64,000 bases of DNA, from positions 203,468-267,467 of the IMG/VR virus record IMGVR_UViG_3300049460_000121; one strand, given 5' to 3'. How positions within the stretch are numbered: position 1 is the first letter of the stretch; each line of letters opens with the position of its first letter. The translations under genes were made by a program, and so were the position numbers. This stretch comes from a virus. Its lineage: Duplodnaviria > Heunggongvirae > Uroviricota > Caudoviricetes. Shown here piece by piece: positions 1-64,000 of the stretch. Under the pieces are notes generated by a model. That model saw only the letters and a program-made list of their open reading frames with translations. It was not told the DNA's origin and did not search any database.

Positions 1-346
1 CTTGGGCGGACGGCAGGCCATCGGTGTGAGCGGCGGATTCGGTCGAAACCATGCGCAGGTATTCCGGAGCAGCACGGCCCAGGGATGCGATCATGGAAGC
101 TACGGCCATGCCGTTTGCGTTGCGGTATTCGCCAGCAGCTTGACCTGGTTCCAGGGCAGCGTGCAGGCCTTCAGCAACCTGGCTCAGGTCGAACGATTCG
201 AAGCTGCCGTCTTTAAGGGCTTTGGCGACGTCCATCGACTCGGTGCTGTACATCGAGGTCGATTGTTGGGCCGCTTTCAGGTCGGCAATGTTTACACCAG
301 TAGCACCGGAAAACCGGTTCTTACGTTTCAGCGAGAGAACACTCAT
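1..346 (-). CDS. hypothetical protein, N-terminal 115 aa (gene continues beyond window start)
   Basis: Minus-strand ATG at about 346 preceded by GGAG at SD spacing. Reads MSVLSLKRKNRFSGATGVNIADLKAAQQ.... Codon usage fits the rest of the genome. Not in ORF track because it runs off the window edge. Confidence 0.45.
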   Translation of the reverse strand, partial: MSVLSLKRKNRFSGATGVNIADLKAAQQSTSMYSTESMDVAKALKDGSFESFDLSQVAEGLHAALEPGQAAGEYRNANGMAVASMIASLGRAAPEYLRMVSTESAAHTDGLPSAQ

Positions 347-529
347 GGAAAAACTCCAAACGTTTGATTTATAGCCTAGGCTCTTTTGGATCGACGCCGT
401 CTAATCCCAGTCGACTGGAAGAAGCGATCCTTGTCCCGCATGGCGTAAGTTCTTGTAACTCGGTTTTGGAAACACGCCCATTGCGGGGCGATATATTTCC
501 TACATAAGAATACGCAGTACGCCCATGTA

Positions 530-994
530 TTAAATTTTGACAGAGGACAGATATCGTCTGAACGAATCTGATCCATGCGCTACCTTTCTTCCACAGTATT
601 GGGAGACAGCGCACAACAGTTCTTTCACAAGATTACTATCATCACCATCCGACAGCTCGACCAAGAAGATCTCACCCTCTGCTTTGCCCGCACGAATGGC
701 GAACTTGGTGAGGTTGAAATCCGGGATGGTCTTGCCTGCGTGATTCTGGCCATACAATGCGAACAGCGCATCGTCCTGGCTGTAGACCTCTCCATCCATC
801 ACATCAGGGAACTCGAAATCTTTATGAATCCCCATTTGCTGCAACTTGGTCCTTAGCATCGTATTAGCAAGACCGTACAACACAAGATCGTGCTGAGATA
901 CTATGCATTCCAATTTGTCGATATCCGTCTTGTAGTAATCAGCCACGGCCGTTAGCCAAGCTGGGACATACCGGACTTTCAATTTATCGTACAT
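530..994 (-). CDS. hypothetical protein (154 aa)
   Basis: Tracked ORF; GGAG SD before ATG; no recognisable motif. Confidence 0.55.
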   Translation of the reverse strand: MYDKLKVRYVPAWLTAVADYYKTDIDKLECIVSQHDLVLYGLANTMLRTKLQQMGIHKDFEFPDVMDGEVYSQDDALFALYGQNHAGKTIPDFNLTKFAIRAGKAEGEIFLVELSDGDDSNLVKELLCAVSQYCGRKVAHGSDSFRRYLSSVKI

Positions 995-1061
995 TTATAC
1001 ACTCCGCCTTTGACAGTTGCCACACTCGGTCAGTGAGTGATAGCAAGCGAGCTAATAGCCA

Positions 1062-2603
1062 ATGGAAATCAAATTATTACTACTGAAGGCTATCGGAGCC
1101 TCGTACTACTCGAGTCATGCCGCCAGACCTGACGCAGAGCCTGTACATTCGCTTCACGAAAAGCTCATGGAGCATTTGAAGCTGCCTGAGGACCCTCTCG
1201 AAACGAATCGTGAGAAGTCAGGTCTCGTGAAGCTGCGCAATGTCTTGATGTGGATGCACTTCAAGGGTCATAACGCCAAGCTGGATCTGGAAGATCTCCT
1301 CTCCAGAATTCGCGTAGCCTGCGGTGATAACGACCGCATGTACGATCTATTCCCCAAATCATTACTACCGGTGATAGATCCACTGGTTGCTGGGGAGAAG
1401 TACGACGAGCTGTCAGCTGAGCTATATGAGTTCGTAGCCATCGAACAATTCGTGGCCATGATGCGCTCTGTATCGCGCACCTTGGGCTTTGATCGTGAGA
1501 AGATCAAGGACATCAAAACGTACCGCGACGAGTTGATGACCAAGCTGCAAGAGCTGCCATTGGGTGGCAAACGCCGTGCAGCGCATGTGGCACGTATCAT
1601 CGACATCAGTGACATGCAGTCGGTAGAAGACGTCTACCACATGGCGCAGACAGCGATCGATCCACGGGCTATCCTCCAGTACGGTTTCAAGGCAATGAAC
1701 CGGATGACGGGTGACCAGGGCGGCGCACGGCGTGGCGAATGGTTGAACGTCTCGGCACTGCCTGGTCAGAACAAGTCCGGTAACCTGCTCGACATCTTTA
1801 TCGCCATGTGTCTGTTCAACAGTCCGGTGCTGTTCGACGAGACCAAGCGCCCGCTGCACGTCTATACCACCATCGAAGACAAACTCGAACTGGTGTTCCA
1901 GAAGCTGTACGTCATCCTGATGCAACAGGAACACGGTCTCCCTGTGAAGATCCGTGGTCTGAAACCATCCGAGATGGCCGAGTACGTGAAACTGCGTCTC
2001 GAAGCCAATGGCTGGAACGTACGGTTCGTGGAATTCCCGAACGGCGCTGATTCCGAGATCTACCTCGATATCCTCAAAGGGTTCGAAGAAGAAGGTTTCG
2101 AAATCGTGTCGGCTGGTTGCGACTACGTGAACCTGATCGGCAAGATGGGCATCCCGCAGATGACAGCGGGCGATGAAGTACAAGGTCTGCACCGGAAGCT
2201 GCGTGGCTTTACATCCCCGCACAACATCTTCCACTACACCGCTCACCAACTTTCTACAGATGCCAAGACTCTTGCGCGTCAGTTCCCTGATGACTACGTG
2301 CGTAAGCTCCCAGGGAAAGGCTACTACGAAGGTTGTAAGAAGTTGGATACAGAGTTCGACTTCGAGTACATCGTTGCTAAAACGGTGTCTGGCGGCGCTA
2401 CATGGCAGGAGTTCCAATGGTCGAAGCATCGGAAGATGGGCGCAACCGATGAAGCGGCGAAATACTTCTGCTTGAAGTTCCTTGAACTGCCAATGATCGG
2501 GTTCAAGTACGATGTGAATTTGGACATCGACACCAGCTACCGCAAGGTTGGTGCTCGTACAGCCGGTCCTGATGCTGGGGCTGAGTGGTCAGACTTCGAA
2601 TAA
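1062..2603 (+). CDS. hypothetical protein (513 aa)
   Basis: Long plus-strand ORF with coherent codon usage. The antisense 335-aa ORF looks like a shadow. Followed immediately by a convergent terminator. Possible TTGACA -35 box in the upstream region. Confidence 0.6.
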   Translation: MEIKLLLLKAIGASYYSSHAARPDAEPVHSLHEKLMEHLKLPEDPLETNREKSGLVKLRNVLMWMHFKGHNAKLDLEDLLSRIRVACGDNDRMYDLFPKSLLPVIDPLVAGEKYDELSAELYEFVAIEQFVAMMRSVSRTLGFDREKIKDIKTYRDELMTKLQELPLGGKRRAAHVARIIDISDMQSVEDVYHMAQTAIDPRAILQYGFKAMNRMTGDQGGARRGEWLNVSALPGQNKSGNLLDIFIAMCLFNSPVLFDETKRPLHVYTTIEDKLELVFQKLYVILMQQEHGLPVKIRGLKPSEMAEYVKLRLEANGWNVRFVEFPNGADSEIYLDILKGFEEEGFEIVSAGCDYVNLIGKMGIPQMTAGDEVQGLHRKLRGFTSPHNIFHYTAHQLSTDAKTLARQFPDDYVRKLPGKGYYEGCKKLDTEFDFEYIVAKTVSGGATWQEFQWSKHRKMGATDEAAKYFCLKFLELPMIGFKYDVNLDIDTSYRKVGARTAGPDAGAEWSDFE

Positions 2604-2605
2604 AC

Positions 2606-2657
2606 ACAAAAAAAGAAAGGCACACTCGGAGGAGCCTGCGCTCCTCCGTTTATGCTG
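2606..2657. terminator. stereotyped convergent terminator T1: A-tract ACAAAAAAAGAAAGG, hairpin CGGAGGAGC-ctgc-GCTCCTCCG, then TTTATGCTG
   Basis: Read on the minus strand it is CAGCATAAA, then the hairpin, then CCTTTCTTTTTTTGT. Sits between the plus gene end (2603) and the minus gene end (2664). Confidence 0.65.
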
Positions 2658-2663
2658 CGAACC

Positions 2664-2813
2664 CTATTTGGATTCTGCTTCCTTTCCAGTACCACCGCAG
2701 TGGCTGCAAACTTTAGCTTCTTCAAGCTTCCGTGCAGTGGCGGCTTCTGACCGCGCTTTGCAGTACAGGTAGCCGATGCCGATACCAGTGAACAACAGGG
2801 CGATCTCTTTCAT
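2664..2813 (-). CDS. small membrane protein (49 aa; TM helix; CxxC)
   Basis: Hand-called (below track size cutoff). MKEIALLFTGIGIGYLYCKARSEAATARKLEEAKVCSHCGGTGKEAESK. The start overlaps the upstream stop as ATGA. Confidence 0.4.
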   Translation of the reverse strand: MKEIALLFTGIGIGYLYCKARSEAATARKLEEAKVCSHCGGTGKEAESK

Positions 2814-2974
2814 GCTGCTTCTCCTTTCGCGTTAACTTCTGCGCGTGCTTTCTCGGCTGCATCAGCAGCGGCTTGTACTGCTTTGGAACCCTGACGGCTA
2901 CCAACGAACCCGCCGATAGTACCAGCTGCCCAACCGGCTACCAGAACCAGACCTACCAATTTGAATGCATTCAT
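2810..2974 (-). CDS. small membrane protein (54 aa; one TM helix)
   Basis: Hand-called. MNAFKLVGLVLVAGWAAGTIGGFVGSRQGSKAVQAAADAAEKARAEVNAKGEAA. ATGA overlap at both ends. Confidence 0.4.
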   Translation of the reverse strand: MNAFKLVGLVLVAGWAAGTIGGFVGSRQGSKAVQAAADAAEKARAEVNAKGEAA

Positions 2975-3171
2975 TTTACTTCTCCCATCATTTTATCGAG
3001 TTCTGCTTCGGTTGCGAAGATGGTGCGTTCCAGCGGTTCACCACGAGCATCGAGGTAAACAAACTTAATGGCGCGGCGATTGTAGTCGCGGCAGGTCGTG
3101 TATGACCAGGCAGCCAGCTTAACAGCGGCGACGGCAGCGATGCCGACTTTAACGGCGTTAAGAATACTCAT
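2971..3171 (-). CDS. small membrane protein (66 aa; N-terminal TM/signal helix)
   Basis: Tracked ORF; GGAG SD 8 nt upstream; first gene of a three-gene overlapping operon. Confidence 0.55.
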   Translation of the reverse strand: MSILNAVKVGIAAVAAVKLAAWSYTTCRDYNRRAIKFVYLDARGEPLERTIFATEAELDKMMGEVK

Positions 3172-3190
3172 ATGTCATACTCCTGCAATA

Positions 3191-3232
3191 CTTCAGTGGG
3201 ATTGTTCATGCTGACTATGTATGACTGAAGGA
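3191..3232 (-). promoter_or_regulatory. conserved promoter-like motif, minus orientation (TTCAGTCATACATAGTCAGCATGAACAATCCCACTG)
   Basis: One of about 8 copies in the window. Lies about 55 nt upstream of the minus-strand ATG at 3171. Confidence 0.5.
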
Positions 3233-3247
3233 TTTTTGGATACGTTT

Positions 3248-3268
3248 TATATGAGTTAACTCACCACC
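3248..3268 (+). promoter_or_regulatory. conserved motif TATATGAGTTAACTCACCACC containing the perfect palindrome TGAGTTAACTCA; candidate operator/promoter for 3286..4470
   Basis: The same ATGAGTTAAC...CCACC motif with identical 35-nt spacing to the ATG is found upstream of the helicase gene at 27386. Confidence 0.45.
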
Positions 3269-3285
3269 GTATAAAGGATTGCGTC

Positions 3286-4470
3286 ATGAACGATCTGTTG
3301 CAACAACACATCAGCCAGCACTTCGCCCCTGTAGTCTCGCTGGAAGCCTTCGATCCGATGGAGATGGTTTCCTTCGAAGCAGCAATGCACGAAGACATCG
3401 GTAAGCTTGGTCGCTCCATGGCCATGGCTAGCGCCATCGAACAACTGGACGAGACCACTCTGTCCAACGAAGCCTACCAGGTAGCGATCGAGTCGATCTT
3501 TACCACCGCAGAAGTTGAGATCCCGGTTTCGGCCGTGGTTCCTTCTTTCGAATCCAGCCAGTCCCTGGTTGTGGCTACCGGTTCCGACGCCGAAGCCAAG
3601 ACCTCGAAGAAGAAAGGCATCCTGAAGCGCATCTGGGACTTCATCAAAGGCCTGTGGGCTAAACTGAAGGCCAAGCTCGCAAGCTGGTTCAGCCGGAAGA
3701 AGCAGGCGGTAACCGTTCTGCAACTTCAGCAGACCAAGATGGAACACGCCGCTCAAGCGATCGGTTACAAGTTCGGTGGTGAAGCTGTCGCCATCGGCGG
3801 TGAAGCCGGTGCTGGTGAGCCTGCCAAGCAAGGCGCTATCGGCTACCAGGCTGGTAAAGTGTTGCGTATCGGTATCCTTGGCAAGAACCCAGCCGACGTG
3901 GCCAAAGGTGCCGACCAAGTCGCTGGCGCTTCGCTGAAGCTGACCCACGCAGCAGAACAGGCCTTCGAGAAGTTGCTGACTCTCGATTACACCAAGTTCG
4001 TTTCGGACTACACCAACGAAATCAGCAAGCAGGTGTCCAACCACAAGGAAGTCGTTACCCTGCCATCCGGCGGTCACGCTGACTTCTGGATCGGTCGTAC
4101 CGGTGCTCAAGTGATCGTTCAAGGCGGCGGTCATGACAGCTACGATGTCAAAGACCCGTCCCAGATCCCAGTGCGTGAACTGCTGCATTCTCGTGCTGCA
4201 ATGGTAAACGCGTTGGACGTCAACGCCAAGACCATGGACAAACACCAGTCCAAACTGAAGATGCTCGACGACATCGCTAACGCGGAGTGGAAGAAGATCG
4301 ACAGCTACGGCATGGACGATCAAGAAGCTCTGGGTAAATCCAGCCGCTTTGCCAACTCGTTGCAGATCGGCATCAACCTGGCCACGCGCCTGCTGGCTTG
4401 CCCAGTAGAACGCATCCTGGATCCAGGTATCCACGAAGTGGACGTTTGCCTGGGCGCTCGCGGCGTTTAA
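3286..4470 (+). CDS. hypothetical protein (394 aa) with strongly cationic amphipathic helix (KKKGILKRIWDFIKGLWAKLKAKLASWFSRKKQ)
   Basis: Tracked ORF; AAGGA SD; high GC3. The antisense 392-aa ORF was rejected. A terminator follows directly. Confidence 0.6.
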   Translation: MNDLLQQHISQHFAPVVSLEAFDPMEMVSFEAAMHEDIGKLGRSMAMASAIEQLDETTLSNEAYQVAIESIFTTAEVEIPVSAVVPSFESSQSLVVATGSDAEAKTSKKKGILKRIWDFIKGLWAKLKAKLASWFSRKKQAVTVLQLQQTKMEHAAQAIGYKFGGEAVAIGGEAGAGEPAKQGAIGYQAGKVLRIGILGKNPADVAKGADQVAGASLKLTHAAEQAFEKLLTLDYTKFVSDYTNEISKQVSNHKEVVTLPSGGHADFWIGRTGAQVIVQGGGHDSYDVKDPSQIPVRELLHSRAAMVNALDVNAKTMDKHQSKLKMLDDIANAEWKKIDSYGMDDQEALGKSSRFANSLQIGINLATRLLACPVERILDPGIHEVDVCLGARGV

Positions 4471-4472
4471 GC

Positions 4473-4522
4473 AAAAAAAGAAAGGGCATAGAGCCGGGGC
4501 ACTACGCCCCGGCTCTATGCTG
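4473..4522. terminator. stereotyped convergent terminator T2 (GCAAAAAAAGAAAGGG, then hairpin ATAGAGCCGGGGC-acta-CGCCCCGGCTCTAT, then GCTG)
   Basis: Sits between the plus gene end at 4470 and the minus gene end at 4524. The minus-strand reading ends CCCTTTCTTTTTTTGC. Confidence 0.7.
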
Positions 4523-4523
4523 T

Positions 4524-5255
4524 CTATTCCCTGCTGCGTTGCAGGAACTTAGTGATATCCTGAATCATCATCTCGGCGAGGTTGAATATAGATTCGTGGA
4601 TGCGGATTTGTTTACCCGCCCCAGTCGCCATAGCCGCGTCACTCTCATCACGGGCTTGCATAACCTCAAGCCCTACAGAGCGTACGTACTCGAAGAATGG
4701 ACCAGGCTCACCCAACATGATGCCAGACAGATACTCTTTCTTCAGTATCTCATCCATGGTGGGTATCACGTACGGCTTGATGGCAGGCTCCTCCACCATG
4801 TGTTGCAACACTACCCCATGACCTACTTCCTCCAATATAGGAGGCATCGGACATTCCGAGGTTCTGTTGCGCACCATCTCCCAAGGACGATATTGAGGGA
4901 ATCTCTTATCGATGTCTTGGATGAATGGTGGGTAAGCGTCCAGCAACCACTTCAGGACCTCTTCCAGGCGACGATTACGGAAGTGGGTATAACCTTCCAC
5001 CCATTCCCGTGCTTCAGCGAACGTACAGCCCAACCGCGCCTTCTCAGCGTACATCAAGGTATGGCCGTAGTATTTCACTGCATGCCAGTAGGTTAGCTTG
5101 ATCACCCCATCCACCAGATGCCAGGCAGGGATGAGTGGACGGAGCCCAGGCATCATGCCAGTCTGGAGTTGTTCACGAGTGTAAAGCAAACCTTCCGGGA
5201 TTGGAGTGTCTGGATTACCACCCGGTGCTGCATTACTGTTATTACGCTTAGCCAT
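4524..5255 (-). CDS. hypothetical protein (243 aa)
   Basis: Tracked ORF. Start moved to the second Met, which has a GGAGGT SD 6 nt upstream. I considered ThyX similarity and rejected it because there is no RHR motif. Confidence 0.5.
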   Translation of the reverse strand: MAKRNNSNAAPGGNPDTPIPEGLLYTREQLQTGMMPGLRPLIPAWHLVDGVIKLTYWHAVKYYGHTLMYAEKARLGCTFAEAREWVEGYTHFRNRRLEEVLKWLLDAYPPFIQDIDKRFPQYRPWEMVRNRTSECPMPPILEEVGHGVVLQHMVEEPAIKPYVIPTMDEILKKEYLSGIMLGEPGPFFEYVRSVGLEVMQARDESDAAMATGAGKQIRIHESIFNLAEMMIQDITKFLQRSRE

Positions 5256-5279
5256 CGCGACCTCCACGGTCTCAGGGTG

Positions 5280-5660
5280 TTAGTGTTTGGTCTTACGGGA
5301 GATGTAACCCATCAGCAGATCCAGCGCTTGCCGCCCACCTGCGTAGCGAATTACGTCCCCGGAGAGATTCTTGTACTCCTCAACCGGTGTGGCTTCAGCC
5401 ACCGATGTGAAGTAACGACCCATGTCGGAGCGTTCATCTTCAGTGAAGTCACCCAGCAGGACCAGGTGAACGTCATCGCACTGGTTGACCGAATCATCCA
5501 TCTGGAAGATCCGACCGAAGCACAGCCCCACCTTGATCTCAGCACCGGTGATGGTGCCACCCAACTGCATGCCCTCGAAGGCCTTGATGCCGTCGATGAT
5601 CGGCTTGCCATCCGCCTGGACAACCTTGTGCCGCTTACTCATTGCAATTACATAAAGCAT
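5280..5660 (-). CDS. hypothetical protein (126 aa)
   Basis: Tracked ORF; GAGGAG SD upstream of ATG. Confidence 0.5.
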   Translation of the reverse strand: MLYVIAMSKRHKVVQADGKPIIDGIKAFEGMQLGGTITGAEIKVGLCFGRIFQMDDSVNQCDDVHLVLLGDFTEDERSDMGRYFTSVAEATPVEEYKNLSGDVIRYAGGRQALDLLMGYISRKTKH

Positions 5661-5676
5661 ATTTCGACTCCTCAGT

Positions 5677-5710
5677 CATAAAGCCTAGATGGGGGTATCC
5701 CATCTAGGCA
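5677..5710 (-). terminator. CATAAAG-hairpin variant of the stereotyped terminator (CCTAGATGGG-ggtat-CCCATCTAGG)
   Basis: Sits between minus genes 5715..5927 and 5280..5660. The same CATAAAG-plus-hairpin form recurs at about 23452, 24072 and 38371. Confidence 0.45.
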
Positions 5711-5714
5711 GTCA

Positions 5715-5927
5715 CTAGCCGCAACTATGACCCGACGATGCCGGATCAGGGTAACTCATCACACCGGCGCTGAGCGCCTGCTCGTACGACACGCACCCAG
5801 GTTCTGGTTTGCGATCCTCGTAGACCACACTAACCAGAACACCCACACTGAAAACCGCACCCAGTATCCAGAGGAGGGTGTTGGATTCAGCGACCATGAT
5901 GTCCATGTCCTTCTCACGCTTTACCAT
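5715..5927 (-). CDS. small membrane protein (70 aa; TM LLWILGAVFSVGVLVSVV)
   Basis: Tracked ORF. The start overlaps the upstream gene end (ATGGTAA). Confidence 0.4.
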   Translation of the reverse strand: MVKREKDMDIMVAESNTLLWILGAVFSVGVLVSVVYEDRKPEPGCVSYEQALSAGVMSYPDPASSGHSCG

Positions 5928-6100
5928 CCGAAGACCCTCGTAGCAATCAGATACCCGAGAGTACCGATGGTTGCGATGAAGATCACGATGGGACAGACGC
6001 GCTTGGCCAACTGTTCACGTTGATAAGCCTTGCGACGGCGATTCAGTTTGCCGTAGATGTAGGTGGTATCGATGTCGAGATGAGGGTAACGGTTCTGCAT
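5921..6100 (-). CDS. small membrane protein (59 aa; C-terminal TM)
   Basis: Hand-called. AGGAAG SD. MQNRYPHLDIDTTYIYGKLNRRRKAYQREQLAKRVCPIVIFIATIGTLGYLIATRVFGW. Confidence 0.4.
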   Translation of the reverse strand: MQNRYPHLDIDTTYIYGKLNRRRKAYQREQLAKRVCPIVIFIATIGTLGYLIATRVFGW

Positions 6101-6138
6101 GATGTTTCTTCCTTAGTAAGTTGGCGTCAGAGTTAGGG

Positions 6139-6684
6139 TCAGTGTTGCAGGCCTATTTCTGCTGCCGCATTACGGAACTGACGGGTGAATGAATCCACGG
6201 CGTTGGTTCGTTTGAAGGGTTCGCTGTCAATACGGATCATGGAGAGCTTGTCGAACTTGTACTCCAGCTTCCATTCTTCGGTCACGGCTGTGTTGAATGT
6301 CTGGGCGTCAAGCTTGTTGTCGAACTTGTGGTAGTTCTTACGCAGCGGATCACGCACCACGTAGAACCCACCCACTTCACGGACCACAGAACTGTGATCT
6401 GGTACCTTACGCATCAAGTGGCGGATGCGTGGCAGCATGCGGCGATTCAACAGGAAGGTTAATGAATCTTCCCGTGCTTCAACCGCCAACTCAAAGGCGT
6501 CAATGGCGCCGTGCTTCTTGCAGCTGAACGACTTGGACGACCAGTTGTCTTGGTCGTTGATCACCCATGCGTTCCAGCGTTCAGTTACTTCCGAGTAGCT
6601 CACACCGCACGGAGCGGTGAGTACTTTGGAAACGCCACCTTCAGATACAACTACTTTACGGTTGTCGAGTTTGAATACTGCCAT
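6139..6684 (-). CDS. hypothetical protein (181 aa)
   Basis: Tracked ORF. Start set to the ATG preceded by GGAGGA; the track begins at an upstream GTG. Confidence 0.55.
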   Translation of the reverse strand: MAVFKLDNRKVVVSEGGVSKVLTAPCGVSYSEVTERWNAWVINDQDNWSSKSFSCKKHGAIDAFELAVEAREDSLTFLLNRRMLPRIRHLMRKVPDHSSVVREVGGFYVVRDPLRKNYHKFDNKLDAQTFNTAVTEEWKLEYKFDKLSMIRIDSEPFKRTNAVDSFTRQFRNAAAEIGLQH

Positions 6685-6748
6685 GATGCTGTCCTCCACG
6701 GACGTCCTATTCGGACTAACTTTTCAGTTTGAGTTTATTGCGAGCTGG

Positions 6749-7090
6749 TCAAAGTTGACCGGCTGTAACCTGGGTGCCATGGCAGCGCCAACCTTTACTG
6801 ATCATGAACTCAGAAGGGTTGAAGCGGCGGACGTCGTCAAGCTCTTTACCAGGGAACAGTTCGTCGATGATGGCCTGGTCACCACAGATGGTGCGCAGGT
6901 CCTTCTCGAACGTGACGCGTTCTGGACGGGTCCAGATGTCTTCCAGTTTGCCATAGACGCGGATGTAATCACGGGATCCATCCTTGAAGCGGATGGTGCA
7001 ACTCCCTATGCGTCGATTCAGTTTGGTGGTTTCGCCAGCTGCTTCCAGCTGGAGTTTCACCCCGTGTAATTCCCGTGTTACGGAAGTCAT
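6749..7090 (-). CDS. hypothetical protein (113 aa)
   Basis: Tracked ORF. Start moved to MTSVTR, which has a GAGGAA SD. Confidence 0.5.
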   Translation of the reverse strand: MTSVTRELHGVKLQLEAAGETTKLNRRIGSCTIRFKDGSRDYIRVYGKLEDIWTRPERVTFEKDLRTICGDQAIIDELFPGKELDDVRRFNPSEFMISKGWRCHGTQVTAGQL

Positions 7091-7164
7091 GATTGATTCC
7101 TCAGATGGTGAAGTACGATACACACATTACATCAGTAGCCTGTGTATATTTTTATTGTCAACGT

Positions 7165-7196
7165 CAAGACCACAATGTACGACTCAAAGAAAGTTG
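7165..7196 (-). promoter_or_regulatory. promoter-like motif copy (minus reading TTTGAGTCGTACATTGTGGTCTTGACG)
   Basis: Variant of the conserved motif. Lies in the divergent region between the minus gene at 7090 and the plus array starting at 7232. Confidence 0.4.
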
Positions 7197-7208
7197 AATC
7201 GAAAACAT

Positions 7209-7235
7209 CCTATGACTCAGGTTAACTCCACATGG
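7209..7235. promoter_or_regulatory. GAGTTAAC-containing motif (CCTATGACTCAGGTTAACTCCACATGG) in the divergent region before the paralogue array
   Basis: Shares the GAGTTAAC core with the motifs at 3248 and 27349. Confidence 0.3.
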
Positions 7236-7756
7236 ACACACATATGGACGATAAACAGCAATTAATCGACATGATTGTGTCGAAGAACCTGGAGGTAATC
7301 GAAGCCAACAATGTCGTGCTAGATGCGAGTTCCCTGGTACTCACTCTCCCAAGTGCAGGCGACTATAATGGGGCCAACACAGTTGTAATGGCCTCAGCAG
7401 TGCACGAAAAGGTCGAAGGTGACCAGGTCTTCTATTACAACCGGTTAACGGAAGTGTTATTCCGGGAAGCGTTAGGCAATCCAACGATATTGATTCCCGT
7501 GGATTGTCAGACGCCGCAACAGTTAAAGACTTACTTCGCCACTGAGTTCGGCGTGTTTCTAGATCTTGAGCACGTTAAGTCAGCACAAAGGCAACAATCC
7601 CAGTGGGTATTGAAGTTCTGGGAGTGGTCCTATACGTGGTTGGGGACATTCTCCCTTGACGCTGAGGTAGATCCAGATAACCCAATCCTGACGGACCTGA
7701 AAGACGTTCTCACCAAAACCCGTCTGGATGGCCTCTACTATCCTGATAACGGGTGA
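7232..7756 (+). CDS. paralogue family A member (174 aa, N-domain type)
   Basis: Family-A N-terminal motif: L..LI...N, then a T-rich strand, then Y.NRL. First gene of the plus-strand array; no clear SD. Confidence 0.5.
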   Translation: MDTHMDDKQQLIDMIVSKNLEVIEANNVVLDASSLVLTLPSAGDYNGANTVVMASAVHEKVEGDQVFYYNRLTEVLFREALGNPTILIPVDCQTPQQLKTYFATEFGVFLDLEHVKSAQRQQSQWVLKFWEWSYTWLGTFSLDAEVDPDNPILTDLKDVLTKTRLDGLYYPDNG

Positions 7757-8247
7757 GTGCCGTGGATACAACGTACGATTACACCAAGCCTGAACTCGCT
7801 CTTATGTTTGACGTCCTCAGACATTCGAATGATAAGTTCCCGATAGATCCAACCGAGCTTTCGTGGAGCGAACCAACCGCAGTATACCCTCCGACCCACA
7901 AAGGACGTGATACGTCCATTGAGGCGACGATTGTGAACAGCGATCGTTACAGAGGGAAAGGGACCTACTACTACCTGCGTGTACCGCTGAGGCAGTTGAC
8001 CCCACGATGCGGCATGATTCCACGAATCGTGATCGGGAAGCGTCCGAGTCTCTATGAGAATTTGACGTACATCAACGCCGCCCTATCTCTCAACCTTGAG
8101 CAGGTATCGGTGGACGACATCGACCTTAATTCGTTGTCGGTGAACGCATCGGACTGGACCCTGGTTCGGATCTTTGCAAAGGCTACTTCGCGGGTCTATT
8201 CGGACTCTGTACGACTCTACCTTAAACGGGACAATAGCCTCGTTTAA
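7753..8247 (+). CDS. paralogue family A member (164 aa)
   Basis: GTG start overlapping the upstream stop (GTGA). Weak family-A pattern. Confidence 0.45.
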   Translation: MSAVDTTYDYTKPELALMFDVLRHSNDKFPIDPTELSWSEPTAVYPPTHKGRDTSIEATIVNSDRYRGKGTYYYLRVPLRQLTPRCGMIPRIVIGKRPSLYENLTYINAALSLNLEQVSVDDIDLNSLSVNASDWTLVRIFAKATSRVYSDSVRLYLKRDNSLV

Positions 8248-8291
8248 GCTCGATCCTATGTAGAACACCCGCCCTACTGAAGGAACCCGCG

Positions 8292-8819
8292 ATGGCGAAG
8301 CACATCAGCGACTTTAGCAAGTTGCCGTTGGAGATCGTTTTCGATCTTATCAATGAGCAAAACGGTTCGGCGCTCAACAACACAGAGGTGGTGTTGGGTC
8401 AACCGACCGTAGCCACCGGCAGCGGTGGTTATAACACTGACATTTTAGTCACTGCCCGGCCGAATGGTCGTTATGAAGGTTCTGTTAGCCTCGGCTATAA
8501 CCGTCTGGATGTGGTAGGTTTCCTGTTTGGCGATACCATCACCCTTACCCTGGGTGATGCAACGAACGTTTCGGACCTGATCCCTGAGATCAATACGAAG
8601 CTCAGAGCCAACCTCACTACGGATGACTTCGTAGACGCGCCTATCGGGACGTGGACGGGAACACCAGGCGAGACTAAGCAGCTCACCATCCAGATGAAGC
8701 CTACCAGCTTAGTCTTTATCGGCGAGTTGGCGCTGACAGTGCATGTCGACGATATCCCGTTGGGTGATGTCATTGTCATCAGCGCCCTGCCGGGTCTGAT
8801 TTACCAACCACCTGCCTGA
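8292..8819 (+). CDS. paralogue family A member (175 aa)
   Basis: GAAGGAAC SD. The N-domain LPLEIVFDLINEQN...NTDILVTA...GYNRLDV is clearly shared with its neighbours. Confidence 0.6.
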   Translation: MAKHISDFSKLPLEIVFDLINEQNGSALNNTEVVLGQPTVATGSGGYNTDILVTARPNGRYEGSVSLGYNRLDVVGFLFGDTITLTLGDATNVSDLIPEINTKLRANLTTDDFVDAPIGTWTGTPGETKQLTIQMKPTSLVFIGELALTVHVDDIPLGDVIVISALPGLIYQPPA

Positions 8820-8887
8820 ACAGCGGGATTCTATGAGTTCCCCCAAAGGTAACGCTCAGCAACCCTTTTATAGAAGAGAGACGCCCA

Positions 8888-9436
8888 ATGGCTGACAATC
8901 TTACACTGCCTCCCAAAGAGGTAATTTGTGCGCTGATCAACCGTACTAACACTGCGGTAGGTGCTGCACTGACTCCAGCTCTGGTAACGTTCGGTCTGCC
9001 GAGCCAATCCAGCGGTGGTACTTTCAACACCGACCTCACCGTGACCGCGATTGACGGTTCAGGCTATGTCGGGATTGTACCGATCAACTACAACCGTGTG
9101 CACCTGCAAACGGAAATTGCTGATCCGTACGCCGCCAGTGGCGTTGGTCGTAACCTCGACTTCAACATCGGCAGCGCGATCAAGATCGCTGACATGGTTC
9201 CGCAGATCAACGCACGGTTCGGTATCAACCTGACCTCTGCCGACTTCATCGACGGCGACCTGCCTACCTTCGTTGGTGGGGCGAACGAGACTCATCCCGT
9301 CCAGGTCATCGCCAACGCCGACTCCCTCTGCTACCGCGGCAGCTTCACCTTCACCCTGATGGCTGAAGACATCGAGCTGAGCACCGTGATTGTCGAGACG
9401 GTCATGAACGGCCTGACCTACGCTCCACCGGTCTAA
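8888..9436 (+). CDS. paralogue family A member (182 aa)
   Basis: N-domain PPKEVICALINRTN...NTDLTVTA...GYVG...NYNRVHL. Confidence 0.6.
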   Translation: MADNLTLPPKEVICALINRTNTAVGAALTPALVTFGLPSQSSGGTFNTDLTVTAIDGSGYVGIVPINYNRVHLQTEIADPYAASGVGRNLDFNIGSAIKIADMVPQINARFGINLTSADFIDGDLPTFVGGANETHPVQVIANADSLCYRGSFTFTLMAEDIELSTVIVETVMNGLTYAPPV

Positions 9437-9453
9437 TCATTCAGTACTGCACA

Positions 9454-9484
9454 GATGAGGGGTGGGTTCGCCCCACCCCTCATC
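9454..9484 (+). other. intergenic stem-loop within the plus-strand array (GATGAGGGGTGGG-ttcg-CCCACCCCTCATC)
   Basis: Perfect 13-bp stem with no U-tract. Possibly an RNA processing or stability element. Confidence 0.4.
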
Positions 9485-9511
9485 TAGTCTGTCCGGCCCA
9501 GGAGACTCCCT

Positions 9512-10300
9512 ATGTTCCTTTTACCAGACGGGTCGAAGCAGTCACTGATCGACGCCGTGAACGATGTCAATACGTTCCCAGTTGCATTCACCGCAGCCGA
9601 CCTTTATTTCGGCAAAGTCAAGATCGAAAGCAACGGCCACGTCAGTGTGCCTGCTGTCACTATGTACAACAGCGAGTTCGAGGGTTACATCCGCCTGAAC
9701 TATCAGCGGCTTGACCTCGGCAAAGTGTACGGGACCATCAAGCCCAAGATTCGCCGGGTAGGTTATCCTACGTTGTACCGTCTACTGCCAATCATCAACG
9801 AAACTCTCGGTCTCAGTTTGACTGAAGAGGACGTGGTGGACATTTCCATCACATGGCTGAACGATAACGAGCAGATCAACATCCCGGTTATCGCCAAAGC
9901 GAACTCCCTCGGTTTCGAAGGACAGTTCATGCTGGAGTACACTCGAGTTCGTCCTGAGTTGGCAACACTGGCCATCAAGACCCTCAACGTACTGAAGCAT
10001 CCTATCGAGCCAGCGCTGGGTAAGAAATCCCTAGCGATGATGACGTGGGGTATCGACTTCACCGATGACATGGGTGACTTTGCGCTCAACGCAGGTAGCT
10101 GGCGGTTCCAAGATCGGGTTGAGGCTCGTATGGCGGAGTTGGGATTCCCTAACTGGCCACGGCCACCGTACTGGACGCTGACGGCCGTCCCCACATCGCA
10201 AGTCCCATTGGCCAACCAAGAGTTTGAGTATGTGATCGTCCAAAAGGACATCGTTCTCGCAGACCACATTGGCGATGGCTACATCCACTTCAATCGTTAG
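9512..10300 (+). CDS. paralogue family A member (262 aa; C-terminal YIHFNR)
   Basis: AGGAG SD. N-domain plus the C-terminal HYN-type motif. Confidence 0.6.
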   Translation: MFLLPDGSKQSLIDAVNDVNTFPVAFTAADLYFGKVKIESNGHVSVPAVTMYNSEFEGYIRLNYQRLDLGKVYGTIKPKIRRVGYPTLYRLLPIINETLGLSLTEEDVVDISITWLNDNEQINIPVIAKANSLGFEGQFMLEYTRVRPELATLAIKTLNVLKHPIEPALGKKSLAMMTWGIDFTDDMGDFALNAGSWRFQDRVEARMAELGFPNWPRPPYWTLTAVPTSQVPLANQEFEYVIVQKDIVLADHIGDGYIHFNR

Positions 10301-10315
10301 TGAGAGGCTCCATCC

Positions 10316-11143
10316 ATGGCCTTGTATCCAGATCCGCTCGATTCCATCTTGGCGTCGATCAAATCGCTTAATAGCGGGACAGAGCTTGGGCGGGACGAAT
10401 ACATCTTCGACGCGCCTGTAGCCATCCCTCCAGAAGCCGGTGGTATCAACACCAGCCTGAGGATCTCGCAGAACGGCCCTACAAGCCCGTATGCGGGCGA
10501 AGTGACTGTAAAGCATATCCGACTCAACCTCGATGACTTGCGCATCCTGGTGCCTTCCGACATCCGCGTCAGTGGCGTCACCACCACGCTCGAGTTTGCC
10601 ACCCAGTTGAACCGTATCTACGGGACCAACATCGGCGCGTCTGACATCGAGACCACTGGGATGGCTCTGACGGATGGTGTCGGCACCATCACCCTGACGG
10701 CTAAGCCAGCGTCACGGGCATGGATTGGCACTGTAACCTTCAACGTTACTCCCGGCCGTTTCCAGTTGGCCGATTACCTGACCGATACTACCCTCGACGG
10801 TCTGCAATATCCAGACCCGTATGAAGGTAAAGCGTTCGGTAACGCTTATGCTTACTGGCGCAACTTCTCCGATCAATTCACCGCCCTCGAAACGATCACT
10901 GTCGAGTCTCCGGACTGGACTGCCATCAAAGATGTACTGGTTGCGGTCACTACCGACGCCTGGGTACTCACTGGCAGCTCACGGTTCTCGCTGGAAGGCG
11001 CTGAGGTGCTGTATGTAGGCGCGGTAGCCGGTTACCCTGAGCTGAACCAGACTTACGACAAAGCGGTGGTCCTGAAGCTCGGTGCAGCCTGCCTGGGTTA
11101 CTCGGGTCGGATGTTCCTGCACTATAACGAACCGGACGAGTGA
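10316..11143 (+). CDS. paralogue family A member (275 aa; C-terminal FLHYNEPDE)
   Basis: Family motifs at both termini. Confidence 0.6.
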   Translation: MALYPDPLDSILASIKSLNSGTELGRDEYIFDAPVAIPPEAGGINTSLRISQNGPTSPYAGEVTVKHIRLNLDDLRILVPSDIRVSGVTTTLEFATQLNRIYGTNIGASDIETTGMALTDGVGTITLTAKPASRAWIGTVTFNVTPGRFQLADYLTDTTLDGLQYPDPYEGKAFGNAYAYWRNFSDQFTALETITVESPDWTAIKDVLVAVTTDAWVLTGSSRFSLEGAEVLYVGAVAGYPELNQTYDKAVVLKLGAACLGYSGRMFLHYNEPDE

Positions 11144-11151
11144 GGTGACCG

Positions 11152-11934
11152 ATGAACAGCGCAGATAAGATTCGTCAGCTGCTCAACGATTCGAACCTAC
11201 CGCCGAAAGAGTTCACCTCCGTCAACTTGCGGATGGATCTACCGATCCTTGAGCTTGGCGAAGGCTACAACACCAAGCTAGGCCTTGAAGGTATCCCAGG
11301 TCGTGGCTATTACGGCCCGGCTGAAGTCTTCTATCGCCGTATCGACCTCAGTACGATCAATCGCCAGACGCCGGTGCGGACGACCATCCCTCTGACGGCT
11401 CAGGTGGTGTTGGACCTCTTCAATGCGGTCACAGCGCTGTTCCTGACGCTGGAAGACGTTGAACCTTTTACCCCACCGGTGTTGAATGATGGGGATAGTG
11501 GTGAAGTCACCATTGTCGCGGTAGAGAACTCGTTGGGCTTTACTGGTTCGGCTGTCATTCCGTTGGAGTTTGGACGGTCGTGGTTGGATTCGGTGGTGGG
11601 GAGTCGTATCCTCCCTGTCCTCAAGCATCCGATCGTGAAACTCGACTATCGGCAATCGGCTCGCATGCTGACGTGGTCCAAGGACTTCACCTGCTTGCGC
11701 GACAGCCTCTTGCCGAACACGATCAGTCAGTACTCTGATTGGTCAACGTTAAATGCCGCATGTTTGGAGATGGGAATCCCGCCTTGGGTTCAGGCTGGCA
11801 TTAGCGATAACGCCACCAGCGATATTCTGGATAGTAACCCACTGTTTGATCGGGTGGTCATCCAACGTAACGTGCTGAGCGCCTCGATGCTGGGTGATCT
11901 TTATTTCCATTACAATATCCTCGAAGAGGTTTAA
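11152..11934 (+). CDS. paralogue family A member (260 aa; C-terminal YFHYNILEEV)
   Basis: GAGGTGA SD; the N-domain includes LPPKEF as in 8888. Confidence 0.6.
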   Translation: MNSADKIRQLLNDSNLPPKEFTSVNLRMDLPILELGEGYNTKLGLEGIPGRGYYGPAEVFYRRIDLSTINRQTPVRTTIPLTAQVVLDLFNAVTALFLTLEDVEPFTPPVLNDGDSGEVTIVAVENSLGFTGSAVIPLEFGRSWLDSVVGSRILPVLKHPIVKLDYRQSARMLTWSKDFTCLRDSLLPNTISQYSDWSTLNAACLEMGIPPWVQAGISDNATSDILDSNPLFDRVVIQRNVLSASMLGDLYFHYNILEEV

Positions 11935-11936
11935 CC

Positions 11937-12878
11937 ATGCCACTTTACAACAAGCCGTCCAAGGCGTTGGTCTATGACCTCATCAACGAGGCTAACCCAA
12001 CGCTGCCGATTCCGCTTACGGTTGCGAACACCAAGCTGAGTGATCCAGCACCGGCAACGGTTCCTGGTAACGCGGCAATGAATACGGTGATCACGGTCAG
12101 TGCAGCCTCAGCCGATTACATCGGTCGTAAGCCACTGAACTACCGTCGTCTGTCGTTCAACAACCTGTTCCGCGGTATCACGGTACAGATCAACAAGTAC
12201 TCGGCGAACCAGACCGCATCCAACTCCGTGGTATTCACCCTGTACAACCTGTTGCCAATCATCAACACGATCTACGGCCTCAATCTGAGCGAAGACGACG
12301 TCACCAACGTCAACATTCTTCGAGGCACCGTCCAGGAGAATGGGTTCTACACCTCCACGGTGACAGTGACTGCCAAGGCTACCAGTCTCGGTTACATCGG
12401 CTCGTTCTCACTCAAATGGCGCAGTGCTCCACAAGAGCTCGAGTCCATGATTACCGTAACCGACCTGGCTGCTCGTTCGTTCCCAGGCGGCAACACCTTC
12501 GATGGCGGTCACCCAGTTGTCGTCGACAACATGGCGTACGGTATCGACTGGACCGCGTTCATCGCCACCGCGCCGTGGGGTAACTTCCCAGGTAACCTGA
12601 TCGCGGGTGGTGAGACCCCAGCGTTCGGTAACCGGTTCATCGCTGAACTCAACCGGCTGTATGGCAAGAACCTGGTGGGTTCGTACAACAACGCTCCAGC
12701 ATACGCCTACTTGGATTGGGGCACTGCGGTGTACGACCTCTCCACTCAAGCCGGCCGCGATGCCGCTCCGTTGGCCAACTCTACGTACTACAACCGCGTG
12801 CTTATCTGGACCATTCCAACGTATGACACCGCGCGTGGTGCTGGTATCGGCCAACACTACATCCACTTCAACGTCTGA
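11937..12878 (+). CDS. paralogue family A member (313 aa; C-terminal YIHFNV)
   Basis: Family motifs present. Confidence 0.6.
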   Translation: MPLYNKPSKALVYDLINEANPTLPIPLTVANTKLSDPAPATVPGNAAMNTVITVSAASADYIGRKPLNYRRLSFNNLFRGITVQINKYSANQTASNSVVFTLYNLLPIINTIYGLNLSEDDVTNVNILRGTVQENGFYTSTVTVTAKATSLGYIGSFSLKWRSAPQELESMITVTDLAARSFPGGNTFDGGHPVVVDNMAYGIDWTAFIATAPWGNFPGNLIAGGETPAFGNRFIAELNRLYGKNLVGSYNNAPAYAYLDWGTAVYDLSTQAGRDAAPLANSTYYNRVLIWTIPTYDTARGAGIGQHYIHFNV

Positions 12879-12889
12879 GGATAGATCTA

Positions 12890-13762
12890 ATGTCTTACAT
12901 GACTCCGTCACTCACCGACTTCTTGAAGGCGCTCAACACCGCCAACTCGACGGCGTACACGGTCAACGACATCACCTTCGGCGTGCCTCAAGCGCTCTCC
13001 GGGACCTGGCAAGGTCAGGTGACCACCCGCAACACCGGCGTTCGCGTCACTGCCAAAGCCGGTGGTCCGTATCAGGGCAAGCGTGACCTCACCTACGATC
13101 GCCTGAACTTGGCGTCGTTGACGGCTACTAACCTCGCCGGCTTCCAATGCTCGGCGTACAACATCACCACAGTACACACCCTGTTGCCGATGCTGAAGTA
13201 TTGGACAGGCATTCAGTTCACCACCGATGACCTGGAGAACAATCCCCTGGTCGACAACGGTGACAACACCAGCACCACCACCTTGACTGCAAAGGCTGGC
13301 AGTTTGGGCTGGATTGGTAGTGCGACTCTGATCGTCACCCGTGGTGCGGCTCCGATCGATCAGTTGGTTACGGTTACCTCGTTGAACGGTCTGAACTACC
13401 CGACTGCCAACGATCAGGACACCTTCGGTGCCCTGTACCTGTACCCGTACGATTACACCAGCTACTTCAGCACGATGTCGGCAATTGCTCCAGGTGTCAT
13501 CGCCGGTACTCAAGCAGACGCTCTCGTAGCCATGCTGCTGGCGACCGACCTTGGCGCAGGCAAAGCGTTGTGGGTAAACAACCCTGGCGTGACGGCATGG
13601 AACCTGGCTGGCGCAACAGTGGTTAGCAACGGCCTGAACACCCCAGCCCTACCAACCAACTCCACGTACAAGTACGTGATGGGTCTGCAACTGGATCCGG
13701 CTGTGTTGACTCCTGCTGGTCTGATGTACCTCCACTACAACGATCCGTTCGACGCGGCGTAA
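12890..13762 (+). CDS. paralogue family A member (290 aa; C-terminal STYKY...YLHYNDPFDAA)
   Basis: GAGGA SD; full two-domain architecture. Confidence 0.6.
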   Translation: MSYMTPSLTDFLKALNTANSTAYTVNDITFGVPQALSGTWQGQVTTRNTGVRVTAKAGGPYQGKRDLTYDRLNLASLTATNLAGFQCSAYNITTVHTLLPMLKYWTGIQFTTDDLENNPLVDNGDNTSTTTLTAKAGSLGWIGSATLIVTRGAAPIDQLVTVTSLNGLNYPTANDQDTFGALYLYPYDYTSYFSTMSAIAPGVIAGTQADALVAMLLATDLGAGKALWVNNPGVTAWNLAGATVVSNGLNTPALPTNSTYKYVMGLQLDPAVLTPAGLMYLHYNDPFDAA

Positions 13763-13764
13763 GT

Positions 13765-13796
13765 GGGCATAGACGAGTACCAAGCGGTACTCGTCT
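13765..13796 (+). other. plus-oriented GCATAGA-plus-hairpin module (AGACGAGTAC-caagcg-GTACTCGTCT) without U-tract
   Basis: Carries the same GCATAGA-hairpin signature as the minus-strand terminators, but on the plus strand inside the array. Confidence 0.4.
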
Positions 13797-13819
13797 ACTT
13801 ATCCATTGGGAGACTAATC

Positions 13820-14842
13820 ATGCTTCGTGCAATTATTGGATTCGATCACATCGGCAAGAACTTGGCCGAAGCCGCATGGCTACCGAACTGCGGGTATGCC
13901 ATCACTCACAGTGCCGGTAATAAACAATTCCTCATCTCGTCAGACGCTAGCCTCAGTGTGGCGGCTGGTGTTTCGTCCGGGTACGCTCAGTCGGTCTTTG
14001 ACCTCAGTCCATTTTTGGTTCCCGGCATCTCCACCCTGTCAGTCGGCATTCGGTTCAAGACCCTCGTTGCTGGTAATTCTGGCCAGATGTTTTTTATCGG
14101 GACGACCGTAGCCGTCTCCGACCCCCAGTTCATCGCCAACTACGCCGATATGCCAGCCGCCGCTCAACTAGCCGGCGGTGAAACGTATCTGGAGGTGGTT
14201 TACAACCTGACGGCTGGGACGTACAGTGTTTACTGGGACGATGTCCTAAAGGGTACGTATACAACCGCCACCATCAACCAAACCAGTCTAAAAGCTGGTA
14301 AGTTGGTACTAATCATGGAACACACCGGCCCTAGCCAGAGCGGTGTGACGGCTTATCGCGACATCGTGATCGTTGACGATCTCCCAGGCGATGGCTACGT
14401 CACTCGCCTGGGTCCTCGGGTCATTTATCCAGTGACGTTGGATTCGGCATCCGGAACAGACTGGACCAGCAGTGATGGGTCTGGGTTCCTGACAGCCCTT
14501 AATGTACCGATTGAGACTGCTGGTGCTGCAACCCTGACATCGGGTCCAAGTAAAGTGCCATTGGTCACCAGCCTCAAGGCAGCTACCTTGCCGACACAAA
14601 ACACGATCGTCGACGGTGTCTTCATCATGGCTGCCGGTAAGACCGACATCTCGTCAGCGTTGGTGGGTAGTACATTGACCAACGGCGCTAAGTCCATCAA
14701 GGGACAGTCGAAGACATTCACCACAACGCTGAAATACGGTAACCCATTAGGGATGTTTGCTCGAGCTCCAGATGGTAGTCGTTGGACTGCCGCTTCCATC
14801 GACGCGACATCACTCAGTCTGACTCCTGACGTAGCGAGTTAA
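13820..14842 (+). CDS. paralogue family B member (340 aa; N-terminus MLRAIIGFDHIG, C-terminus W.AASIDATSLSLTPD)
   Basis: Start placed at the Met that has a GGGAGA SD, which matches the N-termini of the other family-B genes. Confidence 0.6.
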   Translation: MLRAIIGFDHIGKNLAEAAWLPNCGYAITHSAGNKQFLISSDASLSVAAGVSSGYAQSVFDLSPFLVPGISTLSVGIRFKTLVAGNSGQMFFIGTTVAVSDPQFIANYADMPAAAQLAGGETYLEVVYNLTAGTYSVYWDDVLKGTYTTATINQTSLKAGKLVLIMEHTGPSQSGVTAYRDIVIVDDLPGDGYVTRLGPRVIYPVTLDSASGTDWTSSDGSGFLTALNVPIETAGAATLTSGPSKVPLVTSLKAATLPTQNTIVDGVFIMAAGKTDISSALVGSTLTNGAKSIKGQSKTFTTTLKYGNPLGMFARAPDGSRWTAASIDATSLSLTPDVAS

Positions 14843-14845
14843 ACC

Positions 14846-15859
14846 ATGACTCTAACTGTAAGGGCAGTGACAGGGTATGCGGTAGCCCGACCGGCGTCAA
14901 GTGTGACGGTACGTTCGATCAATGCTTACGCCTTGGTCAACCCCGCCCCACTTGTGCCAGGTCCGCCAGCGCCAACCGATTATCACGCCGATCAGATCGA
15001 TATTCTGTATGACCTGATCGAGAAGAGCAACCCAGGGTTTAAAGCCCAGTATCCGAAAGGGAAACTTCTATTCGGTGTTCCGTCTACGGTTGCATTGGTT
15101 CCAAGCGATCCTTATAAGACAGATACGTCGATATTGATCTCCCCTGCTCCTGGCAGCGGTGTTGTAGGTAGCCAGACTGTACGCTACCGACGGATTGACG
15201 TTGGTGTCATCTTCAAACACATGACGCTGAAGATGAGCGACTATTCGGTCACCACGACGTTGGCGGTAGCCACTTGGAAGGCTTCTTTCATTAAGAAGTT
15301 CGGCGTCAGCATTCCTGCGGCCGATATCACCAATAGCGCTGTCTTGACCTCGGGTGTGTTGACTAACATCAACATCGCCACTACCAGCCTTTGCTATAAA
15401 GGTACGGTACAGCTGACGTGGACTGTGGGCGCTCGACCGTTCCCTAGCTTCATCACGGATGCGAACCGGGCATTGGTCGGTCGACTCTACCCAGGCGGTA
15501 ACGACTTCAGTGGCGCGCGAAAGCCACAAGGTGAGTTTCAGGCGTACTGTCAAGATGCCTCAGCCATTGGCGCAACGATCGAAGCGTACGCTGCGGTGTT
15601 CAACGTAGGGGCGGGTGATAACACCGCCGCCACCAAGTCGCTGATCGATTGGCTGAACTCGACTACTGGACGTACGAACTGGTCTACAGCAGCATCGACT
15701 ACCGATGGCGGGATTGGCGGGATTACGTGGTACAGGTACACGATACCGTCAGCGCCCGTCCCTGAGGCCAACTCGGCTAAGTATAACCGTTGCTTGGTTA
15801 TCCAGGGTGTCGCGGGTAGTTGGTTCGGCGGCAAGATCATCATCCACTACAACGTGTAG
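14846..15859 (+). CDS. paralogue family A member with N-terminal GYAL-type peptide repeats (337 aa; C-terminal IIIHYNV)
   Basis: N-terminal repeats VTGYAVARP and INAYALVNP are followed by the family-A N-domain (LYDLIEKSN...). Confidence 0.55.
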   Translation: MTLTVRAVTGYAVARPASSVTVRSINAYALVNPAPLVPGPPAPTDYHADQIDILYDLIEKSNPGFKAQYPKGKLLFGVPSTVALVPSDPYKTDTSILISPAPGSGVVGSQTVRYRRIDVGVIFKHMTLKMSDYSVTTTLAVATWKASFIKKFGVSIPAADITNSAVLTSGVLTNINIATTSLCYKGTVQLTWTVGARPFPSFITDANRALVGRLYPGGNDFSGARKPQGEFQAYCQDASAIGATIEAYAAVFNVGAGDNTAATKSLIDWLNSTTGRTNWSTAASTTDGGIGGITWYRYTIPSAPVPEANSAKYNRCLVIQGVAGSWFGGKIIIHYNV

Positions 15860-15867
15860 GGTCCGTC

Positions 15868-16362
15868 ATGGGTATTTTCGTATCAAGCCAGGCGGACTTG
15901 ATTGCGATGATCAACATTGCGAGCGGTGTTACATTCACCGCTTCCGACTTGGTCTTCGGAACACCAAGAGCCGCTACCTCTGCTGAGATCACTCAGTACG
16001 GTAAAAACACCGCTATCCCTGTCCGTGGTTCCGACACTTCAACGTTGGTGTCAGGTTCCACGCTGTTCTTCTACGACCGCCTGAACTTACAGCCACTCGA
16101 GAAATTCGACCTGACTACGTGCTACTGTAGCGACGGTTTGGCGATGGCTGCATGGGTACCTATCGTTACCAACTATCTGAACGTTCCTCTCACGGTTGGT
16201 AATTTGGTCGAACACGCATCGTCAACGGTCAACGGTAAAGTGACGGTACAGCTGGAAGCGACCGCAGCTAGTTTGGGATGGTTCGGAACAGCCACGTTGA
16301 AGTTCGGTGGATATCCTGACATCGCGACAGCCTTCTCCGATAATAAATTGACTGGCTTCTAA
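15868..16362 (+). CDS. family A N-domain-only ORF (164 aa) - 5' half of a split member
   Basis: Contains the N-domain motif and ends without the C-domain. The next ORF supplies the C-domain. Confidence 0.5.
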   Translation: MGIFVSSQADLIAMINIASGVTFTASDLVFGTPRAATSAEITQYGKNTAIPVRGSDTSTLVSGSTLFFYDRLNLQPLEKFDLTTCYCSDGLAMAAWVPIVTNYLNVPLTVGNLVEHASSTVNGKVTVQLEATAASLGWFGTATLKFGGYPDIATAFSDNKLTGF

Positions 16363-16377
16363 GCCGAGGGTATCACC

Positions 16378-16767
16378 ATGCAAGATTGGCCGAATTACCT
16401 GATCCGTCAGGACTTCACCGAACTGGGTATCATGCTGCGCGATATCCCATTGGGTCCGCTGAATGAAGCCGACCAACGACTGGTAGCTCAGATCTTGTCC
16501 GAATCCGGTCCTACGACCGACGCGGGTAAGTGGAACATGGACGAGCACGCCACGGAGTACAGCCTGAACGGTGCTGAGGTCGTGTACAACGAACTCAACC
16601 ACCGTGACCTCCCTACCTTCAGCACTTACAAGTACGCCCTCGGGTTGCGCTTCCCAGAACGTTCTACCGGCCCTGTTGGTACACTCTACTTCTGCTGGCA
16701 TGATCCAGTAGTAGAGGCGCCTGCCGAAGAACCTCCTGTCGAAACCGAACCTGTGGCTGAGGAGTAA
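16378..16767 (+). CDS. family A C-domain-only ORF (129 aa; STYKYALGL...YFCWHDP) - 3' half of a split member
   Basis: Aligns with the C-terminal domain of 12890..13762 (STYKYVMGL...YLHYNDP). Has a Pro/Glu-rich tail. Confidence 0.5.
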   Translation: MQDWPNYLIRQDFTELGIMLRDIPLGPLNEADQRLVAQILSESGPTTDAGKWNMDEHATEYSLNGAEVVYNELNHRDLPTFSTYKYALGLRFPERSTGPVGTLYFCWHDPVVEAPAEEPPVETEPVAEE

Positions 16768-16771
16768 CGAC

Positions 16772-17806
16772 ATGCTTCGTGGAATTTATGGTTTCGACCA
16801 TCTACCAAGAACCCCTGCACCGGTATTGAACGGAGCGATGACGGCGTTCGCTACCTACCTCGGGTATCAGTCGACTGTAGTCAACCCAACCGGACTCGGT
16901 GTGGATCCGGATGGGTTCATTGGCTCGTACGTGGTGGCCGCCACCAACGTCGGGTTCGACATGACTGGTGTGATCCCACCCAACCCAACCAAGGTGACCT
17001 TCGGCTTCCGAATGAAGGTGCTGGCAATTTACGCCAGCGCTCACGGCATTTTATTTATGTCGGACGCACCCACCCCCAACAGTGTCGCATACTACCCACT
17101 CATCCTGACCGCAGCTAACGCTCCGTGGAGTCAGGTCATCGGTAAAGAAACGTACGTCGAGATTACCTACGATTTCGTAGCTTTTACCGCCACCATGGTG
17201 GCTGATGGAGTTACACAGACAGTTACTCAAGGGAACGTCTTCAGTGCTGCGGTTAAAGCTGCAATTGTCGCCGGTACCTTCGCCATCAACTTTGGGTTGA
17301 GTTCAGGTCTTAACAACCGTTACGCTATCCGCGACTTCTACATCGTCGACGCGGTAGCGGGTGATGGCATGACAGGCCCCTTGGGTTCGCAGCGGATGTA
17401 TCCAATCACCCTGGACGCAGCTGCCGGCGCTGGCTGGACTCCGTCGGCTGGCGGTACCGCCCTGGATACGATTAACGCCGCGTTACCAGCCGCACCGTAC
17501 GTGACGTCCCCTGCCGACAAGACTCCGTTGGTCACTAGCCTTAAAACCACAGCACCGGATGGCACCCATGTGAACGGCGTGAGTCTGTTGCTCTCAGGTA
17601 CCAGTACGGGTGACGCAGCTTCGGTCAGTAAGATCGAAATCTCCCAAGGCGGTTCCAACGCTCCTGTTAAATTCATTCCTGTTGCTCGCACGGTTACCTA
17701 CGGTGCTCAAATCGGAATCTATCCTAAAGCCCCGGACGGGACAGTGTGGGATATCGCGAAAATTGATGCGACCACTCTCAAACTGACACCCGACACCAGT
17801 GTCTAA
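16772..17806 (+). CDS. paralogue family B member (344 aa)
   Basis: GGAG SD; N-terminus MLRGIYGFDHLP; C-terminus WDIAKIDATTLKLTPDTSV. Confidence 0.6.
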   Translation: MLRGIYGFDHLPRTPAPVLNGAMTAFATYLGYQSTVVNPTGLGVDPDGFIGSYVVAATNVGFDMTGVIPPNPTKVTFGFRMKVLAIYASAHGILFMSDAPTPNSVAYYPLILTAANAPWSQVIGKETYVEITYDFVAFTATMVADGVTQTVTQGNVFSAAVKAAIVAGTFAINFGLSSGLNNRYAIRDFYIVDAVAGDGMTGPLGSQRMYPITLDAAAGAGWTPSAGGTALDTINAALPAAPYVTSPADKTPLVTSLKTTAPDGTHVNGVSLLLSGTSTGDAASVSKIEISQGGSNAPVKFIPVARTVTYGAQIGIYPKAPDGTVWDIAKIDATTLKLTPDTSV

Positions 17807-17823
17807 TACGAGGTTGTATAATC

Positions 17824-18792
17824 ATGGCAGTTAAAGCAGTTATCGGCTTCGAGCATTTGCCGCAGGGTGACACGTCGTGGATCAACTACGCCACTCACGG
17901 CATGACGCGTAACGCCGACTTGTCGGCACAGACCACCATCGTCAACGGATGGCTTGTGAGTAACGCCACCTCCAGCGGTGCTGAGCGCGTAAGTATCCCA
18001 CTGGACTCGTACCTTCTTACCCCTGTCGCGAAGATCTGGTTCGGGTATCGTTGCCGGATCACCAAGAATGCCAAAGGTGGGGCGGGTCTCGTTTACCTGA
18101 ACGGCACCTACGTCCTCCTCGACACGCTACTTCCAGTAACCGGCAACACCTGCTACATCGAGATGTCGTTCGACCCAAACACCGGTACTGTAGAACGTTG
18201 GATCGATGGCGTTAAAATCGCCAACTCAGCGGCCGGCGCCACACGCACCATGACCCTTGGGCTGGAAGCCAAAGGTAGTTTGAACGGGCAGTACGACTAT
18301 CGCGACTTCTACATCTGCGATGACCAAGGCGCCGGTCAGGGATTTCCTATCGGACCATTGGGTCCACAGATAACCGTCCCTATCACCTGCGACTCAGCAT
18401 CGGGCAGTGATTGGACGACCACCCCTGGCGGTACGGCGTTGGTAGATGCGATCAGCGAACCAGGCGCCATTCCAACGACCAAGATCGCCACGTCCAACGT
18501 CACCACCAAAGGTCCGCTTACGGCCAGCCTGAAAGCCACGATCCCAGGCGGTACCGTCATCACTGCGCTTGAGTTGGTCGCCGGCATCTCTTCCGCAGGT
18601 GCGGCATCTGTTCTCTGTGCGTCTAAAATAAAGTCTGGCGCCAATGAAGTTGCTGGGCGGTCGATTCAAGGTAATGTTGGGTCGTACAACTACAACGGTA
18701 GCGTTGGCGTATTCCACAAAAACCCCGCTGGGGCAACATGGGATGCTGCAAGTATTGACGCCACGGATTTCATCTTATCGCCAGATGCGTAA
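17824..18792 (+). CDS. paralogue family B member (322 aa)
   Basis: N-terminus AVIGFEHLP; C-terminus WDAASIDATDFILSPDA. Confidence 0.6.
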   Translation: MAVKAVIGFEHLPQGDTSWINYATHGMTRNADLSAQTTIVNGWLVSNATSSGAERVSIPLDSYLLTPVAKIWFGYRCRITKNAKGGAGLVYLNGTYVLLDTLLPVTGNTCYIEMSFDPNTGTVERWIDGVKIANSAAGATRTMTLGLEAKGSLNGQYDYRDFYICDDQGAGQGFPIGPLGPQITVPITCDSASGSDWTTTPGGTALVDAISEPGAIPTTKIATSNVTTKGPLTASLKATIPGGTVITALELVAGISSAGAASVLCASKIKSGANEVAGRSIQGNVGSYNYNGSVGVFHKNPAGATWDAASIDATDFILSPDA

Positions 18793-18803
18793 GGGAGTAG
18801 TCC

Positions 18804-19478
18804 ATGACTGTTAATATTGCCAACGTTCAGGGCTATGCTCTGACACGCCCTGCGATGGGGGCGAAAGTCTCCAACGTTCAGGGTTATGTGTTGATGATCC
18901 CGCCAGCCCCTGTACGACTGCGTGAGGTACGCGGCTACGTGATGGGTGCTCCCCCACTATCGATCAATTTAAGATCGGTTGCTGGTTACGCGATGGCGAC
19001 GTATATCCCGTTACCAAAAGGACAGACCTTTGCGACTGCCCTGATGACTATGATCCTGGCGAGAGCGAAATCGGTCCGTCCAGCCACGCACTTCAACCTC
19101 GGCGCTGTTGAGGTTGGTGATGTAGTCGGGTACAACTCCAAAGTCAAGTTGACGCCAACGGCATTGGCTCAGTTGTCCGGGGAGATGTATTTCCACTACA
19201 ACCGAGTTTACATGAACCGGATGCCTGACCTCAGTTCTGTTGTTGTCGGTTCTGAAGCCACTACACAGGCATTGATCTCTAAGATCAATACCGTGACCGG
19301 CATGCAGTTGACGGCGGCTGATATCGTAGACGAACCGATCGATTCAGAGGCGACCGTGGTCAGCATTAAAGCAGCCACCACCAGTTACCTGTTCGTCCCC
19401 GGCACTTCCGTGTCAGTAGGGTCGATCTTACCGCCACTCTCGTTGGCATTTACTGATCCAATCATTCGTTGGAGCTGA
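18804..19478 (+). CDS. paralogue family A member with GYAL repeats (224 aa; YFHYN near the C-terminus)
   Basis: N-terminus carries four GYAL-type repeats (NVQGYALTRP, NVQGYVLMIP, VRGYVMGAP, VAGYAMATY). Confidence 0.55.
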   Translation: MTVNIANVQGYALTRPAMGAKVSNVQGYVLMIPPAPVRLREVRGYVMGAPPLSINLRSVAGYAMATYIPLPKGQTFATALMTMILARAKSVRPATHFNLGAVEVGDVVGYNSKVKLTPTALAQLSGEMYFHYNRVYMNRMPDLSSVVVGSEATTQALISKINTVTGMQLTAADIVDEPIDSEATVVSIKAATTSYLFVPGTSVSVGSILPPLSLAFTDPIIRWS

Positions 19479-19488
19479 GGTATTAAAC

Positions 19489-20592
19489 ATGGCTATTCGT
19501 AGTTTCTTTGGTTACGACGATGTGGTAATGCCTATTGGTGAGCAGATCCCAGCCGGCTTTACTACGCTCCCACCGTTACCATTTAGCTTTAAGGCCGGCG
19601 CGGCAGCCCTTCGTGGCGCGACCTACACGAAAGACTCTGGCTGGCTGAAATGTACGGCAAGTACTGGTTACAGCGGCAGTACCCAAAAAGTCAACTATCT
19701 CCAGGCATCGCTTGCCGGTCTTGGCCTCACTGCGTCGGCTACGGCCGTCGTTACGGTTGGGTTGCGTTGGATAGCACCAGCTGCTAACGCAGGGGGTTCG
19801 CAAGCGGCGAACTGGGTCCACCCGATGGCGTTTATGGGTTCGACCACGGTCGATGGGACTACCTTGCCCGCTGCCTCAGTGTTCCCCATCGGTAGTATCC
19901 CAGGCTTTGTGTATGGTCAAGAGTATTACCTCGAGGCCCAATGGGATATCGCCGCTAACATCGTGCGCCGCCGGGTCGATGGTAAAGCCATTGCCGACAT
20001 TGCGTTGGCGGCTGGTGTTGCCTCACTCTTTGCGGCGGGGACTACCTTGTTTGTCAGCGGTACTACAGCGGTATCCATCTCAGCCAACACTATCGATGTG
20101 ACGTTCTGGCTGAAGGACATGTACGTCATCGAGAAGACCAATGATGGTACGGCAGACTCCTTCTTGGGTCCGCAGCGGGTATTCCCGATCACCACCGCTA
20201 GCCTTGACCAAGCTACCTGGGCTGCCACCGGCGCAGCTGATTCTGTAACAGCGTTGAACATGGCTGTTACGGATTCTGCTAGTTTGACAACCCCGGTGGT
20301 GACGACGGATGTGGCCAACCCCACCGCCAATGTCGGTCTATCTATACCTACCTTCGCCGGACCGGTGAACGGTGTAGTCCTCTTCGCCACCGCCCGTAGA
20401 AAGGATGGTGCATCTGGTACCCTCGCTGCCCAAGTAACCTCGGGTACTGACAATTCATCTCAGACGAATAACGTCTTGAGTAGCACTATTGTCCCAGGAT
20501 ACAAGCTGTACCTTGCCGAGAAGTCTCCTTCGGGCGTTCGTTGGACCCGTGCAGCAATTCAGGCCGCGAAACTTAAACTCACTGCCTCGTAG
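19489..20592 (+). CDS. paralogue family B member (367 aa)
   Basis: N-terminus SFFGYDDV; LGPQRVFPIT hinge; C-terminus WTRAAIQAAKLKLTAS. Confidence 0.6.
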   Translation: MAIRSFFGYDDVVMPIGEQIPAGFTTLPPLPFSFKAGAAALRGATYTKDSGWLKCTASTGYSGSTQKVNYLQASLAGLGLTASATAVVTVGLRWIAPAANAGGSQAANWVHPMAFMGSTTVDGTTLPAASVFPIGSIPGFVYGQEYYLEAQWDIAANIVRRRVDGKAIADIALAAGVASLFAAGTTLFVSGTTAVSISANTIDVTFWLKDMYVIEKTNDGTADSFLGPQRVFPITTASLDQATWAATGAADSVTALNMAVTDSASLTTPVVTTDVANPTANVGLSIPTFAGPVNGVVLFATARRKDGASGTLAAQVTSGTDNSSQTNNVLSSTIVPGYKLYLAEKSPSGVRWTRAAIQAAKLKLTAS

Positions 20593-20603
20593 TCGGAGTC
20601 ACC

Positions 20604-21680
20604 ATGGTTACAACAAACTTCTTTGGCTTGGAGCACTTACCTATTGAGTTCGCGGCTGGAGCCGCACTCACTGGGTGGGGGTTGGCTTATTCAGAGTTAG
20701 CCCCTACAATCTACAGTGGTGGTGATCTCCATTACGCTGTCCCTAGAATCAAAAACAACAAGATCGTTTTCGGTCCAGACATCAGTGGAGGGTCGTATGG
20801 TGTCGGCGCGACTTACATACTGCTCAGCAAACTCATTGGGAACGTCACGCCTCGTAAAGTAATCATTGGCTTTCGTCATGAAACTATCGGTGCTGTCTCT
20901 GGAGCACCTCCGGTGTTCGGCACAAGTCCTGCGAACAACACGACTACTAGCGCCGGGTTTTTACCACTGAAGACAACGGCGGCTACACCACTGCCCGATG
21001 GTTATTACGAGATCATCTTTGACTTCGTAGCTTCCACGTACACCGTTATGTTCAATGGCGGTGTGTATACGGCAGCTACGTCGTTGGGCAGCTCCGGTCT
21101 GACTGCGGCTAACTTCAAGACCAACTTCTGGACAATCGGACATCCGTACACCGTGTGGTTCACGCCAGCGGTTGACGTATTCGCAATATCGGATATCTAT
21201 TCGATGGTGTCTATCGATCCTGCCGACGATGCGCTGATCAAACCACTCGGTCCGATCACCCTTAAACGACTACCTGTGTTGTCGACCACTGGGGCCGGCT
21301 ACACGCCTCCTGGCGGCTCTAACATAGTCGACGCCTTGAACACTCGCCGCGCAGCTACAGCGAGCCTCTCAGCGCCTAAGGTGGGCGTTGCAGCAGACAA
21401 CACCCCGTTACGGGTAAAGGTTGATGCGTCGTCGTTATCGTTTGTTACTGTGAGGGGTATCAGTGTCAAGGTAGCTGCGGTAAAAGACGTGGCCGGCGAT
21501 AAAACCCTCTCCGTGGCGCTGGCTTCCAATGGCACTACTAACGCATCGGTACCCGTAACAATGACTGCTGCGGCGGCGCCTCTCGATGCTTCACCGGGCG
21601 GGCTGCTTACCATGCCCGATGGTTCGGGCCTTACGATAGCTTCCTTGAGTAATTTGGAAGTGGTCCTTACCCCCGCTTAA
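20604..21680 (+). CDS. paralogue family B member (358 aa)
   Basis: N-terminus NFFGLEHLP; C-terminus LTIASLSNLEVVLTPA. Confidence 0.6.
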   Translation: MVTTNFFGLEHLPIEFAAGAALTGWGLAYSELAPTIYSGGDLHYAVPRIKNNKIVFGPDISGGSYGVGATYILLSKLIGNVTPRKVIIGFRHETIGAVSGAPPVFGTSPANNTTTSAGFLPLKTTAATPLPDGYYEIIFDFVASTYTVMFNGGVYTAATSLGSSGLTAANFKTNFWTIGHPYTVWFTPAVDVFAISDIYSMVSIDPADDALIKPLGPITLKRLPVLSTTGAGYTPPGGSNIVDALNTRRAATASLSAPKVGVAADNTPLRVKVDASSLSFVTVRGISVKVAAVKDVAGDKTLSVALASNGTTNASVPVTMTAAAAPLDASPGGLLTMPDGSGLTIASLSNLEVVLTPA

Positions 21681-21697
21681 AGAATTGAGGCGCATGT

Positions 21698-22420
21698 ATG
21701 TCCACAAGTTTAAGGAGTGTCGACGTTTACGTAGCGGTCAGTCAGATACCGACGGTTGAGTTGCGTAAGGTCAACGGTTACGCTCTAGCTACTACAGTAG
21801 AGCCCATCACACTGCGGGGCATCAACGGTTACGCTCTGGTAGATCAGGTTAAACGACCCGACCTGAACATCTCAGGTAAAGTTGGGATACTGGCCGCGAT
21901 CAACAAAGAGCAAGGCACCTCGTTTATTGCTAGCCAATTGACGTTCGATATCCCCCAACCCACCGCCGATCAAACACAGGCGTACAACACGACCATCAGG
22001 GTAACAGCGAAAAAGAGTTCAGGGTATTCCGGCTACTACACGTTCCAGTACGCCAGATACGCTCTCTCTGAAGCGTTCGATGGTCAGGCGTTGGATCTGC
22101 CGGGCGTTGTAGGTACAACTATCTGGGGAACGTTGGATGCTATCAATACCAAGTTTTTCATCAAGCTTGAGCAGTACGACGTAGCCGACGGACCTATTAC
22201 TCCAGGCGCTACTTCTATCCTACTCACGGTTCTGGATAGTAGCATTTACTACAAGTCTGGAACGACGATCCGGTTAGGCAGTACTGATATCGATATTCCA
22301 TTCGCAACGATCGCTCCTGTGACCAATGCGTTGGGCTTCGATCCAGTTGGGATTGTCGATGTTCCATTTGCGAGCATCGCACCCGTAACAGATGTACTGG
22401 GTTTCGATCCAGAAGCATAA
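21698..22420 (+). CDS. paralogue family A member with GYAL repeats and a tandem C-terminal repeat (IPFATIAPVTNALGFDP / VPFASIAPVTDVLGFDPEA)
   Basis: N-terminus has VNGYALATT and INGYALVDQ. The family-A N-domain is LAAINKEQG...NTTIRVTA...GYYTFQYARY. Confidence 0.55.
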   Translation: MSTSLRSVDVYVAVSQIPTVELRKVNGYALATTVEPITLRGINGYALVDQVKRPDLNISGKVGILAAINKEQGTSFIASQLTFDIPQPTADQTQAYNTTIRVTAKKSSGYSGYYTFQYARYALSEAFDGQALDLPGVVGTTIWGTLDAINTKFFIKLEQYDVADGPITPGATSILLTVLDSSIYYKSGTTIRLGSTDIDIPFATIAPVTNALGFDPVGIVDVPFASIAPVTDVLGFDPEA

Positions 22421-22425
22421 GCGAC

Positions 22426-22470
22426 ACAAGGCCGCCTACTCCTTACGGGGTAGGTGGCTTTATGCTGTTC
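22426..22470. terminator. convergent terminator hairpin (GCCGCCTAC...GTAGGTGGC) followed by TTTATGCTG
   Basis: Sits between the plus gene end at 22420 and the minus gene end at 22475. Carries the TATGCTG signature of the stereotyped terminators. Confidence 0.5.
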
Positions 22471-22474
22471 GGTA

Positions 22475-23422
22475 TTAGAGGACCAACACGATCGGGTAAG
22501 TCGTGTCGAGATACAGCTGCGATGTCGAGGCGCCTTTGATATCGCAAGAACCAGGAACGCCGGACGTAGGACGAACAACGTTGGACATTTGAATCGCTGC
22601 GTTCAACAGGCCGTACGCTACGGAGATCTTGGCCTTAACTTGAGCATCGGTATCGGCCTCCAGAATAGTTACTTCGGAAGGCGGTACAGCGACCTGAGAC
22701 ATGATGTCAAGTCTGTGGTAATGGATGTCCACCGTACCAGAGAAACCCTGCCCACCAACCGCTGTCAGCGTGATAGAGGTATTGGCAGTCGATGGCGCTT
22801 CTGGAGTGAATGGGGTCAGACCAGCCAATGTAGCCGTAGTTCCCGAGAAACCCCACGGATAAACCGCGTTGATCATCGCGTACAGATTCTGACTGCCGGT
22901 CTTGGTAAGATCGACGCCCAGGTTAGCCAAACCGGCGAACTCAGGGTCTGGGATCGCCGTGGTCAACGGGATGACCGCACCGTCCAAGGTGATGTGGATA
23001 TCCAACGGATCGCCGTTATACAGCAGCGAATCGTCGATAGGCATCATGGTGGCTACAGTGTAGTCATCAGTCCCAGGAATAGTGACGGTACTGACTTCCA
23101 CCTCGGAAGCTTTCAATCCGAAGGTCGTGCAAACCTTGGCATGGATCTCTGGCTGAGTATCGGTACCCAGGATAGACACACGGTTCGGGTCTACGGCCTT
23201 AGCCCCCAACAGATCGTAGCGGCCGTAGAAGAAAGACCGCGATCCTTCGATACCTTCACCATCAATACCCGTCAAGGTAATCTTGGTGTTGTCACCTGGG
23301 TTCTCAGTACTCGCGATGATTGCATCGACGGTCACTTGAGTCTCAACGATGGACGAGCCATTCTTCGCATTGATCAGACCCAAGACGTTCGTCAGTGGAC
23401 TCAGACTTACATTTATTTGCAT
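22475..23422 (-). CDS. paralogue family A member on the minus strand (315 aa)
   Basis: Start set at MQINVSLSPLTNVLGLINAKN, which has a GGAG SD. The N-domain matches family A. Confidence 0.55.
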   Translation of the reverse strand: MQINVSLSPLTNVLGLINAKNGSSIVETQVTVDAIIASTENPGDNTKITLTGIDGEGIEGSRSFFYGRYDLLGAKAVDPNRVSILGTDTQPEIHAKVCTTFGLKASEVEVSTVTIPGTDDYTVATMMPIDDSLLYNGDPLDIHITLDGAVIPLTTAIPDPEFAGLANLGVDLTKTGSQNLYAMINAVYPWGFSGTTATLAGLTPFTPEAPSTANTSITLTAVGGQGFSGTVDIHYHRLDIMSQVAVPPSEVTILEADTDAQVKAKISVAYGLLNAAIQMSNVVRPTSGVPGSCDIKGASTSQLYLDTTYPIVLVL

Positions 23423-23451
23423 ATCGTCTACTCCATTAAATGGCGGTGACA

Positions 23452-23484
23452 ACATAAAGCCCGGCTTGCGCCGGGCCGTATGCT
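23452..23484 (-). terminator. CATAAAG-hairpin (CCCGGC-ttgc-GCCGGG)-CCGTATGCT terminator variant
   Basis: Between the two inverted family-A genes. Confidence 0.45.
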
Positions 23485-23491
23485 AAATCAC

Positions 23492-24016
23492 TTACGCTTC
23501 AGCTTCGAAAGCATCCAGGTCAGTGATAGGTGCTACGGTAGCGAACGCTACGTCTTCATCTGCGAAGCGCAGTTCAACGTCACGAACACCAACGTACAGC
23601 AGGCCTGGATCGATCGCAGAGATCTGGATGGTACCAGGGGTGCCGACGGCGACTGGAGCTGTGTACGACACGTCGCCGATCTCGGAGGCTTTCAGGCCCA
23701 GAGCGGTGCAGACCTTGACGCGCGACTGATCGCGAGTATCGGCCTCGAGTACGGTGACGAACGTAGGGGCGTTGGTTGCCACAGCGCCAGTGGCCAGAGA
23801 TTGACGGGTGTAGGCGAAGGTACGAGAACCTTCGATACCCTGACCATCAACGCCGGTCAGTTGTACAGTGGTGTTACGACCACCGGTACCGGCGGCGACT
23901 ACTGGCGCAGCAGCAGTAACTTGGGCTTCGGTGATGTTGGTGCTCGACGCAGTGTTAGCCGCGTTGATTGCCGCCAGGATGTTGGCCAGCGGCGAGAGTG
24001 CGATGTTAACTTTCAT
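23492..24016 (-). CDS. paralogue family A member on the minus strand (174 aa; C-terminus AFATVAPITDLDAFEAEA)
   Basis: Start at MKVNIALSPLANILAAINAAN with a GAGGA SD. The C-terminal motif mirrors the C-terminus of 21698..22420. Confidence 0.55.
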   Translation of the reverse strand: MKVNIALSPLANILAAINAANTASSTNITEAQVTAAAPVVAAGTGGRNTTVQLTGVDGQGIEGSRTFAYTRQSLATGAVATNAPTFVTVLEADTRDQSRVKVCTALGLKASEIGDVSYTAPVAVGTPGTIQISAIDPGLLYVGVRDVELRFADEDVAFATVAPITDLDAFEAEA

Positions 24017-24064
24017 GTCGTATATCCTCGGCGAGTGAAGAGGTCCCGATCCTAGGTTCTTCAT

Positions 24065-24805
24065 ACTATTACGACATAAAGGTCCAGCCGGCGGTCATTA
24101 TTACCGTTTGCAGCATAAAGGGGATAAAAATGATCACCAACGACGAGGAGTGGGGAGGGACGTCGTTGGTGACCGAGCGCAGTGCTGAGAGACTCCGGGA
24201 CCTGAAGGGGAAGTCCGACCCGGAGCCAATGATCAAAGGTCGATGGGATAACCTTTGTTCAAATGATAATGCGGTTCTGTAAATATTTACACTAACCGAA
24301 AGTTCGCAGCATAAACACGCCGAGTATGACCGACCCTCTCCGGGACGGCCAGGGACTCGGCGTGTTTAATGATCCAAGGCCTGCTTCAAAACCATTGCAT
24401 GCCTCGCTGGAGTACCAGGTCTGGGTGCGCTAGAGTTGAAAGCGTGTGTGGCAGAGGATTGATCGCGTAACCCGCCGGTGCCGACTATAACAGTGCCTGG
24501 CAAGAGGCCTACAGGGAGTCAGAGTTCAAGTTGTGTGGATGCGTACATCCTGATTGTACATATAATGTCAATCCCCAGAAGCTATCCGTGTCCTCACGCT
24601 AGATAGGTTCTGAGGCTTAGCACTAAAGGCTACAGCTACACCAGCCACCCGCATGGGCTGGTGTCAGTGCTAGGGAGGACATCCCAGCGTTGGTACCCCG
24701 GTCGACGGAGCGAGTGCCGACCATTGGGGTAGAAACTGCACTGTTATTACATAGTATACATAAATGCAAACGATATGAAGGAAACACCTAAATAGGGGGC
24801 TCTTA
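24065..24805. other. 740-bp non-coding, highly structured divergent region
   Basis: Contains several stem-loops: CAACGACG...CGTCGTTG; AAACACGCCGAGT...ACTCGGCGTGTTT enclosing an inner hairpin; TAGCACT...CACCAGCC-acccgcatg-GGCTGGTG...AGTGCTA. Also contains CATAAAG motifs. I found no tRNA-like T-loop. Confidence 0.5.
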
Positions 24806-25420
24806 ATGCAGCACTACGTCACTGACATCAGAATCCTACAACTGATCAACGCGAAGGCACTGAACCGTATAGATGAGGACGAAGTTGAAATCTCTTTGCC
24901 GCTCGCCATCCCTCCAAGGATCGAAGTGAATGGCCTGGAGACAAACACTCAGATCACCATCACTGCCCGCCCAGAGGGGAAGTACAAGAACTCCAAGACA
25001 GTACGCTATCGCCGCAACACCATCCAGGCCGAGTTCGATGGTTACCCTGACATCGAATCTCCTACGGCGACAAACCCGGTGTGGGAAGGCATCATCTATA
25101 GTGAGATGATTGGATTGGTGACTGATGTACTGCAACTGTTCTGTATCGACCCAAATGATATAGACATGGAGTCATTTGGCCACATGTTTCCAGCGGACAG
25201 TCGGGGTAGGCGTGAGTTAGACCCTACCTTCTTGAACGAAGATGGTTTACTCACGGTTGTTTTACAGCCTACTCAAAACAACTACTATTACAACGGACCA
25301 GCCACCATTACCTTTGGTGGACATAATGCTACCGATCCTACGTTGCGATTGGAAGAGAATCTGGCTGTCCGTTATTTGGAAAGTGGCGATACTCGCCTAC
25401 AGGATGGGGTTAACGCGTAA
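24806..25420 (+). CDS. paralogue family A member (204 aa)
   Basis: AGGGGG SD; N-domain ILQLINAKALN...NTQITITARPEGKY...RYRRNTI. Confidence 0.55.
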   Translation: MQHYVTDIRILQLINAKALNRIDEDEVEISLPLAIPPRIEVNGLETNTQITITARPEGKYKNSKTVRYRRNTIQAEFDGYPDIESPTATNPVWEGIIYSEMIGLVTDVLQLFCIDPNDIDMESFGHMFPADSRGRRELDPTFLNEDGLLTVVLQPTQNNYYYNGPATITFGGHNATDPTLRLEENLAVRYLESGDTRLQDGVNA

Positions 25421-25441
25421 GTAGAAAAGAAGGGGAGCAAC

Positions 25442-26548
25442 ATGGGTACTATTTCAAGTATGACGCTGGCTGGTGAACTGACCGGTGATGAGCTGATTGA
25501 AGTCGTACAGGGAGGGGAGAGTCGTAAAGCCGTACTATCCGACGTAATGGCCGGTGGCAAGAGTACCTACGACATAGCTGTGGATAATGGCTACGTCGGT
25601 ACCGAGGCGGAATGGCTCGTAACACAGAAAGGGGATAAAGGCGATGACGGTGATCCAGGCGCACCAGGGGCCGCGGGGGCGGCTGGCGAACGAGGTGCGC
25701 AAGGCGATCCAGGTACTCCCGGCAGCACAGGTGCTCCTGGTGCGAAGGGAGATAAAGGTGACAAGGGTGACGTAGGTGCTACTGGTGCACCAGGTTCCAC
25801 TGGCGCCACAGGCGCACCTGGTACGCCCGGTGCCGCAGGCCCAGCAGGTGCCAAAGGTGATAAAGGAGACACTGGCGATCAGGGTTCCGTAGGCGTTACT
25901 GGTGCTAAGGGCGATCCTGGTATTCCAGGCACTCCTGGCGTCAAAGGCGATAAAGGTGATCCTGGTAACACCGGTGATCAGGGCATTCCTGGTACACCTG
26001 GCGCAGCTGGCGCTAAAGGCGACAAAGGTGATACTGGCGATGTGGGGGCAGCTGGTACTCCTGGTACAGCAGGTACGCCTGGTGTGTCGTGGTTCCTTCT
26101 GGCACGCCAGCCGGCGAGTGGTGACGGGATCTTGAACGACCTGTTCCTCAACACACTCACCAGCGAGTACTTCCGGAAAACAAGCGCTACCGTCTGGACC
26201 AGTCAGGGGATCTTCCCCATGAAGCAACTGGACCGTTACGACCTGAAGCGGCTTGACCTGCCAGTTATCACAGTGGCTACCACCACCACGCTCGACACCT
26301 CCGTAGCTCAGAACTACACCATCGACAACAGCAACGCTGCGGTACGCACCATGGTGTTCACAGCACCTCCGGCTGGCCGAGGCATGACATTGGTGTTGGT
26401 GATGTTGGGCAATGCCGGTACGCCGGTGTGGCCCGCTACAGTGAAGTGGAACAAAGGGGTTGTGCCTGTGTACGGTGCGACCAAAACCGTCTTGGCATTC
26501 TTGTGGGACGGTACAGACTGGATCGGTAGTATTGGTTCTACGATCTAA
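25442..26548 (+). CDS. collagen-like tail fibre protein (368 aa; about 50 Gly-X-Y triplets; tail-fibre-type N-terminus LTGDELIEVVQGG.SRKAVL)
   Basis: AAGGGGAG SD. Uninterrupted GXY repeats from about residue 66 to 215 (GDKGD, GAPG, GTPG), followed by a non-collagen C-terminal domain. Confidence 0.7.
   Translation: MGTISSMTLAGELTGDELIEVVQGGESRKAVLSDVMAGGKSTYDIAVDNGYVGTEAEWLVTQKGDKGDDGDPGAPGAAGAAGERGAQGDPGTPGSTGAPGAKGDKGDKGDVGATGAPGSTGATGAPGTPGAAGPAGAKGDKGDTGDQGSVGVTGAKGDPGIPGTPGVKGDKGDPGNTGDQGIPGTPGAAGAKGDKGDTGDVGAAGTPGTAGTPGVSWFLLARQPASGDGILNDLFLNTLTSEYFRKTSATVWTSQGIFPMKQLDRYDLKRLDLPVITVATTTTLDTSVAQNYTIDNSNAAVRTMVFTAPPAGRGMTLVLVMLGNAGTPVWPATVKWNKGVVPVYGATKTVLAFLWDGTDWIGSIGSTI
25637..26102 (+). 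repeat. collagen Gly-X-Y triplet repeat region inside the tail-fibre gene
   Basis: Periodic ggN ccN ggN / gat aaa ggt triplets. They create spurious ORFs in all frames, for example 25535..26650 on the minus strand. Confidence 0.7.
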
Positions 26549-26561
26549 CAAGGAGACTGGC

Positions 26562-27275
26562 ATGTTTGAAGTCTGCTTATACACCGACACCGTGGCTCCT
26601 GCCAATCCATTTGGACCAGGACCCACCACGCTGCTGCAAGGCAATACCACATTGGGGTATTACGGTGAAATGGCCGGCAGTGATTTTTTCACCACTGCTG
26701 AAGTGTCTGCTGGGGTTGGTTACGCAGGCGGGACCGTGTGGACCGCTGTTCCGACATGGATTAAGATGATCATCGATGGGGTGGTCATTTACATCCCTAA
26801 GACGCCATTGAAATCGGCTGTCATCTGGAACGACCTGTACAATGCCAAATCGGTATACGGCATCAAAGGGAATGGTCAATACCCCGTCGGTGCCGGCACG
26901 AAGCAAAACGCACAACTCGTCAAAGGCGGGTATCGGTTTAAAGTGCGGTTAGGTTCAGCGGGTGCCGATCCTCTGGCATTGCCATCGCCTAACGTCCCCA
27001 CAAACGCAGCTTACGCTGCCAGTGAATGGGGGCGCATTATCAACGCCCTTGCACTGCCGAAACGCGTAGGCTCTGCGTGGGGCTTGTACGACGTTGGCCC
27101 GATGTTGTCAGGGCATGTGGCGACTAAAAACACATACTCCGCCGGCACGACCAACGCCATTATTGTCGAGTCCCTTACTAACCCCGTCCTCAACGCCTAC
27201 GGTAAGTCCACGAACGCATTCACTTGGGTGCCGATTCTGGAGTTGACTGAAGACGCAACATGGGGTGATCCATAA
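26562..27275 (+). CDS. hypothetical protein downstream of the fibre gene (237 aa), possible fibre-associated or distal fibre protein
   Basis: AAGGAG SD at internal Met 35 of the tracked ORF, immediately after the fibre gene. Confidence 0.5.
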   Translation: MFEVCLYTDTVAPANPFGPGPTTLLQGNTTLGYYGEMAGSDFFTTAEVSAGVGYAGGTVWTAVPTWIKMIIDGVVIYIPKTPLKSAVIWNDLYNAKSVYGIKGNGQYPVGAGTKQNAQLVKGGYRFKVRLGSAGADPLALPSPNVPTNAAYAASEWGRIINALALPKRVGSAWGLYDVGPMLSGHVATKNTYSAGTTNAIIVESLTNPVLNAYGKSTNAFTWVPILELTEDATWGDP

Positions 27276-27282
27276 TACAGTA

Positions 27283-27327
27283 AAGAACCTAGAGCCCCTC
27301 CGTTCAAGGAGGGGCTCTATGCTATAC
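27283..27327. terminator. hairpin TAGAGCCCCTCC-gttcaa-GGAGGGGCTCTA followed by TGCTATAC (stereotyped type, AAAGAACC instead of the A-tract)
   Basis: Lies between the fibre module and the helicase gene. Confidence 0.5.
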
Positions 27328-27348
27328 GGAACGACGCTCCTGCGTAAA

Positions 27349-27368
27349 ATATGAGTTAACCGCCACCC
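27349..27368 (+). promoter_or_regulatory. ATATGAGTTAACCGCCACCC motif, second copy of the 3248 motif, 35 nt upstream of the helicase ATG
   Basis: Same ATGAGTTAAC...CCACC sequence and identical spacing to the start codon as at 3251. Confidence 0.45.
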
Positions 27369-27385
27369 ATTCGAAGGACTACCAG

Positions 27386-29929
27386 ATGTTCGCCGCGCTC
27401 AAGCAACGACTCGGGATTATCTCCGTGTCGACCACCCCGACCTACATTGTAGTGCAGGGTATTGACACGATGAAGCTGTTCAAAGACATCTATGCCTGCT
27501 GGGGCAGCACTGTCATCCAGAAAAACATGTTTTCCATTGCCCGAAGTTCTGAGCTGCGCATGCGTCACTTCTTCGGCCTGGACTTCCTTTATATCCTTGA
27601 GACACTCTACAACGCTCCGCAAACACGGTTGCCTCGCCGCGTCATCAGGAAGATCATCGACGAGCTCAAGCTGCAAACCTGGCTGGGGCAGATCGATCGT
27701 GGCGTGCAGTCCATCACTGACATGTCGGTGGTTGACAAGCAGATCCCTTACCCCCTCAAGCCGTTCCAGAAAGGCTTTGTGGAACACTTCGGGATCATGG
27801 TACCGGCTTACCGTCTGAAGGGCTACATGCTCGATGCAGGACCTGGTACGGGCAAGACCCTGACCAACCTGATCTTGGGTGCAGCGCTGCATGCCGAGAA
27901 GGTGATCATCCTCACACCGAAGAACGCGGTCAACCGTGTGTGGGAAGATTCGATCAAGGATCTGTTGCTCAACAAGAAGTCGTATTGGGTATCCACGTCC
28001 GGTGAAATGCCGACCATGGATCACCACTACTACATCTGCCACTACGAGTCGCTGGAGATTCTCCTCAACTTCATCAAGATGCATTCTCCGCAGCTGAAGA
28101 ACATCTTCGTGGCGTTGGACGAATCCCACAACTTCAACCGCATCGATGCACAGCGGACGCAGATGTTCATTGAACTCTGCCAGATGAAGTGCGTGTCCTG
28201 GGCGAACTGGGCCTCGGGTACTCCGATCCTGGCTCTGGGCGTGGAATGCATTCCGTTCCTCAAGTGTATCGACCCACTCTTCGACCAAGAGTCTGAAGAC
28301 CGTTTCCGCAAGATCTGGGGTCGTGACGCCAAGCGTGCCAACGACATCCTGCGTAACCGGATCGGTCACTTGAAGTATCACGTTCCTAAACAGGACGTGG
28401 TCGACATCGTGGTCACCACCACACAGCACCTGGTCAAGATCCCTAACGGGATGGAGTTCACGCTCAACGCCATCGGCGAACGGATGAAGAAATTCATCGA
28501 AGAGCGGCGCAAGTACTACAAGGAGAACTTCGGCAAGTACCGGATGGATTACAACCGGGCACTGGAAGACTTCAAGCTCACCCTCAAATCACCTCAGGAA
28601 CGTTTGGCGTTTGCCAAGTACCAGGAGTGCTTCAAGACGGTGTCCTCGGGGTTTGATGCCAAGCTCATGAAGGAAGAGGCGGCGTACTGCAACAGTTACG
28701 AGTTGCGGACCATCATGCCGACCCTCCACCCGACTGAGAAGCCGTTGTTCAAATCGGCTCGTTCGGTATTGAAGTACGTTGACCTCAAGATCATGGGTGA
28801 AGCGTTGGGCGGTATCCTCGGTCGTGAGCGGACACGTTGCCACGTTGAGATGTTGCCTCACATCGACTTCAGTCGTTTCATTGACGATGCGAAGAAGAAG
28901 ACGCTGATCTTCACGAGCTTCGTCGAAGTGGTCGAGAAGTCCAACACGATCCTGGCTGAGTTGGGTTACGATCCAGCGCTGGTCTACGGAGCAACCAACA
29001 AGGACCTGGCTTCTATTGTAGCCAAGTTCTACAAGCTCCCTGACCTCAACCCTCTGGTAGCAACGTATCAGTCGTTGTCGACTGCTGTGCCTCTTACAGC
29101 GGCCAACCAACTGCTGTTGCTCAACCAACCGTTCCGTTCGGGTATCCGGGAACAGACCGTAGCGCGTGCTGCTCGTCTGGGTCAGGATGAACCGGTGGGC
29201 GTGGTGGATGTCTTGCTCGACACTGGGGATCTGCCAAACATCTCCACTCGCAGCAACGACATCATGGAATGGTCGCAACAACAGGTGGCTTCCATCATCG
29301 GCGTGCAGAACGTCGACTTGGACAGCTTGGCATTGGAAGCTCGTGAAGGTGAACTTGATGGCCATGACTTCATCACTGAACTTGCCCTTGAAGCGGCAGA
29401 CGTTACGCTCTCGTTGGAATCAGCTGCTCCTGTTAGTAGCAACCAATCCACCCTTACCACCGCAACCTCCGATCGCCTGCCTGCTTTTCTGTATCACGGT
29501 AGCATGTATCAACAAGATGAGTTGATGCCGGGTTTCAAGCGTTCGGGTGAGTTGGTCAAGTGGGATGGGTGTGAAGACAACACCTGGCTGTATTCCACTG
29601 CGGATCGTGAAGAAGCGGTCCTGCTCGGCATCTCCTCGGCAATCGAGAAGCAGGCTGGGCTCAAGCGCTACAGTCACGTTGCGGGTAGCAAGGTTATCAA
29701 CGTCGAGTTCTACGAGAATCCGATGCAGATGGATCAGATCTACCGCTTGCCGATCTACCTGTACTCGTTGCAGGGCGATAAGCACGACGGCTGGATGCCT
29801 AACTACAATGCCAGCAATGGAATGGTGAGTGAATACAAAACTCAACAGACCATCAGCGGTGGCGTAGCGCGGTGTGAAGCGATTGATGTTCGTAGTTTCC
29901 TCCACGGATGGCGGATCAACATCAAGTAA
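27386..29929 (+). CDS. SNF2/DEAD-like superfamily-2 helicase (847 aa) with an about 250-aa C-terminal extension of unknown function
   Basis: Walker A GPGTGKT, motif II DESHN, and helicase C-terminal motif VI QTVARAARLGQ. The antisense 357-aa ORF was rejected. Confidence 0.7.
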   Translation: MFAALKQRLGIISVSTTPTYIVVQGIDTMKLFKDIYACWGSTVIQKNMFSIARSSELRMRHFFGLDFLYILETLYNAPQTRLPRRVIRKIIDELKLQTWLGQIDRGVQSITDMSVVDKQIPYPLKPFQKGFVEHFGIMVPAYRLKGYMLDAGPGTGKTLTNLILGAALHAEKVIILTPKNAVNRVWEDSIKDLLLNKKSYWVSTSGEMPTMDHHYYICHYESLEILLNFIKMHSPQLKNIFVALDESHNFNRIDAQRTQMFIELCQMKCVSWANWASGTPILALGVECIPFLKCIDPLFDQESEDRFRKIWGRDAKRANDILRNRIGHLKYHVPKQDVVDIVVTTTQHLVKIPNGMEFTLNAIGERMKKFIEERRKYYKENFGKYRMDYNRALEDFKLTLKSPQERLAFAKYQECFKTVSSGFDAKLMKEEAAYCNSYELRTIMPTLHPTEKPLFKSARSVLKYVDLKIMGEALGGILGRERTRCHVEMLPHIDFSRFIDDAKKKTLIFTSFVEVVEKSNTILAELGYDPALVYGATNKDLASIVAKFYKLPDLNPLVATYQSLSTAVPLTAANQLLLLNQPFRSGIREQTVARAARLGQDEPVGVVDVLLDTGDLPNISTRSNDIMEWSQQQVASIIGVQNVDLDSLALEAREGELDGHDFITELALEAADVTLSLESAAPVSSNQSTLTTATSDRLPAFLYHGSMYQQDELMPGFKRSGELVKWDGCEDNTWLYSTADREEAVLLGISSAIEKQAGLKRYSHVAGSKVINVEFYENPMQMDQIYRLPIYLYSLQGDKHDGWMPNYNASNGMVSEYKTQQTISGGVARCEAIDVRSFLHGWRINIK

Positions 29930-29933
29930 GCAA

Positions 29934-29983
29934 CAAAAAAAGAAAGTCTAGATGCAGGAGCTCACGCTCCTGCATCTATGCTG
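29934..29983. terminator. stereotyped terminator T7 (ACAAAAAAAGAAAG, hairpin TCTAGATGCAGGAGC-tcac-GCTCCTGCATCTA, then TGCTG)
   Basis: Lies between the helicase end and the end of minus gene 29988. Confidence 0.7.
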
Positions 29984-29987
29984 TTTA

Positions 29988-30257
29988 TTATCCCTTAGGC
30001 TTCAGGTTAAGTACGTTATTCACTGGGACCGGTTTGGTGAGTTGGTCGGCGTATGCCACACCAGCCTCATCAAGCACTGCCTGTACGAGTTTGATGAACT
30101 CCTCACTAGGCTTGTTCACCAGGCTGTCGTCGATCATTTTCCGAATCTCCTCAGGACTATGTCCCGTTTGGAACAGGACCTTCGACAGGTGCATTCGAAG
30201 CATCTGTACGGCGAACACCCACGGGATGGTCAACTCTCGTTTCGTATTGTCCCACAT
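29988..30257 (-). CDS. hypothetical protein (89 aa)
   Basis: Tracked ORF; the stop abuts the terminator (TAAACAGCATAGAT). Confidence 0.45.
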   Translation of the reverse strand: MWDNTKRELTIPWVFAVQMLRMHLSKVLFQTGHSPEEIRKMIDDSLVNKPSEEFIKLVQAVLDEAGVAYADQLTKPVPVNNVLNLKPKG

Positions 30258-30258
30258 C

Positions 30259-30681
30259 TTACTTCCCCTTCTTCATGATCGTGTTGAACCAAGCCATGTT
30301 GGACTTGATCTCAGAGCGGGCAACCGACGCCATGGCCGACATCATCAGGTCGCAGTCAGGCATGCTCCAAGTCGCTGGAACTTCAATGCCGTGAGTCTCG
30401 CAGTGATGACGATAGTGCATCAGGATCATGGCTTGATCCGCGAGCATGCCAGGATAGAAGTAACCTTCTTCGAAGATGGCTTTCAGATAGTCCTGTACTG
30501 GCACGTAGCTGGTGATGTTGCCCTTCTCGTCGTGCAGGCGGGCATAGATGTCGTCTACATCCACGTTGCCTTCCAGCACATTCCAGAGGCCTTCGTCACG
30601 GGCACGTTGGAAAGTGAACAGTGCGCCTTCACGATCGTGAAAGTGTTCTTCGTTGTACTTAACTGCGTTTGGGAAACTCAT
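30259..30681 (-). CDS. hypothetical protein (140 aa)
   Basis: Tracked ORF; GGAGG-type SD. Confidence 0.5.
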   Translation of the reverse strand: MSFPNAVKYNEEHFHDREGALFTFQRARDEGLWNVLEGNVDVDDIYARLHDEKGNITSYVPVQDYLKAIFEEGYFYPGMLADQAMILMHYRHHCETHGIEVPATWSMPDCDLMMSAMASVARSEIKSNMAWFNTIMKKGK

Positions 30682-30729
30682 GCCGACCTCCTCGGTCTTA
30701 GGTTGGGGAGGTTGCCCTCCCCGGTTAAA

Positions 30730-31326
30730 TTACTGGTTGGAGTACCAGTCGAAGATAACCTTGGCGTTACCACCAAGTTCATCCCTGGTCTTTACCAGCG
30801 CAGCGTAGGCCGCGTCACCACGACGTTGTACCGAGTAGTCATCCGAATACCCAGTGTGCCAGTCGTTGGCCTCGCACGCCGCCTTGAAAGCTTCCTCAGC
30901 TTCCGTCAATACCCAGTCCGCCATCCGTTTCTCAAACGGCTTGTCGCCCATCAGCTTCGCCCAGCTTTCATAGCCGTGGGTGTTAAGCCAATGCTTGAGA
31001 GGAAGTGGGTCGATGGCCTGGTAGCCAGACTCGTTAGTCCAACTGGCAGGCACGCCTCGATGGAACGTGATGCGCATATACCGCTCAGCGATCACGATCT
31101 TATCCTTCTCCACCTCGATCCGAGTCAAAGGACTCTTCGGAGTGTAGCCTTTCAACACCTCGAAGTTGCTCGACGAGATGTGCAGTTCGATAACCGCGCC
31201 ACCAGCGCCCATCGATTTCGCCAGACGGGGTTCGCAAAGACCAGCAGCGAAAGTGCCACCGATAACGAACATCTCCTTAGTCAGGCCGATGGTGTAGATG
31301 ACGTAGTTGATTGATGAATAATCCAT
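30730..31326 (-). CDS. hypothetical protein (198 aa)
   Basis: Tracked ORF. Confidence 0.5.
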   Translation of the reverse strand: MDYSSINYVIYTIGLTKEMFVIGGTFAAGLCEPRLAKSMGAGGAVIELHISSSNFEVLKGYTPKSPLTRIEVEKDKIVIAERYMRITFHRGVPASWTNESGYQAIDPLPLKHWLNTHGYESWAKLMGDKPFEKRMADWVLTEAEEAFKAACEANDWHTGYSDDYSVQRRGDAAYAALVKTRDELGGNAKVIFDWYSNQ

Positions 31327-31388
31327 GATGCTGACCTCCTCGGTCTCAATAGAACTGGGAGAGGTTATCCCCTCCCAGGTATAGCTAA

Positions 31389-31682
31389 TTACAGGTGGTT
31401 AAATTCCACCCCACGATTGGTGTAAACCAATCCGTCAAGCTCGACCTGTTGGACATCCTCCAACCAAGCCCGCTCAGAACTCCACCCTTCCAGGCGGCCA
31501 ATGAGTTTACCCTCAACATCGAACACAACTGGCAAGCAGTCATCTTCGATCTTCCCGTCATTACTGAAGAACTTAATAGTCCCAGCTTTGACGTAGAATG
31601 ACCCATCCTTTCCAGCGTACTGGATAGGGTTCAAGAAAACCTTGTTTACAGCTTGTTGCAGTTTCATTTCGCCAGCGTTCAT
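31389..31682 (-). CDS. hypothetical protein (97 aa)
   Basis: Start set at MNAGEMK, preceded by GAGGAGG. Confidence 0.5.
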   Translation of the reverse strand: MNAGEMKLQQAVNKVFLNPIQYAGKDGSFYVKAGTIKFFSNDGKIEDDCLPVVFDVEGKLIGRLEGWSSERAWLEDVQQVELDGLVYTNRGVEFNHL

Positions 31683-31711
31683 ACATGTCCTCCTCGGACT
31701 CATTATGGATG

Positions 31712-31748
31712 TTGCATGACCATTATGTATGACTGAAATAAAGTTAAC
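31712..31748 (-). promoter_or_regulatory. promoter-like motif copy (minus reading TTTCAGTCATACATAATGGTCATGCAACATCC)
   Basis: Immediately downstream, in the minus transcription sense, of terminator 31750..31799, and about 50 nt upstream of the ATG at 31682. Confidence 0.5.
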
Positions 31749-31749
31749 T

Positions 31750-31799
31750 GAAAAAAGAAAGGGACATAGGCTAGCGGGAATCCCGCTAGCCGTATGCTG
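31750..31799 (-). terminator. stereotyped terminator T8 (GAAAAAAGAAAGGG, hairpin GGCTAGCGGG-aat-CCCGCTAGCC, then GTATGCTG)
   Basis: The stop codon of 31801..32100 directly abuts it. Confidence 0.7.
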
Positions 31800-31800
31800 T

Positions 31801-32100
31801 TTACGCTTCCTGCTTTTCGTTGAACTTCAGGAAGTCGTTGCCGTTTGACACGTCGAAGGAACGCCAGCCGTTACGAGTGACATAATCCCACACGTTAACT
31901 CGCATCAACCCCCAGGCCACAATCCCGACAAGTTGACGGGGAGTGGTGATATGGTTTGAGTTGTTGTGTACAGGCTCGGCCTCGCGAACGGTGAGATCGA
32001 TACCATCCTTCTTGAGCCATTCGGCAATCTCGACCTCGTTAGTCCCGTCCCACTGGATGGCCTGGAAGACTACCCGACTACGATAGTGAGCGACTGGCAT
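31801..32100 (-). CDS. hypothetical protein (99 aa), tandem paralogue of 32100..32369
   Basis: Shared N-terminal motif YRS....A.QW.G.N.E..E.L. Confidence 0.5.
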   Translation of the reverse strand: MPVAHYRSRVVFQAIQWDGTNEVEIAEWLKKDGIDLTVREAEPVHNNSNHITTPRQLVGIVAWGLMRVNVWDYVTRNGWRSFDVSNGNDFLKFNEKQEA

Positions 32101-32369
32101 TACGCCACCTCTTCGATGCGTTCGTAGTACGTAGCGAACGTCTCGGCCGAGTTGTGGCTGACATGACCTTCATCATCGAGCGTAATGAAGTCGCCTTTCT
32201 TGACGCGGATAGTGCCCCAGTCGGTTGCGATGTGCATACCCATGCCGGTAGGAGACACGTCGTAAACACGACCTTTGTCACCGAGGAACTCTTTCACTTC
32301 GCCGGTGTTGGAACCCACCCATTGAACTGCGTCGATGGTCTTGTTACTGCGGTAACGAGTTTTGCTCAC
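32100..32369 (-). CDS. hypothetical protein (89 aa), tandem paralogue of 31801..32100
   Basis: N-terminus MSKTRYRSNKTIDAVQWVGSNTGEVKEFL. Confidence 0.5.
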   Translation of the reverse strand: MSKTRYRSNKTIDAVQWVGSNTGEVKEFLGDKGRVYDVSPTGMGMHIATDWGTIRVKKGDFITLDDEGHVSHNSAETFATYYERIEEVA

Positions 32370-32958
32370 TCTCAGCCTCCTTCTCTACATTGTAGCCATC
32401 AGTGGTCGACAGTAACGGCTCCAGATGTTCGGAACCGTACGCACGACGCGTATAGAAGACCACCCGGATGCGTTGCTTGATGCTACGCATGTTCTCCAGG
32501 AGTTGCTCCTGTGTCCACTCGAAATCCTCACCGATCAGCTGCTTCGTGATCAGTTCGTCTGCCATCCCCTCAGATTTCAAGAAGTCGGCGAACAGGTCAA
32601 TCAATGTCGACTTACCGCAATTAGGACCGCCGATCACAGCGAAGCCCGTGTGGCGAGGTTCGAAGAGGTGTTGTACTGCCGGACGGACAAGAGGTTTTGG
32701 TGCTGGACGACCCTGGTCCAATACGAACGGAGTGCCCAGGCGGTGTTCGCTGAGGAGGAAGCGTGTACCCACACCCGCTGCAACATCCTCCTCCTTTTCT
32801 CCCGGTAGGTAAGGCTCATTATCGCTGGCCGGCACGTTCGACAGGTCGACGTCGAAGTTGATCTCGCTGAGTATCATGCCAAACTTGCGGGCGATGTAAG
32901 AACGGTTAGTGTGGACGCCTGCGGTGATGATGATGCGTACGATTGTTTTATCAGCCAT
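32344..32958 (-). CDS. P-loop NTPase-like protein (204 aa; Walker A GGPNCGKST in mid-protein)
   Basis: Tracked ORF. The Walker A motif sits near residue 118 and the family is unclear. Confidence 0.45.
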   Translation of the reverse strand: MADKTIVRIIITAGVHTNRSYIARKFGMILSEINFDVDLSNVPASDNEPYLPGEKEEDVAAGVGTRFLLSEHRLGTPFVLDQGRPAPKPLVRPAVQHLFEPRHTGFAVIGGPNCGKSTLIDLFADFLKSEGMADELITKQLIGEDFEWTQEQLLENMRSIKQRIRVVFYTRRAYGSEHLEPLLSTTDGYNVEKEAESEQNSLPQ

Positions 32959-32960
32959 GA

Positions 32961-33146
32961 TTATTCCATCGGAGCCAAACGGTTGCGTTCATAGACGACA
33001 AAGTCACCTACACTGTATTTCCAAAGACGCGCAGTTGGTATCTCGTTCTCAGGAACGTTGAGGTGTTTGGCAAGAGCTGCCACCCCTCCGATCTCATCTT
33101 GGGACTCCGCGTCTTTGTTGTAAACCAGGAACTTGCGTTCAGTCAT
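32961..33146 (-). CDS. small hypothetical protein (61 aa)
   Basis: Tracked ORF in the operon frame. Confidence 0.35.
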   Translation of the reverse strand: MTERKFLVYNKDAESQDEIGGVAALAKHLNVPENEIPTARLWKYSVGDFVVYERNRLAPME

Positions 33147-33765
33147 CCAGGTTACCCGTCCCCATCATCTGGGAACCAAGACCTGGTTCGAGGTAACCGA
33201 TGGTGCGGATAGGCTCTATGCCCGACGTCTGGGAACCCATGATGCGGCTTACAACACCGCGTTCTTGCAGATCAACCGGTTCGCGATCCAACGCCTTCAT
33301 GCGATCCAGCTGCTCCTTGACGTCTGGCGTCAGTGGAAGCATTCGACCCAGGACTTGCTGGTTAGGAGTATCGAGCGCAGCCAGGGTATCGTTATACGCC
33401 TGGTCGTCGATGCGCGGTGGCAACAGTATCGAATCAGGTTGATGATCCGCATTGAAGCCGTGCATTACCACCAACTCCACTTCCTCGCCAGACGACTTAC
33501 GAAAGGCACGACCGATCACCTGAGGGTCGAAACCACCAGCCGAGTTACGACAGCTGGCATGGTGACGCTCTTTCAACTGTTCAGCAAACTCAGCCGTCAC
33601 GAAAGCGTACTGCTTGCTACCGCCACGGTCACTGAAACCGTAGACGTCGTAGCCTTTCAGCTTCATGGCTTCGAGGAGGATCTTAGCGAACTCCTCGTCT
33701 TGACTGTGAAGCTCTACGACGTGGTAGCCGTCCTCAGCCTTGAAATCATCTTGCAGTTTGAACAT
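33139..33765 (-). CDS. hypothetical protein (208 aa)
   Basis: Tracked ORF. Confidence 0.5.
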   Translation of the reverse strand: MFKLQDDFKAEDGYHVVELHSQDEEFAKILLEAMKLKGYDVYGFSDRGGSKQYAFVTAEFAEQLKERHHASCRNSAGGFDPQVIGRAFRKSSGEEVELVVMHGFNADHQPDSILLPPRIDDQAYNDTLAALDTPNQQVLGRMLPLTPDVKEQLDRMKALDREPVDLQERGVVSRIMGSQTSGIEPIRTIGYLEPGLGSQMMGTGNLDD

Positions 33766-34063
33766 GGTCTACTCCGAATCGGTGAATATGTGGGGTTGGT
33801 TTCCAGCCATCCAGGGACAGCGACATCATTTGTTTCAGAATCGGTAACATGGCGATGTGTGCTGCGCGCGGCTGGACGACGTCGGTAAAACCTTTGGGTG
33901 CTGAAACGAACCCTGCCGTGACACGTCGAATGACAGGTGGTTCGCTGAAGTAGCCATCGAAATCCAGGTAGACTCTGGGGGCTTCTAAGCAGCGATAGTT
34001 CACCTTGATGACATTGACGTCCCAAGGAAGGGCTAGCGGTATATGGAACCGCCAGCCACTCAC
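33746..34063 (-). CDS. hypothetical protein (105 aa)
   Basis: Tracked ORF filling the gap between neighbours. Confidence 0.35.
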   Translation of the reverse strand: MSGWRFHIPLALPWDVNVIKVNYRCLEAPRVYLDFDGYFSEPPVIRRVTAGFVSAPKGFTDVVQPRAAHIAMLPILKQMMSLSLDGWKPTPHIHRFGVDHVQTAR

Positions 34064-34065
34064 GA

Positions 34066-34635
34066 CTAGGCGTCCTCGCTGAGCGGTTGGTAATGGGTGA
34101 CGGAGAGCTTGCCGCAGCGCAGGTGGAAGGTGTTGCCGCTGTCACCACGGCGACTGATCGTCATGACGGTGGTCCAACCCAACTTGACTTCTTTCACCAT
34201 GGACATCATCAGGTCGACTTCCACCGAACCATTGCCCAACATCTTGAGTGCATTGAGGACTTCATCACGTCCCTCGATGTTGTAGTTCTTCATGCCTGGA
34301 ATGGCAACGTCCACCACGGGGAGTTCGTTCCACTTACGCAGATACTCCAGCGCCGTTGGATAACTCCAGGCATGTACCATGGTGTCGTCTTTGGTGACGT
34401 CATCTTCGGTCACCAGGCCGCGGCGGTTAGTCGAAGACCAGTCGATGTAGATGACGCGCTTGCGCCAGCCAATGGTGATGGTCCCACTTGGAACTTGAAC
34501 AGCCCACCACGGGGATTCAGCACGGGCGCTGTCGTAGTTCGGATGATCAGGCCAATATTGGTTACGGACCTGATTGATGCCGGTGTGTTCAATCTTGCCG
34601 AGGAACAGCAGGGATTTGACTTCATCGTATTTCAT
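34066..34635 (-). CDS. hypothetical protein (189 aa)
   Basis: Tracked ORF. Confidence 0.5.
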   Translation of the reverse strand: MKYDEVKSLLFLGKIEHTGINQVRNQYWPDHPNYDSARAESPWWAVQVPSGTITIGWRKRVIYIDWSSTNRRGLVTEDDVTKDDTMVHAWSYPTALEYLRKWNELPVVDVAIPGMKNYNIEGRDEVLNALKMLGNGSVEVDLMMSMVKEVKLGWTTVMTISRRGDSGNTFHLRCGKLSVTHYQPLSEDA

Positions 34636-34649
34636 ATTCGAATTCCTTA

Positions 34650-34928
34650 TTACTCGAGGTTCTTGAGGCGTTCTTTGGCGAGCTCGGTGATGTGTTGGAA
34701 GAACACCTCACGAAACTCATCCCTGACGCGACTATGTACGAACTTGTAGATGTCGTTGAGCATCATGTTGTACCGAAGGACATCATCGACCATAGCGGAC
34801 ACTACCGCTTCCGAGAAGTCTTTGGCGTAAGGGGCACCGAGAAGTTTGTCGATACCCTGAAGCTTGAGTTTGAGGTCACCAACCGCAGCGTCGAGAAGAT
34901 CGAGCTGTTCTTTCAGTTCGTTATCCAT
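34650..34928 (-). CDS. hypothetical protein (92 aa)
   Basis: Tracked ORF. Confidence 0.45.
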   Translation of the reverse strand: MDNELKEQLDLLDAAVGDLKLKLQGIDKLLGAPYAKDFSEAVVSAMVDDVLRYNMMLNDIYKFVHSRVRDEFREVFFQHITELAKERLKNLE

Positions 34929-34937
34929 GATGATGTC

Positions 34938-35267
34938 CTATTTAGAGAGCCTACGAGTATCTCCTCTACCCCATCGGTGTGGTTTATGTCCGCGCCGATG
35001 TTCCAGATACGGAATGTGAGTATACTTGTGGGCTGGGTTAGGTTTGACTCCTCGGATGTCGTACAGCCTCCCACCGACTTCCGTGTAAACGTGTCCCTCC
35101 ACGTACGCATAGCGGATTTCCGCTTCAGGTCGGATGCTCCGAATAATCAGCGCGAAGTTGTAGCACTGACCTTCGGAGTAGAGTCGGACCATGTCGGGAT
35201 GACTGTTACGGATAGCGCTGATGAACCTGAGGAGTTCTTGATCCACTGGGTAATAGCACTTACCCAT
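34938..35267 (-). CDS. hypothetical protein (109 aa, His/Arg-rich)
   Basis: Tracked ORF. Confidence 0.45.
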   Translation of the reverse strand: MGKCYYPVDQELLRFISAIRNSHPDMVRLYSEGQCYNFALIIRSIRPEAEIRYAYVEGHVYTEVGGRLYDIRGVKPNPAHKYTHIPYLEHRRGHKPHRWGRGDTRRLSK

Positions 35268-35269
35268 GT

Positions 35270-35932
35270 TTACAGCTTACCTTGCCCAGTCGCTGGCAAC
35301 GTGTCCTGACCGATGGCCGGTTGGACCACTTGTACGACTTCGGAGTCGCCTTCCAGGAATGTGCCACCGTTGGTGATCTCTGGGAAGATGTGGAGCATCG
35401 CCTCTTCCACGGCATTGCAGTCGTCGCCTTCACCGCGGAGCATGCTGCGCTCGTAACCGAACTTCTCTTCGATCTCGGCATAGGTCAGCGAGCGTACCCA
35501 CTCGAAGCAACCGTGTGGATCTGGATCACCGTCTTCAGCCACCAATAACACCTTGAACCAGTTGGTCGGACAGGTGCCGCTGTTGACCCAGTATTCCTGG
35601 TCCAGGCTGATGACGCCACTGCGCACGTAGTACGCCTGCTCGACCACCATGTAGAGTTCTTCGTCAGGACGCTTGACCAGCATCAGACCGTAGTACTGTT
35701 TAGGGTCGATGACCTTGAAGTCGATGTCAGTTGGCGAATGCACGAAGAACTCGTACGAGACGTCGCAGCCTTTGCAGGTCTGTTCGAAGGTTGGCGGTTT
35801 GCCTTCAGCCTTCTTACGGTCGCTGAGAACATAGTTCACGTACCAGCCGACATTGATGTCTTCTTTACATTTCGGGCAGACGCACACGGTCAACTGTTTG
35901 GTTTGCATCTTGTTGGTGGTTTGCAGTTCCAT
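35270..35932 (-). CDS. zinc-ribbon-containing hypothetical protein (220 aa; CPKC...CKGC)
   Basis: Tracked ORF with two CxxC pairs near the N-terminus. Confidence 0.5.
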   Translation of the reverse strand: MELQTTNKMQTKQLTVCVCPKCKEDINVGWYVNYVLSDRKKAEGKPPTFEQTCKGCDVSYEFFVHSPTDIDFKVIDPKQYYGLMLVKRPDEELYMVVEQAYYVRSGVISLDQEYWVNSGTCPTNWFKVLLVAEDGDPDPHGCFEWVRSLTYAEIEEKFGYERSMLRGEGDDCNAVEEAMLHIFPEITNGGTFLEGDSEVVQVVQPAIGQDTLPATGQGKL

Positions 35933-35951
35933 GATGTTCCTTATGTCTTGT

Positions 35952-36278
35952 TCAGACTAGATTGACGGTTGGCCAGTCACAGTGGCCAATGGTACCGACG
36001 TTGACGTAGCCAGCGCCGCGGGTGGTAGTGACCTCTAACGTGCGAATCACCTTCACGCCATCGATCACTAGGTTGGGGAAACCGACCTTCTTCGGGAAGA
36101 TCGGATAGATCGGCTCATTCACTTTCATGAAGGAGTAACGTTCCCAGCGCTGCTGCACTAGCGCTCTGTTCGTCTTGCCGGTTTGCCTACCCCAGGCTAC
36201 TGCGAGACCTAGTCTATTTAGGTACACGGCGGCGCTGCTCCCACAGATTGACGGCCATTTCGAGTACTGCACAGACAA
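35952..36278 (-). CDS. hypothetical protein (at most 108 aa; start uncertain)
   Basis: Overlaps 36214..36489 in another frame, so the real start is probably further downstream. Confidence 0.3.
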   Translation of the reverse strand: MSVQYSKWPSICGSSAAVYLNRLGLAVAWGRQTGKTNRALVQQRWERYSFMKVNEPIYPIFPKKVGFPNLVIDGVKVIRTLEVTTTRGAGYVNVGTIGHCDWPTVNLV

Positions 36279-36489
36279 CGAGGACGATGCAGTAAAGCAT
36301 GCCCGTCACAATGGCCAGCGGCCACAGTGTCATCATCCACCAGTACTGACGTTCGCTGAAAGCAATCAAGCCTTCGCCACGCCGGTTGTTCAAGTGGGGA
36401 CGTTTCTTGTAGAACTGATGCCGGTGGATGTGGAGACCAACCGCTACGAAGGCCCAGATGTCGAACATGATAAACAGGGTAATAAGCAT
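36214..36489 (-). CDS. small membrane protein (91 aa, multiple TM)
   Basis: Tracked ORF; its start and the upstream stop overlap as TAATG. Confidence 0.45.
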   Translation of the reverse strand: MLITLFIMFDIWAFVAVGLHIHRHQFYKKRPHLNNRRGEGLIAFSERQYWWMMTLWPLAIVTGMLYCIVLVVCAVLEMAVNLWEQRRRVPK

Positions 36490-36728
36490 TAGTCTTCATC
36501 CTTTTCGAATTGATCAAGCATGTCAGAGCATCGCCCTGGCAAGTCTTCAGGCGTGATGCCACCTTCGTCATACAGCGCGAAGATTGCAGCGATGGCCTTA
36601 CGTTGTGCGATAGATTTGTACCACGCGATCCTAAACCGCGCGATCCGTTCCTCGTGTTGCCTTCCCGACTCCTGACGGTAAGCCAGTTCTTCCATCCAAG
36701 GAGTCGGGTTGTGGGTAAGGAGTAACAT
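36489..36728 (-). CDS. hypothetical protein (79 aa)
   Basis: Tracked ORF. Confidence 0.45.
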   Translation of the reverse strand: MLLLTHNPTPWMEELAYRQESGRQHEERIARFRIAWYKSIAQRKAIAAIFALYDEGGITPEDLPGRCSDMLDQFEKDED

Positions 36729-37462
36729 CAGCCGCCCGCGTTGACTACGGCTTCAACAGCCTGCAAGGTCTCTGGACCACTAACCACAGTAGGCTCTACT
36801 GTCGCCATATCGGCAATCGTGACAGGTGGTGTGGGTGGAGTGATCACCATGGACAAATGGACGTTGCCGTCCCAACCATGATTGCTGATGTGGGCAATAC
36901 GCATGTCGATGGCAGAACGACAGATCTCACGACGGATCTGTTCATCGGTGACGAACTTATTACCTTCGCCATGACGACCACGGAAGTACGCATTACCTGT
37001 ACGGTCTTCGTAACGCAGTTCGACTTTGAACCGCTGCAAGATCACCATGCAGAGTTCGAGGTCATTGACCGGATCGAATTTCTTATACGAGGCATTCAGA
37101 TTGAGGATGTCGATAGGACCCTTGAGGTAAAGACCTTCATCAGCCTGATGTATGATCGGATGGTTGTTGCGAGGATCTTTCCACTCGAAGATCGATGCCA
37201 GGGCGTATGCAATACCTTCGTCGGTGAAGAAGTCGGTTGGCGTACTGACCTTGTAGTCGCCTTCAAGAGGAAACTCTTCCATCTTGATATCGACAACAAC
37301 TGCATCGCGAGCCAGGCCCATGGTGACGAAGTTCAGCATAGAGGCAGCGGAACTCTGCTGTAACTCACCTTTGTGGTTTACGCTAGGGACGTTCTGTCCG
37401 ACGGCGATCACGCCTTCTGGACCAATTACGGAAACGCGATGATAGGTCTTGAATGGTTGCAT
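36728..37462 (-). CDS. hypothetical protein (244 aa)
   Basis: Tracked ORF. Confidence 0.5.
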   Translation of the reverse strand: MQPFKTYHRVSVIGPEGVIAVGQNVPSVNHKGELQQSSAASMLNFVTMGLARDAVVVDIKMEEFPLEGDYKVSTPTDFFTDEGIAYALASIFEWKDPRNNHPIIHQADEGLYLKGPIDILNLNASYKKFDPVNDLELCMVILQRFKVELRYEDRTGNAYFRGRHGEGNKFVTDEQIRREICRSAIDMRIAHISNHGWDGNVHLSMVITPPTPPVTIADMATVEPTVVSGPETLQAVEAVVNAGG

Positions 37463-37489
37463 GGTGAAACTCCTTGTTAAATAGGGGGA

Positions 37490-38302
37490 TTAGAAGGGGT
37501 GGTCAAGATCGTCGCTGTCAACAGGTGCGTAGTACAACACCAAGCCCTGTGGATCACGAGCGACAAAGATGTCGTCGATGTTACGGAGGTTGTCGATGAT
37601 GGCGGTAATGGCCTCATCGCTAAGGTTCAGGGTAGAGAGGTCAAAGAGAAACTTCTCCGGCTGGACTTCAGAACAATAAGTACTCATGCCGATGAGTACC
37701 GCGTTTTCGCCGAACGGTTTCCAGCCCAGCTGGTCGCAGATCCCATCCTCGCAATCGATGTTCGAGAAGTCGTACGGTTCAGGAAGATCGAGCCCTCCGT
37801 ACTCTTTGATCAGACGAGTCTCAAGAGCCTCCGCCAAGAGCTCAGTCAACTCACCCACTGAATCCACCACGTACTGAGGATTCTTACTGTGCTGGACGAT
37901 CATGCTGACCACAGACCGACGGAGCTGTTTCATCATGTCGTGGTAGCTGGAGATCTGATTGCGCTCAACCCGTGTAGCGAGAGGTTGTGGTTGATCCCGA
38001 CTGATGGTGAAGGCGTAGTGCATGATGCGTGGGATTTTCTTCAGCAGCACATCCACGTCATCGAGCAGTTGGTCGTGTTCCGACTCGACGCGAGTGAGTT
38101 CGATCGCTTCCATCACGTAGCTGAAGTCTGGACTGATGAACTTCTCACGGCTCATGTCGAGGACCTTCTCTTTGGTCTCTTTTACGAGCTCTTCGATAGA
38201 GCCGCAGTGACCAAGGAACCGACTGTCCATGATCTTGTAGTCACCATCGAAAGGGACCTTGCCAGTCCAACGGGTTAGCGAATTCAGTGCGTAGATTGCC
38301 AT
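37490..38302 (-). CDS. hypothetical protein (270 aa)
   Basis: Tracked ORF, first gene after promoter copy 38321..38360. Confidence 0.5.
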   Translation of the reverse strand: MAIYALNSLTRWTGKVPFDGDYKIMDSRFLGHCGSIEELVKETKEKVLDMSREKFISPDFSYVMEAIELTRVESEHDQLLDDVDVLLKKIPRIMHYAFTISRDQPQPLATRVERNQISSYHDMMKQLRRSVVSMIVQHSKNPQYVVDSVGELTELLAEALETRLIKEYGGLDLPEPYDFSNIDCEDGICDQLGWKPFGENAVLIGMSTYCSEVQPEKFLFDLSTLNLSDEAITAIIDNLRNIDDIFVARDPQGLVLYYAPVDSDDLDHPF

Positions 38303-38320
38303 GTCTTGATTTCCTGTACG

Positions 38321-38360
38321 GAATGAGGGTGTTCATGCTTACAATGTACGACTACAGATC
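38321..38360 (-). promoter_or_regulatory. promoter-like motif copy (minus reading TGTAGTCGTACATTGTAAGCATGAACACCCTCATTC)
   Basis: Directly downstream of the terminator at 38371 and about 50 nt upstream of the ATG at 38302. Confidence 0.5.
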
Positions 38361-38370
38361 TTTACAGTAA

Positions 38371-38417
38371 GGGACATAAAGGCTAGGCGGAAATCCCACC
38401 TAGCTGTGTCTTTACGC
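38371..38417 (-). terminator. GGGACATAAAGG-hairpin (GCTAGGCGG-aaat-CCCACCTAGC)-TGTGTCTTTACGCTG terminator variant
   Basis: Abuts the stop of 38412..38831. Confidence 0.5.
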
Positions 38418-38831
38418 TGCCTTGGCAGTTACCAGTTTGTAGCTCGTGTGTCCACCAACACGCACCCCGGCATAGAAGAGGATACAGCGCCACTTAGCCA
38501 CACCCTCAGCTCGCAATGCGCGGTAGAAGATCTGGTCACATTCCTTTCGGGTTGGGTAGTAGACACTCCCATCCGTCCTAGCAATCCCGTAGCCACGATA
38601 GATCCAGTCGTGGATCGTCGCAGCCTTGTCCCCGTACCCAACCAGCAGGGCGTAGAACAGGAACAGGAGCAGTTTCTTCAGCACGTCGAGACTGGCGTAG
38701 TCGGTAATGAACCCGTTCTTCGCCGTGACCACACCGAACCCCAGAACGTCATCGAAGGCAAAGTCAGAGAGAAGCTGATACTTTCTCCGTCCCAGTTCCC
38801 GTGTGTCGAGATAGGTAAAAGCTTTTGACAT
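38412..38831 (-). CDS. hypothetical protein (139 aa, hydrophobic central segment)
   Basis: Tracked ORF. Confidence 0.45.
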   Translation of the reverse strand: MSKAFTYLDTRELGRRKYQLLSDFAFDDVLGFGVVTAKNGFITDYASLDVLKKLLLFLFYALLVGYGDKAATIHDWIYRGYGIARTDGSVYYPTRKECDQIFYRALRAEGVAKWRCILFYAGVRVGGHTSYKLVTAKAA

Positions 38832-38878
38832 GGTGAAACTCCAGAACGTATACCCTACTCAGGGCATAACATTTCCGG

Positions 38879-39076
38879 TTAGCCGTTGTGTTTCAAACAC
38901 AGCTCCGTGTAGTCGGCAACAAACGACTTGGAGTGAACAACTTTACCATCGCCCCGCGTGTAGTACCGTCCAGTAGATTCGGCTACCTGTATCGCCTCCC
39001 GCTCTGCCCGTTCTACCTGCGACAGGCGTTCTGGATTACGGCGGAGCATTTCACGGAAATAACCCATATCGGCCAT
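38879..39076 (-). CDS. small hypothetical protein (65 aa)
   Basis: Tracked ORF. Confidence 0.35.
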   Translation of the reverse strand: MADMGYFREMLRRNPERLSQVERAEREAIQVAESTGRYYTRGDGKVVHSKSFVADYTELCLKHNG

Positions 39077-39086
39077 GGAGTAGTCC

Positions 39087-39374
39087 TCAGTTTATCAATA
39101 CGTAAGGTTGACGTTTGGAGCGGAATTCTTTCTCAAGCGCCCTGGCCTCGCCTATGCTCCCGCATTCCACAACCTTAGCCTTGACCTTGCTATCGAGCTT
39201 GCACAGCTTGGTGAGGCGCTTGATGGGGCACGATGCGGTGGTAAGACTGGCCACTAGATCATCGGCCTCTTTCTGGGCGTCAGACGACGATCCGGTGTAG
39301 ACTTGTCCGGTGGCTTGGTGTTCGATGTAATAGAAACCTTTGACTTTCACAGTCGTAACTCCCCAATTGTTCAT
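39087..39374 (-). CDS. GIY-YIG family nuclease-like protein (about 95 aa)
   Basis: KGFYYIEHQATGQVYTGSS matches the GIY-(10)-YIG spacing, with a downstream conserved R...E. Start set at MNNWG. Confidence 0.5.
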   Translation of the reverse strand: MNNWGVTTVKVKGFYYIEHQATGQVYTGSSSDAQKEADDLVASLTTASCPIKRLTKLCKLDSKVKAKVVECGSIGEARALEKEFRSKRQPYVLIN

Positions 39375-39402
39375 CCGATATGCAGCCGCTGTAATAAATA
39401 AC

Positions 39403-39458
39403 AACAAAAAAAGAAAGGTAACTGGAGGGATGGCCCTCCAGTGTTAATCAATATTGCA
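39403..39458 (-). terminator. stereotyped terminator (CAACAAAAAAAGAAAGG, hairpin CTGGAGGG-atgg-CCCTCCAG)
   Basis: Lies between 39462..39773 and the GIY-YIG gene. Confidence 0.65.
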
Positions 39459-39461
39459 GCA

Positions 39462-39773
39462 TCACAGTACCAGTACGTCAATTATCTGACCCCGCTTCGC
39501 TTCGTTATATTTATCAACAGCGGCCATCAAGTGACCGCGTTCAACCCGCATTTCCCCCAGCACCTCCTGGCGTAGAAATATATTGCCATCACGATCCATG
39601 AACAACTCACGCACTTCGAAATGTGGTGCGTTCAGTAGCAGTACCAGCTTAGCCGCCATGCCCTCCAAGAGGAGGGTAGCGACGTACTTCGCATTACCAC
39701 GACGTTTTGTTACTTCATCGATATACAGTCCTTCTTTCTTAATCAATCGGTTCAGCCTATCTTCGACATTCAT
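39462..39773 (-). CDS. hypothetical protein (103 aa), tandem paralogue of 39826..40134
   Basis: Start moved to MNVEDRL, preceded by AAGGAGA. Shared pattern: DRL....G.Y.DE...KLVL..NA...RELT...DG. Confidence 0.5.
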   Translation of the reverse strand: MNVEDRLNRLIKKEGLYIDEVTKRRGNAKYVATLLLEGMAAKLVLLLNAPHFEVRELFMDRDGNIFLRQEVLGEMRVERGHLMAAVDKYNEAKRGQIIDVLVL

Positions 39774-39825
39774 CACTACTCTCCTTAGTGTGGGTTTGTT
39801 ACCTCCATCCAACAGTCAACGCACC

Positions 39826-40134
39826 TCACAGTGCGAAGACGTCGGACAATTTACCTTGACCAGATTCGTTGTAGACGTGGATAGCGTATTGCATCTTGCC
39901 ACGACGTACTTCCAGACGACCGATGACTTTAGGATGTGCGACCACCTGACCATCAGGCATCAGGGTCAGTTCGCGCATCTTGCCAGTTTCGGCGTTGTCG
40001 ATCAGAACCAGCTTCTCACCTTCCCGACAGCTGTGAACGGCGAACCATTGGGCGATCTTGAGATCACGACCAGCTTCATCGACGTAGCGACCACGGTTTG
40101 CTACCAGACGATCCATTACAATTTTAACGCTCAT
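39826..40134 (-). CDS. hypothetical protein (102 aa), tandem paralogue of 39462..39773
   Basis: Tracked ORF. Confidence 0.5.
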   Translation of the reverse strand: MSVKIVMDRLVANRGRYVDEAGRDLKIAQWFAVHSCREGEKLVLIDNAETGKMRELTLMPDGQVVAHPKVIGRLEVRRGKMQYAIHVYNESGQGKLSDVFAL

Positions 40135-40150
40135 GGTGTTACCCCAATAG

Positions 40151-40190
40151 TGATAAGAATGTTGTTACTCCATGTGAATTATGTATGACC
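40151..40190 (-). promoter_or_regulatory. promoter-like motif copy (minus reading TTATGGTCATACATAATTCACATGGAGTAACAACA)
   Basis: Between the terminator hairpin at 40205 and the ATG at 40134. Confidence 0.45.
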
Positions 40191-40204
40191 ATAAAACTTT
40201 TAAC

Positions 40205-40245
40205 AGCATAGACGATGCGGTGGTAAGCCGCATCGTCTATGTATG
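40205..40245 (-). terminator. hairpin ATAGACGATGCGG-tggtaa-GCCGCATCGTCTAT flanked by CAGCATAGA on the plus strand and TATGTATGCT after it
   Basis: Symmetric version of the stereotyped element. Abuts the stop of the HNH gene. Confidence 0.5.
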
Positions 40246-40575
40246 CTACTTCTTCTTGATCAAACCGTTATCGTAAGCGTCCTGAGTGTTCTTGGAGATG
40301 GATCCCCACTTCAGGTTGGCCGGCTTGTTGTTCTTCTTGTCGTCATCGCCGTGCAAGACGATCTGGTTGCCAGTGGGTGGACCTTTGAACGCACGACACA
40401 CCAGGTCATGCACGTAGCACAGGGTAGGCTTCTTATCGCCCTTCTTGTACACGGAGACTTTGAGATAGTGACCGGCGTTACCGCCCTTGGTGACGTACTT
40501 GGTATCGTCGTTACGAATCTCACCTTCAGAGGAGGCAGAGTAACCTGGATAGCCTGGAATCTTTTTCCAAGTCAT
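40246..40575 (-). CDS. HNH homing endonuclease-like protein (109 aa)
   Basis: N-terminus WKKIPGYPGYSASSEGEIRN is the typical phage HNH endonuclease N-terminal box. HNH core LHGDDDKKNNKPANLKWGS. Confidence 0.6.
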   Translation of the reverse strand: MTWKKIPGYPGYSASSEGEIRNDDTKYVTKGGNAGHYLKVSVYKKGDKKPTLCYVHDLVCRAFKGPPTGNQIVLHGDDDKKNNKPANLKWGSISKNTQDAYDNGLIKKK

Positions 40576-40616
40576 GGGGATGTCTCACAAAAGAAATGGG
40601 GGAGTCACATAATCAG

Positions 40617-40675
40617 ACAAAAAAAAGAAAGGCGTAGACGCCGGGACTCGACGTCCCGGCTATTTGTTACGCTGC
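40617..40675 (-). terminator. stereotyped terminator (ACAAAAAAAAGAAAGG, hairpin GCCGGGAC-tcgac-GTCCCGGC, then TATTTGTTACGCTG)
   Basis: Lies between the HNH gene and 40667..40858. Confidence 0.65.
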
Positions 40676-40858
40676 ATAACGTACATCCAGGTTGGTCAGC
40701 TCAGCTTCGATAGCCATGGCTTCGTCGGAACGAACACCGTGAGCTTTCATAGCACGATCCAGACGGCGGATCAGAGCAGCTTCTTCACACTTGCGAGCGT
40801 ATTCCAGATCAGCAGCAGAAGTCAGAGCGGATTTGAACAGAGCGATGATATTCGACAT
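40667..40858 (-). CDS. small hypothetical protein (63 aa)
   Basis: Start at MSNIIALF, preceded by GGAG. The track low coordinate is offset 1 nt from the displayed sequence here. Confidence 0.4.
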   Translation of the reverse strand: MSNIIALFKSALTSAADLEYARKCEEAALIRRLDRAMKAHGVRSDEAMAIEAELTNLDVRYAA

Positions 40859-40930
40859 GGTATTTCTCCTCAGGGTCATAATCCACACCCAGCCGAAATG
40901 GCCAGGTGTGGTTATGTAATAGTTGGTTGC

Positions 40931-40976
40931 GAGCAATCAGTGGGATTGTTCATGCTAACTATGTATGACTGAAAAG
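40931..40976 (-). promoter_or_regulatory. promoter-like motif copy, near-identical to 3191..3232 (TTTTCAGTCATACATAGTTAGCATGAACAATCCCACTG)
   Basis: 38-nt near-identity to the copy at 3191. Confidence 0.5.
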
Positions 40977-40990
40977 AATTTGGATCGAAT

Positions 40991-41431
40991 TCACCAGCGC
41001 ATTGTCTTCGAGAACTTGATCGGACTACGTTTGCAAGCGGCTTCAACTGCATGGCGGACTGCCTCGCGTTGTTCTTTGAAGAAGACGAAGTGCTCAGCCG
41101 GTGGTGTAATGCCGGCACCAGGCGTGAACTTGAATACCTCTTTGTGCCACTTCAGATCCGCGGGATGGATAACCCCTTCTGGATCGCCCAACTTGACAAA
41201 CGGGATCTTCTGATCCTTCATGCAGCGTTCACGATCGCAACCACGCGAGTGTGCGATGTAGAGGTCAGCGTCCATGCGAGGACAGGTCATTGGTTCGCCC
41301 GCATCGTAGGTGATCTCATTCACGCCGAGTTGCTTGAGATACGCTTCGATTTCAGCGTAGTACTGCGCAGCGATGGGAGTGTTCAGGTACTTGGGATTCC
41401 CCTTGATGATTACAACAGAAAGTCGTGCCAT
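40991..41431 (-). CDS. hypothetical protein (146 aa)
   Basis: Start at MARLSVVIIKG with a GAGG SD. Confidence 0.5.
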   Translation of the reverse strand: MARLSVVIIKGNPKYLNTPIAAQYYAEIEAYLKQLGVNEITYDAGEPMTCPRMDADLYIAHSRGCDRERCMKDQKIPFVKLGDPEGVIHPADLKWHKEVFKFTPGAGITPPAEHFVFFKEQREAVRHAVEAACKRSPIKFSKTMRW

Positions 41432-41495
41432 ATGTAGCCTCAAAATAAAAGAGTCTGTCAGAGGGAGTATCCCCTCTGACATATAGTAACGAGGA

Positions 41496-41891
41496 TTAGT
41501 CGTGGAAGAACTTCATAGCCCGATCCACGTCTGCCGCCGATTCTTCAATCGTGGCTTTCAGTGGGTCAGTGAAGTTATCGTTGATAGAATCGCTGTGCGA
41601 CATAATCACGGCGATGTACTTGTTGATGTCCTCGCAACGGACCGAACGGACCTTGCCTTCCAGTTCAGCCAAAGCCTCTTCCGGAGTATCAGCGAACGTC
41701 AGCGGGAACCAGGTCGAATCGAAGTACTGCGAGAACCCTTCTTCTGGGCAGCCGAGGAAGAGGTCATGCAGACGATCTTCGCTCAGGCCAGGACCGCCGA
41801 GGAACGCGTAGTGGGACTTGTCGGCTTCGAGCTGGTACAGGGTCAGGTCAGGTACTTGTTGCTTGAGAGCTTCGATAGTGAGCTTAGACAT
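41496..41891 (-). CDS. hypothetical protein (131 aa)
   Basis: Start at MSKLTIEAL, overlapping the upstream stop as TAATG. Confidence 0.5.
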   Translation of the reverse strand: MSKLTIEALKQQVPDLTLYQLEADKSHYAFLGGPGLSEDRLHDLFLGCPEEGFSQYFDSTWFPLTFADTPEEALAELEGKVRSVRCEDINKYIAVIMSHSDSINDNFTDPLKATIEESAADVDRAMKFFHD

Positions 41892-42313
41892 TAGTTTGTC
41901 CCCACGATAATAGCGTACAGGTCGTTGTGAGGGTGTTCGAACATGTTGTTGGTGTGCGTAACCCTCCACGTACCGTCTGGGAGTTCGTCCAGGTGATAGA
42001 GTTCATCGGACTGGAGGTTTAGGGTGGTGTAGATCTGAATCTTCACGCCCGTCTCACCGATGGTGAAACCCACGTTGTGTGGAATGGCTGCGCCTGTGTC
42101 CTTGATGAACGGGATGCAGAAGCGTTGGCAGCCTTCTTCCACGAACTCGAGCGCATCCAGAACGAGCCAGGTGTTGCCCTTGCGTTCGATGTGAAAGAAA
42201 CGCAGACTTCCTTGCTTGAGAGTAATCTGTTTGTAGATCGCATCTTCAAGGATCCGCTTCCCTTCAGAGAAGTTGAAGGTAACGCTGACGTGCTGCTGCT
42301 GTTTCTTGGCCAC
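41891..42313 (-). CDS. hypothetical protein (140 aa, GTG start)
   Basis: AAGGAGG, then a 5-nt spacer, then GTG (VAKKQQQH). The longer tracked ORF would overlap 42333..42647. Confidence 0.5.
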   Translation of the reverse strand: MAKKQQQHVSVTFNFSEGKRILEDAIYKQITLKQGSLRFFHIERKGNTWLVLDALEFVEEGCQRFCIPFIKDTGAAIPHNVGFTIGETGVKIQIYTTLNLQSDELYHLDELPDGTWRVTHTNNMFEHPHNDLYAIIVGTN

Positions 42314-42332
42314 GTTGGCCTCCTTGGTGTTA

Positions 42333-42647
42333 TTAGTTTGCGCAGGGTGCGCTGTGTACGAGCTCGTACGATTCGTACATGAGTTTGTTGCTGTGTCCAC
42401 GAGAAGACTGTTTAACCAGGTAGGCGGTGAACGTCGCCTGTCCGATGTTTTCGCGATTGGTCAAGTGGCAGTTTGGCAAGACTGCCTCGACCTTCTCAAC
42501 CAATTCTTTGGTATCCATCAGCGGGAAGAACAACGACGGATCGTACACGGTGTTCTGGAAGAAGTAATGATCCCCAAAGTCCACCAGATCCATGACCGTG
42601 TTGGTCTCATTGTTCTTCACCTGGATGAAGTAACGCTCACCTACCAT
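42333..42647 (-). CDS. hypothetical protein (104 aa)
   Basis: GAGGAA SD. Confidence 0.45.
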   Translation of the reverse strand: MVGERYFIQVKNNETNTVMDLVDFGDHYFFQNTVYDPSLFFPLMDTKELVEKVEAVLPNCHLTNRENIGQATFTAYLVKQSSRGHSNKLMYESYELVHSAPCAN

Positions 42648-42662
42648 GATCGGTTCCTCGGT

Positions 42663-42986
42663 CTATTCTGCGTTGGATTTCAGATATTCCAGCAAGCGCT
42701 GAGCGCCTTCCTGATTAGTGACTTGACCAAGCAGGAGGTCTTTACCATTACAGTCCCAGAGCAGCACCCAGAAGTCGCTGGTGGGGTTAGAACGCCGGAT
42801 CGAGTAATCCGCGACGGTACGCGGTTCAGTGGTGTGGTCCAAGGTGCTAGCCAGGAACATGCTGATCCACTGACGTTCTTTATCAACGATCGTTGCCAGG
42901 TAACCAGACGTCTGGCTTGTGAGAGCCTTCGTGATGTAACCTTCGATCACTTCGCCGTCAGTCACTTCGATATCGTTAATGTCCAC
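42663..42986 (-). CDS. hypothetical protein (107 aa, GTG start)
   Basis: AGGAG SD 6 nt before GTG. Confidence 0.45.
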   Translation of the reverse strand: MDINDIEVTDGEVIEGYITKALTSQTSGYLATIVDKERQWISMFLASTLDHTTEPRTVADYSIRRSNPTSDFWVLLWDCNGKDLLLGQVTNQEGAQRLLEYLKSNAE

Positions 42987-42995
42987 ACTAAACTC

Positions 42996-43295
42996 CTACT
43001 TAAACAGGTTGCGATACTTCTGGATGGCTTGCTGCATGTACAACTGCACCAAGGTACCCGAAACGTGGGGAGGGATCTTCACACAGTCATTCACGTAGCG
43101 CGGCAGAGCCGTCCAGAAACTGGAGGTCTCAGGCGCCAAGTTGAAGTTTTCACGGAACCAGCTACCGCGAGTGATGGCATTCTCCACCAACTCATCCATC
43201 TGGATCCCGAGCAGTTCCGACTCGAGCTGTTGTTTGCGATGATCGCGGTTAACGTTCATCGTAGCGATGACATCTTGAGGAGTTTTGTTATTCAC
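42996..43295 (-). CDS. hypothetical protein (99 aa)
   Basis: Tracked ORF. Confidence 0.45.
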   Translation of the reverse strand: MNNKTPQDVIATMNVNRDHRKQQLESELLGIQMDELVENAITRGSWFRENFNLAPETSSFWTALPRYVNDCVKIPPHVSGTLVQLYMQQAIQKYRNLFK

Positions 43296-43530
43296 TGGGA
43301 ACCTTCTTTGCCTTTACGGCACGGGTAGGTTTTGTGATCAGCTGGAATTGAGGACCAGTGTCAGTAAACACCAAGGCTACAGTTCCACCACAGCTGACGG
43401 TTTCATTGATTCCAATACGCAGAGCATGGAGCTGAGGCGCACTCAGCCCTTTGTTCAAACGCCGGTACTGATTCAGCAACTGCAACGCATTACGCAATGC
43501 TGGAGGGACGGTGGATTCGAATTCAGTCAC
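43288..43530 (-). CDS. hypothetical protein (80 aa)
   Basis: Tracked ORF. Confidence 0.4.
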   Translation of the reverse strand: MTEFESTVPPALRNALQLLNQYRRLNKGLSAPQLHALRIGINETVSCGGTVALVFTDTGPQFQLITKPTRAVKAKKVPSE

Positions 43531-43538
43531 ACCAGACC

Positions 43539-43805
43539 TCAGTAGTGGATGTAGATGATGATGCCCAGTTTCGCGCCAGCTACGCCGGTACGGTTCCAGT
43601 AGACAACTTCGTTACCGAACTCCATTTCTACCTTGGCTTCGTACTCATCGTTGTCTTCACACAGACGCTTGCGGTCGATCTCGAACTTGGCGCCTTCTTC
43701 AAGCACAACACCAGCCTGGTTCAAAGCACGTTCAGCGGTGATCTTACCACTAGTGCCATCGAATGCCAGGGATACACAGATTTCAGTTGGAAACGAGCGA
43801 GCCAT
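43539..43805 (-). CDS. hypothetical protein (88 aa)
   Basis: Tracked ORF. Confidence 0.4.
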   Translation of the reverse strand: MARSFPTEICVSLAFDGTSGKITAERALNQAGVVLEEGAKFEIDRKRLCEDNDEYEAKVEMEFGNEVVYWNRTGVAGAKLGIIIYIHY

Positions 43806-43817
43806 AGGGTTCTTCCT

Positions 43818-44237
43818 TTATACCTGTTCGATATATTTGTACATAAGGGCCTTGATGTCAGCTTGGTCCTTAGGTCGATTGAGTTGAAGCTTCTGAATCA
43901 ACAGGGAGCGTGCGTCGTACACGAAGACCCCGTCAATCTCCGTTGTAGTGAAGGCATGATCAATTGGCGCGATGCTCAGCCACTCGTAATACTGAATCAT
44001 CTCAGTCGGTTGACCAGGACGGACAGGATGGCGGATAGCTTTACCTTGCAATCTAGCGCGGGTACGAATCCCGGTGTACAGTGATCCACGAGGAATATGG
44101 ACATCCAGATCGGACGTCTCATTTCGGAGGCCATGCATAATGCATGCCCCGCCAGCGGATAACACCACTTGACTTGGGTGGAGTTCCAAAGTCTTGCACA
44201 CCAACTTATACCGTTCGATCAGTTCACTGCGGTTCAT
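43818..44237 (-). CDS. minimal nucleotidyltransferase-fold protein (139 aa), paralogue of 44811..45239
   Basis: Pol-beta-type NTase signature SAGGACIMHGLRNETSDLDVHIP (G[GS] followed by D.D). Confidence 0.5.
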   Translation of the reverse strand: MNRSELIERYKLVCKTLELHPSQVVLSAGGACIMHGLRNETSDLDVHIPRGSLYTGIRTRARLQGKAIRHPVRPGQPTEMIQYYEWLSIAPIDHAFTTTEIDGVFVYDARSLLIQKLQLNRPKDQADIKALMYKYIEQV

Positions 44238-44271
44238 GACTAAGGGTCCTCCTAGGACTTCATCGTTCCGT

Positions 44272-44802
44272 TTATATCGACGTCATGTCCACAGGGAACA
44301 CTTCAGCCACCTTATCGAAGAAAGCACTGTCGTTCTGTTTGCGGACGCCACTTGTTTTATTCTGTCTGATGATGCAGACCGTGTCAGCCATGAAGTGAAA
44401 CGCTTCAGGTACACGACCCACATAACCGAAGGCCGCGTCTGTGACACTGGTGACCAACAGATTAGGATAGCCAGGCCACATTGCCGGCCAATGACTAATC
44501 AAGCGGGGTATGTCGAGAACCAACGTACGGCGTTTACGCATCTGAGTGAGGGAATTACGGACATGGGACGGTACTTCTACATCGTCATCGTCCCAATCCT
44601 TCGACTTTTCAGTCTCCTTGAACGGAGGAGGATTGGGATTAGGGAACTCGCGAGCGAGGTTCTCCAAACCATCGAAGAACGTATCGACCGTCATGTGGTG
44701 TTCGATACCTTGCAGTTTTTTGACTGTGTCGATATGTCCTTCTTTATCCACCACCAGCCAGTGGACCTTCGCCACTGGCATTGCATCTACCATGCGTTCC
44801 AT
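44272..44802 (-). CDS. hypothetical protein (176 aa) flanked by the two NTase-fold paralogues
   Basis: Tracked ORF; acidic patch DWDDDDVE. Confidence 0.5.
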   Translation of the reverse strand: MERMVDAMPVAKVHWLVVDKEGHIDTVKKLQGIEHHMTVDTFFDGLENLAREFPNPNPPPFKETEKSKDWDDDDVEVPSHVRNSLTQMRKRRTLVLDIPRLISHWPAMWPGYPNLLVTSVTDAAFGYVGRVPEAFHFMADTVCIIRQNKTSGVRKQNDSAFFDKVAEVFPVDMTSI

Positions 44803-44810
44803 AGTTACTC

Positions 44811-45239
44811 CTAGCGACCATTCGCTTTCAGTAGTTTCAGACTTCCTACGTCGTGGATATCTTGCGTCACTTTATGCGGCTTCCGACGTGGGTGGGTGGA
44901 CATACGCTCTTTCTGCTCAATCAACGCATCTAGCGTGTACAGACCAACCCCTTCGACATTCATCCAGTCCAGCGGTTTGGACATGCGATGAAGGTCGACG
45001 AAATCATCCCAGACGATCAACCGATCATTAGGGTCCAACGCGCCACGGACTTCAAACTCACCTGTTTTGGCCAGGCAGTCGAAGACCTCAGCGGGAATAT
45101 CCAAATCGATGTCAGATGACTTATCACGCAAGCCCAACATCAAACAAGCACCACCGGCACTTACCAAAGCTTGACCAGCAGTCAAACCGAGTGTGTTAAT
45201 CGTTTCATGGTACTTCTTGATGAATTCGAACTTGTCCAT
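44811..45239 (-). CDS. minimal nucleotidyltransferase-fold protein (142 aa), paralogue of 43818..44237
   Basis: SAGGACLMLGLRDKSSDIDLDIP signature. Confidence 0.5.
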   Translation of the reverse strand: MDKFEFIKKYHETINTLGLTAGQALVSAGGACLMLGLRDKSSDIDLDIPAEVFDCLAKTGEFEVRGALDPNDRLIVWDDFVDLHRMSKPLDWMNVEGVGLYTLDALIEQKERMSTHPRRKPHKVTQDIHDVGSLKLLKANGR

Positions 45240-45250
45240 TGCACAATACC

Positions 45251-45310
45251 TCTAGTGGGTGGATTCAAGTGTGTAATGTGTGATTGTAAAAGGTATGACT
45301 GCAAAATAAA
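45251..45310 (-). promoter_or_regulatory. promoter-like motif copy (minus reading TTGCAGTCATACCTTTTACAATCACACATTACACACTTGAATCCACCCACTAG)
   Basis: More divergent copy. Overlaps the T-tract of the upstream terminator. Confidence 0.4.
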
Positions 45311-45345
45311 AAGTGTCGAGGTGGGTTTCCCCACCTCTATGCCGC
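45303..45345 (-). terminator. stereotyped terminator (AAAATAAAAAG, hairpin GAGGTGGG-tttc-CCCACCTC, then TATGCCG)
   Basis: Abuts the stop of 45346. Confidence 0.6.
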
Positions 45346-45663
45346 TTACAGTTTCCTGGCTCTGCGATTGGTGTTGGTGATGCGCGCTTCGAGGTTGTAC
45401 CCGACCAGCTTGAACCCACGGCCTTTCAGGTAACCCTTCAGAACCAAGGGGGTGGTTTCATTCAATGCCACCGACCCCTGACTCAGGTTCGTCTGTCCGT
45501 TCAACTGACCTTCTGCCCAACGGTGATCAACATCGACGGTGATGACACCCTTCTCATCGATCGTGGTCTTTGGGTTATAGATGGTCTTGAGGTGACGGGT
45601 AGCAAACTTACCTGACCGGAGCTTCTTGCTTCTGACTAGATGAATTTCCGAAACTCGGAGCAT
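45346..45663 (-). CDS. hypothetical protein (about 105 aa; start uncertain)
   Basis: Overlaps 45608..45928 out of frame. Basic protein. Confidence 0.4.
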   Translation of the reverse strand: MLRVSEIHLVRSKKLRSGKFATRHLKTIYNPKTTIDEKGVITVDVDHRWAEGQLNGQTNLSQGSVALNETTPLVLKGYLKGRGFKLVGYNLEARITNTNRRARKL

Positions 45664-45928
45664 GGGGGCTAGATCCTTTCTTACTGAAGAAGCGGTTGAA
45701 TAGATAGACGAACGCCATAACGCCCAACCCTGCGCCAACAGCGCCTGGGATGACGTGAAAGATCGTACCGCCTTTCATGATCATGAGGACAGAAGAACCT
45801 TCACCCATGTAGATGCAGAATCCAACGACACCCATTCCAGGATAGTTGTTAGCAGCCACGACCTTCTGTTGGAACGCACGCGAACCAATGACGAAGAACA
45901 CGGTGAAGAAGATGATGACGTATTCCAA
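45608..45928 (-). CDS. integral membrane protein (106 aa, 3 predicted TM)
   Basis: Strongly hydrophobic tracked ORF. Confidence 0.45.
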   Translation of the reverse strand: MEYVIIFFTVFFVIGSRAFQQKVVAANNYPGMGVVGFCIYMGEGSSVLMIMKGGTIFHVIPGAVGAGLGVMAFVYLFNRFFSKKGSSPHAPSFGNSSSQKQEAPVR

Positions 45929-45936
45929 TAGAACTC

Positions 45937-46410
45937 CTAGTCGTGAACCGTTTTACTGTTGTGGACGAACCGACCTTTCCAACTACCCCATTCGTGAGGA
46001 CGGTAGTCAGCAGGGACTTCAGTGTGGACGCGTTCGATATCAACCTCTTCCCTATAAAGGTGGGTCATTTGGTTGTACGTACGTACCGCACCTTTGTTAC
46101 CCTTGCTGACCGAGAGGAGCTTCACCGGAGTGAGAACCTTTGCGTGCTCGACACAGATGTACACCGTTTCACCAGCGTGGGTACGCAGGAGGTCTTTCAC
46201 GCGTTGTTGCTTCTGCCGGAACTCTTCACGCGCCTGGTCTTGTTGTTGCTGATAGTCAGCAGCGACCGGGGCGTTGAACCGACGAACATGACGCTCGAGG
46301 TTACTGATGTCATCACCGGCCTCATAAGCGCCGATCTTGGCGAAGTGCATCAATTGCTCAGCAACGCGCCGATCCATCACGACGATATTGGGATCTTCGT
46401 TCCGTTTCAT
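45937..46410 (-). CDS. hypothetical protein (157 aa)
   Basis: Tracked ORF. Confidence 0.5.
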   Translation of the reverse strand: MKRNEDPNIVVMDRRVAEQLMHFAKIGAYEAGDDISNLERHVRRFNAPVAADYQQQQDQAREEFRQKQQRVKDLLRTHAGETVYICVEHAKVLTPVKLLSVSKGNKGAVRTYNQMTHLYREEVDIERVHTEVPADYRPHEWGSWKGRFVHNSKTVHD

Positions 46411-46772
46411 TCTCTACGCCCCGACTGGATCGGATGACCGCGCAATAGATAATCCAACAACGCCTTGGCGCCCACTGCGTGTTGGTCGAATTCAAACGCC
46501 ACACGAGTAGCCGTGTCATTGGCATTGTTGTTCGGTTGGAAGTCAGGGTATTCGCCGTAAACGATGATGAACCCATCGGTGACCGGGTGATTCAGGACGC
46601 TAGCCTTCTTCGTCGGGAATCCGCAGTCCATGGTGAAATGAAGGCCAGTAGTTTTGTTAGCGCTTACGCCAGCGACCCTGATGTCCATGTCATCATCGTC
46701 CATCATCAACTGCGCAAGATGTAGCACAGCTTCGGCATGGTTCAGACCATCCTCTTTGATCATACGTCCCAT
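46407..46772 (-). CDS. hypothetical protein (121 aa)
   Basis: Start at MGRMIKEDG, 4 nt after GGAGGT. Confidence 0.5.
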   Translation of the reverse strand: MGRMIKEDGLNHAEAVLHLAQLMMDDDDMDIRVAGVSANKTTGLHFTMDCGFPTKKASVLNHPVTDGFIIVYGEYPDFQPNNNANDTATRVAFEFDQHAVGAKALLDYLLRGHPIQSGRRE

Positions 46773-46782
46773 CTGTACCTCC

Positions 46783-46827
46783 AAAAGAATAAAGTGCGAT
46801 GCGGGACAATGTCCCGCATCTATGCCG
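46783..46827 (-). terminator. stereotyped terminator (CAAAAGAATAAAG, hairpin GATGCGGGAC-aat-GTCCCGCATC, then TATGCCG)
   Basis: Abuts the stop of 46828. Confidence 0.65.
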
Positions 46828-47838
46828 TTAGTTGACCGTGGCGTCGCCAGCAGTGAGCGGAACCATCAGCTGAGGATAGATCTCATGCTGATAGCCTTCT
46901 TCGTCCGGCAGCACGTTGTTGGCATCTGGCACCAGGACCTGGATAACGCGCAGACCTTCGGTGATTTCGATACCAGGCAGGAAACCATGCGCCGACAGCG
47001 CCTTTGGATCAGCCTCGATTGCACGCATGCGCAGTGCCTGACCGTTAGACAGTTTACCGCAGCGCTCATTGAGTACCGTGAAGTCGAACTCATCATCCTC
47101 GGAAGCCATGGTGATGTAGTTGTCCACGAACACGCCCAGCGTACGAGCACTGATGCCGTGTACCAGACTGATCACTTCGTAACCAATCTTGGATGTGGCG
47201 CCTTTGCTGAACGCACGATCATAGCCACCTTCTTCAGTAGCAAAGATGGTCGTGACCGCATAGCCCTGCGCGGCGAACAATGCTTCATCTTCAGCCTGAG
47301 CGGCTGCGAAGTTGATGGCACGGACGCAGTTGATCAGGAAGTCTTTGTCCTGCTTGGTGGCTTCGGTAGCAGCCATGAGGTATTCGCGAATGGTGACGCC
47401 CTTAATCACGTATTCCAGGTTAGAGGCGATGTCGTAGATCTGGTGGTTGTTGAGTAGCGTACCAGCCACCGGCACCAGTGTAGCCAGGTCACGCAAGTCC
47501 TGTACGGACACGAGGTTGGTGAAGTCGCCGAAGCTTAGGGTGTATTGCTTATCCTGAGGATAGCTCAACCACAGCGCTTCAGCGGCCTTGAGTTCTTCTG
47601 CCAGGCCAGGGTGCGTCTCCACATCTTGCGGGAAACACTTGGCCAGCGAGTGGTCGATGAGGTAGTCCGAGAAGTCCTTTTGGGTCTCTTCGGTGTAACC
47701 GTCGTCGAGGTTGTAAGCGTTAAACACCACCCAGAAGTTGAAGTCAATCAGGGCAATGAAACCTATCTGGAAGCATACGAATACTTCTGTGCCTTTGATG
47801 TTGCCGATAAGTAGTTGTTCGTTGATGTTGTCGCTCAT
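46828..47838 (-). CDS. hypothetical protein (336 aa)
   Basis: Tracked ORF. Confidence 0.55.
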   Translation of the reverse strand: MSDNINEQLLIGNIKGTEVFVCFQIGFIALIDFNFWVVFNAYNLDDGYTEETQKDFSDYLIDHSLAKCFPQDVETHPGLAEELKAAEALWLSYPQDKQYTLSFGDFTNLVSVQDLRDLATLVPVAGTLLNNHQIYDIASNLEYVIKGVTIREYLMAATEATKQDKDFLINCVRAINFAAAQAEDEALFAAQGYAVTTIFATEEGGYDRAFSKGATSKIGYEVISLVHGISARTLGVFVDNYITMASEDDEFDFTVLNERCGKLSNGQALRMRAIEADPKALSAHGFLPGIEITEGLRVIQVLVPDANNVLPDEEGYQHEIYPQLMVPLTAGDATVN

Positions 47839-47853
47839 GTCCCACTCCAGCTA

Positions 47854-47915
47854 AGACAGCTCCCATCGCTGTCTATTAATAGTGACTGGGGAGGCTAGCC
47901 TCCCCAGCGGTATAA
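47854..47915 (-). terminator. two adjacent hairpins (AGACAGC-tcccatc-GCTGTCT and CTGGGGAGGC-tag-GCCTCCCCAG) followed by CGGTATAACGG
   Basis: Lies between 47921..49537 and 46828..47838. Confidence 0.45.
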
Positions 47916-47920
47916 CGGTA

Positions 47921-49537
47921 TTACTCGAGGCGGTCGATGACGTAGTCAGTCAAACCGAACTCAGTGCGCACTTGCACACGACGCGCAACGCTGGTGTCCA
48001 GACCCACAGCCTGGTTAGGCGTGGACGTGTCCATGACGCCTTTCAGCGAGTACGCTTGGATCACACGTTCGGCTTCAGTCAACTCTGGACGGAGCAGTTC
48101 TGCGAACAGTGCCAACGAACCGTCATCACGGGGATCGCGAAGACCTTCCACCAGCAAGATGTCCAGCATGTACTTGTTGGCACGTTCGCCACCAGTCCAG
48201 CACGCAGGCGGTACAGCGATACCCACGATCTTCAGCAGCTGGCCTGGGACGATACCCATGAAGCGTGCTGGCTGAGGTTCGTTGGTGGTGTGCCATGCGA
48301 ACGGGTTACGCTCTTCTTCTTTGTCGTAGAACCACAGACGACCAGCATCAGGATTCTTCGGAGCAGAGAAGTAGATGTACTTGTCCACGTTACCGGCGTA
48401 GGCGCTGAACTCCAACGCAGTCGGCAGAACCTTCTCCTTGAACTTCTCCCAGGAGATCTTGCCACCGTCAGCCGGCTTCTGAGACACCTCAACCTTGGCT
48501 TCCGCTTGCTTGGTAACCAGGTCACCGAACAGTGGAACTTCCTTTGCAGCCGCTTCTGGAGCAACTGGTGGTACCCAGGTCTTGCGCACCTCATCGAGGG
48601 ATGCCAGACGGCGACCCAAGTCAACATCGCTCAGACCCAGTTCTTTGAAGATCCGCTGTGCCACCGTCACGTTACCTTCGGTAGGTGCAGCCGACTTCTG
48701 ACGGTAGAACTCTGGATCGACCTTCATGACGAAAGTACGCAGAGCGGCTTCTGGCAGACGACCGTTGGCAATACCACCCAACAGCAGTTCGCCTTCCACG
48801 TTGTTGGCAATGGCCGCGAACGATGGAGCGACGGTAGCCGATTCACGGTAGACCAGGTTACGGACTTGGCCATCGTTCTTGCCATCCAACGATTTCAAGA
48901 AACCGTGGAACCATTCCAGCTGAGGCAACCAACGCTCCAGTGCTTTACCGGCAGCCTGTACCTGGTTCACTGCCGAAGCTGCAACCTGTACGGTGAAGGC
49001 CTTGACGGCTTTCTCGAGTAGCTCGAAGCTGGTTTGGGAAGCACCAACCTTGGTGACTACCTGGTGTGGCAGGACCACGGAGTTCACAACCGGTGCGATC
49101 AGGTAGTGAGTCCAGCCAGCAGTCTCTCCAGTGCCCCAGACTTCGTGTTCGGTGTAGAAGCGGGCGCTGATACCGGAACGCAGGACAAGCTTCTCCAGCG
49201 CTTCGATAGAGGCCTTGTACTCTTCCGGCGCGATGCTGGAATCCCACAGAGCGGAAACCAGTTCGCCTTCAGGAGTAACGAAGACCATGTGGCCGAAACG
49301 CTCGAAGAACGTACGGCAGCTGGAGCAGTTGTGGTGTTGTTGCGCTTCTTCCGGGAACGCTTTACGGTAAACCGTAGACAGACCCTTCGACTTGGTTTCA
49401 AACAACGCAGGACCGTACTTCTCCATGCGCTCATTGAAGGTGGCTTGCACTTGAACAACCAGTGCGTCGAATACTGAACCCGAACCGATTTCGGCTACGG
49501 TTGCTTGGGATACTTGGGTCAATTGCTCTTCGCTCAT
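47921..49537 (-). CDS. hypothetical protein (538 aa)
   Basis: Longest gene of the minus array. The plus-strand shadow ORF 47882..49021 was rejected. Confidence 0.55.
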   Translation of the reverse strand: MSEEQLTQVSQATVAEIGSGSVFDALVVQVQATFNERMEKYGPALFETKSKGLSTVYRKAFPEEAQQHHNCSSCRTFFERFGHMVFVTPEGELVSALWDSSIAPEEYKASIEALEKLVLRSGISARFYTEHEVWGTGETAGWTHYLIAPVVNSVVLPHQVVTKVGASQTSFELLEKAVKAFTVQVAASAVNQVQAAGKALERWLPQLEWFHGFLKSLDGKNDGQVRNLVYRESATVAPSFAAIANNVEGELLLGGIANGRLPEAALRTFVMKVDPEFYRQKSAAPTEGNVTVAQRIFKELGLSDVDLGRRLASLDEVRKTWVPPVAPEAAAKEVPLFGDLVTKQAEAKVEVSQKPADGGKISWEKFKEKVLPTALEFSAYAGNVDKYIYFSAPKNPDAGRLWFYDKEEERNPFAWHTTNEPQPARFMGIVPGQLLKIVGIAVPPACWTGGERANKYMLDILLVEGLRDPRDDGSLALFAELLRPELTEAERVIQAYSLKGVMDTSTPNQAVGLDTSVARRVQVRTEFGLTDYVIDRLE

Positions 49538-49564
49538 CTTTCTTCCTTATTACAGACAGAACCA

Positions 49565-49801
49565 TTATTTTGGTTGGGTGGGAGCTTTATCCGGGATATC
49601 AATGAACGTCACGTAGTACGCCTTGCAATCCCGGTAGTAGTTGATTTCGATCGGAGGAACTTCCATCCGCCAGCCTTCTTCTTCGAACTTGTTAAAGAAC
49701 GAAGCAATAGGGATACCTTTGGTGATAACGGTAATCCGCTGGCGGTTGGTAAGGTCACTCCAGACATGCTCTTTTACTTCGAGACCGAGTAGTTGTAACA
49801 A
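49565..49801 (-). CDS. hypothetical protein (78 aa)
   Basis: Tracked ORF. Confidence 0.4.
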   Translation of the reverse strand: MLQLLGLEVKEHVWSDLTNRQRITVITKGIPIASFFNKFEEEGWRMEVPPIEINYYRDCKAYYVTFIDIPDKAPTQPK

Positions 49802-50273
49802 CTGGCACCTCCACCATCATTGAGTTGTAGCAATGGGCACACGGTTGGTCATACCCCATCGCTGTGAAGGCTTTGCGCAGCGTTTGGACCAGTGAATGGT
49901 GATGAGGACTCAACAACACCTCAGCGCGCTGACGACTGATCCCCATCGGTTTCATCAACCGAGCCCAGGGCACCATGCCACCGTCGAAGCTATCGTGCAG
50001 CTGTTGCCACAGCGCCCATTTGTGGAACGTCACGTTATCGATCTCGAACAGTTTCTCATCGGCACGCATGGACAACGCCGGATAGCGCTTACCCGAACTG
50101 AACCGATTGAACATGGCACAGAGAAACCAGTACTCCAGGAAGGGTTGGAGGTTTTCACGAGAGAACGTAGTACCACGAGCTTCCGGAAACATTGAGCTCG
50201 TTATACGCCACTTGTTAAACCCCTTGACCTTCCGGAGACGGTAGGGGAGTTGCATCCCCGTTGGCTCGGTCAT
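49755..50273 (-). CDS. hypothetical protein (172 aa, Trp-rich)
   Basis: Tracked ORF overlapping its neighbours at both ends. Confidence 0.4.
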   Translation of the reverse strand: MTEPTGMQLPYRLRKVKGFNKWRITSSMFPEARGTTFSRENLQPFLEYWFLCAMFNRFSSGKRYPALSMRADEKLFEIDNVTFHKWALWQQLHDSFDGGMVPWARLMKPMGISRQRAEVLLSPHHHSLVQTLRKAFTAMGYDQPCAHCYNSMMVEVPVVTTTRSRSKRACLE

Positions 50274-51211
50274 TGCTGCACCTTGATCGGTTCCTTGTTA
50301 AAGGTACGGCGATAAGCAATCCGCCACGATTCCGCCTCCACCATACCGAGCAACAGTCGCCATGGACCCACATTAGGCACTTCGATGTGGAGTAGCACGG
50401 CGTTAGTCCCATCAGGATGTGGAGTCACTTCGAATTTATTCTCCGGAGTAACCTCACCGATAACGACGTTCACGCCAGCTTGGTAATGCTCGTTCATCTC
50501 AGCGAGCATTTCCTCTTTGGAGAGCCAGTACCCAGGACGCTCGTAGGGGATCTGTTCTTCGTGGAGGATGTCCATCAAGTCGTTGGCATCCGAAGCGCTA
50601 GCAACCTCCTTGTAGGAGGGTACATAGCCGTTCTTGACTGCCATCAGTTCACGACGTTCCTTGAACGTGTAGAACCCAACCGGATCAAGGTCGTGGATGG
50701 CAATCACAGCCAAAGCTTCGGCCTTATCAGTCTCTACCTTGGTGGCCTGCTCAGGCGTCAGTGTTGCAGGGTCAACCGGCGGAGTCATCTTGTACTTCGC
50801 CTGAGGATCGAACGCTGGTTGACTTGCTGCCATCTCGATCAGCGTACCACGCAGTTCCATGATGAACTGAGTAGCCTCATCGTCAGTGAGTGTACGACTG
50901 ACGTAAGTACCACGACCAAAGCGCTTGTAGTAGGTAAAGGCGACGTCGCGCCAGACCAACACAAACTCTTCGTCACCCATGTGGCGGGATTCGAACAGTT
51001 CGGTGTCCAGCACCTTGTCGAACTTCGGCCAGAGGGGATCTTTGTCGGCATCGAAGTTGAGCGGAATCCAACGACGGATCTCTTCCATACGTTGGTCGAT
51101 ACCTTTGCCGGTATCTGTTTCGATCAGGTAGACCGAGAGACCTTTCTCCGAGGCCTCATCAGGATCTTTGAACGTCTCGAACAGCGAAACATCTTTCTGA
51201 CTATTATTCAT
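50270..51211 (-). CDS. hypothetical protein (313 aa)
   Basis: Tracked ORF. Confidence 0.55.
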   Translation of the reverse strand: MNNSQKDVSLFETFKDPDEASEKGLSVYLIETDTGKGIDQRMEEIRRWIPLNFDADKDPLWPKFDKVLDTELFESRHMGDEEFVLVWRDVAFTYYKRFGRGTYVSRTLTDDEATQFIMELRGTLIEMAASQPAFDPQAKYKMTPPVDPATLTPEQATKVETDKAEALAVIAIHDLDPVGFYTFKERRELMAVKNGYVPSYKEVASASDANDLMDILHEEQIPYERPGYWLSKEEMLAEMNEHYQAGVNVVIGEVTPENKFEVTPHPDGTNAVLLHIEVPNVGPWRLLLGMVEAESWRIAYRRTFNKEPIKVQQ

Positions 51212-51263
51212 GAGGGCATATTCCGTCTACGTTAGACATGTGATAACGACGTTCTGTGAGATT

Positions 51264-51860
51264 TTACATCAAACGGAAAATCGACCGGATTTGGGTGGTG
51301 TTGAACACGCAGTATTCAGGGAATCCCTCAGACCCGCATCCATTACCGGCGTGCACTGCGCCGTCGTAATTGCGTTCGATCAACTTGCCCACTTCCTCGG
51401 TATCCGCAAAGAACGGATAGGCTTGGAAGTAAAGAGCGCTGAGTTCGCCGTCTGTTCTGAGGTAGTGATCAACCGACTGATAACGGCCATCTGCATTGAT
51501 GCGTTCTTGCCATTGGTCCGTGGCTACGATCCATTGCTCGAACTTCAGCGCGATGCGCATAGCTTCCAACAACCCCAATCGAGCCGCCACGTCGGACAGC
51601 TCGAGATAGGCACCGTTGGGTTGGTTAACGAAAGGTTTCCGCATGCTGAGACGTACAGGGTAGATCCGAGCGGTATCCTCAGAGCCAGCCTTGGGATTCA
51701 ATGCGGGATCCGCATAACGGTTTGCGACGTCCACTACTGAGAAGTAGAAGGCGCGTGTCCTCGACCGCAGATGGTTAGTATCGGGGTGCGAAATCTCACC
51801 CCGATAGAACACACCGGACAGGTCAGGAGGAGATTGTCGAACGACATTCCCTCTAGCCAT
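51264..51860 (-). CDS. hypothetical protein (198 aa)
   Basis: Start at MARGNVV, preceded by AAGGGGAAG. Confidence 0.5.
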   Translation of the reverse strand: MARGNVVRQSPPDLSGVFYRGEISHPDTNHLRSRTRAFYFSVVDVANRYADPALNPKAGSEDTARIYPVRLSMRKPFVNQPNGAYLELSDVAARLGLLEAMRIALKFEQWIVATDQWQERINADGRYQSVDHYLRTDGELSALYFQAYPFFADTEEVGKLIERNYDGAVHAGNGCGSEGFPEYCVFNTTQIRSIFRLM

Positions 51861-51862
51861 GT

Positions 51863-52132
51863 TTACTTCCCCTTGTGAGTCTTGCCGATAAGTTCGGCTC
51901 GGTTCCAGCACAGGCGGTATGCCTGATCAATGCCTGCATTGGTCAACCCTTGAGTGGACACTGTTACGATGCAGCTACGCATCCCCTCAACGATTGCTGT
52001 ATCAGTCCCTTTATCGATAGTGGGTACCGGTACTGCATGGCTGGCTCGGGCGAGTTTAATAATCCCACCCAGACCCAGACCAGTTGCAACCACTATAACT
52101 GCCAACACTGCAACGAAGGACTTCTTGTTCAC
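51863..52132 (-). CDS. secreted/membrane-anchored small protein (89 aa; N-terminal signal-like helix)
   Basis: N-terminus MNKKSFVAVLAVIVVATGLGLGGII. Confidence 0.45.
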   Translation of the reverse strand: MNKKSFVAVLAVIVVATGLGLGGIIKLARASHAVPVPTIDKGTDTAIVEGMRSCIVTVSTQGLTNAGIDQAYRLCWNRAELIGKTHKGK

Positions 52133-52148
52133 TTTCTTCTACTCTGAT

Positions 52149-53042
52149 TTACGGTTTGGTTTTTGACAGAATTGCTGTATAGGACACGTTGGTGCCGATG
52201 TACTTCTTCTCGATCTCCCACTCAATCGTGAGATGGCCGAAGTCGAACTGCACCATGCCTACATCTTTACCTTCGAATTTCAAACGATACTGAAGTTGAT
52301 CGATGTCAGCTTCAACATGGACCAATTCAAAGGTGATTGGCTTCTCCTCACGCCAGCCGCTATCCCGATGACCGAAGCTGATGTCCTTGATACCCACCAC
52401 GTAATGGCGGGTACGCAGGTTCTGCCCAGCCGTCAGGTTAACCCGACCACCGCCGTAACCCATGACGAAGTTGGCCTTCTCGGTCACCTCGTCTTTACTG
52501 ACCGTGCCTTGGTCTGTCATGCCCCGTTCCCGCAGCAGGTAGTTCTTGCTGATCTTGAACAGGTGCTCGAGGACACATTCACAGGCCAATGACAACGAAC
52601 GTGTCTTGCCGCTGAACTCCTCCTGTTTGGAGGCTGAATGGATGTCCCAACTCCAGTTGTGGTCACACTCGCTGTAATTGAGGGTGTGACTGACCTGGGT
52701 CATCCCACAGAGCCAGTGGATCTCAAGGTAAGCGGCGAGAAAGGATGGGTCAGCAGGATGGTTAAAGGAAGCGAGTTTCACCTCACCGTTCTTTAACCAA
52801 TCCGGGAAGTGATCCCCGCCCAACGGCTGCCAACGAATGACGTCGGCGATCAAACGCTGATTATATTCGTTGACGTCAGCGAAGTCCCATTTATCCAGTC
52901 CGGGGATATAGTAGTTGACGTTGAGAGTGCGTCCATTCGAACGCCCACCAGGTCCGTTGGACTTGATGATCAGGTTGATTTTGTCCCAGGCTTCAACCGC
53001 AGTTTCTGGAAGGCGCAACAAACGACTTGCAAAATCACTCAT
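52149..53042 (-). CDS. hypothetical protein (297 aa)
   Basis: Tracked ORF. Confidence 0.55.
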   Translation of the reverse strand: MSDFASRLLRLPETAVEAWDKINLIIKSNGPGGRSNGRTLNVNYYIPGLDKWDFADVNEYNQRLIADVIRWQPLGGDHFPDWLKNGEVKLASFNHPADPSFLAAYLEIHWLCGMTQVSHTLNYSECDHNWSWDIHSASKQEEFSGKTRSLSLACECVLEHLFKISKNYLLRERGMTDQGTVSKDEVTEKANFVMGYGGGRVNLTAGQNLRTRHYVVGIKDISFGHRDSGWREEKPITFELVHVEADIDQLQYRLKFEGKDVGMVQFDFGHLTIEWEIEKKYIGTNVSYTAILSKTKP

Positions 53043-53044
53043 GG

Positions 53045-53794
53045 TTAATAGTTCCCGAATTCGTAGGAGGCGTTGGTGATGACATTGCGATCAAACGACA
53101 ACACGCCACGACACTTACCGATGATGACATTTTGGTAGACCTCGAGGGTCTCTTTGTCATACCCGACAGGTGCGGTGATCAGGGCGATGTCGTACTCCAT
53201 GTCGATACCACGAGGACGCTCGTAGCCGCGACCATTGACGTGCTGGAGGAAATCCTCGCTGTCGTGGTGGAGAGTTTTGAGTGCAGAGGCATCCTTGGCC
53301 AGGAACCCACTCGCCACAAAGACGAAGTTGTTCAAAGCCGCCGATCGCATCTTGCGTGCCCGCATGCGAGACTCGATAGGTGCCATCATGCTGTACCCAT
53401 CGATATCCTCGATGATAACCAACCGCACATCACGCGAACCGTCTTCCAGATCCGCCAGGAGGGTCATCACTTCGTCAGTGTCGAAGACGCTGAACGTTTC
53501 GATGACGACATCCACTGCCGGTGCCTTGTGATGCTCCGCATAATCGCGCAGACGCGCCGCAGTGGCAGGGGAGTGAGTCATGTAGAGGATGGCGGTGTTC
53601 GCCTCCCAATCCTCATTAGGAGGTGTGCTGACGGCGCAGCGGAACAGATTCTGCAACAACAGGTTGTAGTCGCTACCCAGCAGGCCGCTGACGTGGATCG
53701 TTTCGCCCAGGAAGAGCTGAGGGCGATGGCGCAGCGACTTGGCCAGCATGCAGCTGGTAGGCAACAACAGTTCTTCTCGATCTAAGCGTTCCAT
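53045..53794 (-). CDS. hypothetical protein (249 aa)
   Basis: Start at MERLDREE with a GAGG SD; TGACATG junction with the upstream gene. Confidence 0.5.
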   Translation of the reverse strand: MERLDREELLLPTSCMLAKSLRHRPQLFLGETIHVSGLLGSDYNLLLQNLFRCAVSTPPNEDWEANTAILYMTHSPATAARLRDYAEHHKAPAVDVVIETFSVFDTDEVMTLLADLEDGSRDVRLVIIEDIDGYSMMAPIESRMRARKMRSAALNNFVFVASGFLAKDASALKTLHHDSEDFLQHVNGRGYERPRGIDMEYDIALITAPVGYDKETLEVYQNVIIGKCRGVLSFDRNVITNASYEFGNY

Positions 53795-53795
53795 G

Positions 53796-54008
53796 TCAAC
53801 CTCGTTTACTGAATCTTGCACGGATGAGTTCAACGCCCACGAGCAGCGCAAGGGCGACCGTGATAGGCCAGGCCACTACGAGTTCGTAGGGCTTCTTGAG
53901 TACGCGGTCATTGTCCTCGATGTGTTGGGTGAGGATAAAGGTCCACAGGCCGAATACAACGACGCCTGCGAGGTACAGCTTGATCATGAGCCAGATGAAT
54001 GCGAGCAT
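53796..54008 (-). CDS. small membrane protein (70 aa, 2 TM)
   Basis: Start at MLAFIWLMIK, preceded by AAAGGGGAAC. Overlaps the 3' end of 53984..54373 out of frame. Confidence 0.45.
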   Translation of the reverse strand: MLAFIWLMIKLYLAGVVVFGLWTFILTQHIEDNDRVLKKPYELVVAWPITVALALLVGVELIRARFSKRG

Positions 54009-54373
54009 TGTTGTTCCCCTTTGGATAACGAGATGGCGAGTTGGAGGAGGTCGCGGAGTTCTTTGAACTCTTTGTGGCGGTTCAGCTTGTAGTCCATCAG
54101 CTCCGCGTAGTGGAACAGGAAGCGATTCACTTCCAGATCGTACTGTTCGTTGTAGCGAGCAATGTTCCAGGCCCAGAACTGACGACACCATTGACTGACG
54201 TACCAGGCGCCAATAATACCTGGGATCATGTAGTAGAAGAACGCCGTGCTGACGTTATCGGGTAGGGCATCGTGACAGATTACTGCCCACCGACCAGCGA
54301 ACTGGAAGTAAATGGCGCAGAGGACGATGGTGAACCACAGGTTGGTCCAGAGAAACTTCTTTTTACCTAACAT
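53984..54373 (-). CDS. membrane protein (129 aa, 2-3 TM)
   Basis: Tracked ORF. Confidence 0.45.
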   Translation of the reverse strand: MLGKKKFLWTNLWFTIVLCAIYFQFAGRWAVICHDALPDNVSTAFFYYMIPGIIGAWYVSQWCRQFWAWNIARYNEQYDLEVNRFLFHYAELMDYKLNRHKEFKELRDLLQLAISLSKGEQQCSHSSGS

Positions 54374-54385
54374 GGAGATCTTCCT

Positions 54386-54754
54386 TTATATACCGCCGAG
54401 CGGATCAGGGACGGATGACTTATGACCTACGCGCAATGCAACGCGCGCATATTGCACTTCACCGTGCTTGGTGAAAGTGTACGTTTTATCTACGGCGTTT
54501 ACGACAAGGGTCATAAGCAGCCGATTACCCGACTTATAGCCAGGCAAGTTCGGCACGTAGATTTCCAGGTGGAGCGGATTACCGTTAACGCGATGCATGA
54601 AGGCGTGGCCGGAGAACAGATCCCGAGGGGTAAGCCCGCCGAGAGTGATGTCCCCAATCTCACCATCGAAAGGGAACGGTCCGGTGCCTTCTTTGATTTC
54701 CATGCAGATCCATTCTGCACAGACTACATTCTTTTTGGCGTTATTGTTGTTCAC
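54386..54754 (-). CDS. hypothetical protein (122 aa)
   Basis: Tracked ORF. Confidence 0.45.
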   Translation of the reverse strand: MNNNNAKKNVVCAEWICMEIKEGTGPFPFDGEIGDITLGGLTPRDLFSGHAFMHRVNGNPLHLEIYVPNLPGYKSGNRLLMTLVVNAVDKTYTFTKHGEVQYARVALRVGHKSSVPDPLGGI

Positions 54755-54761
54755 ATTGATC

Positions 54762-55172
54762 TCACTGATCGCAAGAGAATTGTAGGATGAGTTCGGGTTC
54801 TTTCTGGAGCAGCATATAGACGCCTGCCACGAAGTCAGGGCCGAGGACTTCCTCAGCTGTTACGGTAGTCTGGATCAACTCATGCAGTTCTTGCACGGTG
54901 TACCAGGTACAGTTCTTCTGACCCCATTGGGTAGTCTTGACTTCGAAACCGGCTTCGCTGAAAGCCATGTTGTCGATGGCTTGTTTGAAGGTACCTGGAT
55001 AACGTCCGTTACACTCTTTGAAGTTCACGCCCACGTAGCGATCGCAGAGCATAGCTGCTTTCTCGCTGGTCGGGGCATAAGTGAAAGGTTGTTGACCAAC
55101 GCCATAATCCTCGATGATCTCGATCCCATCATCTTTCTTGCGGATTACGGTACAGCTCAGATAAGTGCCCAT
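54762..55172 (-). CDS. hypothetical protein (136 aa)
   Basis: Tracked ORF. Confidence 0.5.
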   Translation of the reverse strand: MGTYLSCTVIRKKDDGIEIIEDYGVGQQPFTYAPTSEKAAMLCDRYVGVNFKECNGRYPGTFKQAIDNMAFSEAGFEVKTTQWGQKNCTWYTVQELHELIQTTVTAEEVLGPDFVAGVYMLLQKEPELILQFSCDQ

Positions 55173-55189
55173 TACTTACTTCCTCAGTA

Positions 55190-55215
55190 TAGTGCGAGGC
55201 CCGAAGGCCCCGCGG
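55190..55215 (-). terminator. hairpin GCGAGGCC-cgaa-GGCCCCGC
   Basis: Lies between 55220..56518 and 54762..55172. Short GC stem with a GNRA-like loop. Confidence 0.4.
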
Positions 55216-55219
55216 GTAA

Positions 55220-56518
55220 TCAATCAATCACAACGTGTGGCATGAACTGTTCATCGCCCAGGTCATTCACCGCACCACCAAACTCACGGATAGCGATGCC
55301 GGCCATGGTTGCACGTTTACCGTCTTTGAATGGCTGTGGTGCCATCCAGGCGCCGACGATGAAGTTACGGTCACCGTTGACGCGGCCAGGGGCTTGATAC
55401 TCCTGGAAGATCACAGCTTCGTCACCGTAAGGACCGTCGGTACTTTCCAGAGCAACATCGATGCTGTTCAGGATAGCCACGTTGGCCGACATACGACCGA
55501 CCTTTGGCTTACGGACAACTTTGCCATTACCGCCGACCAGACTGTTGCGGTGAAGAGACGACTTCAGGAATGGCAGGCCATCGAGGCTGATGTGACCCAT
55601 GCTTTCCATCTGGGTCAGCAGAGCAAAGATACCCTTGTTCGACAGAAACCAAGTCCAGGCCGGGTTCAGCATCGCAACGTCATTACACCAGTTCTGCCAA
55701 TGCAGGATCGACTTCGAATGCGTCACCACCATCTCTTCCCACGGCACTAGCGCAAACGCACCATCCAGTACGATGTTGTATGCTTCGAACGGTTTGTCCT
55801 TACGCAGGTCTTCGTACTGCATGGCTTTCATGTCGACCATGAAGGCATTGCAATGATCGGCCAGCAACTGAGTGATGATTTCGCAGGTAGCCGAGTCGTC
55901 AATCGCATTGCTGTCGAACACCACGCCGAACGCATGATTCGTACGCAGATACATCGTCGACAGAGTTTCGGTCATCTTGGCGAACCAGTCGTTACACTGC
56001 TGATCTTCGTGCCAGTGTTGTCTGATCAGGTAATCATTCAGCGCAGTGGATTCGAAGAGCATTGTCGGCGTGTCGGCATTGAGCTCGTAGATACCAGTAA
56101 CCTTTTCAGCTACTGGATCAATTGCCAAGTCAAACCGCGAATAAAGCGGCTGGCCCAACATGTTGCGTTGCTCAAAGGTCCAGGCTGCGTAATCGATGAA
56201 AGATTCACCTGCCGGACTGCGCAGCATGTTGCAATCAAAGACCTGCTTGAGGACATCACGGTTGGCGAAAGCGAAGGTCAGCGCTTCCACCATCTTGGCG
56301 TAGGCCGCCTCACTGACCCGAGCGATTTCGTCACGCAACTTCTGACTCAACACGTAGAACGGCAGGTTACCTGCGTTCGTGATGTGGTAGTCAAACAGAT
56401 ACTTGGCGTCTTCGCTGAGTTCGCCCTTGTCGGTGTAGAACTCGTGCAGGTGGGGGAGGCTTTCAGACAACAGTTGCGGGATGTTGACTTGTACAGCTTT
56501 GCGTTCAATACGGACCAC
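55220..56518 (-). CDS. hypothetical protein (432 aa); weak, unverified resemblance to ATP-grasp/glutathionylspermidine-synthase-like enzymes
   Basis: Large tracked ORF. I could not confirm the domain call from the sequence alone. Confidence 0.5.
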   Translation of the reverse strand: MVRIERKAVQVNIPQLLSESLPHLHEFYTDKGELSEDAKYLFDYHITNAGNLPFYVLSQKLRDEIARVSEAAYAKMVEALTFAFANRDVLKQVFDCNMLRSPAGESFIDYAAWTFEQRNMLGQPLYSRFDLAIDPVAEKVTGIYELNADTPTMLFESTALNDYLIRQHWHEDQQCNDWFAKMTETLSTMYLRTNHAFGVVFDSNAIDDSATCEIITQLLADHCNAFMVDMKAMQYEDLRKDKPFEAYNIVLDGAFALVPWEEMVVTHSKSILHWQNWCNDVAMLNPAWTWFLSNKGIFALLTQMESMGHISLDGLPFLKSSLHRNSLVGGNGKVVRKPKVGRMSANVAILNSIDVALESTDGPYGDEAVIFQEYQAPGRVNGDRNFIVGAWMAPQPFKDGKRATMAGIAIREFGGAVNDLGDEQFMPHVVID

Positions 56519-56520
56519 GA

Positions 56521-57153
56521 TTAACCCCCAGACGACGAAGAGTGTGAAGCACCACGGGCGCTGGAACTACCGCTAGAGCTACCGCCCCAAATACCTGTGG
56601 ACTTGGTACTCAGTGTGGCAGCACGTAGCGCCGGAGAGCCTGGAGGCGTCGCGCTGTAGATGTTGTTGCGGTTACTGCTCATGACTGAACCAACGTAGCC
56701 GCTCGAATACGTGTTGCGGTTCTTCTTCTCGTCTTCACGGGCATAGTAGCCACTCGCCGCAGGCGGATTCTGCCGGGTATAGTTACTTGCACCACCGCTG
56801 GACAGCATATTGCCCAAGATAGCACCACCCGCCATGGCACCGACGATAGGCCAGACACTGTTCTGTACCGAATCAGGCTTCTCTGCATCCTCACGGACAA
56901 CATGTAGTTGTTTCTGACCGTTATCGTCGACGGAGTAGTACGCGTCTTTTACAGACGGGTCTTTCTCTTGTAGTTTGGCGAGGTTGTCTTTGAGGTCGGT
57001 ATCCTCTTTGGCTACCTGTGCCATGGTTTCAGCCTTCGCCGTATCTTCGACGTAAGCATCCATGTCTTTACCGCTAACCTCCTGCTCGCAGCCAGTGAGG
57101 CTCAACACCGATGTAGCGATCACCGCAGCTGCGGTAAGGTCACGCATGTTCAT
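56521..57153 (-). CDS. lipoprotein (210 aa; signal peptide with lipobox LTGC; Ser/Gly-rich C-terminal tail)
   Basis: MNMRDLTAAAVIATSVLSLTGCEQ...; low-complexity C-terminus GGSSSGSSSARGASHSSSSGG. Confidence 0.55.
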   Translation of the reverse strand: MNMRDLTAAAVIATSVLSLTGCEQEVSGKDMDAYVEDTAKAETMAQVAKEDTDLKDNLAKLQEKDPSVKDAYYSVDDNGQKQLHVVREDAEKPDSVQNSVWPIVGAMAGGAILGNMLSSGGASNYTRQNPPAASGYYAREDEKKNRNTYSSGYVGSVMSSNRNNIYSATPPGSPALRAATLSTKSTGIWGGSSSGSSSARGASHSSSSGG

Positions 57154-57159
57154 CTATCA

Positions 57160-57627
57160 TTACTCTTTGGGTGGGGTATCAAGTAAGGCGAAAGTCTCAC
57201 GGTTGCCTTTCGCGAGGATCTCATCCAGTTTAGGAGCAGCATCTTTAAACACCAACGCGGCCATGTCGTCCATGCCGTATTGTTCAAAGGTGTATTCAGG
57301 GGTGAGGAACAACCGCTCCACAAACTCAGCCGTGAAATCCTTTACCTGTTGTACACGCTTTCGGGTGAACAACTCGTCTTTCAGACGGTCGTCAGGGATG
57401 GCGTTCTTGAAGATCAGGGTGAGGTAATCCGAATGGATGTTCTCATCGAGAAACTTCACCACGATCGGATGACAACCCTTGACCTTGGTGTTCACGGTAT
57501 ACAGGGTGGTTTTACCCCAGAGGTTCTTACCCGCGCTGTTCGGGTCGAAAGCCGCATAACCGAGAACAGCATCGATATCTACGGGAGGTTCTTCATCAAA
57601 CCCCACCACCAGCATTAGAATGGCCAT
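57160..57627 (-). CDS. hypothetical protein (155 aa)
   Basis: Start at MAILMLVVGF with a perfect AGGAGG SD. Confidence 0.5.
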   Translation of the reverse strand: MAILMLVVGFDEEPPVDIDAVLGYAAFDPNSAGKNLWGKTTLYTVNTKVKGCHPIVVKFLDENIHSDYLTLIFKNAIPDDRLKDELFTRKRVQQVKDFTAEFVERLFLTPEYTFEQYGMDDMAALVFKDAAPKLDEILAKGNRETFALLDTPPKE

Positions 57628-58369
57628 GTTGCCTCCTGACACGATAAGGTTGCCATTGAGGGTTGATCATGTACCGACGTTGCATCAGGTTGGGCTCCAT
57701 CTTGATCATGGCTGGATCCAAGGAACCTTCAGGGAATCGGGTCTTCACAGAACCGCCCCACACCTCTAACGGAATAGGGGTCGACTTAGCCCGACGGAAG
57801 AACCAGATGATCATCCGACCACCAGTCCACTCGGGAGGGAAGATCAAGTGACACACCACCATCCCGCCGAAGATACCGCGGTAGGCGGTGAAGGTACTCG
57901 CCGTCCCATCAGGATCGAGGTCGATATCAAAGTCCCGATCTGTGGCACCTTTATAGCTGCTGCGGAACATGTCCTGCATCTTGCGGGTGATGTCGTTACC
58001 TGGACCGACTTCTATTTCCATCAAGACGTGTTTACCGATGAACGACCCCATCTCGGCAACCATGTCATGGCCACCGACCTTGAAGTCCTCATCAGTCCAC
58101 AAATACCCGGTTCTATCCGAATGATGGATGTGGAAATCACAGTCACCGAAACCCATGGCCTGTTCGACGGTGGTTTCGATGGCCTTGTTCAGATCGATCG
58201 GCTCATCGGTGATCCAGTAACGGACCGTCAAGAACTTTTCAGTGAGATCCTCGACCAGTTCAGCGAGAGGGTCACCATCGATCGTGATGTGTTCACTTTC
58301 ACCACACGACCTATCGATCATGCCCGACAAGAGGTAGAACCGCTCGTCGTCTTGTTGTTCTAACGCCAC
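57596..58369 (-). CDS. hypothetical protein (257 aa)
   Basis: Tracked ORF; its 3' end overlaps the next gene by about 30 nt. Confidence 0.5.
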   Translation of the reverse strand: MALEQQDDERFYLLSGMIDRSCGESEHITIDGDPLAELVEDLTEKFLTVRYWITDEPIDLNKAIETTVEQAMGFGDCDFHIHHSDRTGYLWTDEDFKVGGHDMVAEMGSFIGKHVLMEIEVGPGNDITRKMQDMFRSSYKGATDRDFDIDLDPDGTASTFTAYRGIFGGMVVCHLIFPPEWTGGRMIIWFFRRAKSTPIPLEVWGGSVKTRFPEGSLDPAMIKMEPNLMQRRYMINPQWQPYRVRRQHGHSNAGGGV

Positions 58370-58385
58370 GTTGACCTCCTCGGTC

Positions 58386-59198
58386 TTAATTGAATTTGAA
58401 GCTCTGTGCTTCGAGCTTGATCAACACCCGTTGTCCGGACTCACGGTTCCACAGCACGAACTCTTCCAGTACAGGTTTGGAGGATTCGTACATGATCTCC
58501 CAATGGGCGGTGAGGCCCAGACCGCTGCGCACCGTGTCGAGGCTGTAGGCACTTACGCCAGTCGGCACGTCTGGCATGTTGATAGCAGAGACCTTGACTT
58601 TATCCCCAGCTTCCAGTTCCTTCTCGTAGAGGCAAGGGACGCAGGAGTGTGGGATGTCATCAGGGACACTGTCTATAAATGCAAGGATGTTGCTGGGGAT
58701 ACCGGCGTCGATGACTTCGACTGCCCAGTTCTCAGACCAGCCGATGCGACGGTCTTGTTTGCGACGATGTAGGCGGATGTGATCAGCCAGCAATTGCCGA
58801 CCCCACATCAGGCCAAGGTGTTCCAGTAACGCTTCGGTTGTAGACGGTAGTGTGGCGATGTTCGCGATGGAGTTCGCGAAGTTGCTGATGTTCTTGCGGA
58901 TCTTCAGTCGATTCGCTTCGGGTGCCTTCGGTTGATCGAAAGCCGTAGACGGTGCATCATCAGGCACGCAGTCGGACATGCCGATCACGCCAAACCCTTC
59001 GAAGTACACGTACCAGGATTCCTTCCAGCCAATGCGACTGTCAGGACCGGTGTATTTAAGGCGTAGGTCTTCAGCCTTGAATTCGAACACACTGGTTGCG
59101 TTGTTGAGATGACTAACCAGTGCCGAAACGGTGGGGTCTAATTCCACCAGGGTTTCCATTGCTGCGTCTAGGCTACCGCGATGTTCACGGAATTTCAT
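58386..59198 (-). CDS. hypothetical protein (270 aa)
   Basis: Tracked ORF. Confidence 0.5.
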   Translation of the reverse strand: MKFREHRGSLDAAMETLVELDPTVSALVSHLNNATSVFEFKAEDLRLKYTGPDSRIGWKESWYVYFEGFGVIGMSDCVPDDAPSTAFDQPKAPEANRLKIRKNISNFANSIANIATLPSTTEALLEHLGLMWGRQLLADHIRLHRRKQDRRIGWSENWAVEVIDAGIPSNILAFIDSVPDDIPHSCVPCLYEKELEAGDKVKVSAINMPDVPTGVSAYSLDTVRSGLGLTAHWEIMYESSKPVLEEFVLWNRESGQRVLIKLEAQSFKFN

Positions 59199-59261
59199 GG
59201 GCGTATCCCTCTGTATAGGTGACGTGAGTGTCCAGACGATAATGTATTGCCCATTTCGGTT

Positions 59262-59310
59262 TAAAAGAAAACGGAGGAGCTGGCGCCCGAAGGCGCCGTT
59301 CCGTGTTACT
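59262..59310 (-). terminator. stereotyped terminator (TTAAAAGAAAACGG, hairpin GGCGCC-cgaa-GGCGCC with extended stem, then GTTCCGTGTTACTTG)
   Basis: Abuts the stop of 59306..60742. Confidence 0.55.
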
Positions 59311-60742
59311 TGGTGTCAGTACTGACCAACGGCGTAGCAGCGCCGAAGATAGTAGTGGCACGCGAACCGTTCCAACGCTCAGCTTCGATCAGTTGGATCA
59401 GCTGAGGGTTGTTCTTCAGAGCGTTTGCCTTGGCAACGATGGCAGAGGCTTCAGCAATACCTTTGGCGGTAATACCTTCGGATTCAGCCAGCATCTGGTT
59501 CTTCTTGGCGTCGGCTTCACCTTGCATCTTCGCGACGTAGGCCTTGGCATCAGCCAGCGCCTGTTGCTCACGATTCTTCGCTGTATCCACCGCTACGAGT
59601 GAACGCACCTTCTCTTCAATGGTCGCTTCGTACGCATCGGAGAAGTTGATGTCTTCCACCTGGACAGAAGTCACATTGACGAATGCTGGTACGCCGGCAC
59701 GGATTCGCTTGGTGAGCGCCATGACGAACGACGTACGGTCACTGGCCAATGTGGCCGCCTCGAATTGACCGAAGGCATTCTCGACTTCACTTGGGGTGAT
59801 CTTGCGGATGAACCGATCAGTCACGCCCTCAAGAGACAGTGCCGTACGGTACATATCGCCCACCAACCCAGGTTGGACAGTCCAGGTCACCGATACCCGC
59901 ATGGTAGCCGGTTGGGTATCCTTGGAATACGCCGAGAGGCTCTGGAAGCTATCCGTCCAGGTCTGGAGGCTGACGCGCTTCACTACGTGGAAGACAGGCA
60001 GCTTGATGTGGATGCCAGGCTCTTCCACCCCCACCATCTTACCGCCGGCGAGCACTATCCCGCGCTCGGTTTCGTTGATGGTGTAAATCGAGGACGCGAC
60101 CGTGCAAAGCAGGATGATCGCAATGATGGCAGCCACGACCGACTTGATCGGGTTACGCTTGATCTTCTCGAGGAAGGAGTACTTGTAGCCGGGTGTTGGT
60201 TCGAAGTTCATTGTGTCGCTTTCCTTACTGTTTGGGGTTACCACCTCGGGTTCCTCCGAGATGGGTGCTTCTTCCACCACCGCTTGTTCCGTCAGTGGGT
60301 ACTGGGGTTCAGGCGGAGGCGGAGGAGGTGCTGGCGGTATTGCGGCTACTGAAACTGGCCGCAATGGCCGTGGATCTGGTTCTGCCGGAATTTCGATCGG
60401 CTTTAGGTAGGCTGAAGTAGCCCTGCCTGGTAACCCATGAATGTGGTGTAGATCACCGAACATCATGAGTACACCACCAGACTGCATGAAGTCTGAGTAG
60501 TCCAGGTCAGGGTCCAGCCGGTTGAAGTGCTGGCTGATAGGTGGTGCTACCCACAACCGTGCACCTGATGAACGTCCGATACGGTTGTTGAACGATCTGG
60601 ACAGGTATTCTGGCCAGTTGCTCTTTTCACCGAAGTCGCTGGGGTATGTGCTCAGGACAGCATCTTCTTCTACCGTCGTCCACCATACGACCAGGGTGTT
60701 TTGTTTATCCCGCCAGCGTTGCAGCTGTTGCGAATACTCCAT
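59306..60742 (-). CDS. SPFH/band-7 (HflK/HflC-like) domain membrane protein with an about 190-aa N-terminal domain and a Pro-rich linker (478 aa)
   Basis: TM helix, then INETERGIVLAGGKMVGVEEPGIHIKLPVFHVVKRV, which matches the HflK/C core (ERGVV.RFGK...PGLHF..PF). The N-terminal half is unrelated, and the linker is PPAPPPPPPEP. Confidence 0.6.
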   Translation of the reverse strand: MEYSQQLQRWRDKQNTLVVWWTTVEEDAVLSTYPSDFGEKSNWPEYLSRSFNNRIGRSSGARLWVAPPISQHFNRLDPDLDYSDFMQSGGVLMMFGDLHHIHGLPGRATSAYLKPIEIPAEPDPRPLRPVSVAAIPPAPPPPPPEPQYPLTEQAVVEEAPISEEPEVVTPNSKESDTMNFEPTPGYKYSFLEKIKRNPIKSVVAAIIAIILLCTVASSIYTINETERGIVLAGGKMVGVEEPGIHIKLPVFHVVKRVSLQTWTDSFQSLSAYSKDTQPATMRVSVTWTVQPGLVGDMYRTALSLEGVTDRFIRKITPSEVENAFGQFEAATLASDRTSFVMALTKRIRAGVPAFVNVTSVQVEDINFSDAYEATIEEKVRSLVAVDTAKNREQQALADAKAYVAKMQGEADAKKNQMLAESEGITAKGIAEASAIVAKANALKNNPQLIQLIEAERWNGSRATTIFGAATPLVSTDTK

Positions 60743-60743
60743 C

Positions 60744-61199
60744 TCAGGACTTCTTCTCGAAGATGCGTTTGATGTGGTCGGTTTTGGTACCGACCATGTT
60801 GGCGCACAGCTTCGGCATCTGCCGTCCGACTGACTGCGGGTAAGTGTAACTATACCCGATGTCCTTCTTCACCGAATCCTCGGCCAGGATGTCGACGATG
60901 TTGGTATTGAAGCGCACAGCCAGAGCGTTACCGGCATACTTATCGTCGTTGGTGATGTCCTTCGCGATCTCGCTGGCGATGGCCGACAGGCGCGACATCT
61001 CGTCAACGCCATCCATGTACATGGTGGTGATTTTAACTGCCTGGGCGACAAAGTACTTGCAGGACAGTGGGGTGATACGGAGGCTTTCGTTAGGCAGATC
61101 GGAATCGACCTTGACGAACTTACCGCGCGGGTCTTCAGCCGCTACAGCCAGACTCGAAGCCAAACAGCTACCGAGGATAATAGCTTTAATGATGTTCAT
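60744..61199 (-). CDS. secreted/periplasmic protein (151 aa; cleavable signal peptide)
   Basis: N-terminus MNIIKAIILGSCLASSLAVAAED. Translationally coupled to the SPFH gene. Confidence 0.5.
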   Translation of the reverse strand: MNIIKAIILGSCLASSLAVAAEDPRGKFVKVDSDLPNESLRITPLSCKYFVAQAVKITTMYMDGVDEMSRLSAIASEIAKDITNDDKYAGNALAVRFNTNIVDILAEDSVKKDIGYSYTYPQSVGRQMPKLCANMVGTKTDHIKRIFEKKS

Positions 61200-61238
61200 A
61201 CTTGCGCTCTCGCATAGAGTTTAAGATTTACCACCGCA

Positions 61239-61715
61239 TCAGCAATTGCCGATACGTCCCAAAGCTTTGTGGACAGGGTCAGCAGATGCTTCGATGACTT
61301 CGAAGATGTCAACAGGTTCCAGAAGACCCACCGCTTGCGTTGACTTACGCAAACCGCTTTCGTCTTCGAGTTCTGTGTTGGCCATCAAACCCATCTTCGA
61401 CATCTTGAAGCTCATGATCGGACCGAGCATTTCTTTACTGTCGCGACGACGAACGCATTGACCGAGCTGAGGAATCCAAGGTTGGACATCCAAGCGCTCG
61501 ATCACCTTCTGGATATCGCTGACGTACTGGTTCTCATCACCCAGTACAGCGTCCTCGTTGATACTGCGCTCAAGACGAGCGATGATCTCGGAGTTCATAC
61601 TGCGGTGATGGGTACGAGCTACTTGAGCGATAAGCTCACGCATGCCGTCTGGGAGACGGACTACGAACTTGTCGGCGGTACGGCTGGAATAGACAGCTTG
61701 TTTGATCGGGCGCAT
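61239..61715 (-). CDS. Arc/MetJ-type ribbon-helix-helix DNA-binding regulator with C-terminal extension (158 aa)
   Basis: [35 protein letters not shown] matches the Arc-family RHH signature (RS.NSEI). Confidence 0.6.
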
Positions 61716-61732
61716 TGGTTGTCCTCCACGGA

Positions 61733-62077
61733 CTAGATATAAAGTTCGGTGTATTCTTCGGTGGTGCAGACCGGAATGGTCCAGGTGAAGTCTTTAAGGG
61801 TAACGGAGATCGTCGCTGCTCTGAGGCCGATTAACGCTTGCGGCATTTGTTTCTTCAGTGCATCGACAGCATGCTGGCTCAACTTCGGGTCAATGAAGAA
61901 GCCATGACTGCGATTGAGGTGCGGTTGCTTACGAATGGTTTCGGCCACGTAGGTAGCCCAATCGCGAGCACGGCGTTTCTGGTTGAAGTCTGTGACTGCG
62001 TTGTAACGCAGTACGAAGGCGGCTACGAGACCAACCAGCACCAGAACCAATATTGCGGAGATGACTGGATCAGACAT
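61733..62077 (-). CDS. small membrane protein (114 aa; N-terminal TM)
   Basis: Start at [23 protein letters not shown], preceded by AAGGAG. Confidence 0.45.
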
Positions 62078-62471
62078 CAGCTTTCTCCTTACGGTAGACG
62101 TTGTGCCACTGGTGCAAGGACTTGTAGTTGTTGTCCCGCATCTCTGTGCCGTTCCAGTCCTTGCCTTCGTGCTCGAAGTCACGATAGTGGCGCCAGATGA
62201 AGTTGGCAATGGCACGACTGCGGAAGCGACCTTCGGTGCAGTGAACCACGATGTTGTCGCCCGCTTCGTGAGCACGTTCCACGAACTCGCAGATACGCTG
62301 GCAAACGATATCAGGGATACGAGCATCGGGTTCCACGGTTACGTCGTAGACTTCCTTATGGTCAATACCCAGACGAGCGTAGTTGCTGTGACCAAAGCCC
62401 ACTCGCAAAACGCGAGCAGGTTCTGTCAACGCGACGGCGGCTTCCACCGACATGAATTGTACTGTTGGCAT
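62070..62471 (-). CDS. protein-tyrosine/dual-specificity phosphatase-like protein (133 aa; CX5R motif VHCTEGRFRS)
   Basis: PTP signature HC.{5}R(S/T). Confidence 0.55.
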   Translation of the reverse strand: MPTVQFMSVEAAVALTEPARVLRVGFGHSNYARLGIDHKEVYDVTVEPDARIPDIVCQRICEFVERAHEAGDNIVVHCTEGRFRSRAIANFIWRHYRDFEHEGKDWNGTEMRDNNYKSLHQWHNVYRKEKADV

Positions 62472-62480
62472 ATTGCTTCC

Positions 62481-63458
62481 TTAGTAATGAACGTCTACTA
62501 CAGAGACGATGGTGTCTTCACTCAGCGCTTCCAAAGCGTCCAAGCCTTTGTGAAGATGTTCTTCAGTGGCCATGAGGTCATCGGTGTCGTACACCACACC
62601 ACCCACGATCCAGGCGGACAGGGTTTTAGCCTTCAATGGACCGAGTCGTTCCAGCAACGCGTCACTGAACCGGTGTTCTTCCATGGAGAAGACGCCTAAG
62701 TCAGGAAACCCGTGGTCAGCCCGCAGCGAATCGATGAACTTGCGGAAACTCAGGTACACGTCAAGCCAGCGACCTTTAATGTACCCGTCGATAGCCTCGG
62801 GCCCAACCTGATCCATTAACCCTGGGTACATCTGGTGGAAGTATTCACGGAAGGTAGGAACAACGATACCCTTCTCAGCCAATGCTTTACGCATGTTGAT
62901 CGCAGCTTCCTCAACCGCAGGAATCTCAGCACCCATCCGCTCCCAATCCACTTCACGAACCGGTAGGGACGACCAAGTACCAGGCTCGTTATCGGAACAT
63001 GGAATACCCGCAGCCAGAGCAGCCAGTGTCAGCTTGGGCATACCGCCGACATGGGCATCCAAGGTATCGGGTTCCTTGGCCTTCAGGTAAGTGTTCCAGC
63101 GACCACCAGGTACCCACCAGTCCCACAGCCCTTTACGATGAACCGTATACAGGCAGTAGTCATGATCCTTCTTGTAGGTCAGGACATAACTGGCTGGACC
63201 AAAGTCAACGTGCCAGGGTGGAGTGGCATCAGCTTCCGGCATGACGATGAACGAATCGAGGAAGTCTTTACCGACCCGACTCTCCACGCTCTGGATCATG
63301 TCCATGATTTGGTGGAGCATGATGCCAGCCGCGGTACTGGCTGGGAACCGATGACAAAGGATCAGGTCGCATGGACCATCTTCTTCGCCGTATTTACCGA
63401 GTAACATCATCAGTGACGGACGGTCTTCTGGACCGTAGACCATAATTCCCCTATGCAT
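62481..63458 (-). CDS. hypothetical protein (325 aa)
   Basis: Start at MHRGIMVYG, preceded by AGGAG. Confidence 0.5.
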   Translation of the reverse strand: MHRGIMVYGPEDRPSLMMLLGKYGEEDGPCDLILCHRFPASTAAGIMLHQIMDMIQSVESRVGKDFLDSFIVMPEADATPPWHVDFGPASYVLTYKKDHDYCLYTVHRKGLWDWWVPGGRWNTYLKAKEPDTLDAHVGGMPKLTLAALAAGIPCSDNEPGTWSSLPVREVDWERMGAEIPAVEEAAINMRKALAEKGIVVPTFREYFHQMYPGLMDQVGPEAIDGYIKGRWLDVYLSFRKFIDSLRADHGFPDLGVFSMEEHRFSDALLERLGPLKAKTLSAWIVGGVVYDTDDLMATEEHLHKGLDALEALSEDTIVSVVDVHY

Positions 63459-63460
63459 AG

Positions 63461-63525
63461 AGGTGCTCCTGGGTGAGGGTGTTGTCTGTATAATAATGTA
63501 GCATTGTAAAGTTTTACTCGACGAA
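63461..63525 (-). promoter_or_regulatory. degenerate copy of the promoter-like motif (minus reading ...GCTACATTATTATACAGACAACACCCTCACCCAGGAG)
   Basis: Shares the ACACCCTCA C-rich tail with the copy at 38321. Immediately downstream of the terminator at 63532. Confidence 0.35.
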
Positions 63526-63531
63526 AATGGC

Positions 63532-63580
63532 ACAAAAAAAGAATAGCAGTGAGTGGGTTTCCCCACTCACTGCGTTATCG
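63532..63580 (-). terminator. stereotyped terminator (CACAAAAAAAGAATAG, hairpin CAGTGAGTGGG-tttc-CCCACTCACTG, then CGTTATCGCTT)
   Basis: Lies between the small gene at 63584 and 62481..63458. Confidence 0.65.
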
Positions 63581-63583
63581 CTT

Positions 63584-63731
63584 AACCGCGCAGGTAGTGA
63601 CCAGGCATGCGGTAGCCTGTCAGCATCTCAACCACGCACTGGGTGTTGCTACGGTCTGCTTGTGAAGCGAACTTCTTGTACCAGACAGTAGCACCTACCG
63701 CAACTACGCCAACTACGATCCAACCTTTCAT
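63584..63731 (-). CDS. small membrane protein (about 49 aa)
   Basis: Hand-called. GGAG SD. MKGWIVVGVVAVGATVWYKKFASQADRSNTQCVVEMLTGYRMPGHYLRG. Confidence 0.35.
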
Positions 63732-63734
63732 GAC

Positions 63735-63935
63735 TTACTCCATATTTGCAAAGTGGGTCATGTAGAACTCACTGGTTTCGCATTCCCGAACCTGGGACAA
63801 CCAGTCAGCCAACTCGACCATGGTGGCACGGTGACTAACTTCACGCAGCCATGGACCTTTGAAGAAGTTGATGGTGCCTTCGTAGGCACGCTTATCAACC
63901 ACAGCCTTCAGCGGGATGTACTGGAACTCTTCCAC
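63735..63935 (-). CDS. hypothetical protein (66 aa)
   Basis: Tracked ORF. Confidence 0.4.
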   Translation of the reverse strand: MEEFQYIPLKAVVDKRAYEGTINFFKGPWLREVSHRATMVELADWLSQVRECETSEFYMTHFANME

Positions 63936-64000
63936 CGAATCGCCGCGGCGCAGGTAGGCCTGTTCGATGTTGTCGGCGTTACGGCAGATCTCGAAAGAGA

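Follow-up and report, generated by a model that had tools for sequence, protein, structure and literature searches.

Organisation of the locus

The window analysed here, a stretch of 64,000 nucleotides, belongs to the genome (~267 kb) of an uncultured phiKZ-like jumbo phage. Within it lie five plus-strand genes encoding proteins of 322-367 aa (B1 to B5), set in an array of genes from a second family, A (Table 1). A sequence-only reading had taken the five to be paralogues interleaved with family A. Both points are borne out, as the reading frames lie at the positions given in Table 1 and match each other in BLASTP far beyond chance, and the gene map together with the DUF7941 matches confirms the interleaving. 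Family A is Pfam DUF7941 (PF25613), recognised above the gathering score. We place the start of B1 at ATG 13820 rather than at GTG 13763, in agreement with its orthologues (P0001, 340 aa, is 100% identical).

Table 1. Genes and repeats of the B-DUF7941 array in the window.
Position	Strand	Feature	Basis
7232..13762	+	Nine upstream DUF7941 genes, without N-terminal extension and without B partner	PHROG 1037 and 2935 matches; family A HMM start positions 0-6
13820..14842	+	B1, family B, 340 aa; predicted ConA/LamG-like N-domain and CBM-like C-domain	ORF
14846..15859	+	A_14846, full-length DUF7941 fibre subunit: N-terminal domain, linker, C-terminal domain	PF25613 E=1.4e-28, residues 45-336
14855..14956	+	Two 17-aa repeats, TVRAVTGYAVARP and TVRSINAYALVNP, at the N-terminus of A_14846	PSSM scores 27.1 and 31.5
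15868..16362	+	DUF7941 N-terminal module as own gene, first half of split DUF7941	PF25613 E=2.9e-14
16378..16767	+	DUF7941 C-terminal module as own gene, second half of split	BLASTP to C-terminal part of A_12890, 2e-9
16772..17806	+	B2, family B, 344 aa; copy used for the structure model	ORF
17824..18792	+	B3, family B, 322 aa	BLASTP to B2 7e-30; PHROG 2448 E=1.2e-8
18804..19478	+	A_18804, DUF7941 N-terminal module only, 224 aa; 72-aa N-terminal extension	PF25613 E=2e-12
18813..19016	+	Four 17-aa repeats, NIANVQGYALTRP, KVSNVQGYVLMIP, RLREVRGYVMGAP and NLRSVAGYAMATY, in A_18804	PSSM scores 22.6-31.0; exact 17-residue period
19489..20592	+	B4, family B, 367 aa, divergent	BLASTP to B1 7e-10, to B2 1e-9; PHROG 2448
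20604..21680	+	B5, family B, 358 aa, most divergent copy	BLASTP to B2 1e-11
21698..22420	+	A_21698, DUF7941 N-terminal module only, 240 aa; 55-aa N-terminal extension	PF25613 E=1e-17, residues 57-200
21707..21859	+	Three 17-aa repeats, SLRSVDVYVAVSQ, ELRKVNGYALATT and TLRGINGYALVDQ, in A_21698	PSSM scores 21.8-28.9
22475-23455 and 23492-24064	-	Two DUF7941 genes closing the array	PF25613 E=6e-22 and 5e-12

The genes are tightly packed. A_14846, which carries a 44-aa N-terminal extension, begins 3 nt past the B1 stop codon, and the second half of the split DUF7941 stops 4 nt short of B2. The split is itself conserved, being found also at other loci (L002, L004, L005, L009, L014 and L015) and in Burkholderia phage FLC9. 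Three of the ~20 family A genes in the window are associated with B genes.

Family B and its conserved boxes

Family B comprises five old paralogues of what is predicted to be a two-domain, all-beta protein. The closest copies are B1 and B2 (BLASTP, 2e-31), B1 and B3 match at 5e-25, and the remaining matches are given in Table 1; B4 and B5 have no significant direct BLASTP match to each other and are connected via B2. An HMM of the family, searched against the six-frame ORFs of the window, retrieves exactly these five genes; B5, which is itself part of the seed alignment of the model, has an E-value of 1.5e-66. PHROG 2448, an unannotated group of unknown function, is matched over nearly the full length by B1 (7e-8, residues 7-330), B3 and B4 (5.3e-10), while B2 and B5 fall below detection (no match at E<=0.1) and are tied to the other copies by BLASTP. 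A sequence search of the PDB with the B proteins gave no match, the best E-value (0.03) belonging to an unrelated coat protein. Likewise, none of the five has a Pfam match at E<=1, whether to a glycoside hydrolase (GH) or polysaccharide lyase (PL) family or to any other. None of them matches PF25613 whereas the adjoining genes do, which makes B a family distinct from DUF7941 that accompanies it.

At least 1089 cluster representatives belong to family B (E<=1e-3, among 1.84 billion), nearly all of them 320-390 aa long. Only a single branch of the phiKZ-like (chimallivirus-like) jumbo phages has the family, which sits inside the DUF7941 gene array of these phages, as was the case in all 14 loci examined. 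Genomes carry from one to seven copies; the cultured phage FLC9 has six, along with a DUF7941 extension of 8 repeats. No B gene was found in a collection of bacterial and archaeal genomes scanned with one short peptide pattern, which detects close relatives only.

The three boxes from which the family had first been recognised are real and form the highest-information segments of a 162-sequence family alignment. In B2 they correspond to residues 1-12 (M.R...GFDH.P.), to a hinge at residues 203-226 (RLGP....P.......G.WT, with W222 reaching 5.5 bits) and to residues 320-340 (APDG..WT.A.....LTP). Further conserved core motifs are G78-x-R80, Y128-x-E130, D145-G and D188-x-Y190. B5 keeps the boxes weakly, with LGP followed by GYT in place of WT and a C-terminus ending ...VVLTPA. 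Evolution among B1 orthologues is fastest in the body of the N-domain, where identity is 48%; the boxes and the C-domain keep 63-89%. This pattern would suit a ligand-binding face that varies while the assembly surface is conserved.

Predicted folds and a possible enzymatic role

The full-length AlphaFold model of B2 (pLDDT 77.5, pTM 0.79) predicts two domains. The N-terminal ~200 residues are modelled as a ConA/laminin-G-like lectin jelly roll and the C-terminal ~130 residues as a beta-sandwich of the CBM32/6/35 (galactose-binding-like) type. Both predicted domains thus agree in fold with Laminin_G_3/ConA-like lectins and with CBM32/6/35; the matches were obtained against predicted models at 7-14% identity, and the ligand sites are putative. 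At the sequence level, PF13385 and related models find no match in the N-domain of any of the five proteins (E<=1), and Pfam offers no CBM family match for the C-domain. Some relatives of family B possess additional Laminin_G_3 domains, at the hinge or appended, and one of them has four. Aligned by hhalign with the Laminin_G_3 domains of such fused relatives, the B N-domain gives a weak match (probability 45%, P=2e-4) of 47 columns over the core motif, in which the Y-x-E...D-G of family B lies opposite the non-catalytic structural core of LamG, W-H-x-A...Y-I-(N/D)-G.

It is a standard arrangement in enzymes for a CBM to follow the catalytic domain, and the polar residues R80, Y128, E130, D145, D188 and Y190 are invariant family-wide. 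Both features would suit polysaccharide-degrading enzymes (depolymerases), in which a glycoside hydrolase or lyase built on a ConA-like jelly roll and joined to a CBM would be borne on the fibre and cut capsule, EPS or LPS instead of binding passively as a lectin. We nevertheless consider this quite improbable: the invariant Y-x-E...D-G falls on the non-catalytic core described above, the best fold matches are lectin domains rather than catalytic ones, and neither Pfam nor any other sequence search matched a GH or PL family at E<=1.

Linkage to repeat-bearing DUF7941 subunits

Each B run is followed, 3-20 nt downstream, by a DUF7941 gene whose product begins with an array of 17-aa repeats (xLRxVxGYALxxP...). 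The period is exactly 17 residues, and within the window the repeats occur only in A_14846, A_18804 and A_21698, the best repeat-PSSM score elsewhere being 15.9. Over the 14 loci, an N-terminal extension is present in 24/24 DUF7941 genes directly after a B run, as opposed to 1/124 other DUF7941 genes; in the former it measures 21-135 aa, or ~17n+5. Xanthomonas phage RTH11, also cultured, has a single B gene, and the 92-aa ORF behind it consists of YGYAL repeats only. The number of repeats tracks that of B genes loosely (mostly 2:1 or 1:1, also 2:3, 2:1 and 1:3), so that simple one-to-one docking is not established.

In other phages the two partners are fused in the order B, one repeat, DUF7941 (P0040, P0078, P0158 and P0167). 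P0040 unites the counterparts of B1 and A_14846 in a single polypeptide. P0078 does the same for B3 and A_18804, with 45% identity to B3 over the B part and 38.5% to A_18804 over the A part. P0158 joins a B protein to an A_21698-like subunit, A_21698 being the best match in the window to its A part. In these fusions the repeat starts 3-10 residues past the conserved C-terminal strand of B.

The suggestion that A and B pair up is thus supported by strong genomic evidence, in that a B run precedes a repeat-bearing A gene and the same pairs are fused elsewhere, but the pairing is not of one A to one B. Duplication of whole units, also raised from the sequence, is plausible but would be old: contigs in which the B1 orthologue shares only 46-53% identity still have the order A...B A A A B B A B. 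As for a division into fibre and adaptor, family A does correspond to the fibre; the predicted fold of B, however, suggests a lectin or receptor-binding part rather than an adaptor, a role that more likely falls to the repeats of A.

Phage fibre chaperones are typically encoded beside their fibre gene. The tight gene order (gaps of 3-17 nt) and a client protein with a dedicated N-terminal peptide array could indicate that B proteins are non-virion assembly factors, chaperones or scaffolds that transiently grip the repeats of the next DUF7941 subunit during its folding or polymerisation. This seems improbable in view of the stable B-repeat-DUF7941 fusions in several phages and of the relative in which B is joined to four Laminin_G_3 domains. 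Moreover, B proteins are bigger than known tail-fibre chaperones and have predicted lectin and CBM folds, and five diverged paralogues with a fast-evolving lectin domain suit varied ligands better than a single client.

Beta jelly rolls are common scaffolds that are also used as structural or enzymatic domains. B proteins might be virion parts with no ligand role, such as spacers, branch points or bricks of the peripheral baseplate, with jelly rolls that are scaffolds only and genes interleaved with DUF7941 as co-regulated late structural genes, and the strong conservation of the terminal boxes does suggest protein-protein contacts. We regard this as unlikely, since a fixed structural brick would not usually vary between one and seven copies per genome, some relatives have gained further lectin-type domains, and it is the surface domain that evolves fastest.

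Proposed role of family B

The partner family gives the B proteins a setting. DUF7941 proteins are abundant in virions, form filaments in vitro and are located on the outer peripheral baseplate of phiKZ; long flexible fibres, anchored on the peripheral baseplate, are reported to arise from their head-to-tail polymerisation (bioRxiv 10.64898/2026.04.21.720040). The family A profile matches phiKZ gp127 in PDB entry 9xqd (E=8e-17), and it is only for gp126/gp127, which belong to the same family as A and not to family B, that a position of the partner family has been solved.

Taken together, the paralogy, predicted folds, synteny rule, fusions and repeats are in our view best explained if B proteins are accessory subunits for host recognition that probably bind glycans and are held on DUF7941 fibres by the repeats, and on balance we lean towards this reading; their location on the virion, their binding of sugars and their mode of docking are what we infer from it. 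Proteins that resemble sugar-binding ones in both domains and are always encoded just before a repeat-bearing fibre-subunit gene would probably serve as host-recognition parts on the baseplate fibres. Each B run would be co-expressed with the DUF7941 gene next downstream, and B proteins would dock on the N-terminal repeat array of that subunit, which would act as their tether. Contact would most likely be made by beta-strand addition beside the conserved C-terminal strand of B, given where the repeat begins in the fusions. This would leave the variable lectin domain facing outwards, and different paralogues could confer several binding specificities on one virion.

Binding or enzymatic subunits are hung on a scaffold by short docking modules in the branched receptor-binding assemblies of CBA120 and G7C, through tailspike docking, and in the cohesin-dockerin system of cellulosomes. 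These share with the B system the concept only, without a sequence or fold relationship. More speculatively, and with considerable doubt, the GYAL repeats might form a peptide docking system not described before, comparable in phages to cohesin-dockerin. Strand addition would let each repeat take one B lectin-like subunit, so that a DUF7941 subunit would display a programmable set of lectins, with the copy number of repeats and B genes set by duplication and occasionally fixed by fusion.

Little is understood of how phiKZ-like jumbo phages find their hosts, and the proposal of a DUF7941 fibre cloud dates only from 2026. Should B proteins be the lectin ends of these fibres, they would be candidate host-range determinants across a large uncultured branch of phiKZ-like phages, to be found by a genomic rule (B run, then repeat array, then DUF7941), and the repeats might offer a modular docking peptide for fibre re-targeting. 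If docking on the repeats is real, it would explain in molecular terms how nucleus-forming jumbo phages recognise their hosts multivalently with a micrometre-scale fibre cloud. We found no virion proteomics of FLC9 or RTH11 in the literature; the presence of family B in these two cultured phages makes the idea directly testable.

Comparison with Goslar and SPN3US

Published mass spectrometry and cryoEM are uninformative on family B, as the family is missing from the first 100 kb of Goslar and, by HMM search (no match at E<=10), from the segment of the SPN3US array that was examined. SPN3US gp145-gp153, annotated as virion structural proteins, have an analogous layout, in which runs of another paralogous family (~300-330 aa) lie between the DUF7941 genes; this other family is PHROG 1062, not family B, and the array has no 17-aa repeats. 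In Goslar, DUF7941 proteins can bear carbohydrate-binding domains, and domains of carbohydrate-binding, glycoside-hydrolase or LRR type are appended to the DUF7941 proteins gp86, gp92 and gp161 (bioRxiv 10.64898/2026.04.21.720040). Common to Goslar and family B are lectin-type domains accompanying the chimallivirus DUF7941 fibre system, with a proposed role in host recognition, and some B relatives are likewise fused to DUF7941. In Goslar, however, the binding domain is fused C-terminally to the DUF7941 N-terminal module, whereas family B is a separate polypeptide encoded upstream, and N-terminal when fused. Family B also differs in its own two-domain architecture with conserved boxes, and in the 17-aa repeat array, which is absent from the description of the Goslar proteins (bioRxiv 10.64898/2026.04.21.720040).

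Family B genes and their conserved boxes

All five genes that the sequence-only reading had assigned to family B are present on the plus strand (see table). The ATG at 13820 is the correct start of B1, the first of them, because an identical 340-aa protein (P0001) is on record, where it is found on contigs of ~267 kb. Pairwise BLASTP gives E-values of 2e-31 for B1-B2, 7e-30 for B2-B3 and 5e-25 for B1-B3; B4 and B5 lie farther off yet are linked to the others (B2-B5 1e-11, B1-B4 7e-10, B2-B4 1e-9). Judged by these sequence comparisons, there is no doubt that the five proteins descend from a common ancestor. An HMM of the wider family, run against the six-frame ORFs of the window, finds precisely B1-B5 and nothing else.

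Features of the window discussed in the text (DUF7941 genes with an A_ name are named by their start coordinate)
Feature	Coordinates	Strand	Length (aa)	Remarks
DnaB-like helicase	1062-2603	+
Putative internal-head-protein-like gene	3286-4470	+
B1	13820-14842	+	340	family B
A_14846	14846 (start)			DUF7941; 3 nt after B1; N-terminal extension 44 aa; 2 repeats
Split DUF7941, N-terminal module	15868-16362	+
Split DUF7941, C-terminal module	16378-16767	+
B2	16772-17806	+	344	family B
B3	17824-18792	+	322	family B
A_18804	18804 (start)			DUF7941; 11 nt after B3; N-terminal extension 72 aa; 4 repeats
B4	19489-20592	+	367	family B
B5	20604-21680	+	358	family B
A_21698	21698 (start)			DUF7941; 17 nt after B5; N-terminal extension 55 aa; 3 repeats
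Collagen-like protein	25442-26548	+	368	phrog_3904, E=1.4e-52
PHROG 1062 family gene	26562-27275	+		PHROG 1062, 1.8e-34
Large SNF2/DEAD-type helicase	27386-29929	+
Glutathionylspermidine synthase-like protein	55220-56518	-		PHROG 6215, 1.9e-77

The boxes described for these proteins at the N-terminus, at a central hinge and at the C-terminus hold up as well. In an alignment of 162 family sequences they have the highest information content of all segments and read M.R...GFDH.P, RLGP....P.......G.WT and APDG..WT.A.....LTP, respectively; B5 keeps the three only weakly. Among B1 orthologues, identity is 89% in the N-terminal box, 79% in the C-terminal box, 69% in the hinge, 63% in the C-domain and 48% in the body of the N-domain. 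The presumed ligand-binding domain, being the least identical part, thus varies most, and the boxes act like an assembly surface.

Family B is recorded solely as PHROG 2448 (function unknown), which is matched by B1, B3 and B4. None of the five proteins has a meaningful Pfam match. A DUF7858 match in B4 is sub-threshold, and an SBBP beta-propeller repeat in B2 (residues 26-62, 22.6 bits) was dismissed as spurious, since only one repeat unit is matched, in the stretch where the structural model has its lowest confidence (pLDDT <50 at 17-35). The sole PDB match by sequence, the phage GA coat protein (E=0.03), was likewise rejected. An exhaustive HMMER search returned 1089 cluster representatives at E<=1e-3, 95 of them at E<=1e-30, nearly all 320-390 aa long and matching end to end; a narrower metagenome scan contributed just a single further long locus plus three short contigs. 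With one short peptide pattern, which reaches close relatives only, no bacterial or archaeal homologue was found among genomes taken one per species.

Among cultured phages, megablast of positions 13000-22000 gave no match, and tblastn with B2, B4 and a consensus of the family matched two phages alone: Burkholderia phage FLC9, whose six copies (gp311-316) include three that have insertions or extensions, and Xanthomonas phage RTH11, with one (WJJ54983.1). A literature search found no virion proteomics for either phage. The family B HMM had no match in the array region of SPN3US (E<=10) or in the first 100 kb of Goslar (E<=1), so that published virion data do not apply to family B. Copy number shifts fast between relatives, as the related contigs L005, L004 and L009 carry seven, three and two copies next to the five of the window; in L005 (IMGVR_UViG_3300023083_000001, a 258-kb related phage contig) the seven genes lie at 6082-16144 and include one run of four.

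Predicted folds

The AlphaFold2 model of B2 (pLDDT 77.5, pTM 0.79) consists of two beta domains, predicted to have lectin-like and CBM-like folds. The first (~residues 1-195) is modelled as a concanavalin A-like jelly roll, for which Foldseek returns legume lectins at probability 1.0. Comparison of the N-domain with the Laminin_G_3 domains of fused relatives by hhalign (P=2e-4, probability 45%) pairs the invariant Y-x-E...D-G of family B with the LamG core W-H-x-A...Y-I-(N/D)-G. On this alignment the residues look more like a signature of the fold than like part of a catalytic site. This bears on the idea that B is a depolymerase enzyme, which we regard as very unlikely, given that the invariant residues appear to fit the LamG structural core and that lectins are the best matches. 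An origin of the two B domains by internal duplication was also considered and rejected (hhalign probability 0.3%).

The surrounding DUF7941 array

The genes interleaved with family B match DUF7941 (PF25613) above the Pfam gathering threshold, as well as PHROGs 1037 and 2935, annotated as "virion structural protein". The window holds ~20 of them between 7232 and 25420, and a profile built from ten copies finds phiKZ gp127 in PDB 9xqd (E=8e-17). DUF7941 is restricted to chimalliviruses, and Goslar virions contain over about 2500 DUF7941 proteins (bioRxiv 10.64898/2026.04.21.720040). According to the same study, purified gp22 forms filaments, and AlphaFold predicts head-to-tail oligomers in which the linker and C-terminal domain dock on the N-terminal domain of the next protomer; in the outer peripheral baseplate of phiKZ, gp127 was placed, and gp126 by fitting. 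Certain Goslar members bear carbohydrate-binding, glycoside-hydrolase or LRR domains, and host recognition by a "fiber cloud" is the authors' proposal (bioRxiv 10.64898/2026.04.21.720040).

The best matches of the DnaB-like helicase are in phiKZ-like jumbo phages (top match Pseudomonas phage pPa_SNUABM_DT01, 35% identity), and the gene at 3286-4470 shows a similarity to phiKZ internal head proteins that stays below threshold. Together with the lack of a close cultured phage, these similarities indicate that the window comes from an uncultured jumbo phage that is distantly phiKZ-like (chimallivirus-like).

One DUF7941 gene is split into an N-terminal and a C-terminal module, 15 nt apart. The same split (~165 aa + ~120 aa) occurs at the same place in seven related loci (L002, L004, L005, L009, L014, L015, L016) and in FLC9, and hence represents a conserved arrangement rather than a pseudogene. 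A_21698 closes (22300-22420) with a tandem duplication, consisting of DIPFATIAPVTNALGFDP and then DVPFASIAPVTDVLGFDPEA. A similar short (L/V)xGF motif (...NKLTGF, ...DLDAFEAEA) terminates several DUF7941 proteins that lack all but the N-terminal module, including the split N-terminal module and the product of the gene at 23492-24064 (minus strand); B-DUF7941 fusions end in ...LNGFL and ...LIGFDPS. The motif may be left over from the linker peptide, which docks on the following protomer.

Runs of family B genes precede repeat-bearing DUF7941 genes

Gene order is kept in related contigs with a B1 orthologue at 46-53% identity, and more distant contigs show the same pattern: many plain DUF7941 genes in a row, a DUF7941 gene divided over two ORFs (N-terminal, then C-terminal domain) and one or more B units, in each of which a B run leads up to a DUF7941 gene. 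In the window, the DUF7941 proteins encoded after B runs carry N-terminal repeats of the form x(V/L)Rx(V/I)x(G/A)YA(L/V)xxP...., starting at residues 4, 21, 38 and 55 with a period of exactly 17. A PSSM built from 36 repeats and scanned over all six frames of the 64-kb window scores the nine repeats at 21.8-31.5, the next best score anywhere in the window being 15.9; no score exceeds 12.8 in the SPN3US and Goslar segments, both of which are without family B.

In all of the 14 loci covered, the B genes sit within DUF7941 arrays. Every DUF7941 gene right after a B run in these loci (24 of 24) has an N-terminal extension, of 21-135 aa and clustering at ~17n+5, so that among post-B genes the rule is without exception. 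Only one of the 124 other plus-strand DUF7941 genes has one (Fisher 9e-27, with independence overstated as the loci are related), and this gene, in L004, sits at a spot that holds a further B gene in other genomes. The rule is also valid in the distant phages FLC9, where the product of the gene after the B run starts with eight diverged 17-aa repeats, (V/L)R.(V/L).A(L/F).(W/L), and RTH11, where the one B gene precedes a 92-aa ORF that consists entirely of YGYAL-type repeats, with DUF7941 genes beyond it. Repeats and B genes mostly stand at 2:1 (nine units) or 1:1 (seven units); two B genes to three repeats, two to one and one to three also occur.

Two possible relationships of the repeat to other segments were considered and rejected. 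The N-terminal box of B (LRAIIGFDHLP) resembles VRAVTGYAVARP, but the PSSM does not support it as a copy of the repeat: the average score is -9 at B N-termini, -17.5 +/- 7 in internal windows and +25 in true repeats, and the N-terminus is the best-scoring window in just 1% of B proteins. Mimicry of the DUF7941 linker motif (LNGLxYP) was dismissed as well, the PSSM having zero matches in linkers.

At the B1/A_14846 junction (14840-14848), the TAA stop of B1 is followed by one codon and the in-frame ATG of A_14846. The 3-nt spacing recurs in L002, L004 and L005 at 46-60% protein identity, and its conservation suggests translational coupling. Stop-codon readthrough joining the two proteins is unlikely, because B3/A_18804 and B5/A_21698 are out of frame, and recoding is thus no general mechanism.

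Fusions and additional lectin domains

B and DUF7941 are also found as single proteins. P0078 (499 aa) shares 45% identity with B3 over residues 1-321, and its DUF7941 part is 38.5% identical to A_18804 from the last repeat of the latter onward; P0040 (612 aa) joins a B1-like part to an A_14846-like part, and P0158 (522 aa) a B part to an A_21698-like part. One phage array (L008) holds both P0078 and P0040. In every one of these proteins, exactly one repeat comes within 3-10 residues after the C-terminal box (...LTP), ahead of the DUF7941 N-terminal domain. By the textbook fusion/fission argument, B and the next DUF7941 protein would act as one unit. Alternatively, B might be an assembly chaperone that stays out of the virion; we think this quite unlikely, in view of the stable fusions on record and of a lectin domain that diversifies.

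Laminin_G_3 domains are inserted at the hinge in P0106 and FLC9 gp316 and appended in P0086 and P0133; P0167 consists of B, four Laminin_G_3 domains and DUF7941 fragments. In the more distant relative L014, the post-B DUF7941 genes combine N-terminal 17-aa repeats with a C-terminal Laminin_G_3 domain, and after them comes a tandem series of DUF7941-Laminin_G_3 genes without B partners (positions noted in L014: 9052-10461, 12680-14080 and 14829-17027). The Laminin_G_3-bearing variants point to sugar binding. A copy number ranging from 1 to 7 and the extra lectin domains added in relatives also make it unlikely that B is a purely structural brick.

Proposed role of family B

We classify family B among the accessory receptor-binding modules on phage fibres, a kind already known. 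As a general reading, the balance tips slightly towards B being a fibre-associated host-recognition subunit. The B proteins would be virion components of the DUF7941 fibre system and would bind glycans of the host surface, the paralogues perhaps differing in specificity. They could be tethered to a fibre subunit through its N-terminal repeat array, non-covalently in this phage and covalently in the fusions. In the simplest picture, a repeat strand would pair beside the last B strand, on the C-domain, since in the fusions the repeat comes almost at once after that strand. This specific picture of docking on the repeats is tentative, and we think it somewhat unlikely to hold.

The closest described case is that of the Goslar DUF7941 proteins with C-terminal carbohydrate-binding domains, which share the idea but differ in build: in the window a family of its own supplies the presumed binding part, which is encoded by the upstream gene, lies N-terminally when fused and comes with a dedicated repeat array. 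Salmonella phage SPN3US shows an analogous interleaving, but its second family is PHROG 1062 (gp146, gp147, gp149, gp150...). The gene at 26562-27275 of the window matches PHROG 1062 and the non-DUF7941 part of PHROG 3589, so the window phage also has one copy of this alternative accessory family.

Other features of the window

Promoter and terminator scans of 7000-26000 gave lower counts than shuffled sequence and are hence uninformative. Long antisense ORFs mirror real genes (22454-23449, plus strand, against 22475-23455, minus strand; 25535-26650, minus strand; and others) and are by-products of base composition; the 331-aa plus-strand ORF opposite the minus-strand DUF7941 gene at 22475-23455 was rejected, as an ORF is credible only on the strand that matches the family. 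The sole convincing terminator-like site in 7000-26000 is a strong GC-rich hairpin at 23458-23477 (minus strand), GGCCCGGC GCAA GCCGGGCT, followed by a T-rich stretch and located between two minus-strand DUF7941 genes. Directly after the DUF7941 array lies the collagen-like protein, which has long Gly-X-Y runs and matches phage tail-fibre PHROGs.

Follow-up and report, generated by a model that had tools for sequence, protein, structure and literature searches.

The GC-rich hairpins that stand behind genes throughout the 64-kb window (the whole 64,000-nucleotide stretch of DNA analyzed here) are in all likelihood factor-independent terminators of the type used by phiKZ-like phages (Chimalliviridae), most of them acting in two directions. 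This kind of terminator is already known; judged by sequence, the layout matches the motif mapped in phiKZ and, going by the text of the 201phi2-1 report, motifs A and B of that phage. In phiKZ, where RNA 3′ ends were mapped by ONT-cappable-seq, 61 intrinsic terminators have in common a stem-loop and TTAT, with the consensus BCCYCCCCHWWDGGGRRGGBYTTATKYYGT (Putzeys et al. 2024, PMC10914365). In 201phi2-1, motif A (n = 59) is the phiKZ motif, RNA 3′ ends fall at the motif, 15 termination sites are bidirectional, and motif B joins motif A in 21 terminators, where it lengthens the hairpin (Microb Biotechnol 2024, PMC11512511). For the phage at hand, homology and anatomy together argue for termination. 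Its genes mark the source as an uncultivated phiKZ-like jumbo phage, with a genome of 53% G+C. The phiKZ-like marks are a divergent DnaB, whose closest database relative stands at just 35% amino-acid identity, a weak match to phiKZ internal head proteins and paralogues of the phrog_1037 virion protein. A syntenic IMG/VR relative encodes the major capsid protein and, immediately upstream of DnaB, a homologue (27% identity, E 1e-61) of gp123, which in phiKZ is the TATG-binding subunit of the RNA polymerase (PMC4666361; PMC12809450); pairwise alignment with phiKZ gp123 finds 7 of 14 pocket residues identical.

The hairpins lie 2 to 25 nt past a stop codon and are followed by one of two tails. The phiKZ-type tail, Y-Y-T-A-T-G-C-Y-G-T-T, occurs behind every late or replication gene on the plus strand, and some minus-strand genes have it too. 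The other, a canonical U-run, CC-UUUC-UUUUUUU-G, occurs only behind minus-strand genes, often with a degenerate TCTATGC copy ahead of it; in several copies the T7 run starts 8 to 13 nt past the GC core, a long distance for a canonical terminator if the weak TATGC extension is not included in the stem. The (A)CAGCATAGA seen on the minus strand is the reverse complement of TCTATGCTGT, which on the plus strand is directly 3′ of the hairpin, and GCATAGA likewise is TCTATGC in reverse complement, a sequence that the opposite strand has 3′ of the hairpin. Hence, the hairpin being palindromic, a plus-strand phiKZ-type tail shows up on the minus strand as the GCATAGA box, just 5′ of the hairpin. As the mirror of a YTATGCTGT tail for opposite transcription, it would make the element a two-way terminator, and the idea of an extra, independent upstream box was rejected for this mirror image. 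At 4486, 31769, 23459, 40207 and 2627, GCATAGA pairs with a TATGC/TGTGC copy on the same strand; at 45318 and 46798 it has no pairing partner.

The two-way arrangement is clearest at convergent junctions. The fullest copy, at 4472..4523 (both strands; folding energy −34.6 kcal/mol), reads on the minus strand ACAGCATAGA, then GCCGGGGC-loop-GCCCCGGC, then TCTATGC, then CCTTTCTTTTTTTG, with TCTATGCTGT as its plus tail. The junction element at 2607..2658 (both strands), between a DnaB-like gene on the plus strand and small genes on the minus strand, has hairpin 2627-2648 flanked by minus tail AGTGTGCCTTTCTTTTTTTG and plus tail TTTATGCTGC, and the one at 29934..29984, where an SNF2 helicase on the plus strand meets the beginning of the minus array, has minus tail TCTAGACTTTCTTTTTTTG and plus tail TCTATGCTGT. 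At these three junctions (2.6, 4.5 and 29.9 kb) the element is shared, as the earlier note had recognized; a single hairpin would terminate both genes, using the TATGCTGT tail for the one on the plus strand and the U-run for the one on the minus strand. The canonical Rho-independent bidirectional terminators of bacteria likewise have a GC hairpin and then, on the minus strand, a U-run, and here as there one hairpin serves convergent genes because the opposite strand has an A-run. In contrast to the canonical kind, the second direction in the window has no U-run, with the TATGCTGT tail in its place, and the U-run sequence is nearly invariant across copies.

Other copies follow or separate plus-strand genes. 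A terminator at 22428..22468 (plus) closes the virion-protein array at a further convergent junction with a hairpin and TTTATGCTGT; at 27288..27325 (plus) a hairpin and then CTATGCTATA follow a plus gene, with a separate promoter-like TATGAGTTAAC site 30 nt downstream. Between plus genes lie a 14-bp hairpin at 9453..9485 (plus; degenerate tail TCTAGTCTGT, without TATG) and, at 13767..13797, GCATAGA with a 12-bp hairpin (sense tail CTTATCC, antisense tail TCTATGCC; stop codon 13760-13762, next ATG 13820). The element at 23449..23486 (hairpin 23459-23476) carries a TATG tail on each strand, minus TTTATGTTGT and plus CGTATGCTAA. On the minus strand, the hairpin 5683-5709 of the element at 5674..5709 is followed by a TATG tail, CTTTATGACTGAGGAG, 17 nt ahead of the next ATG, and could have additional promoter activity. 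Within the minus array, the element at 31749..31800 (hairpin 31769-31791, with TATGTCCCTTTCTTTTTT as the tail on the minus strand and GTATGCTGT as the one on the plus, here antisense, strand) is followed by a promoter-like AGTCATACATAAT. A 14-bp palindrome, CATAGACGATGCGG..CCGCATCGTCTATG, at 40203..40245 has minus tail TATGCTGT and plus tail TATGTATGC. At 45303..45345 the minus order is GGCATAGA, hairpin, GACACTTTTTATTTTG (antisense plus tail CTATGCCGC) and at 46782..46828 it is CGGCATAGA, hairpin, GCACTTTATTCTTTTG (antisense plus tail CTATGCCGT). The remaining minus-strand copies consist of a hairpin followed by CTTTATGTCCC at 38375..38404 (without U-run), TACCTTTCTTTTTTTG at 39405..39442 (without GCATA or TATG), GTCTACGCCTTTCTTTTTTTTG at 40618..40660 (where TCTACGC is a degenerate TCTATGC), GACTCTTTTATTTTG at 41441..41481 (intergenic after correction of the start codon to 41431), TATTCTTTTTTTG at 63533..63573 (12-bp hairpin, without GCATA) and CCGTTTTCTTTTAAA at 59260..59302, the weakest copy, built on a GGCGCC-TTCG-GGCGCC core, with a z-score of −2.2 and without GCATA.

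The earlier note had described at least 15 full repeats of a GCATAGA-hairpin-T-run composite at the ends of transcription units. The signal is real, and at every position it listed a stable GC-rich hairpin lies just past a stop codon (folding energies −18 to −35 kcal/mol; z-scores −2.2 to −7), but its count and its strand logic were off. A GCATA-like flank, a hairpin and a U-tract occur together at six sites: 2606 (GCATAAA), 4473, 29934, 31750 (GCATAC), 45303 and 46783. At 39403, 40617, 59262 and 63532 the hairpin and U-tract are present but GCATAG is absent. The U-tract, said to be stereotyped, is so in the six exact copies of CTTTCTTTTTT (2609, 4474, 29936, 31751, 39407 and 40621, all on the minus strand and intergenic) but is looser and different at 45303, 46783, 59262 and 63532. 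The supposed CATAAAG variants at 5677, 23452 and 38371 have the reversed order: the minus, or sense, strand reads hairpin and then CTTTATG, with the motif 3′. That list had also missed elements of this type, at 22428-22468, 27288-27325, 40203-40245, 41441-41481 and 9453-9485.

Counts in the window set these motifs apart from chance. There are exactly 6 copies of CTTTCTTTTTT, where 100 shuffles yield none. CCTTTCTTTTTT with up to 2 mismatches occurs 11 times against an expected 3.0 ± 1.8, and YTATGCYGY 9 times against 2.5 ± 1.45, a number reached in none of 100 shuffles; GCATAGR alone is weakly enriched (19 versus 11 ± 3.6 expected), and a strong hairpin directly adjoins 8 of its 19 copies. A generic terminator scan also picks up several CTTTCTTTTTT-class copies. 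Among the 25 hairpins of at least 7 perfect pairs, 18 are intergenic (called after correction of start codons), and all 18 strong intergenic ones are at gene ends, so that the placement at transcription-unit ends described earlier is borne out. TATG straddles the stem end at 15 of 36 intergenic hairpin flanks (P 1e-17 to 3e-12, for an expected rate of 0.017 to 0.04 per flank) and at 0 of 14 coding ones; the motif is thus not equally frequent inside coding regions, one of the outcomes that the earlier note had said would count against its reading.

Comparison with two relatives at 70 to 89% nucleotide identity (L002 and L005) shows flanks that stay constant around stems that vary by compensatory substitution, loop inversion or whole replacement. 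Both relatives have T-A for C-G in the 2627 stem, a compensatory change, with its flanks conserved, and L002 has a compensatory change of the same sort in the 27290 stem. The loop is inverted at 4486 in L005 and, between identical flanks, at 29949 (the 29934..29984 element) in L002. At 5683 the three genomes have three unrelated hairpins, each then followed by the conserved YTATGACTGAGGAGTCGAAA, and at 31769 L002 has another hairpin in the same layout, GCATATAG..CTATATGC with TCTTTCTTTTTT. The conservation exceeds what a generic hairpin and U-run would need, as the earlier note had argued; of the extra recognition roles that it proposed, a pause or termination signal for a phage RNA polymerase fits best, but it had assigned GCATAGA the wrong strand logic.

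The same layout recurs in phiKZ and in phage DT01. The tail consensus is YTATG-C-Y-G-T-T-T-A in the window and TTATG-Y-Y-G-T-T-A/T-A in phiKZ, alike in the three genomes; 33 of 74 hairpin flanks bear the tail in phiKZ (P 8e-24) and 10 of 32 in DT01, where the order is GCATAGAG-stem-loop-stem-CTCTATGC(TGT). Twenty-six aligned phiKZ elements give A-AACATAA-GCCCTCCC-loop-GGGAGGGC-TTATGTTGTTAA; since this consensus contains CATAA, the 5′ element is common to phiKZ as well. A covariance model (R1) trained on phiKZ elements alone and run over the whole window with filters off gave 10 matches at E up to 10, all on catalogued hairpins and none outside them, the best at 4486 on both strands (E ~0.002), 27290 (0.006) and 23459 (0.04), with 22428..22468 at 0.13. 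Thus, the window elements resemble phiKZ terminators in the GC-rich hairpin straight after the stop codon, the tail (YTTATG-YY-GTT in phiKZ, YYTATG-C-Y-GTT here), the 5′ (A)ACATAA mirror that makes them palindromic, and their use where genes converge; variants with TATGTC and a T-run exist in phiKZ too. Unlike the nearly invariant phiKZ stem (CCYCCCC/GGGRRGG), stems in the window are free, and it is for this diversity that the phiKZ model scores only some copies. Moreover, ahead of TAT the window usually has C (TCTATG), where phiKZ has T (TTTATG); on one strand the window elements carry a very uniform CCTTTCTTTTTTTG run as well; and at 53% G+C the motif is far more distinct from background than in phiKZ. 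Two-way sites are a further likeness to 201phi2-1, and, going by the text on that phage, motif B would correspond to the CATA(A/G)A element of the window, comparable to the GCATAGA/TCTATGC pairing at 4486, 31769, 23459 and 40207; unlike what that text describes, the 5′ element at 45318 and 46798 has no partner, and stem elongation is no explanation there.

One observation is not predicted by a pure sense-terminator tail: within one-directional arrays TATG is about equally common on the antisense and sense sides of hairpins (6/15 and 9/21 in the window; 8/19 and 23/41 in phiKZ). Promoters facing outward on each side would account for this lack of orientation bias, and hairpin-adjacent TATG might be an nvRNAP promoter, perhaps alongside termination, so that polymerase stops at the hairpin and another start follows at once, for the next gene on the sense side and for antisense RNA on the opposite side. 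The phiKZ late promoter is the same four bases, with +1 at G, and TATG is necessary for nvRNAP initiation (PMC4666361); phiKZ gp123 binds it as non-template single-stranded DNA (PMC4666361; PMC12809450), and the lineage has a gp123 homologue with half of the 14 pocket residues conserved. Moreover, TATG sites without a hairpin lie 18 to 53 nt upstream of plus-strand genes, virion-protein genes included, CCTATGTAGAAC at 8257 resembling phiKZ P119L (GCTATGTAGACAG), and TATGACTGAGGAG after the 5683 hairpin, 17 nt before an ATG, is conserved despite replacement of the hairpin. However, the context differs, TATG-C-Y-G-T beside hairpins as opposed to TATG-A or TATG-T in candidate promoters; hairpin-adjacent TATG often faces the wrong way for any gene and at convergent junctions is directed into the neighboring gene's antisense; at 27290, 31769, 38382 and 40207 the TATG is separated from the next gene by a further promoter-like motif; and P119L, a validated promoter, has no upstream hairpin. 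Start sites at terminators are reported in neither the phiKZ (PMC10914365) nor the 201phi2-1 (PMC11512511) transcriptome paper. We consider outward promoters unlikely.

Equally improbable is that the flanks are alike through common descent and the spread of a mobile regulatory cassette rather than through selection at each position, with the elements as recombination points for gene swaps. Such spread would suit the sub-families with similar stems (2627/29949, 4486/40640, 31769/34031/38382 and 45318/63546), a promoter-like repeated module of ~49 nt (families D1 and D2) after several terminators, and the points at which homology of the window with L002 breaks off, which coincide with elements (29984|30614, 31403|31816 and ~38283). 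It has a precedent in the PeSLs of T4-type phages, described as conserved motifs that combine promoter and terminator and through which modules are shuffled (PMC2839356, PMC4122927): there, too, stem-loop and promoter modules repeat between genes in a variable small-gene region, and gene replacements among relatives adjoin them, but PeSLs belong to another phage family, with a different type of promoter and a different polymerase. The three breakpoints suggest a possible shuffling role here. However, stems diverge far more than flanks among copies and orthologues, the opposite of copy-and-paste, and since the tail is kept in phiKZ and DT01 at only ~27 to 35% protein identity, selection is required; the cassette in any case concerns how the elements evolved, not what they do, and is compatible with termination. 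Far less probable still is recognition at the RNA level, with GCAUAGA 5′ of the hairpin read by a protein or RNase, the stem cut by RNase III, or the whole serving an antitermination factor. In the sense RNA the 5′ motif does follow the stop codon by 2 to 8 nt, and it is conserved even where partnerless (45318 and 46798); the 201phi2-1 authors, moreover, speculate that elongated stems resist antitermination (PMC11512511). But no result of the analysis supports an RNA-recognition factor, an Rfam search gave no match, stems of 8 to 16 bp are short for RNase III, and the motif is as frequent 3′ as 5′ of the hairpin, a pattern closer to that of a two-tailed DNA palindrome than to that of an RNA box with a fixed orientation.

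Termination on both strands hence remains the favored reading. As is established for phiKZ, the relevant polymerases of nucleus-forming phages are encoded by the phage itself and are not the enzyme of the host. The phage's own multisubunit RNA polymerases would be the enzymes that terminate at these elements. Because the polymerase promoter is merely TATG, antisense transcription would be a real risk, and the antisense-facing tails within one-directional arrays may act as insulators against it.

Every coordinate at which the earlier note placed a terminator does carry a stable GC-rich hairpin soon after a stop codon, with folding z-scores of -2.2 to -7, and the U-tract is as stereotyped as was proposed: the 11-mer CTTTCTTTTTT is found exactly 6 times, each copy being intergenic and on the minus strand, and 0 times in 100 dinucleotide-preserving shuffles. 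The complete composite of GCATA-like box, hairpin and U-tract, for which at least 15 copies had been proposed, is present at six sites (2606, 4473, 29934, 31750, 45303 and 46783). The box is absent from four others that had been listed with it (39403, 40617, 59262 and 63532), and in the three CATAAAG variants the order is reversed: on the sense strand the hairpin comes first and the motif follows on its 3' side. The earlier list can be extended by five elements of this type, at 9453, 22428, 27288, 40203 and 41441. GCATAGR alone is mildly enriched (19 copies versus 11 +/- 3.6) and a strong hairpin adjoins 8 of these 19; YTATGCYGY occurs 9 times, with 2.5 +/- 1.45 expected. With minima of 7 perfect pairs and 5 G-C pairs, a search returned 25 hairpins in the window, 18 of them intergenic once the start codons of the ORFs were corrected (which reassigned 3 hairpins), and each of these 18 strong hairpins outside coding sequence has a stop codon 2-25 nt upstream. 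TATG straddles the 3' stem end in 15 of the 36 intergenic flanks, where 0.017-0.04 is expected per flank (P 1e-17 to 3e-12), versus 0 of the 14 flanks of the 7 coding hairpins, so the equal frequency inside coding regions that the earlier note had named as counting against its reading is not what was found. Convergent plus- and minus-strand genes do share one hairpin, at 2.6, 4.5 and 29.9 kb.

The anatomy has to be redrawn in one respect. What had been taken for a box of the minus strand, (A)CAGCATAGA, is TCTATGCTGT on the plus strand, where it immediately adjoins the hairpin on its 3' side. Read along the minus strand, the complete element runs stop codon, ACAGCATAGA, GC stem-loop-stem, TCTATGC and the U-run CCTTTCTTTTTTTG. 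GCATA base-pairs with TATGC at the hairpins at 4486, 31769, 23459 and 40207, and the stems themselves are diverse (GCCGGGGC, TGCAGGAGC, GGCTAGCGGG, GATGCGGGAC and others), with just some of them resembling GGAGG/CCTCC. The tail consensus in the window is YYTATG-C-Y-G-T-T, extending to YTATG-C-Y-G-T-T-T-A. Sense tails come in two types, TATG without a U-run (TATGCTGT) and the U-run; the first is found at all five plus-strand terminators with a recognisable tail and at four on the minus strand. In some copies a T7 run begins 8-13 nt past the GC core, and many U-run copies retain a degenerate TCTATGC between stem and run (TGTGC at 2627, TCTAGAC at 29949, GTCTACGC at 40640, CTATGTC at 31769). At the 2.6-, 4.5- and 29.9-kb junctions, a single hairpin offers the TATGCTGT tail to the plus gene and a U-run to the minus gene. 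The hairpin with nearby U-rich run of a canonical Rho-independent terminator is matched by 11 of the 18 minus-sense elements and by 0 of the 7 plus-sense ones (Fisher p = 0.008), and because of this asymmetry one less likely reading of the TATGCTGT tail and the CCTTTCTTTTTTTG run is that they would serve different polymerases or temporal classes. As a strict rule, with U-runs early and TATG tails late, this was rejected: the phiKZ late genes 125 and 174 end in TATGTC plus a T-run, and the major capsid gene of Pseudomonas phage pPa_SNUABM_DT01 (DT01) ends in TATGCTGCC plus a T-rich run.

An architecture of this kind, including the 5' mirror element and bidirectional use, is already known from phiKZ and 201phi2-1, the only phages in which RNA 3' ends are known at the motif (PMC10914365, PMC11512511). 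In phiKZ, 61 intrinsic terminators, located at 3' ends mapped by ONT-cappable-seq, consist of a stem-loop followed by TTAT, with the consensus BCCYCCCCHWWDGGGRRGGBYTTATKYYGT (PMC10914365). The window carries an equivalent of the YTTATKYYGT tail right after the stem, whereas the conserved phiKZ stem, CCYCCCC...GGGRRGG, is not kept. In a direct comparison that took in 100 kb of phiKZ and 40 kb of DT01, TATG lies at the stem end in 33 of 74 phiKZ hairpin flanks (P 8e-24), with the tail consensus TTATG-Y-Y-G-T-T-(A/T)-A. The 26 phiKZ elements that were aligned give A-AACATAA-GCCCTCCC-loop-GGGAGGGC-TTATGTTGTTAA; the 5' mirror element is therefore present in phiKZ as well, often immediately after a TAA stop codon. 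The DT01 form, GCATAGAG-stem-loop-stem-CTCTATGC(TGT), is near letter-identical to that of the window. When a covariance model trained on the 26 phiKZ elements alone was applied to the entire window with filters off, all ten matches with E up to 10 fell on these hairpins, 4 of them with E below 0.05; the strongest lay at 4486, on each strand (E about 0.002), and at 27290 (0.006) and 23459 (0.04), values that are rough owing to a short calibration. For 201phi2-1, the published text describes a motif A like that of phiKZ (n=59), often accompanied by a hairpin-elongating motif B (n=21), and 15 bidirectional termination sites (PMC11512511); hairpin elongation as described there fits the GCATA/TATGC pairing in the window. 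A scan of IMG/VR with GCATAGA-N14-40-TCTATGC gave matches that, among those listed, are mostly due to chance, with about 10 perfect GC hairpins of the element type among them. Perfect GCATAGAG-GC stem-loop-CTCTATGC-CG(T) hairpins are found in other IMG/VR contigs, several of 228-277 kb (L057, at 2790-2825 and 13517-13552; also L022, L041, L043 and L053), and in one of them the 5' flank is rich in A and so reads as a U-run from the opposite strand. In its GC-rich variant the element thus has a wide distribution among uncultivated large phages.

The phage itself is new and very divergent. A megablast of 12 kb of the window against 50,697 phage records found no nucleotide-level relative; at the protein level the window groups with phiKZ-like jumbo phages. 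The multisubunit RNAP genes are located outside the window, and the assignment was made via DnaB, the head proteins, the phrog_1037 family and the syntenic locus L005 of a relative. The DnaB-type helicase (PF20307) is divergent, its closest database relative being that of DT01 (35% identity), followed by matches in about 290 phiKZ-like phages; phiKZ internal head proteins have a weak match. Paralogues of the phrog_1037 virion protein form an array, at least 6 virion structural proteins in tandem on both strands (9512-15859, plus; 22475-23455, minus), much as paralogous head-protein families are typical of phiKZ-like phages. The close relatives are two IMG/VR contigs of 112 kb and 264 kb, at 70-89% nucleotide identity. 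In the 264-kb contig (IMGVR_UViG_3300044878_000136), a major capsid protein and a homologue of gp123 are encoded directly upstream of the DnaB orthologue at L005; the homologue has 27% identity to phiKZ gp123 (E 1e-61) and, in the pairwise alignment at that overall identity, 7 of 14 identical pocket residues. In phiKZ, gp123 is a beta-like subunit of the non-virion RNA polymerase (nvRNAP) and binds the late-promoter TATG on the non-template strand (PMC12809450). Plus-strand genes of the window encode helicases, a head-protein candidate, the virion paralogues and a tail fibre, and the minus-strand array at 30-64 kb consists chiefly of small genes of unknown function. The two related contigs span the window other than 40.7-64 kb, which looks like a lineage-specific, hyperplastic small-gene region; one of its genes resembles glutathionylspermidine synthase (55220-56518) and another has an SPFH domain (59306-60742).

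Comparison with these relatives shows what is held constant. The elements at 45318, 46798, 59270 and 63546 fall outside it, since three proteins from 46-61 kb (46828-47838, 47921-49537 and 59306-60742) have no relatives in IMG/VR. Compensatory C-G to T-A substitutions have occurred in the stems of 2627 and 27290, and at 4486 and 29949 the loop stands in reverse complement in relatives, arms and flanks being identical (4486-4520 versus L005, GTAGT/ACTAC; 29949-29978 versus the locus L002, GTGA/TCAC), and these are small inversions between inverted-repeat arms. At 5683 the hairpin is a different, unrelated one in each of three genomes and is followed every time by YTATGACTGAGGAGTCGAAA, and at 31769 the relative's hairpin differs but keeps the layout, GCATATAGCCTAGGC-loop-GCCTAGGCTATATGC and then TCTTTCTTTTTT. 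Structure and flanking sequences are so maintained while stem sequence is free, which argues for a function of the flanks and against copy-and-paste repeats. Separately, a stretch at 24065-24805 (741 nt with no ORF of at least 60 aa) is 76-80% conserved in two relatives; it contains two plus-strand 'GCAGCATAAA' plus hairpin units and a stem at about 24137-24180 with compensatory changes in both relatives, and has the 15-mer GTTCGCAGCATAAAC in common with the element at 2606. A small ORF (about 51 aa, from the ATG at 24137) and/or non-coding RNAs may lie in it; the tRNA and Rfam scans of the window returned no match.

We infer that a hairpin with either tail would terminate the phage's own multisubunit polymerases, and our preferred reading is that the elements act as two-way insulators at gene boundaries. 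A polymerase whose promoter core is TATG alone would be expected to start frequently on the wrong strand, and two-way terminators would lessen both antisense transcripts and head-on collisions. In one-directional arrays, the TATG tail is found antisense in 6 of 15 cases in the window (P 1e-7 to 1.5e-5) versus 9 of 21 sense, and in phiKZ in 8 of 19 antisense (P 1.5e-6) versus 23 of 41 sense. A simple sense-terminator tail does not account for such near-equality. Nor does stem elongation suffice: about half of the antisense TATG cases have no partner on the other side, the 5' GCATAGA being unpaired at 13770, 45318 and 46798 and its counterpart likewise in phiKZ (L128, 15946 and 42923; L006, 12423), and elongation therefore cannot be the only reason. 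It is conceivable, if improbable, that TATG, the start code for the gp123 pocket on the non-template strand when single-stranded, is also read by elongating nvRNAP after the hairpin, with sequence-specific pausing, termination or re-initiation as the outcome; the words pause and elongation are absent from the structural paper (PMC12809450). One four-base code would then both start and stop transcription, and TATG on both sides, regardless of gene orientation, would mark either polymerase-specific two-way insulators or outward-firing promoters.

The latter is the main rival, though an unlikely one: hairpin-adjacent TATG sequences as outward-facing nvRNAP promoters. In phiKZ, nvRNAP requires TATG for initiation, with G as +1 (PMC4666361), and the window has hairpin-less TATG(A/T) sites on the plus strand at 3250, 7211, 8257, 8832, 24774 and 27350, 18-53 nt upstream of plus-strand genes, which from their sequence are candidate nvRNAP promoters. 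Among them, CCTATGTAGAAC at 8257 resembles the validated phiKZ late promoter P119L (GCTATGTAGACAG), and TATGAGTTAAC occurs twice, at 3250 and 27350, the latter copy being kept in relatives. A generic sigma-70 scan finds fewer sites in the window than in shuffles, which fits a phage not using host-type promoters. Of the hairpin-adjacent sites, that of 5683 is well placed, 17 nt from an ATG. However, the downstream context at hairpins is a different one (C-Y-G-T), P119L has no hairpin, another promoter-like motif intervenes at some sites, and a hairpin-adjacent TATG often has no gene ahead of it and would be implausible as a promoter at convergent junctions. Start sites at terminators go unreported in the texts of the phiKZ and 201phi2-1 transcriptome papers.

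An evolutionary alternative, not exclusive of the others, is that the behaviour of the elements may resemble that of PeSL promoter-terminator cassettes in T4-type phages. Several are followed, often 5-25 nt past the terminator U-run, by a repeated, promoter-like module of about 49 nt (minus strand, 3193-3241, 7157-7195, 31707-31745, 38320-38368, 40163-40201, 40937-40985 and 45288-45300; repeat families D1 and D2), comprising a T-rich stretch, (C)AGTCATACATA(A/G)T and (C/T)AGCATGAAC. Every copy is intergenic and upstream of a minus-strand gene, which makes the module a candidate early or middle promoter, and together with the hairpin it forms PeSL-like terminator and promoter cassettes. Three breaks in homology to L002 fall at such elements (29984-30614, 31403-31816 and about 38283; too few genomes for statistics), and the cassette between hairpins 31355 and 31769, which holds a single 104-aa gene, has given way in L002 to unrelated DNA of about 1.2 kb; the sequence comparison suggests modular gene exchange. 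Flanks that are kept while stems vary freely are, on the other hand, contrary to copy-and-paste. RNase processing and binding of an antitermination factor, which the earlier note had also raised, find no support in any result.

As a discovery the advance is modest, because this kind of element has been published before. Recognising it nevertheless allows the ends of transcription units to be mapped reliably in an uncultivated, very divergent phiKZ-like phage, and the GC-rich background exposes the antisense enrichment of TATG (6/15, P about 1e-5 to 1e-7). That antisense tail is identical to the nvRNAP promoter core, which raises the question of whether TATG recognition aids pausing or termination, or whether the terminators double as outward-facing promoters. 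The phiKZ signature of tail and mirror copy persists down to protein identities of about 27-35% and through a change in G+C from 37% to 53%, which argues that the transcription machinery of the phage reads the tail and that AT-richness is not its source.
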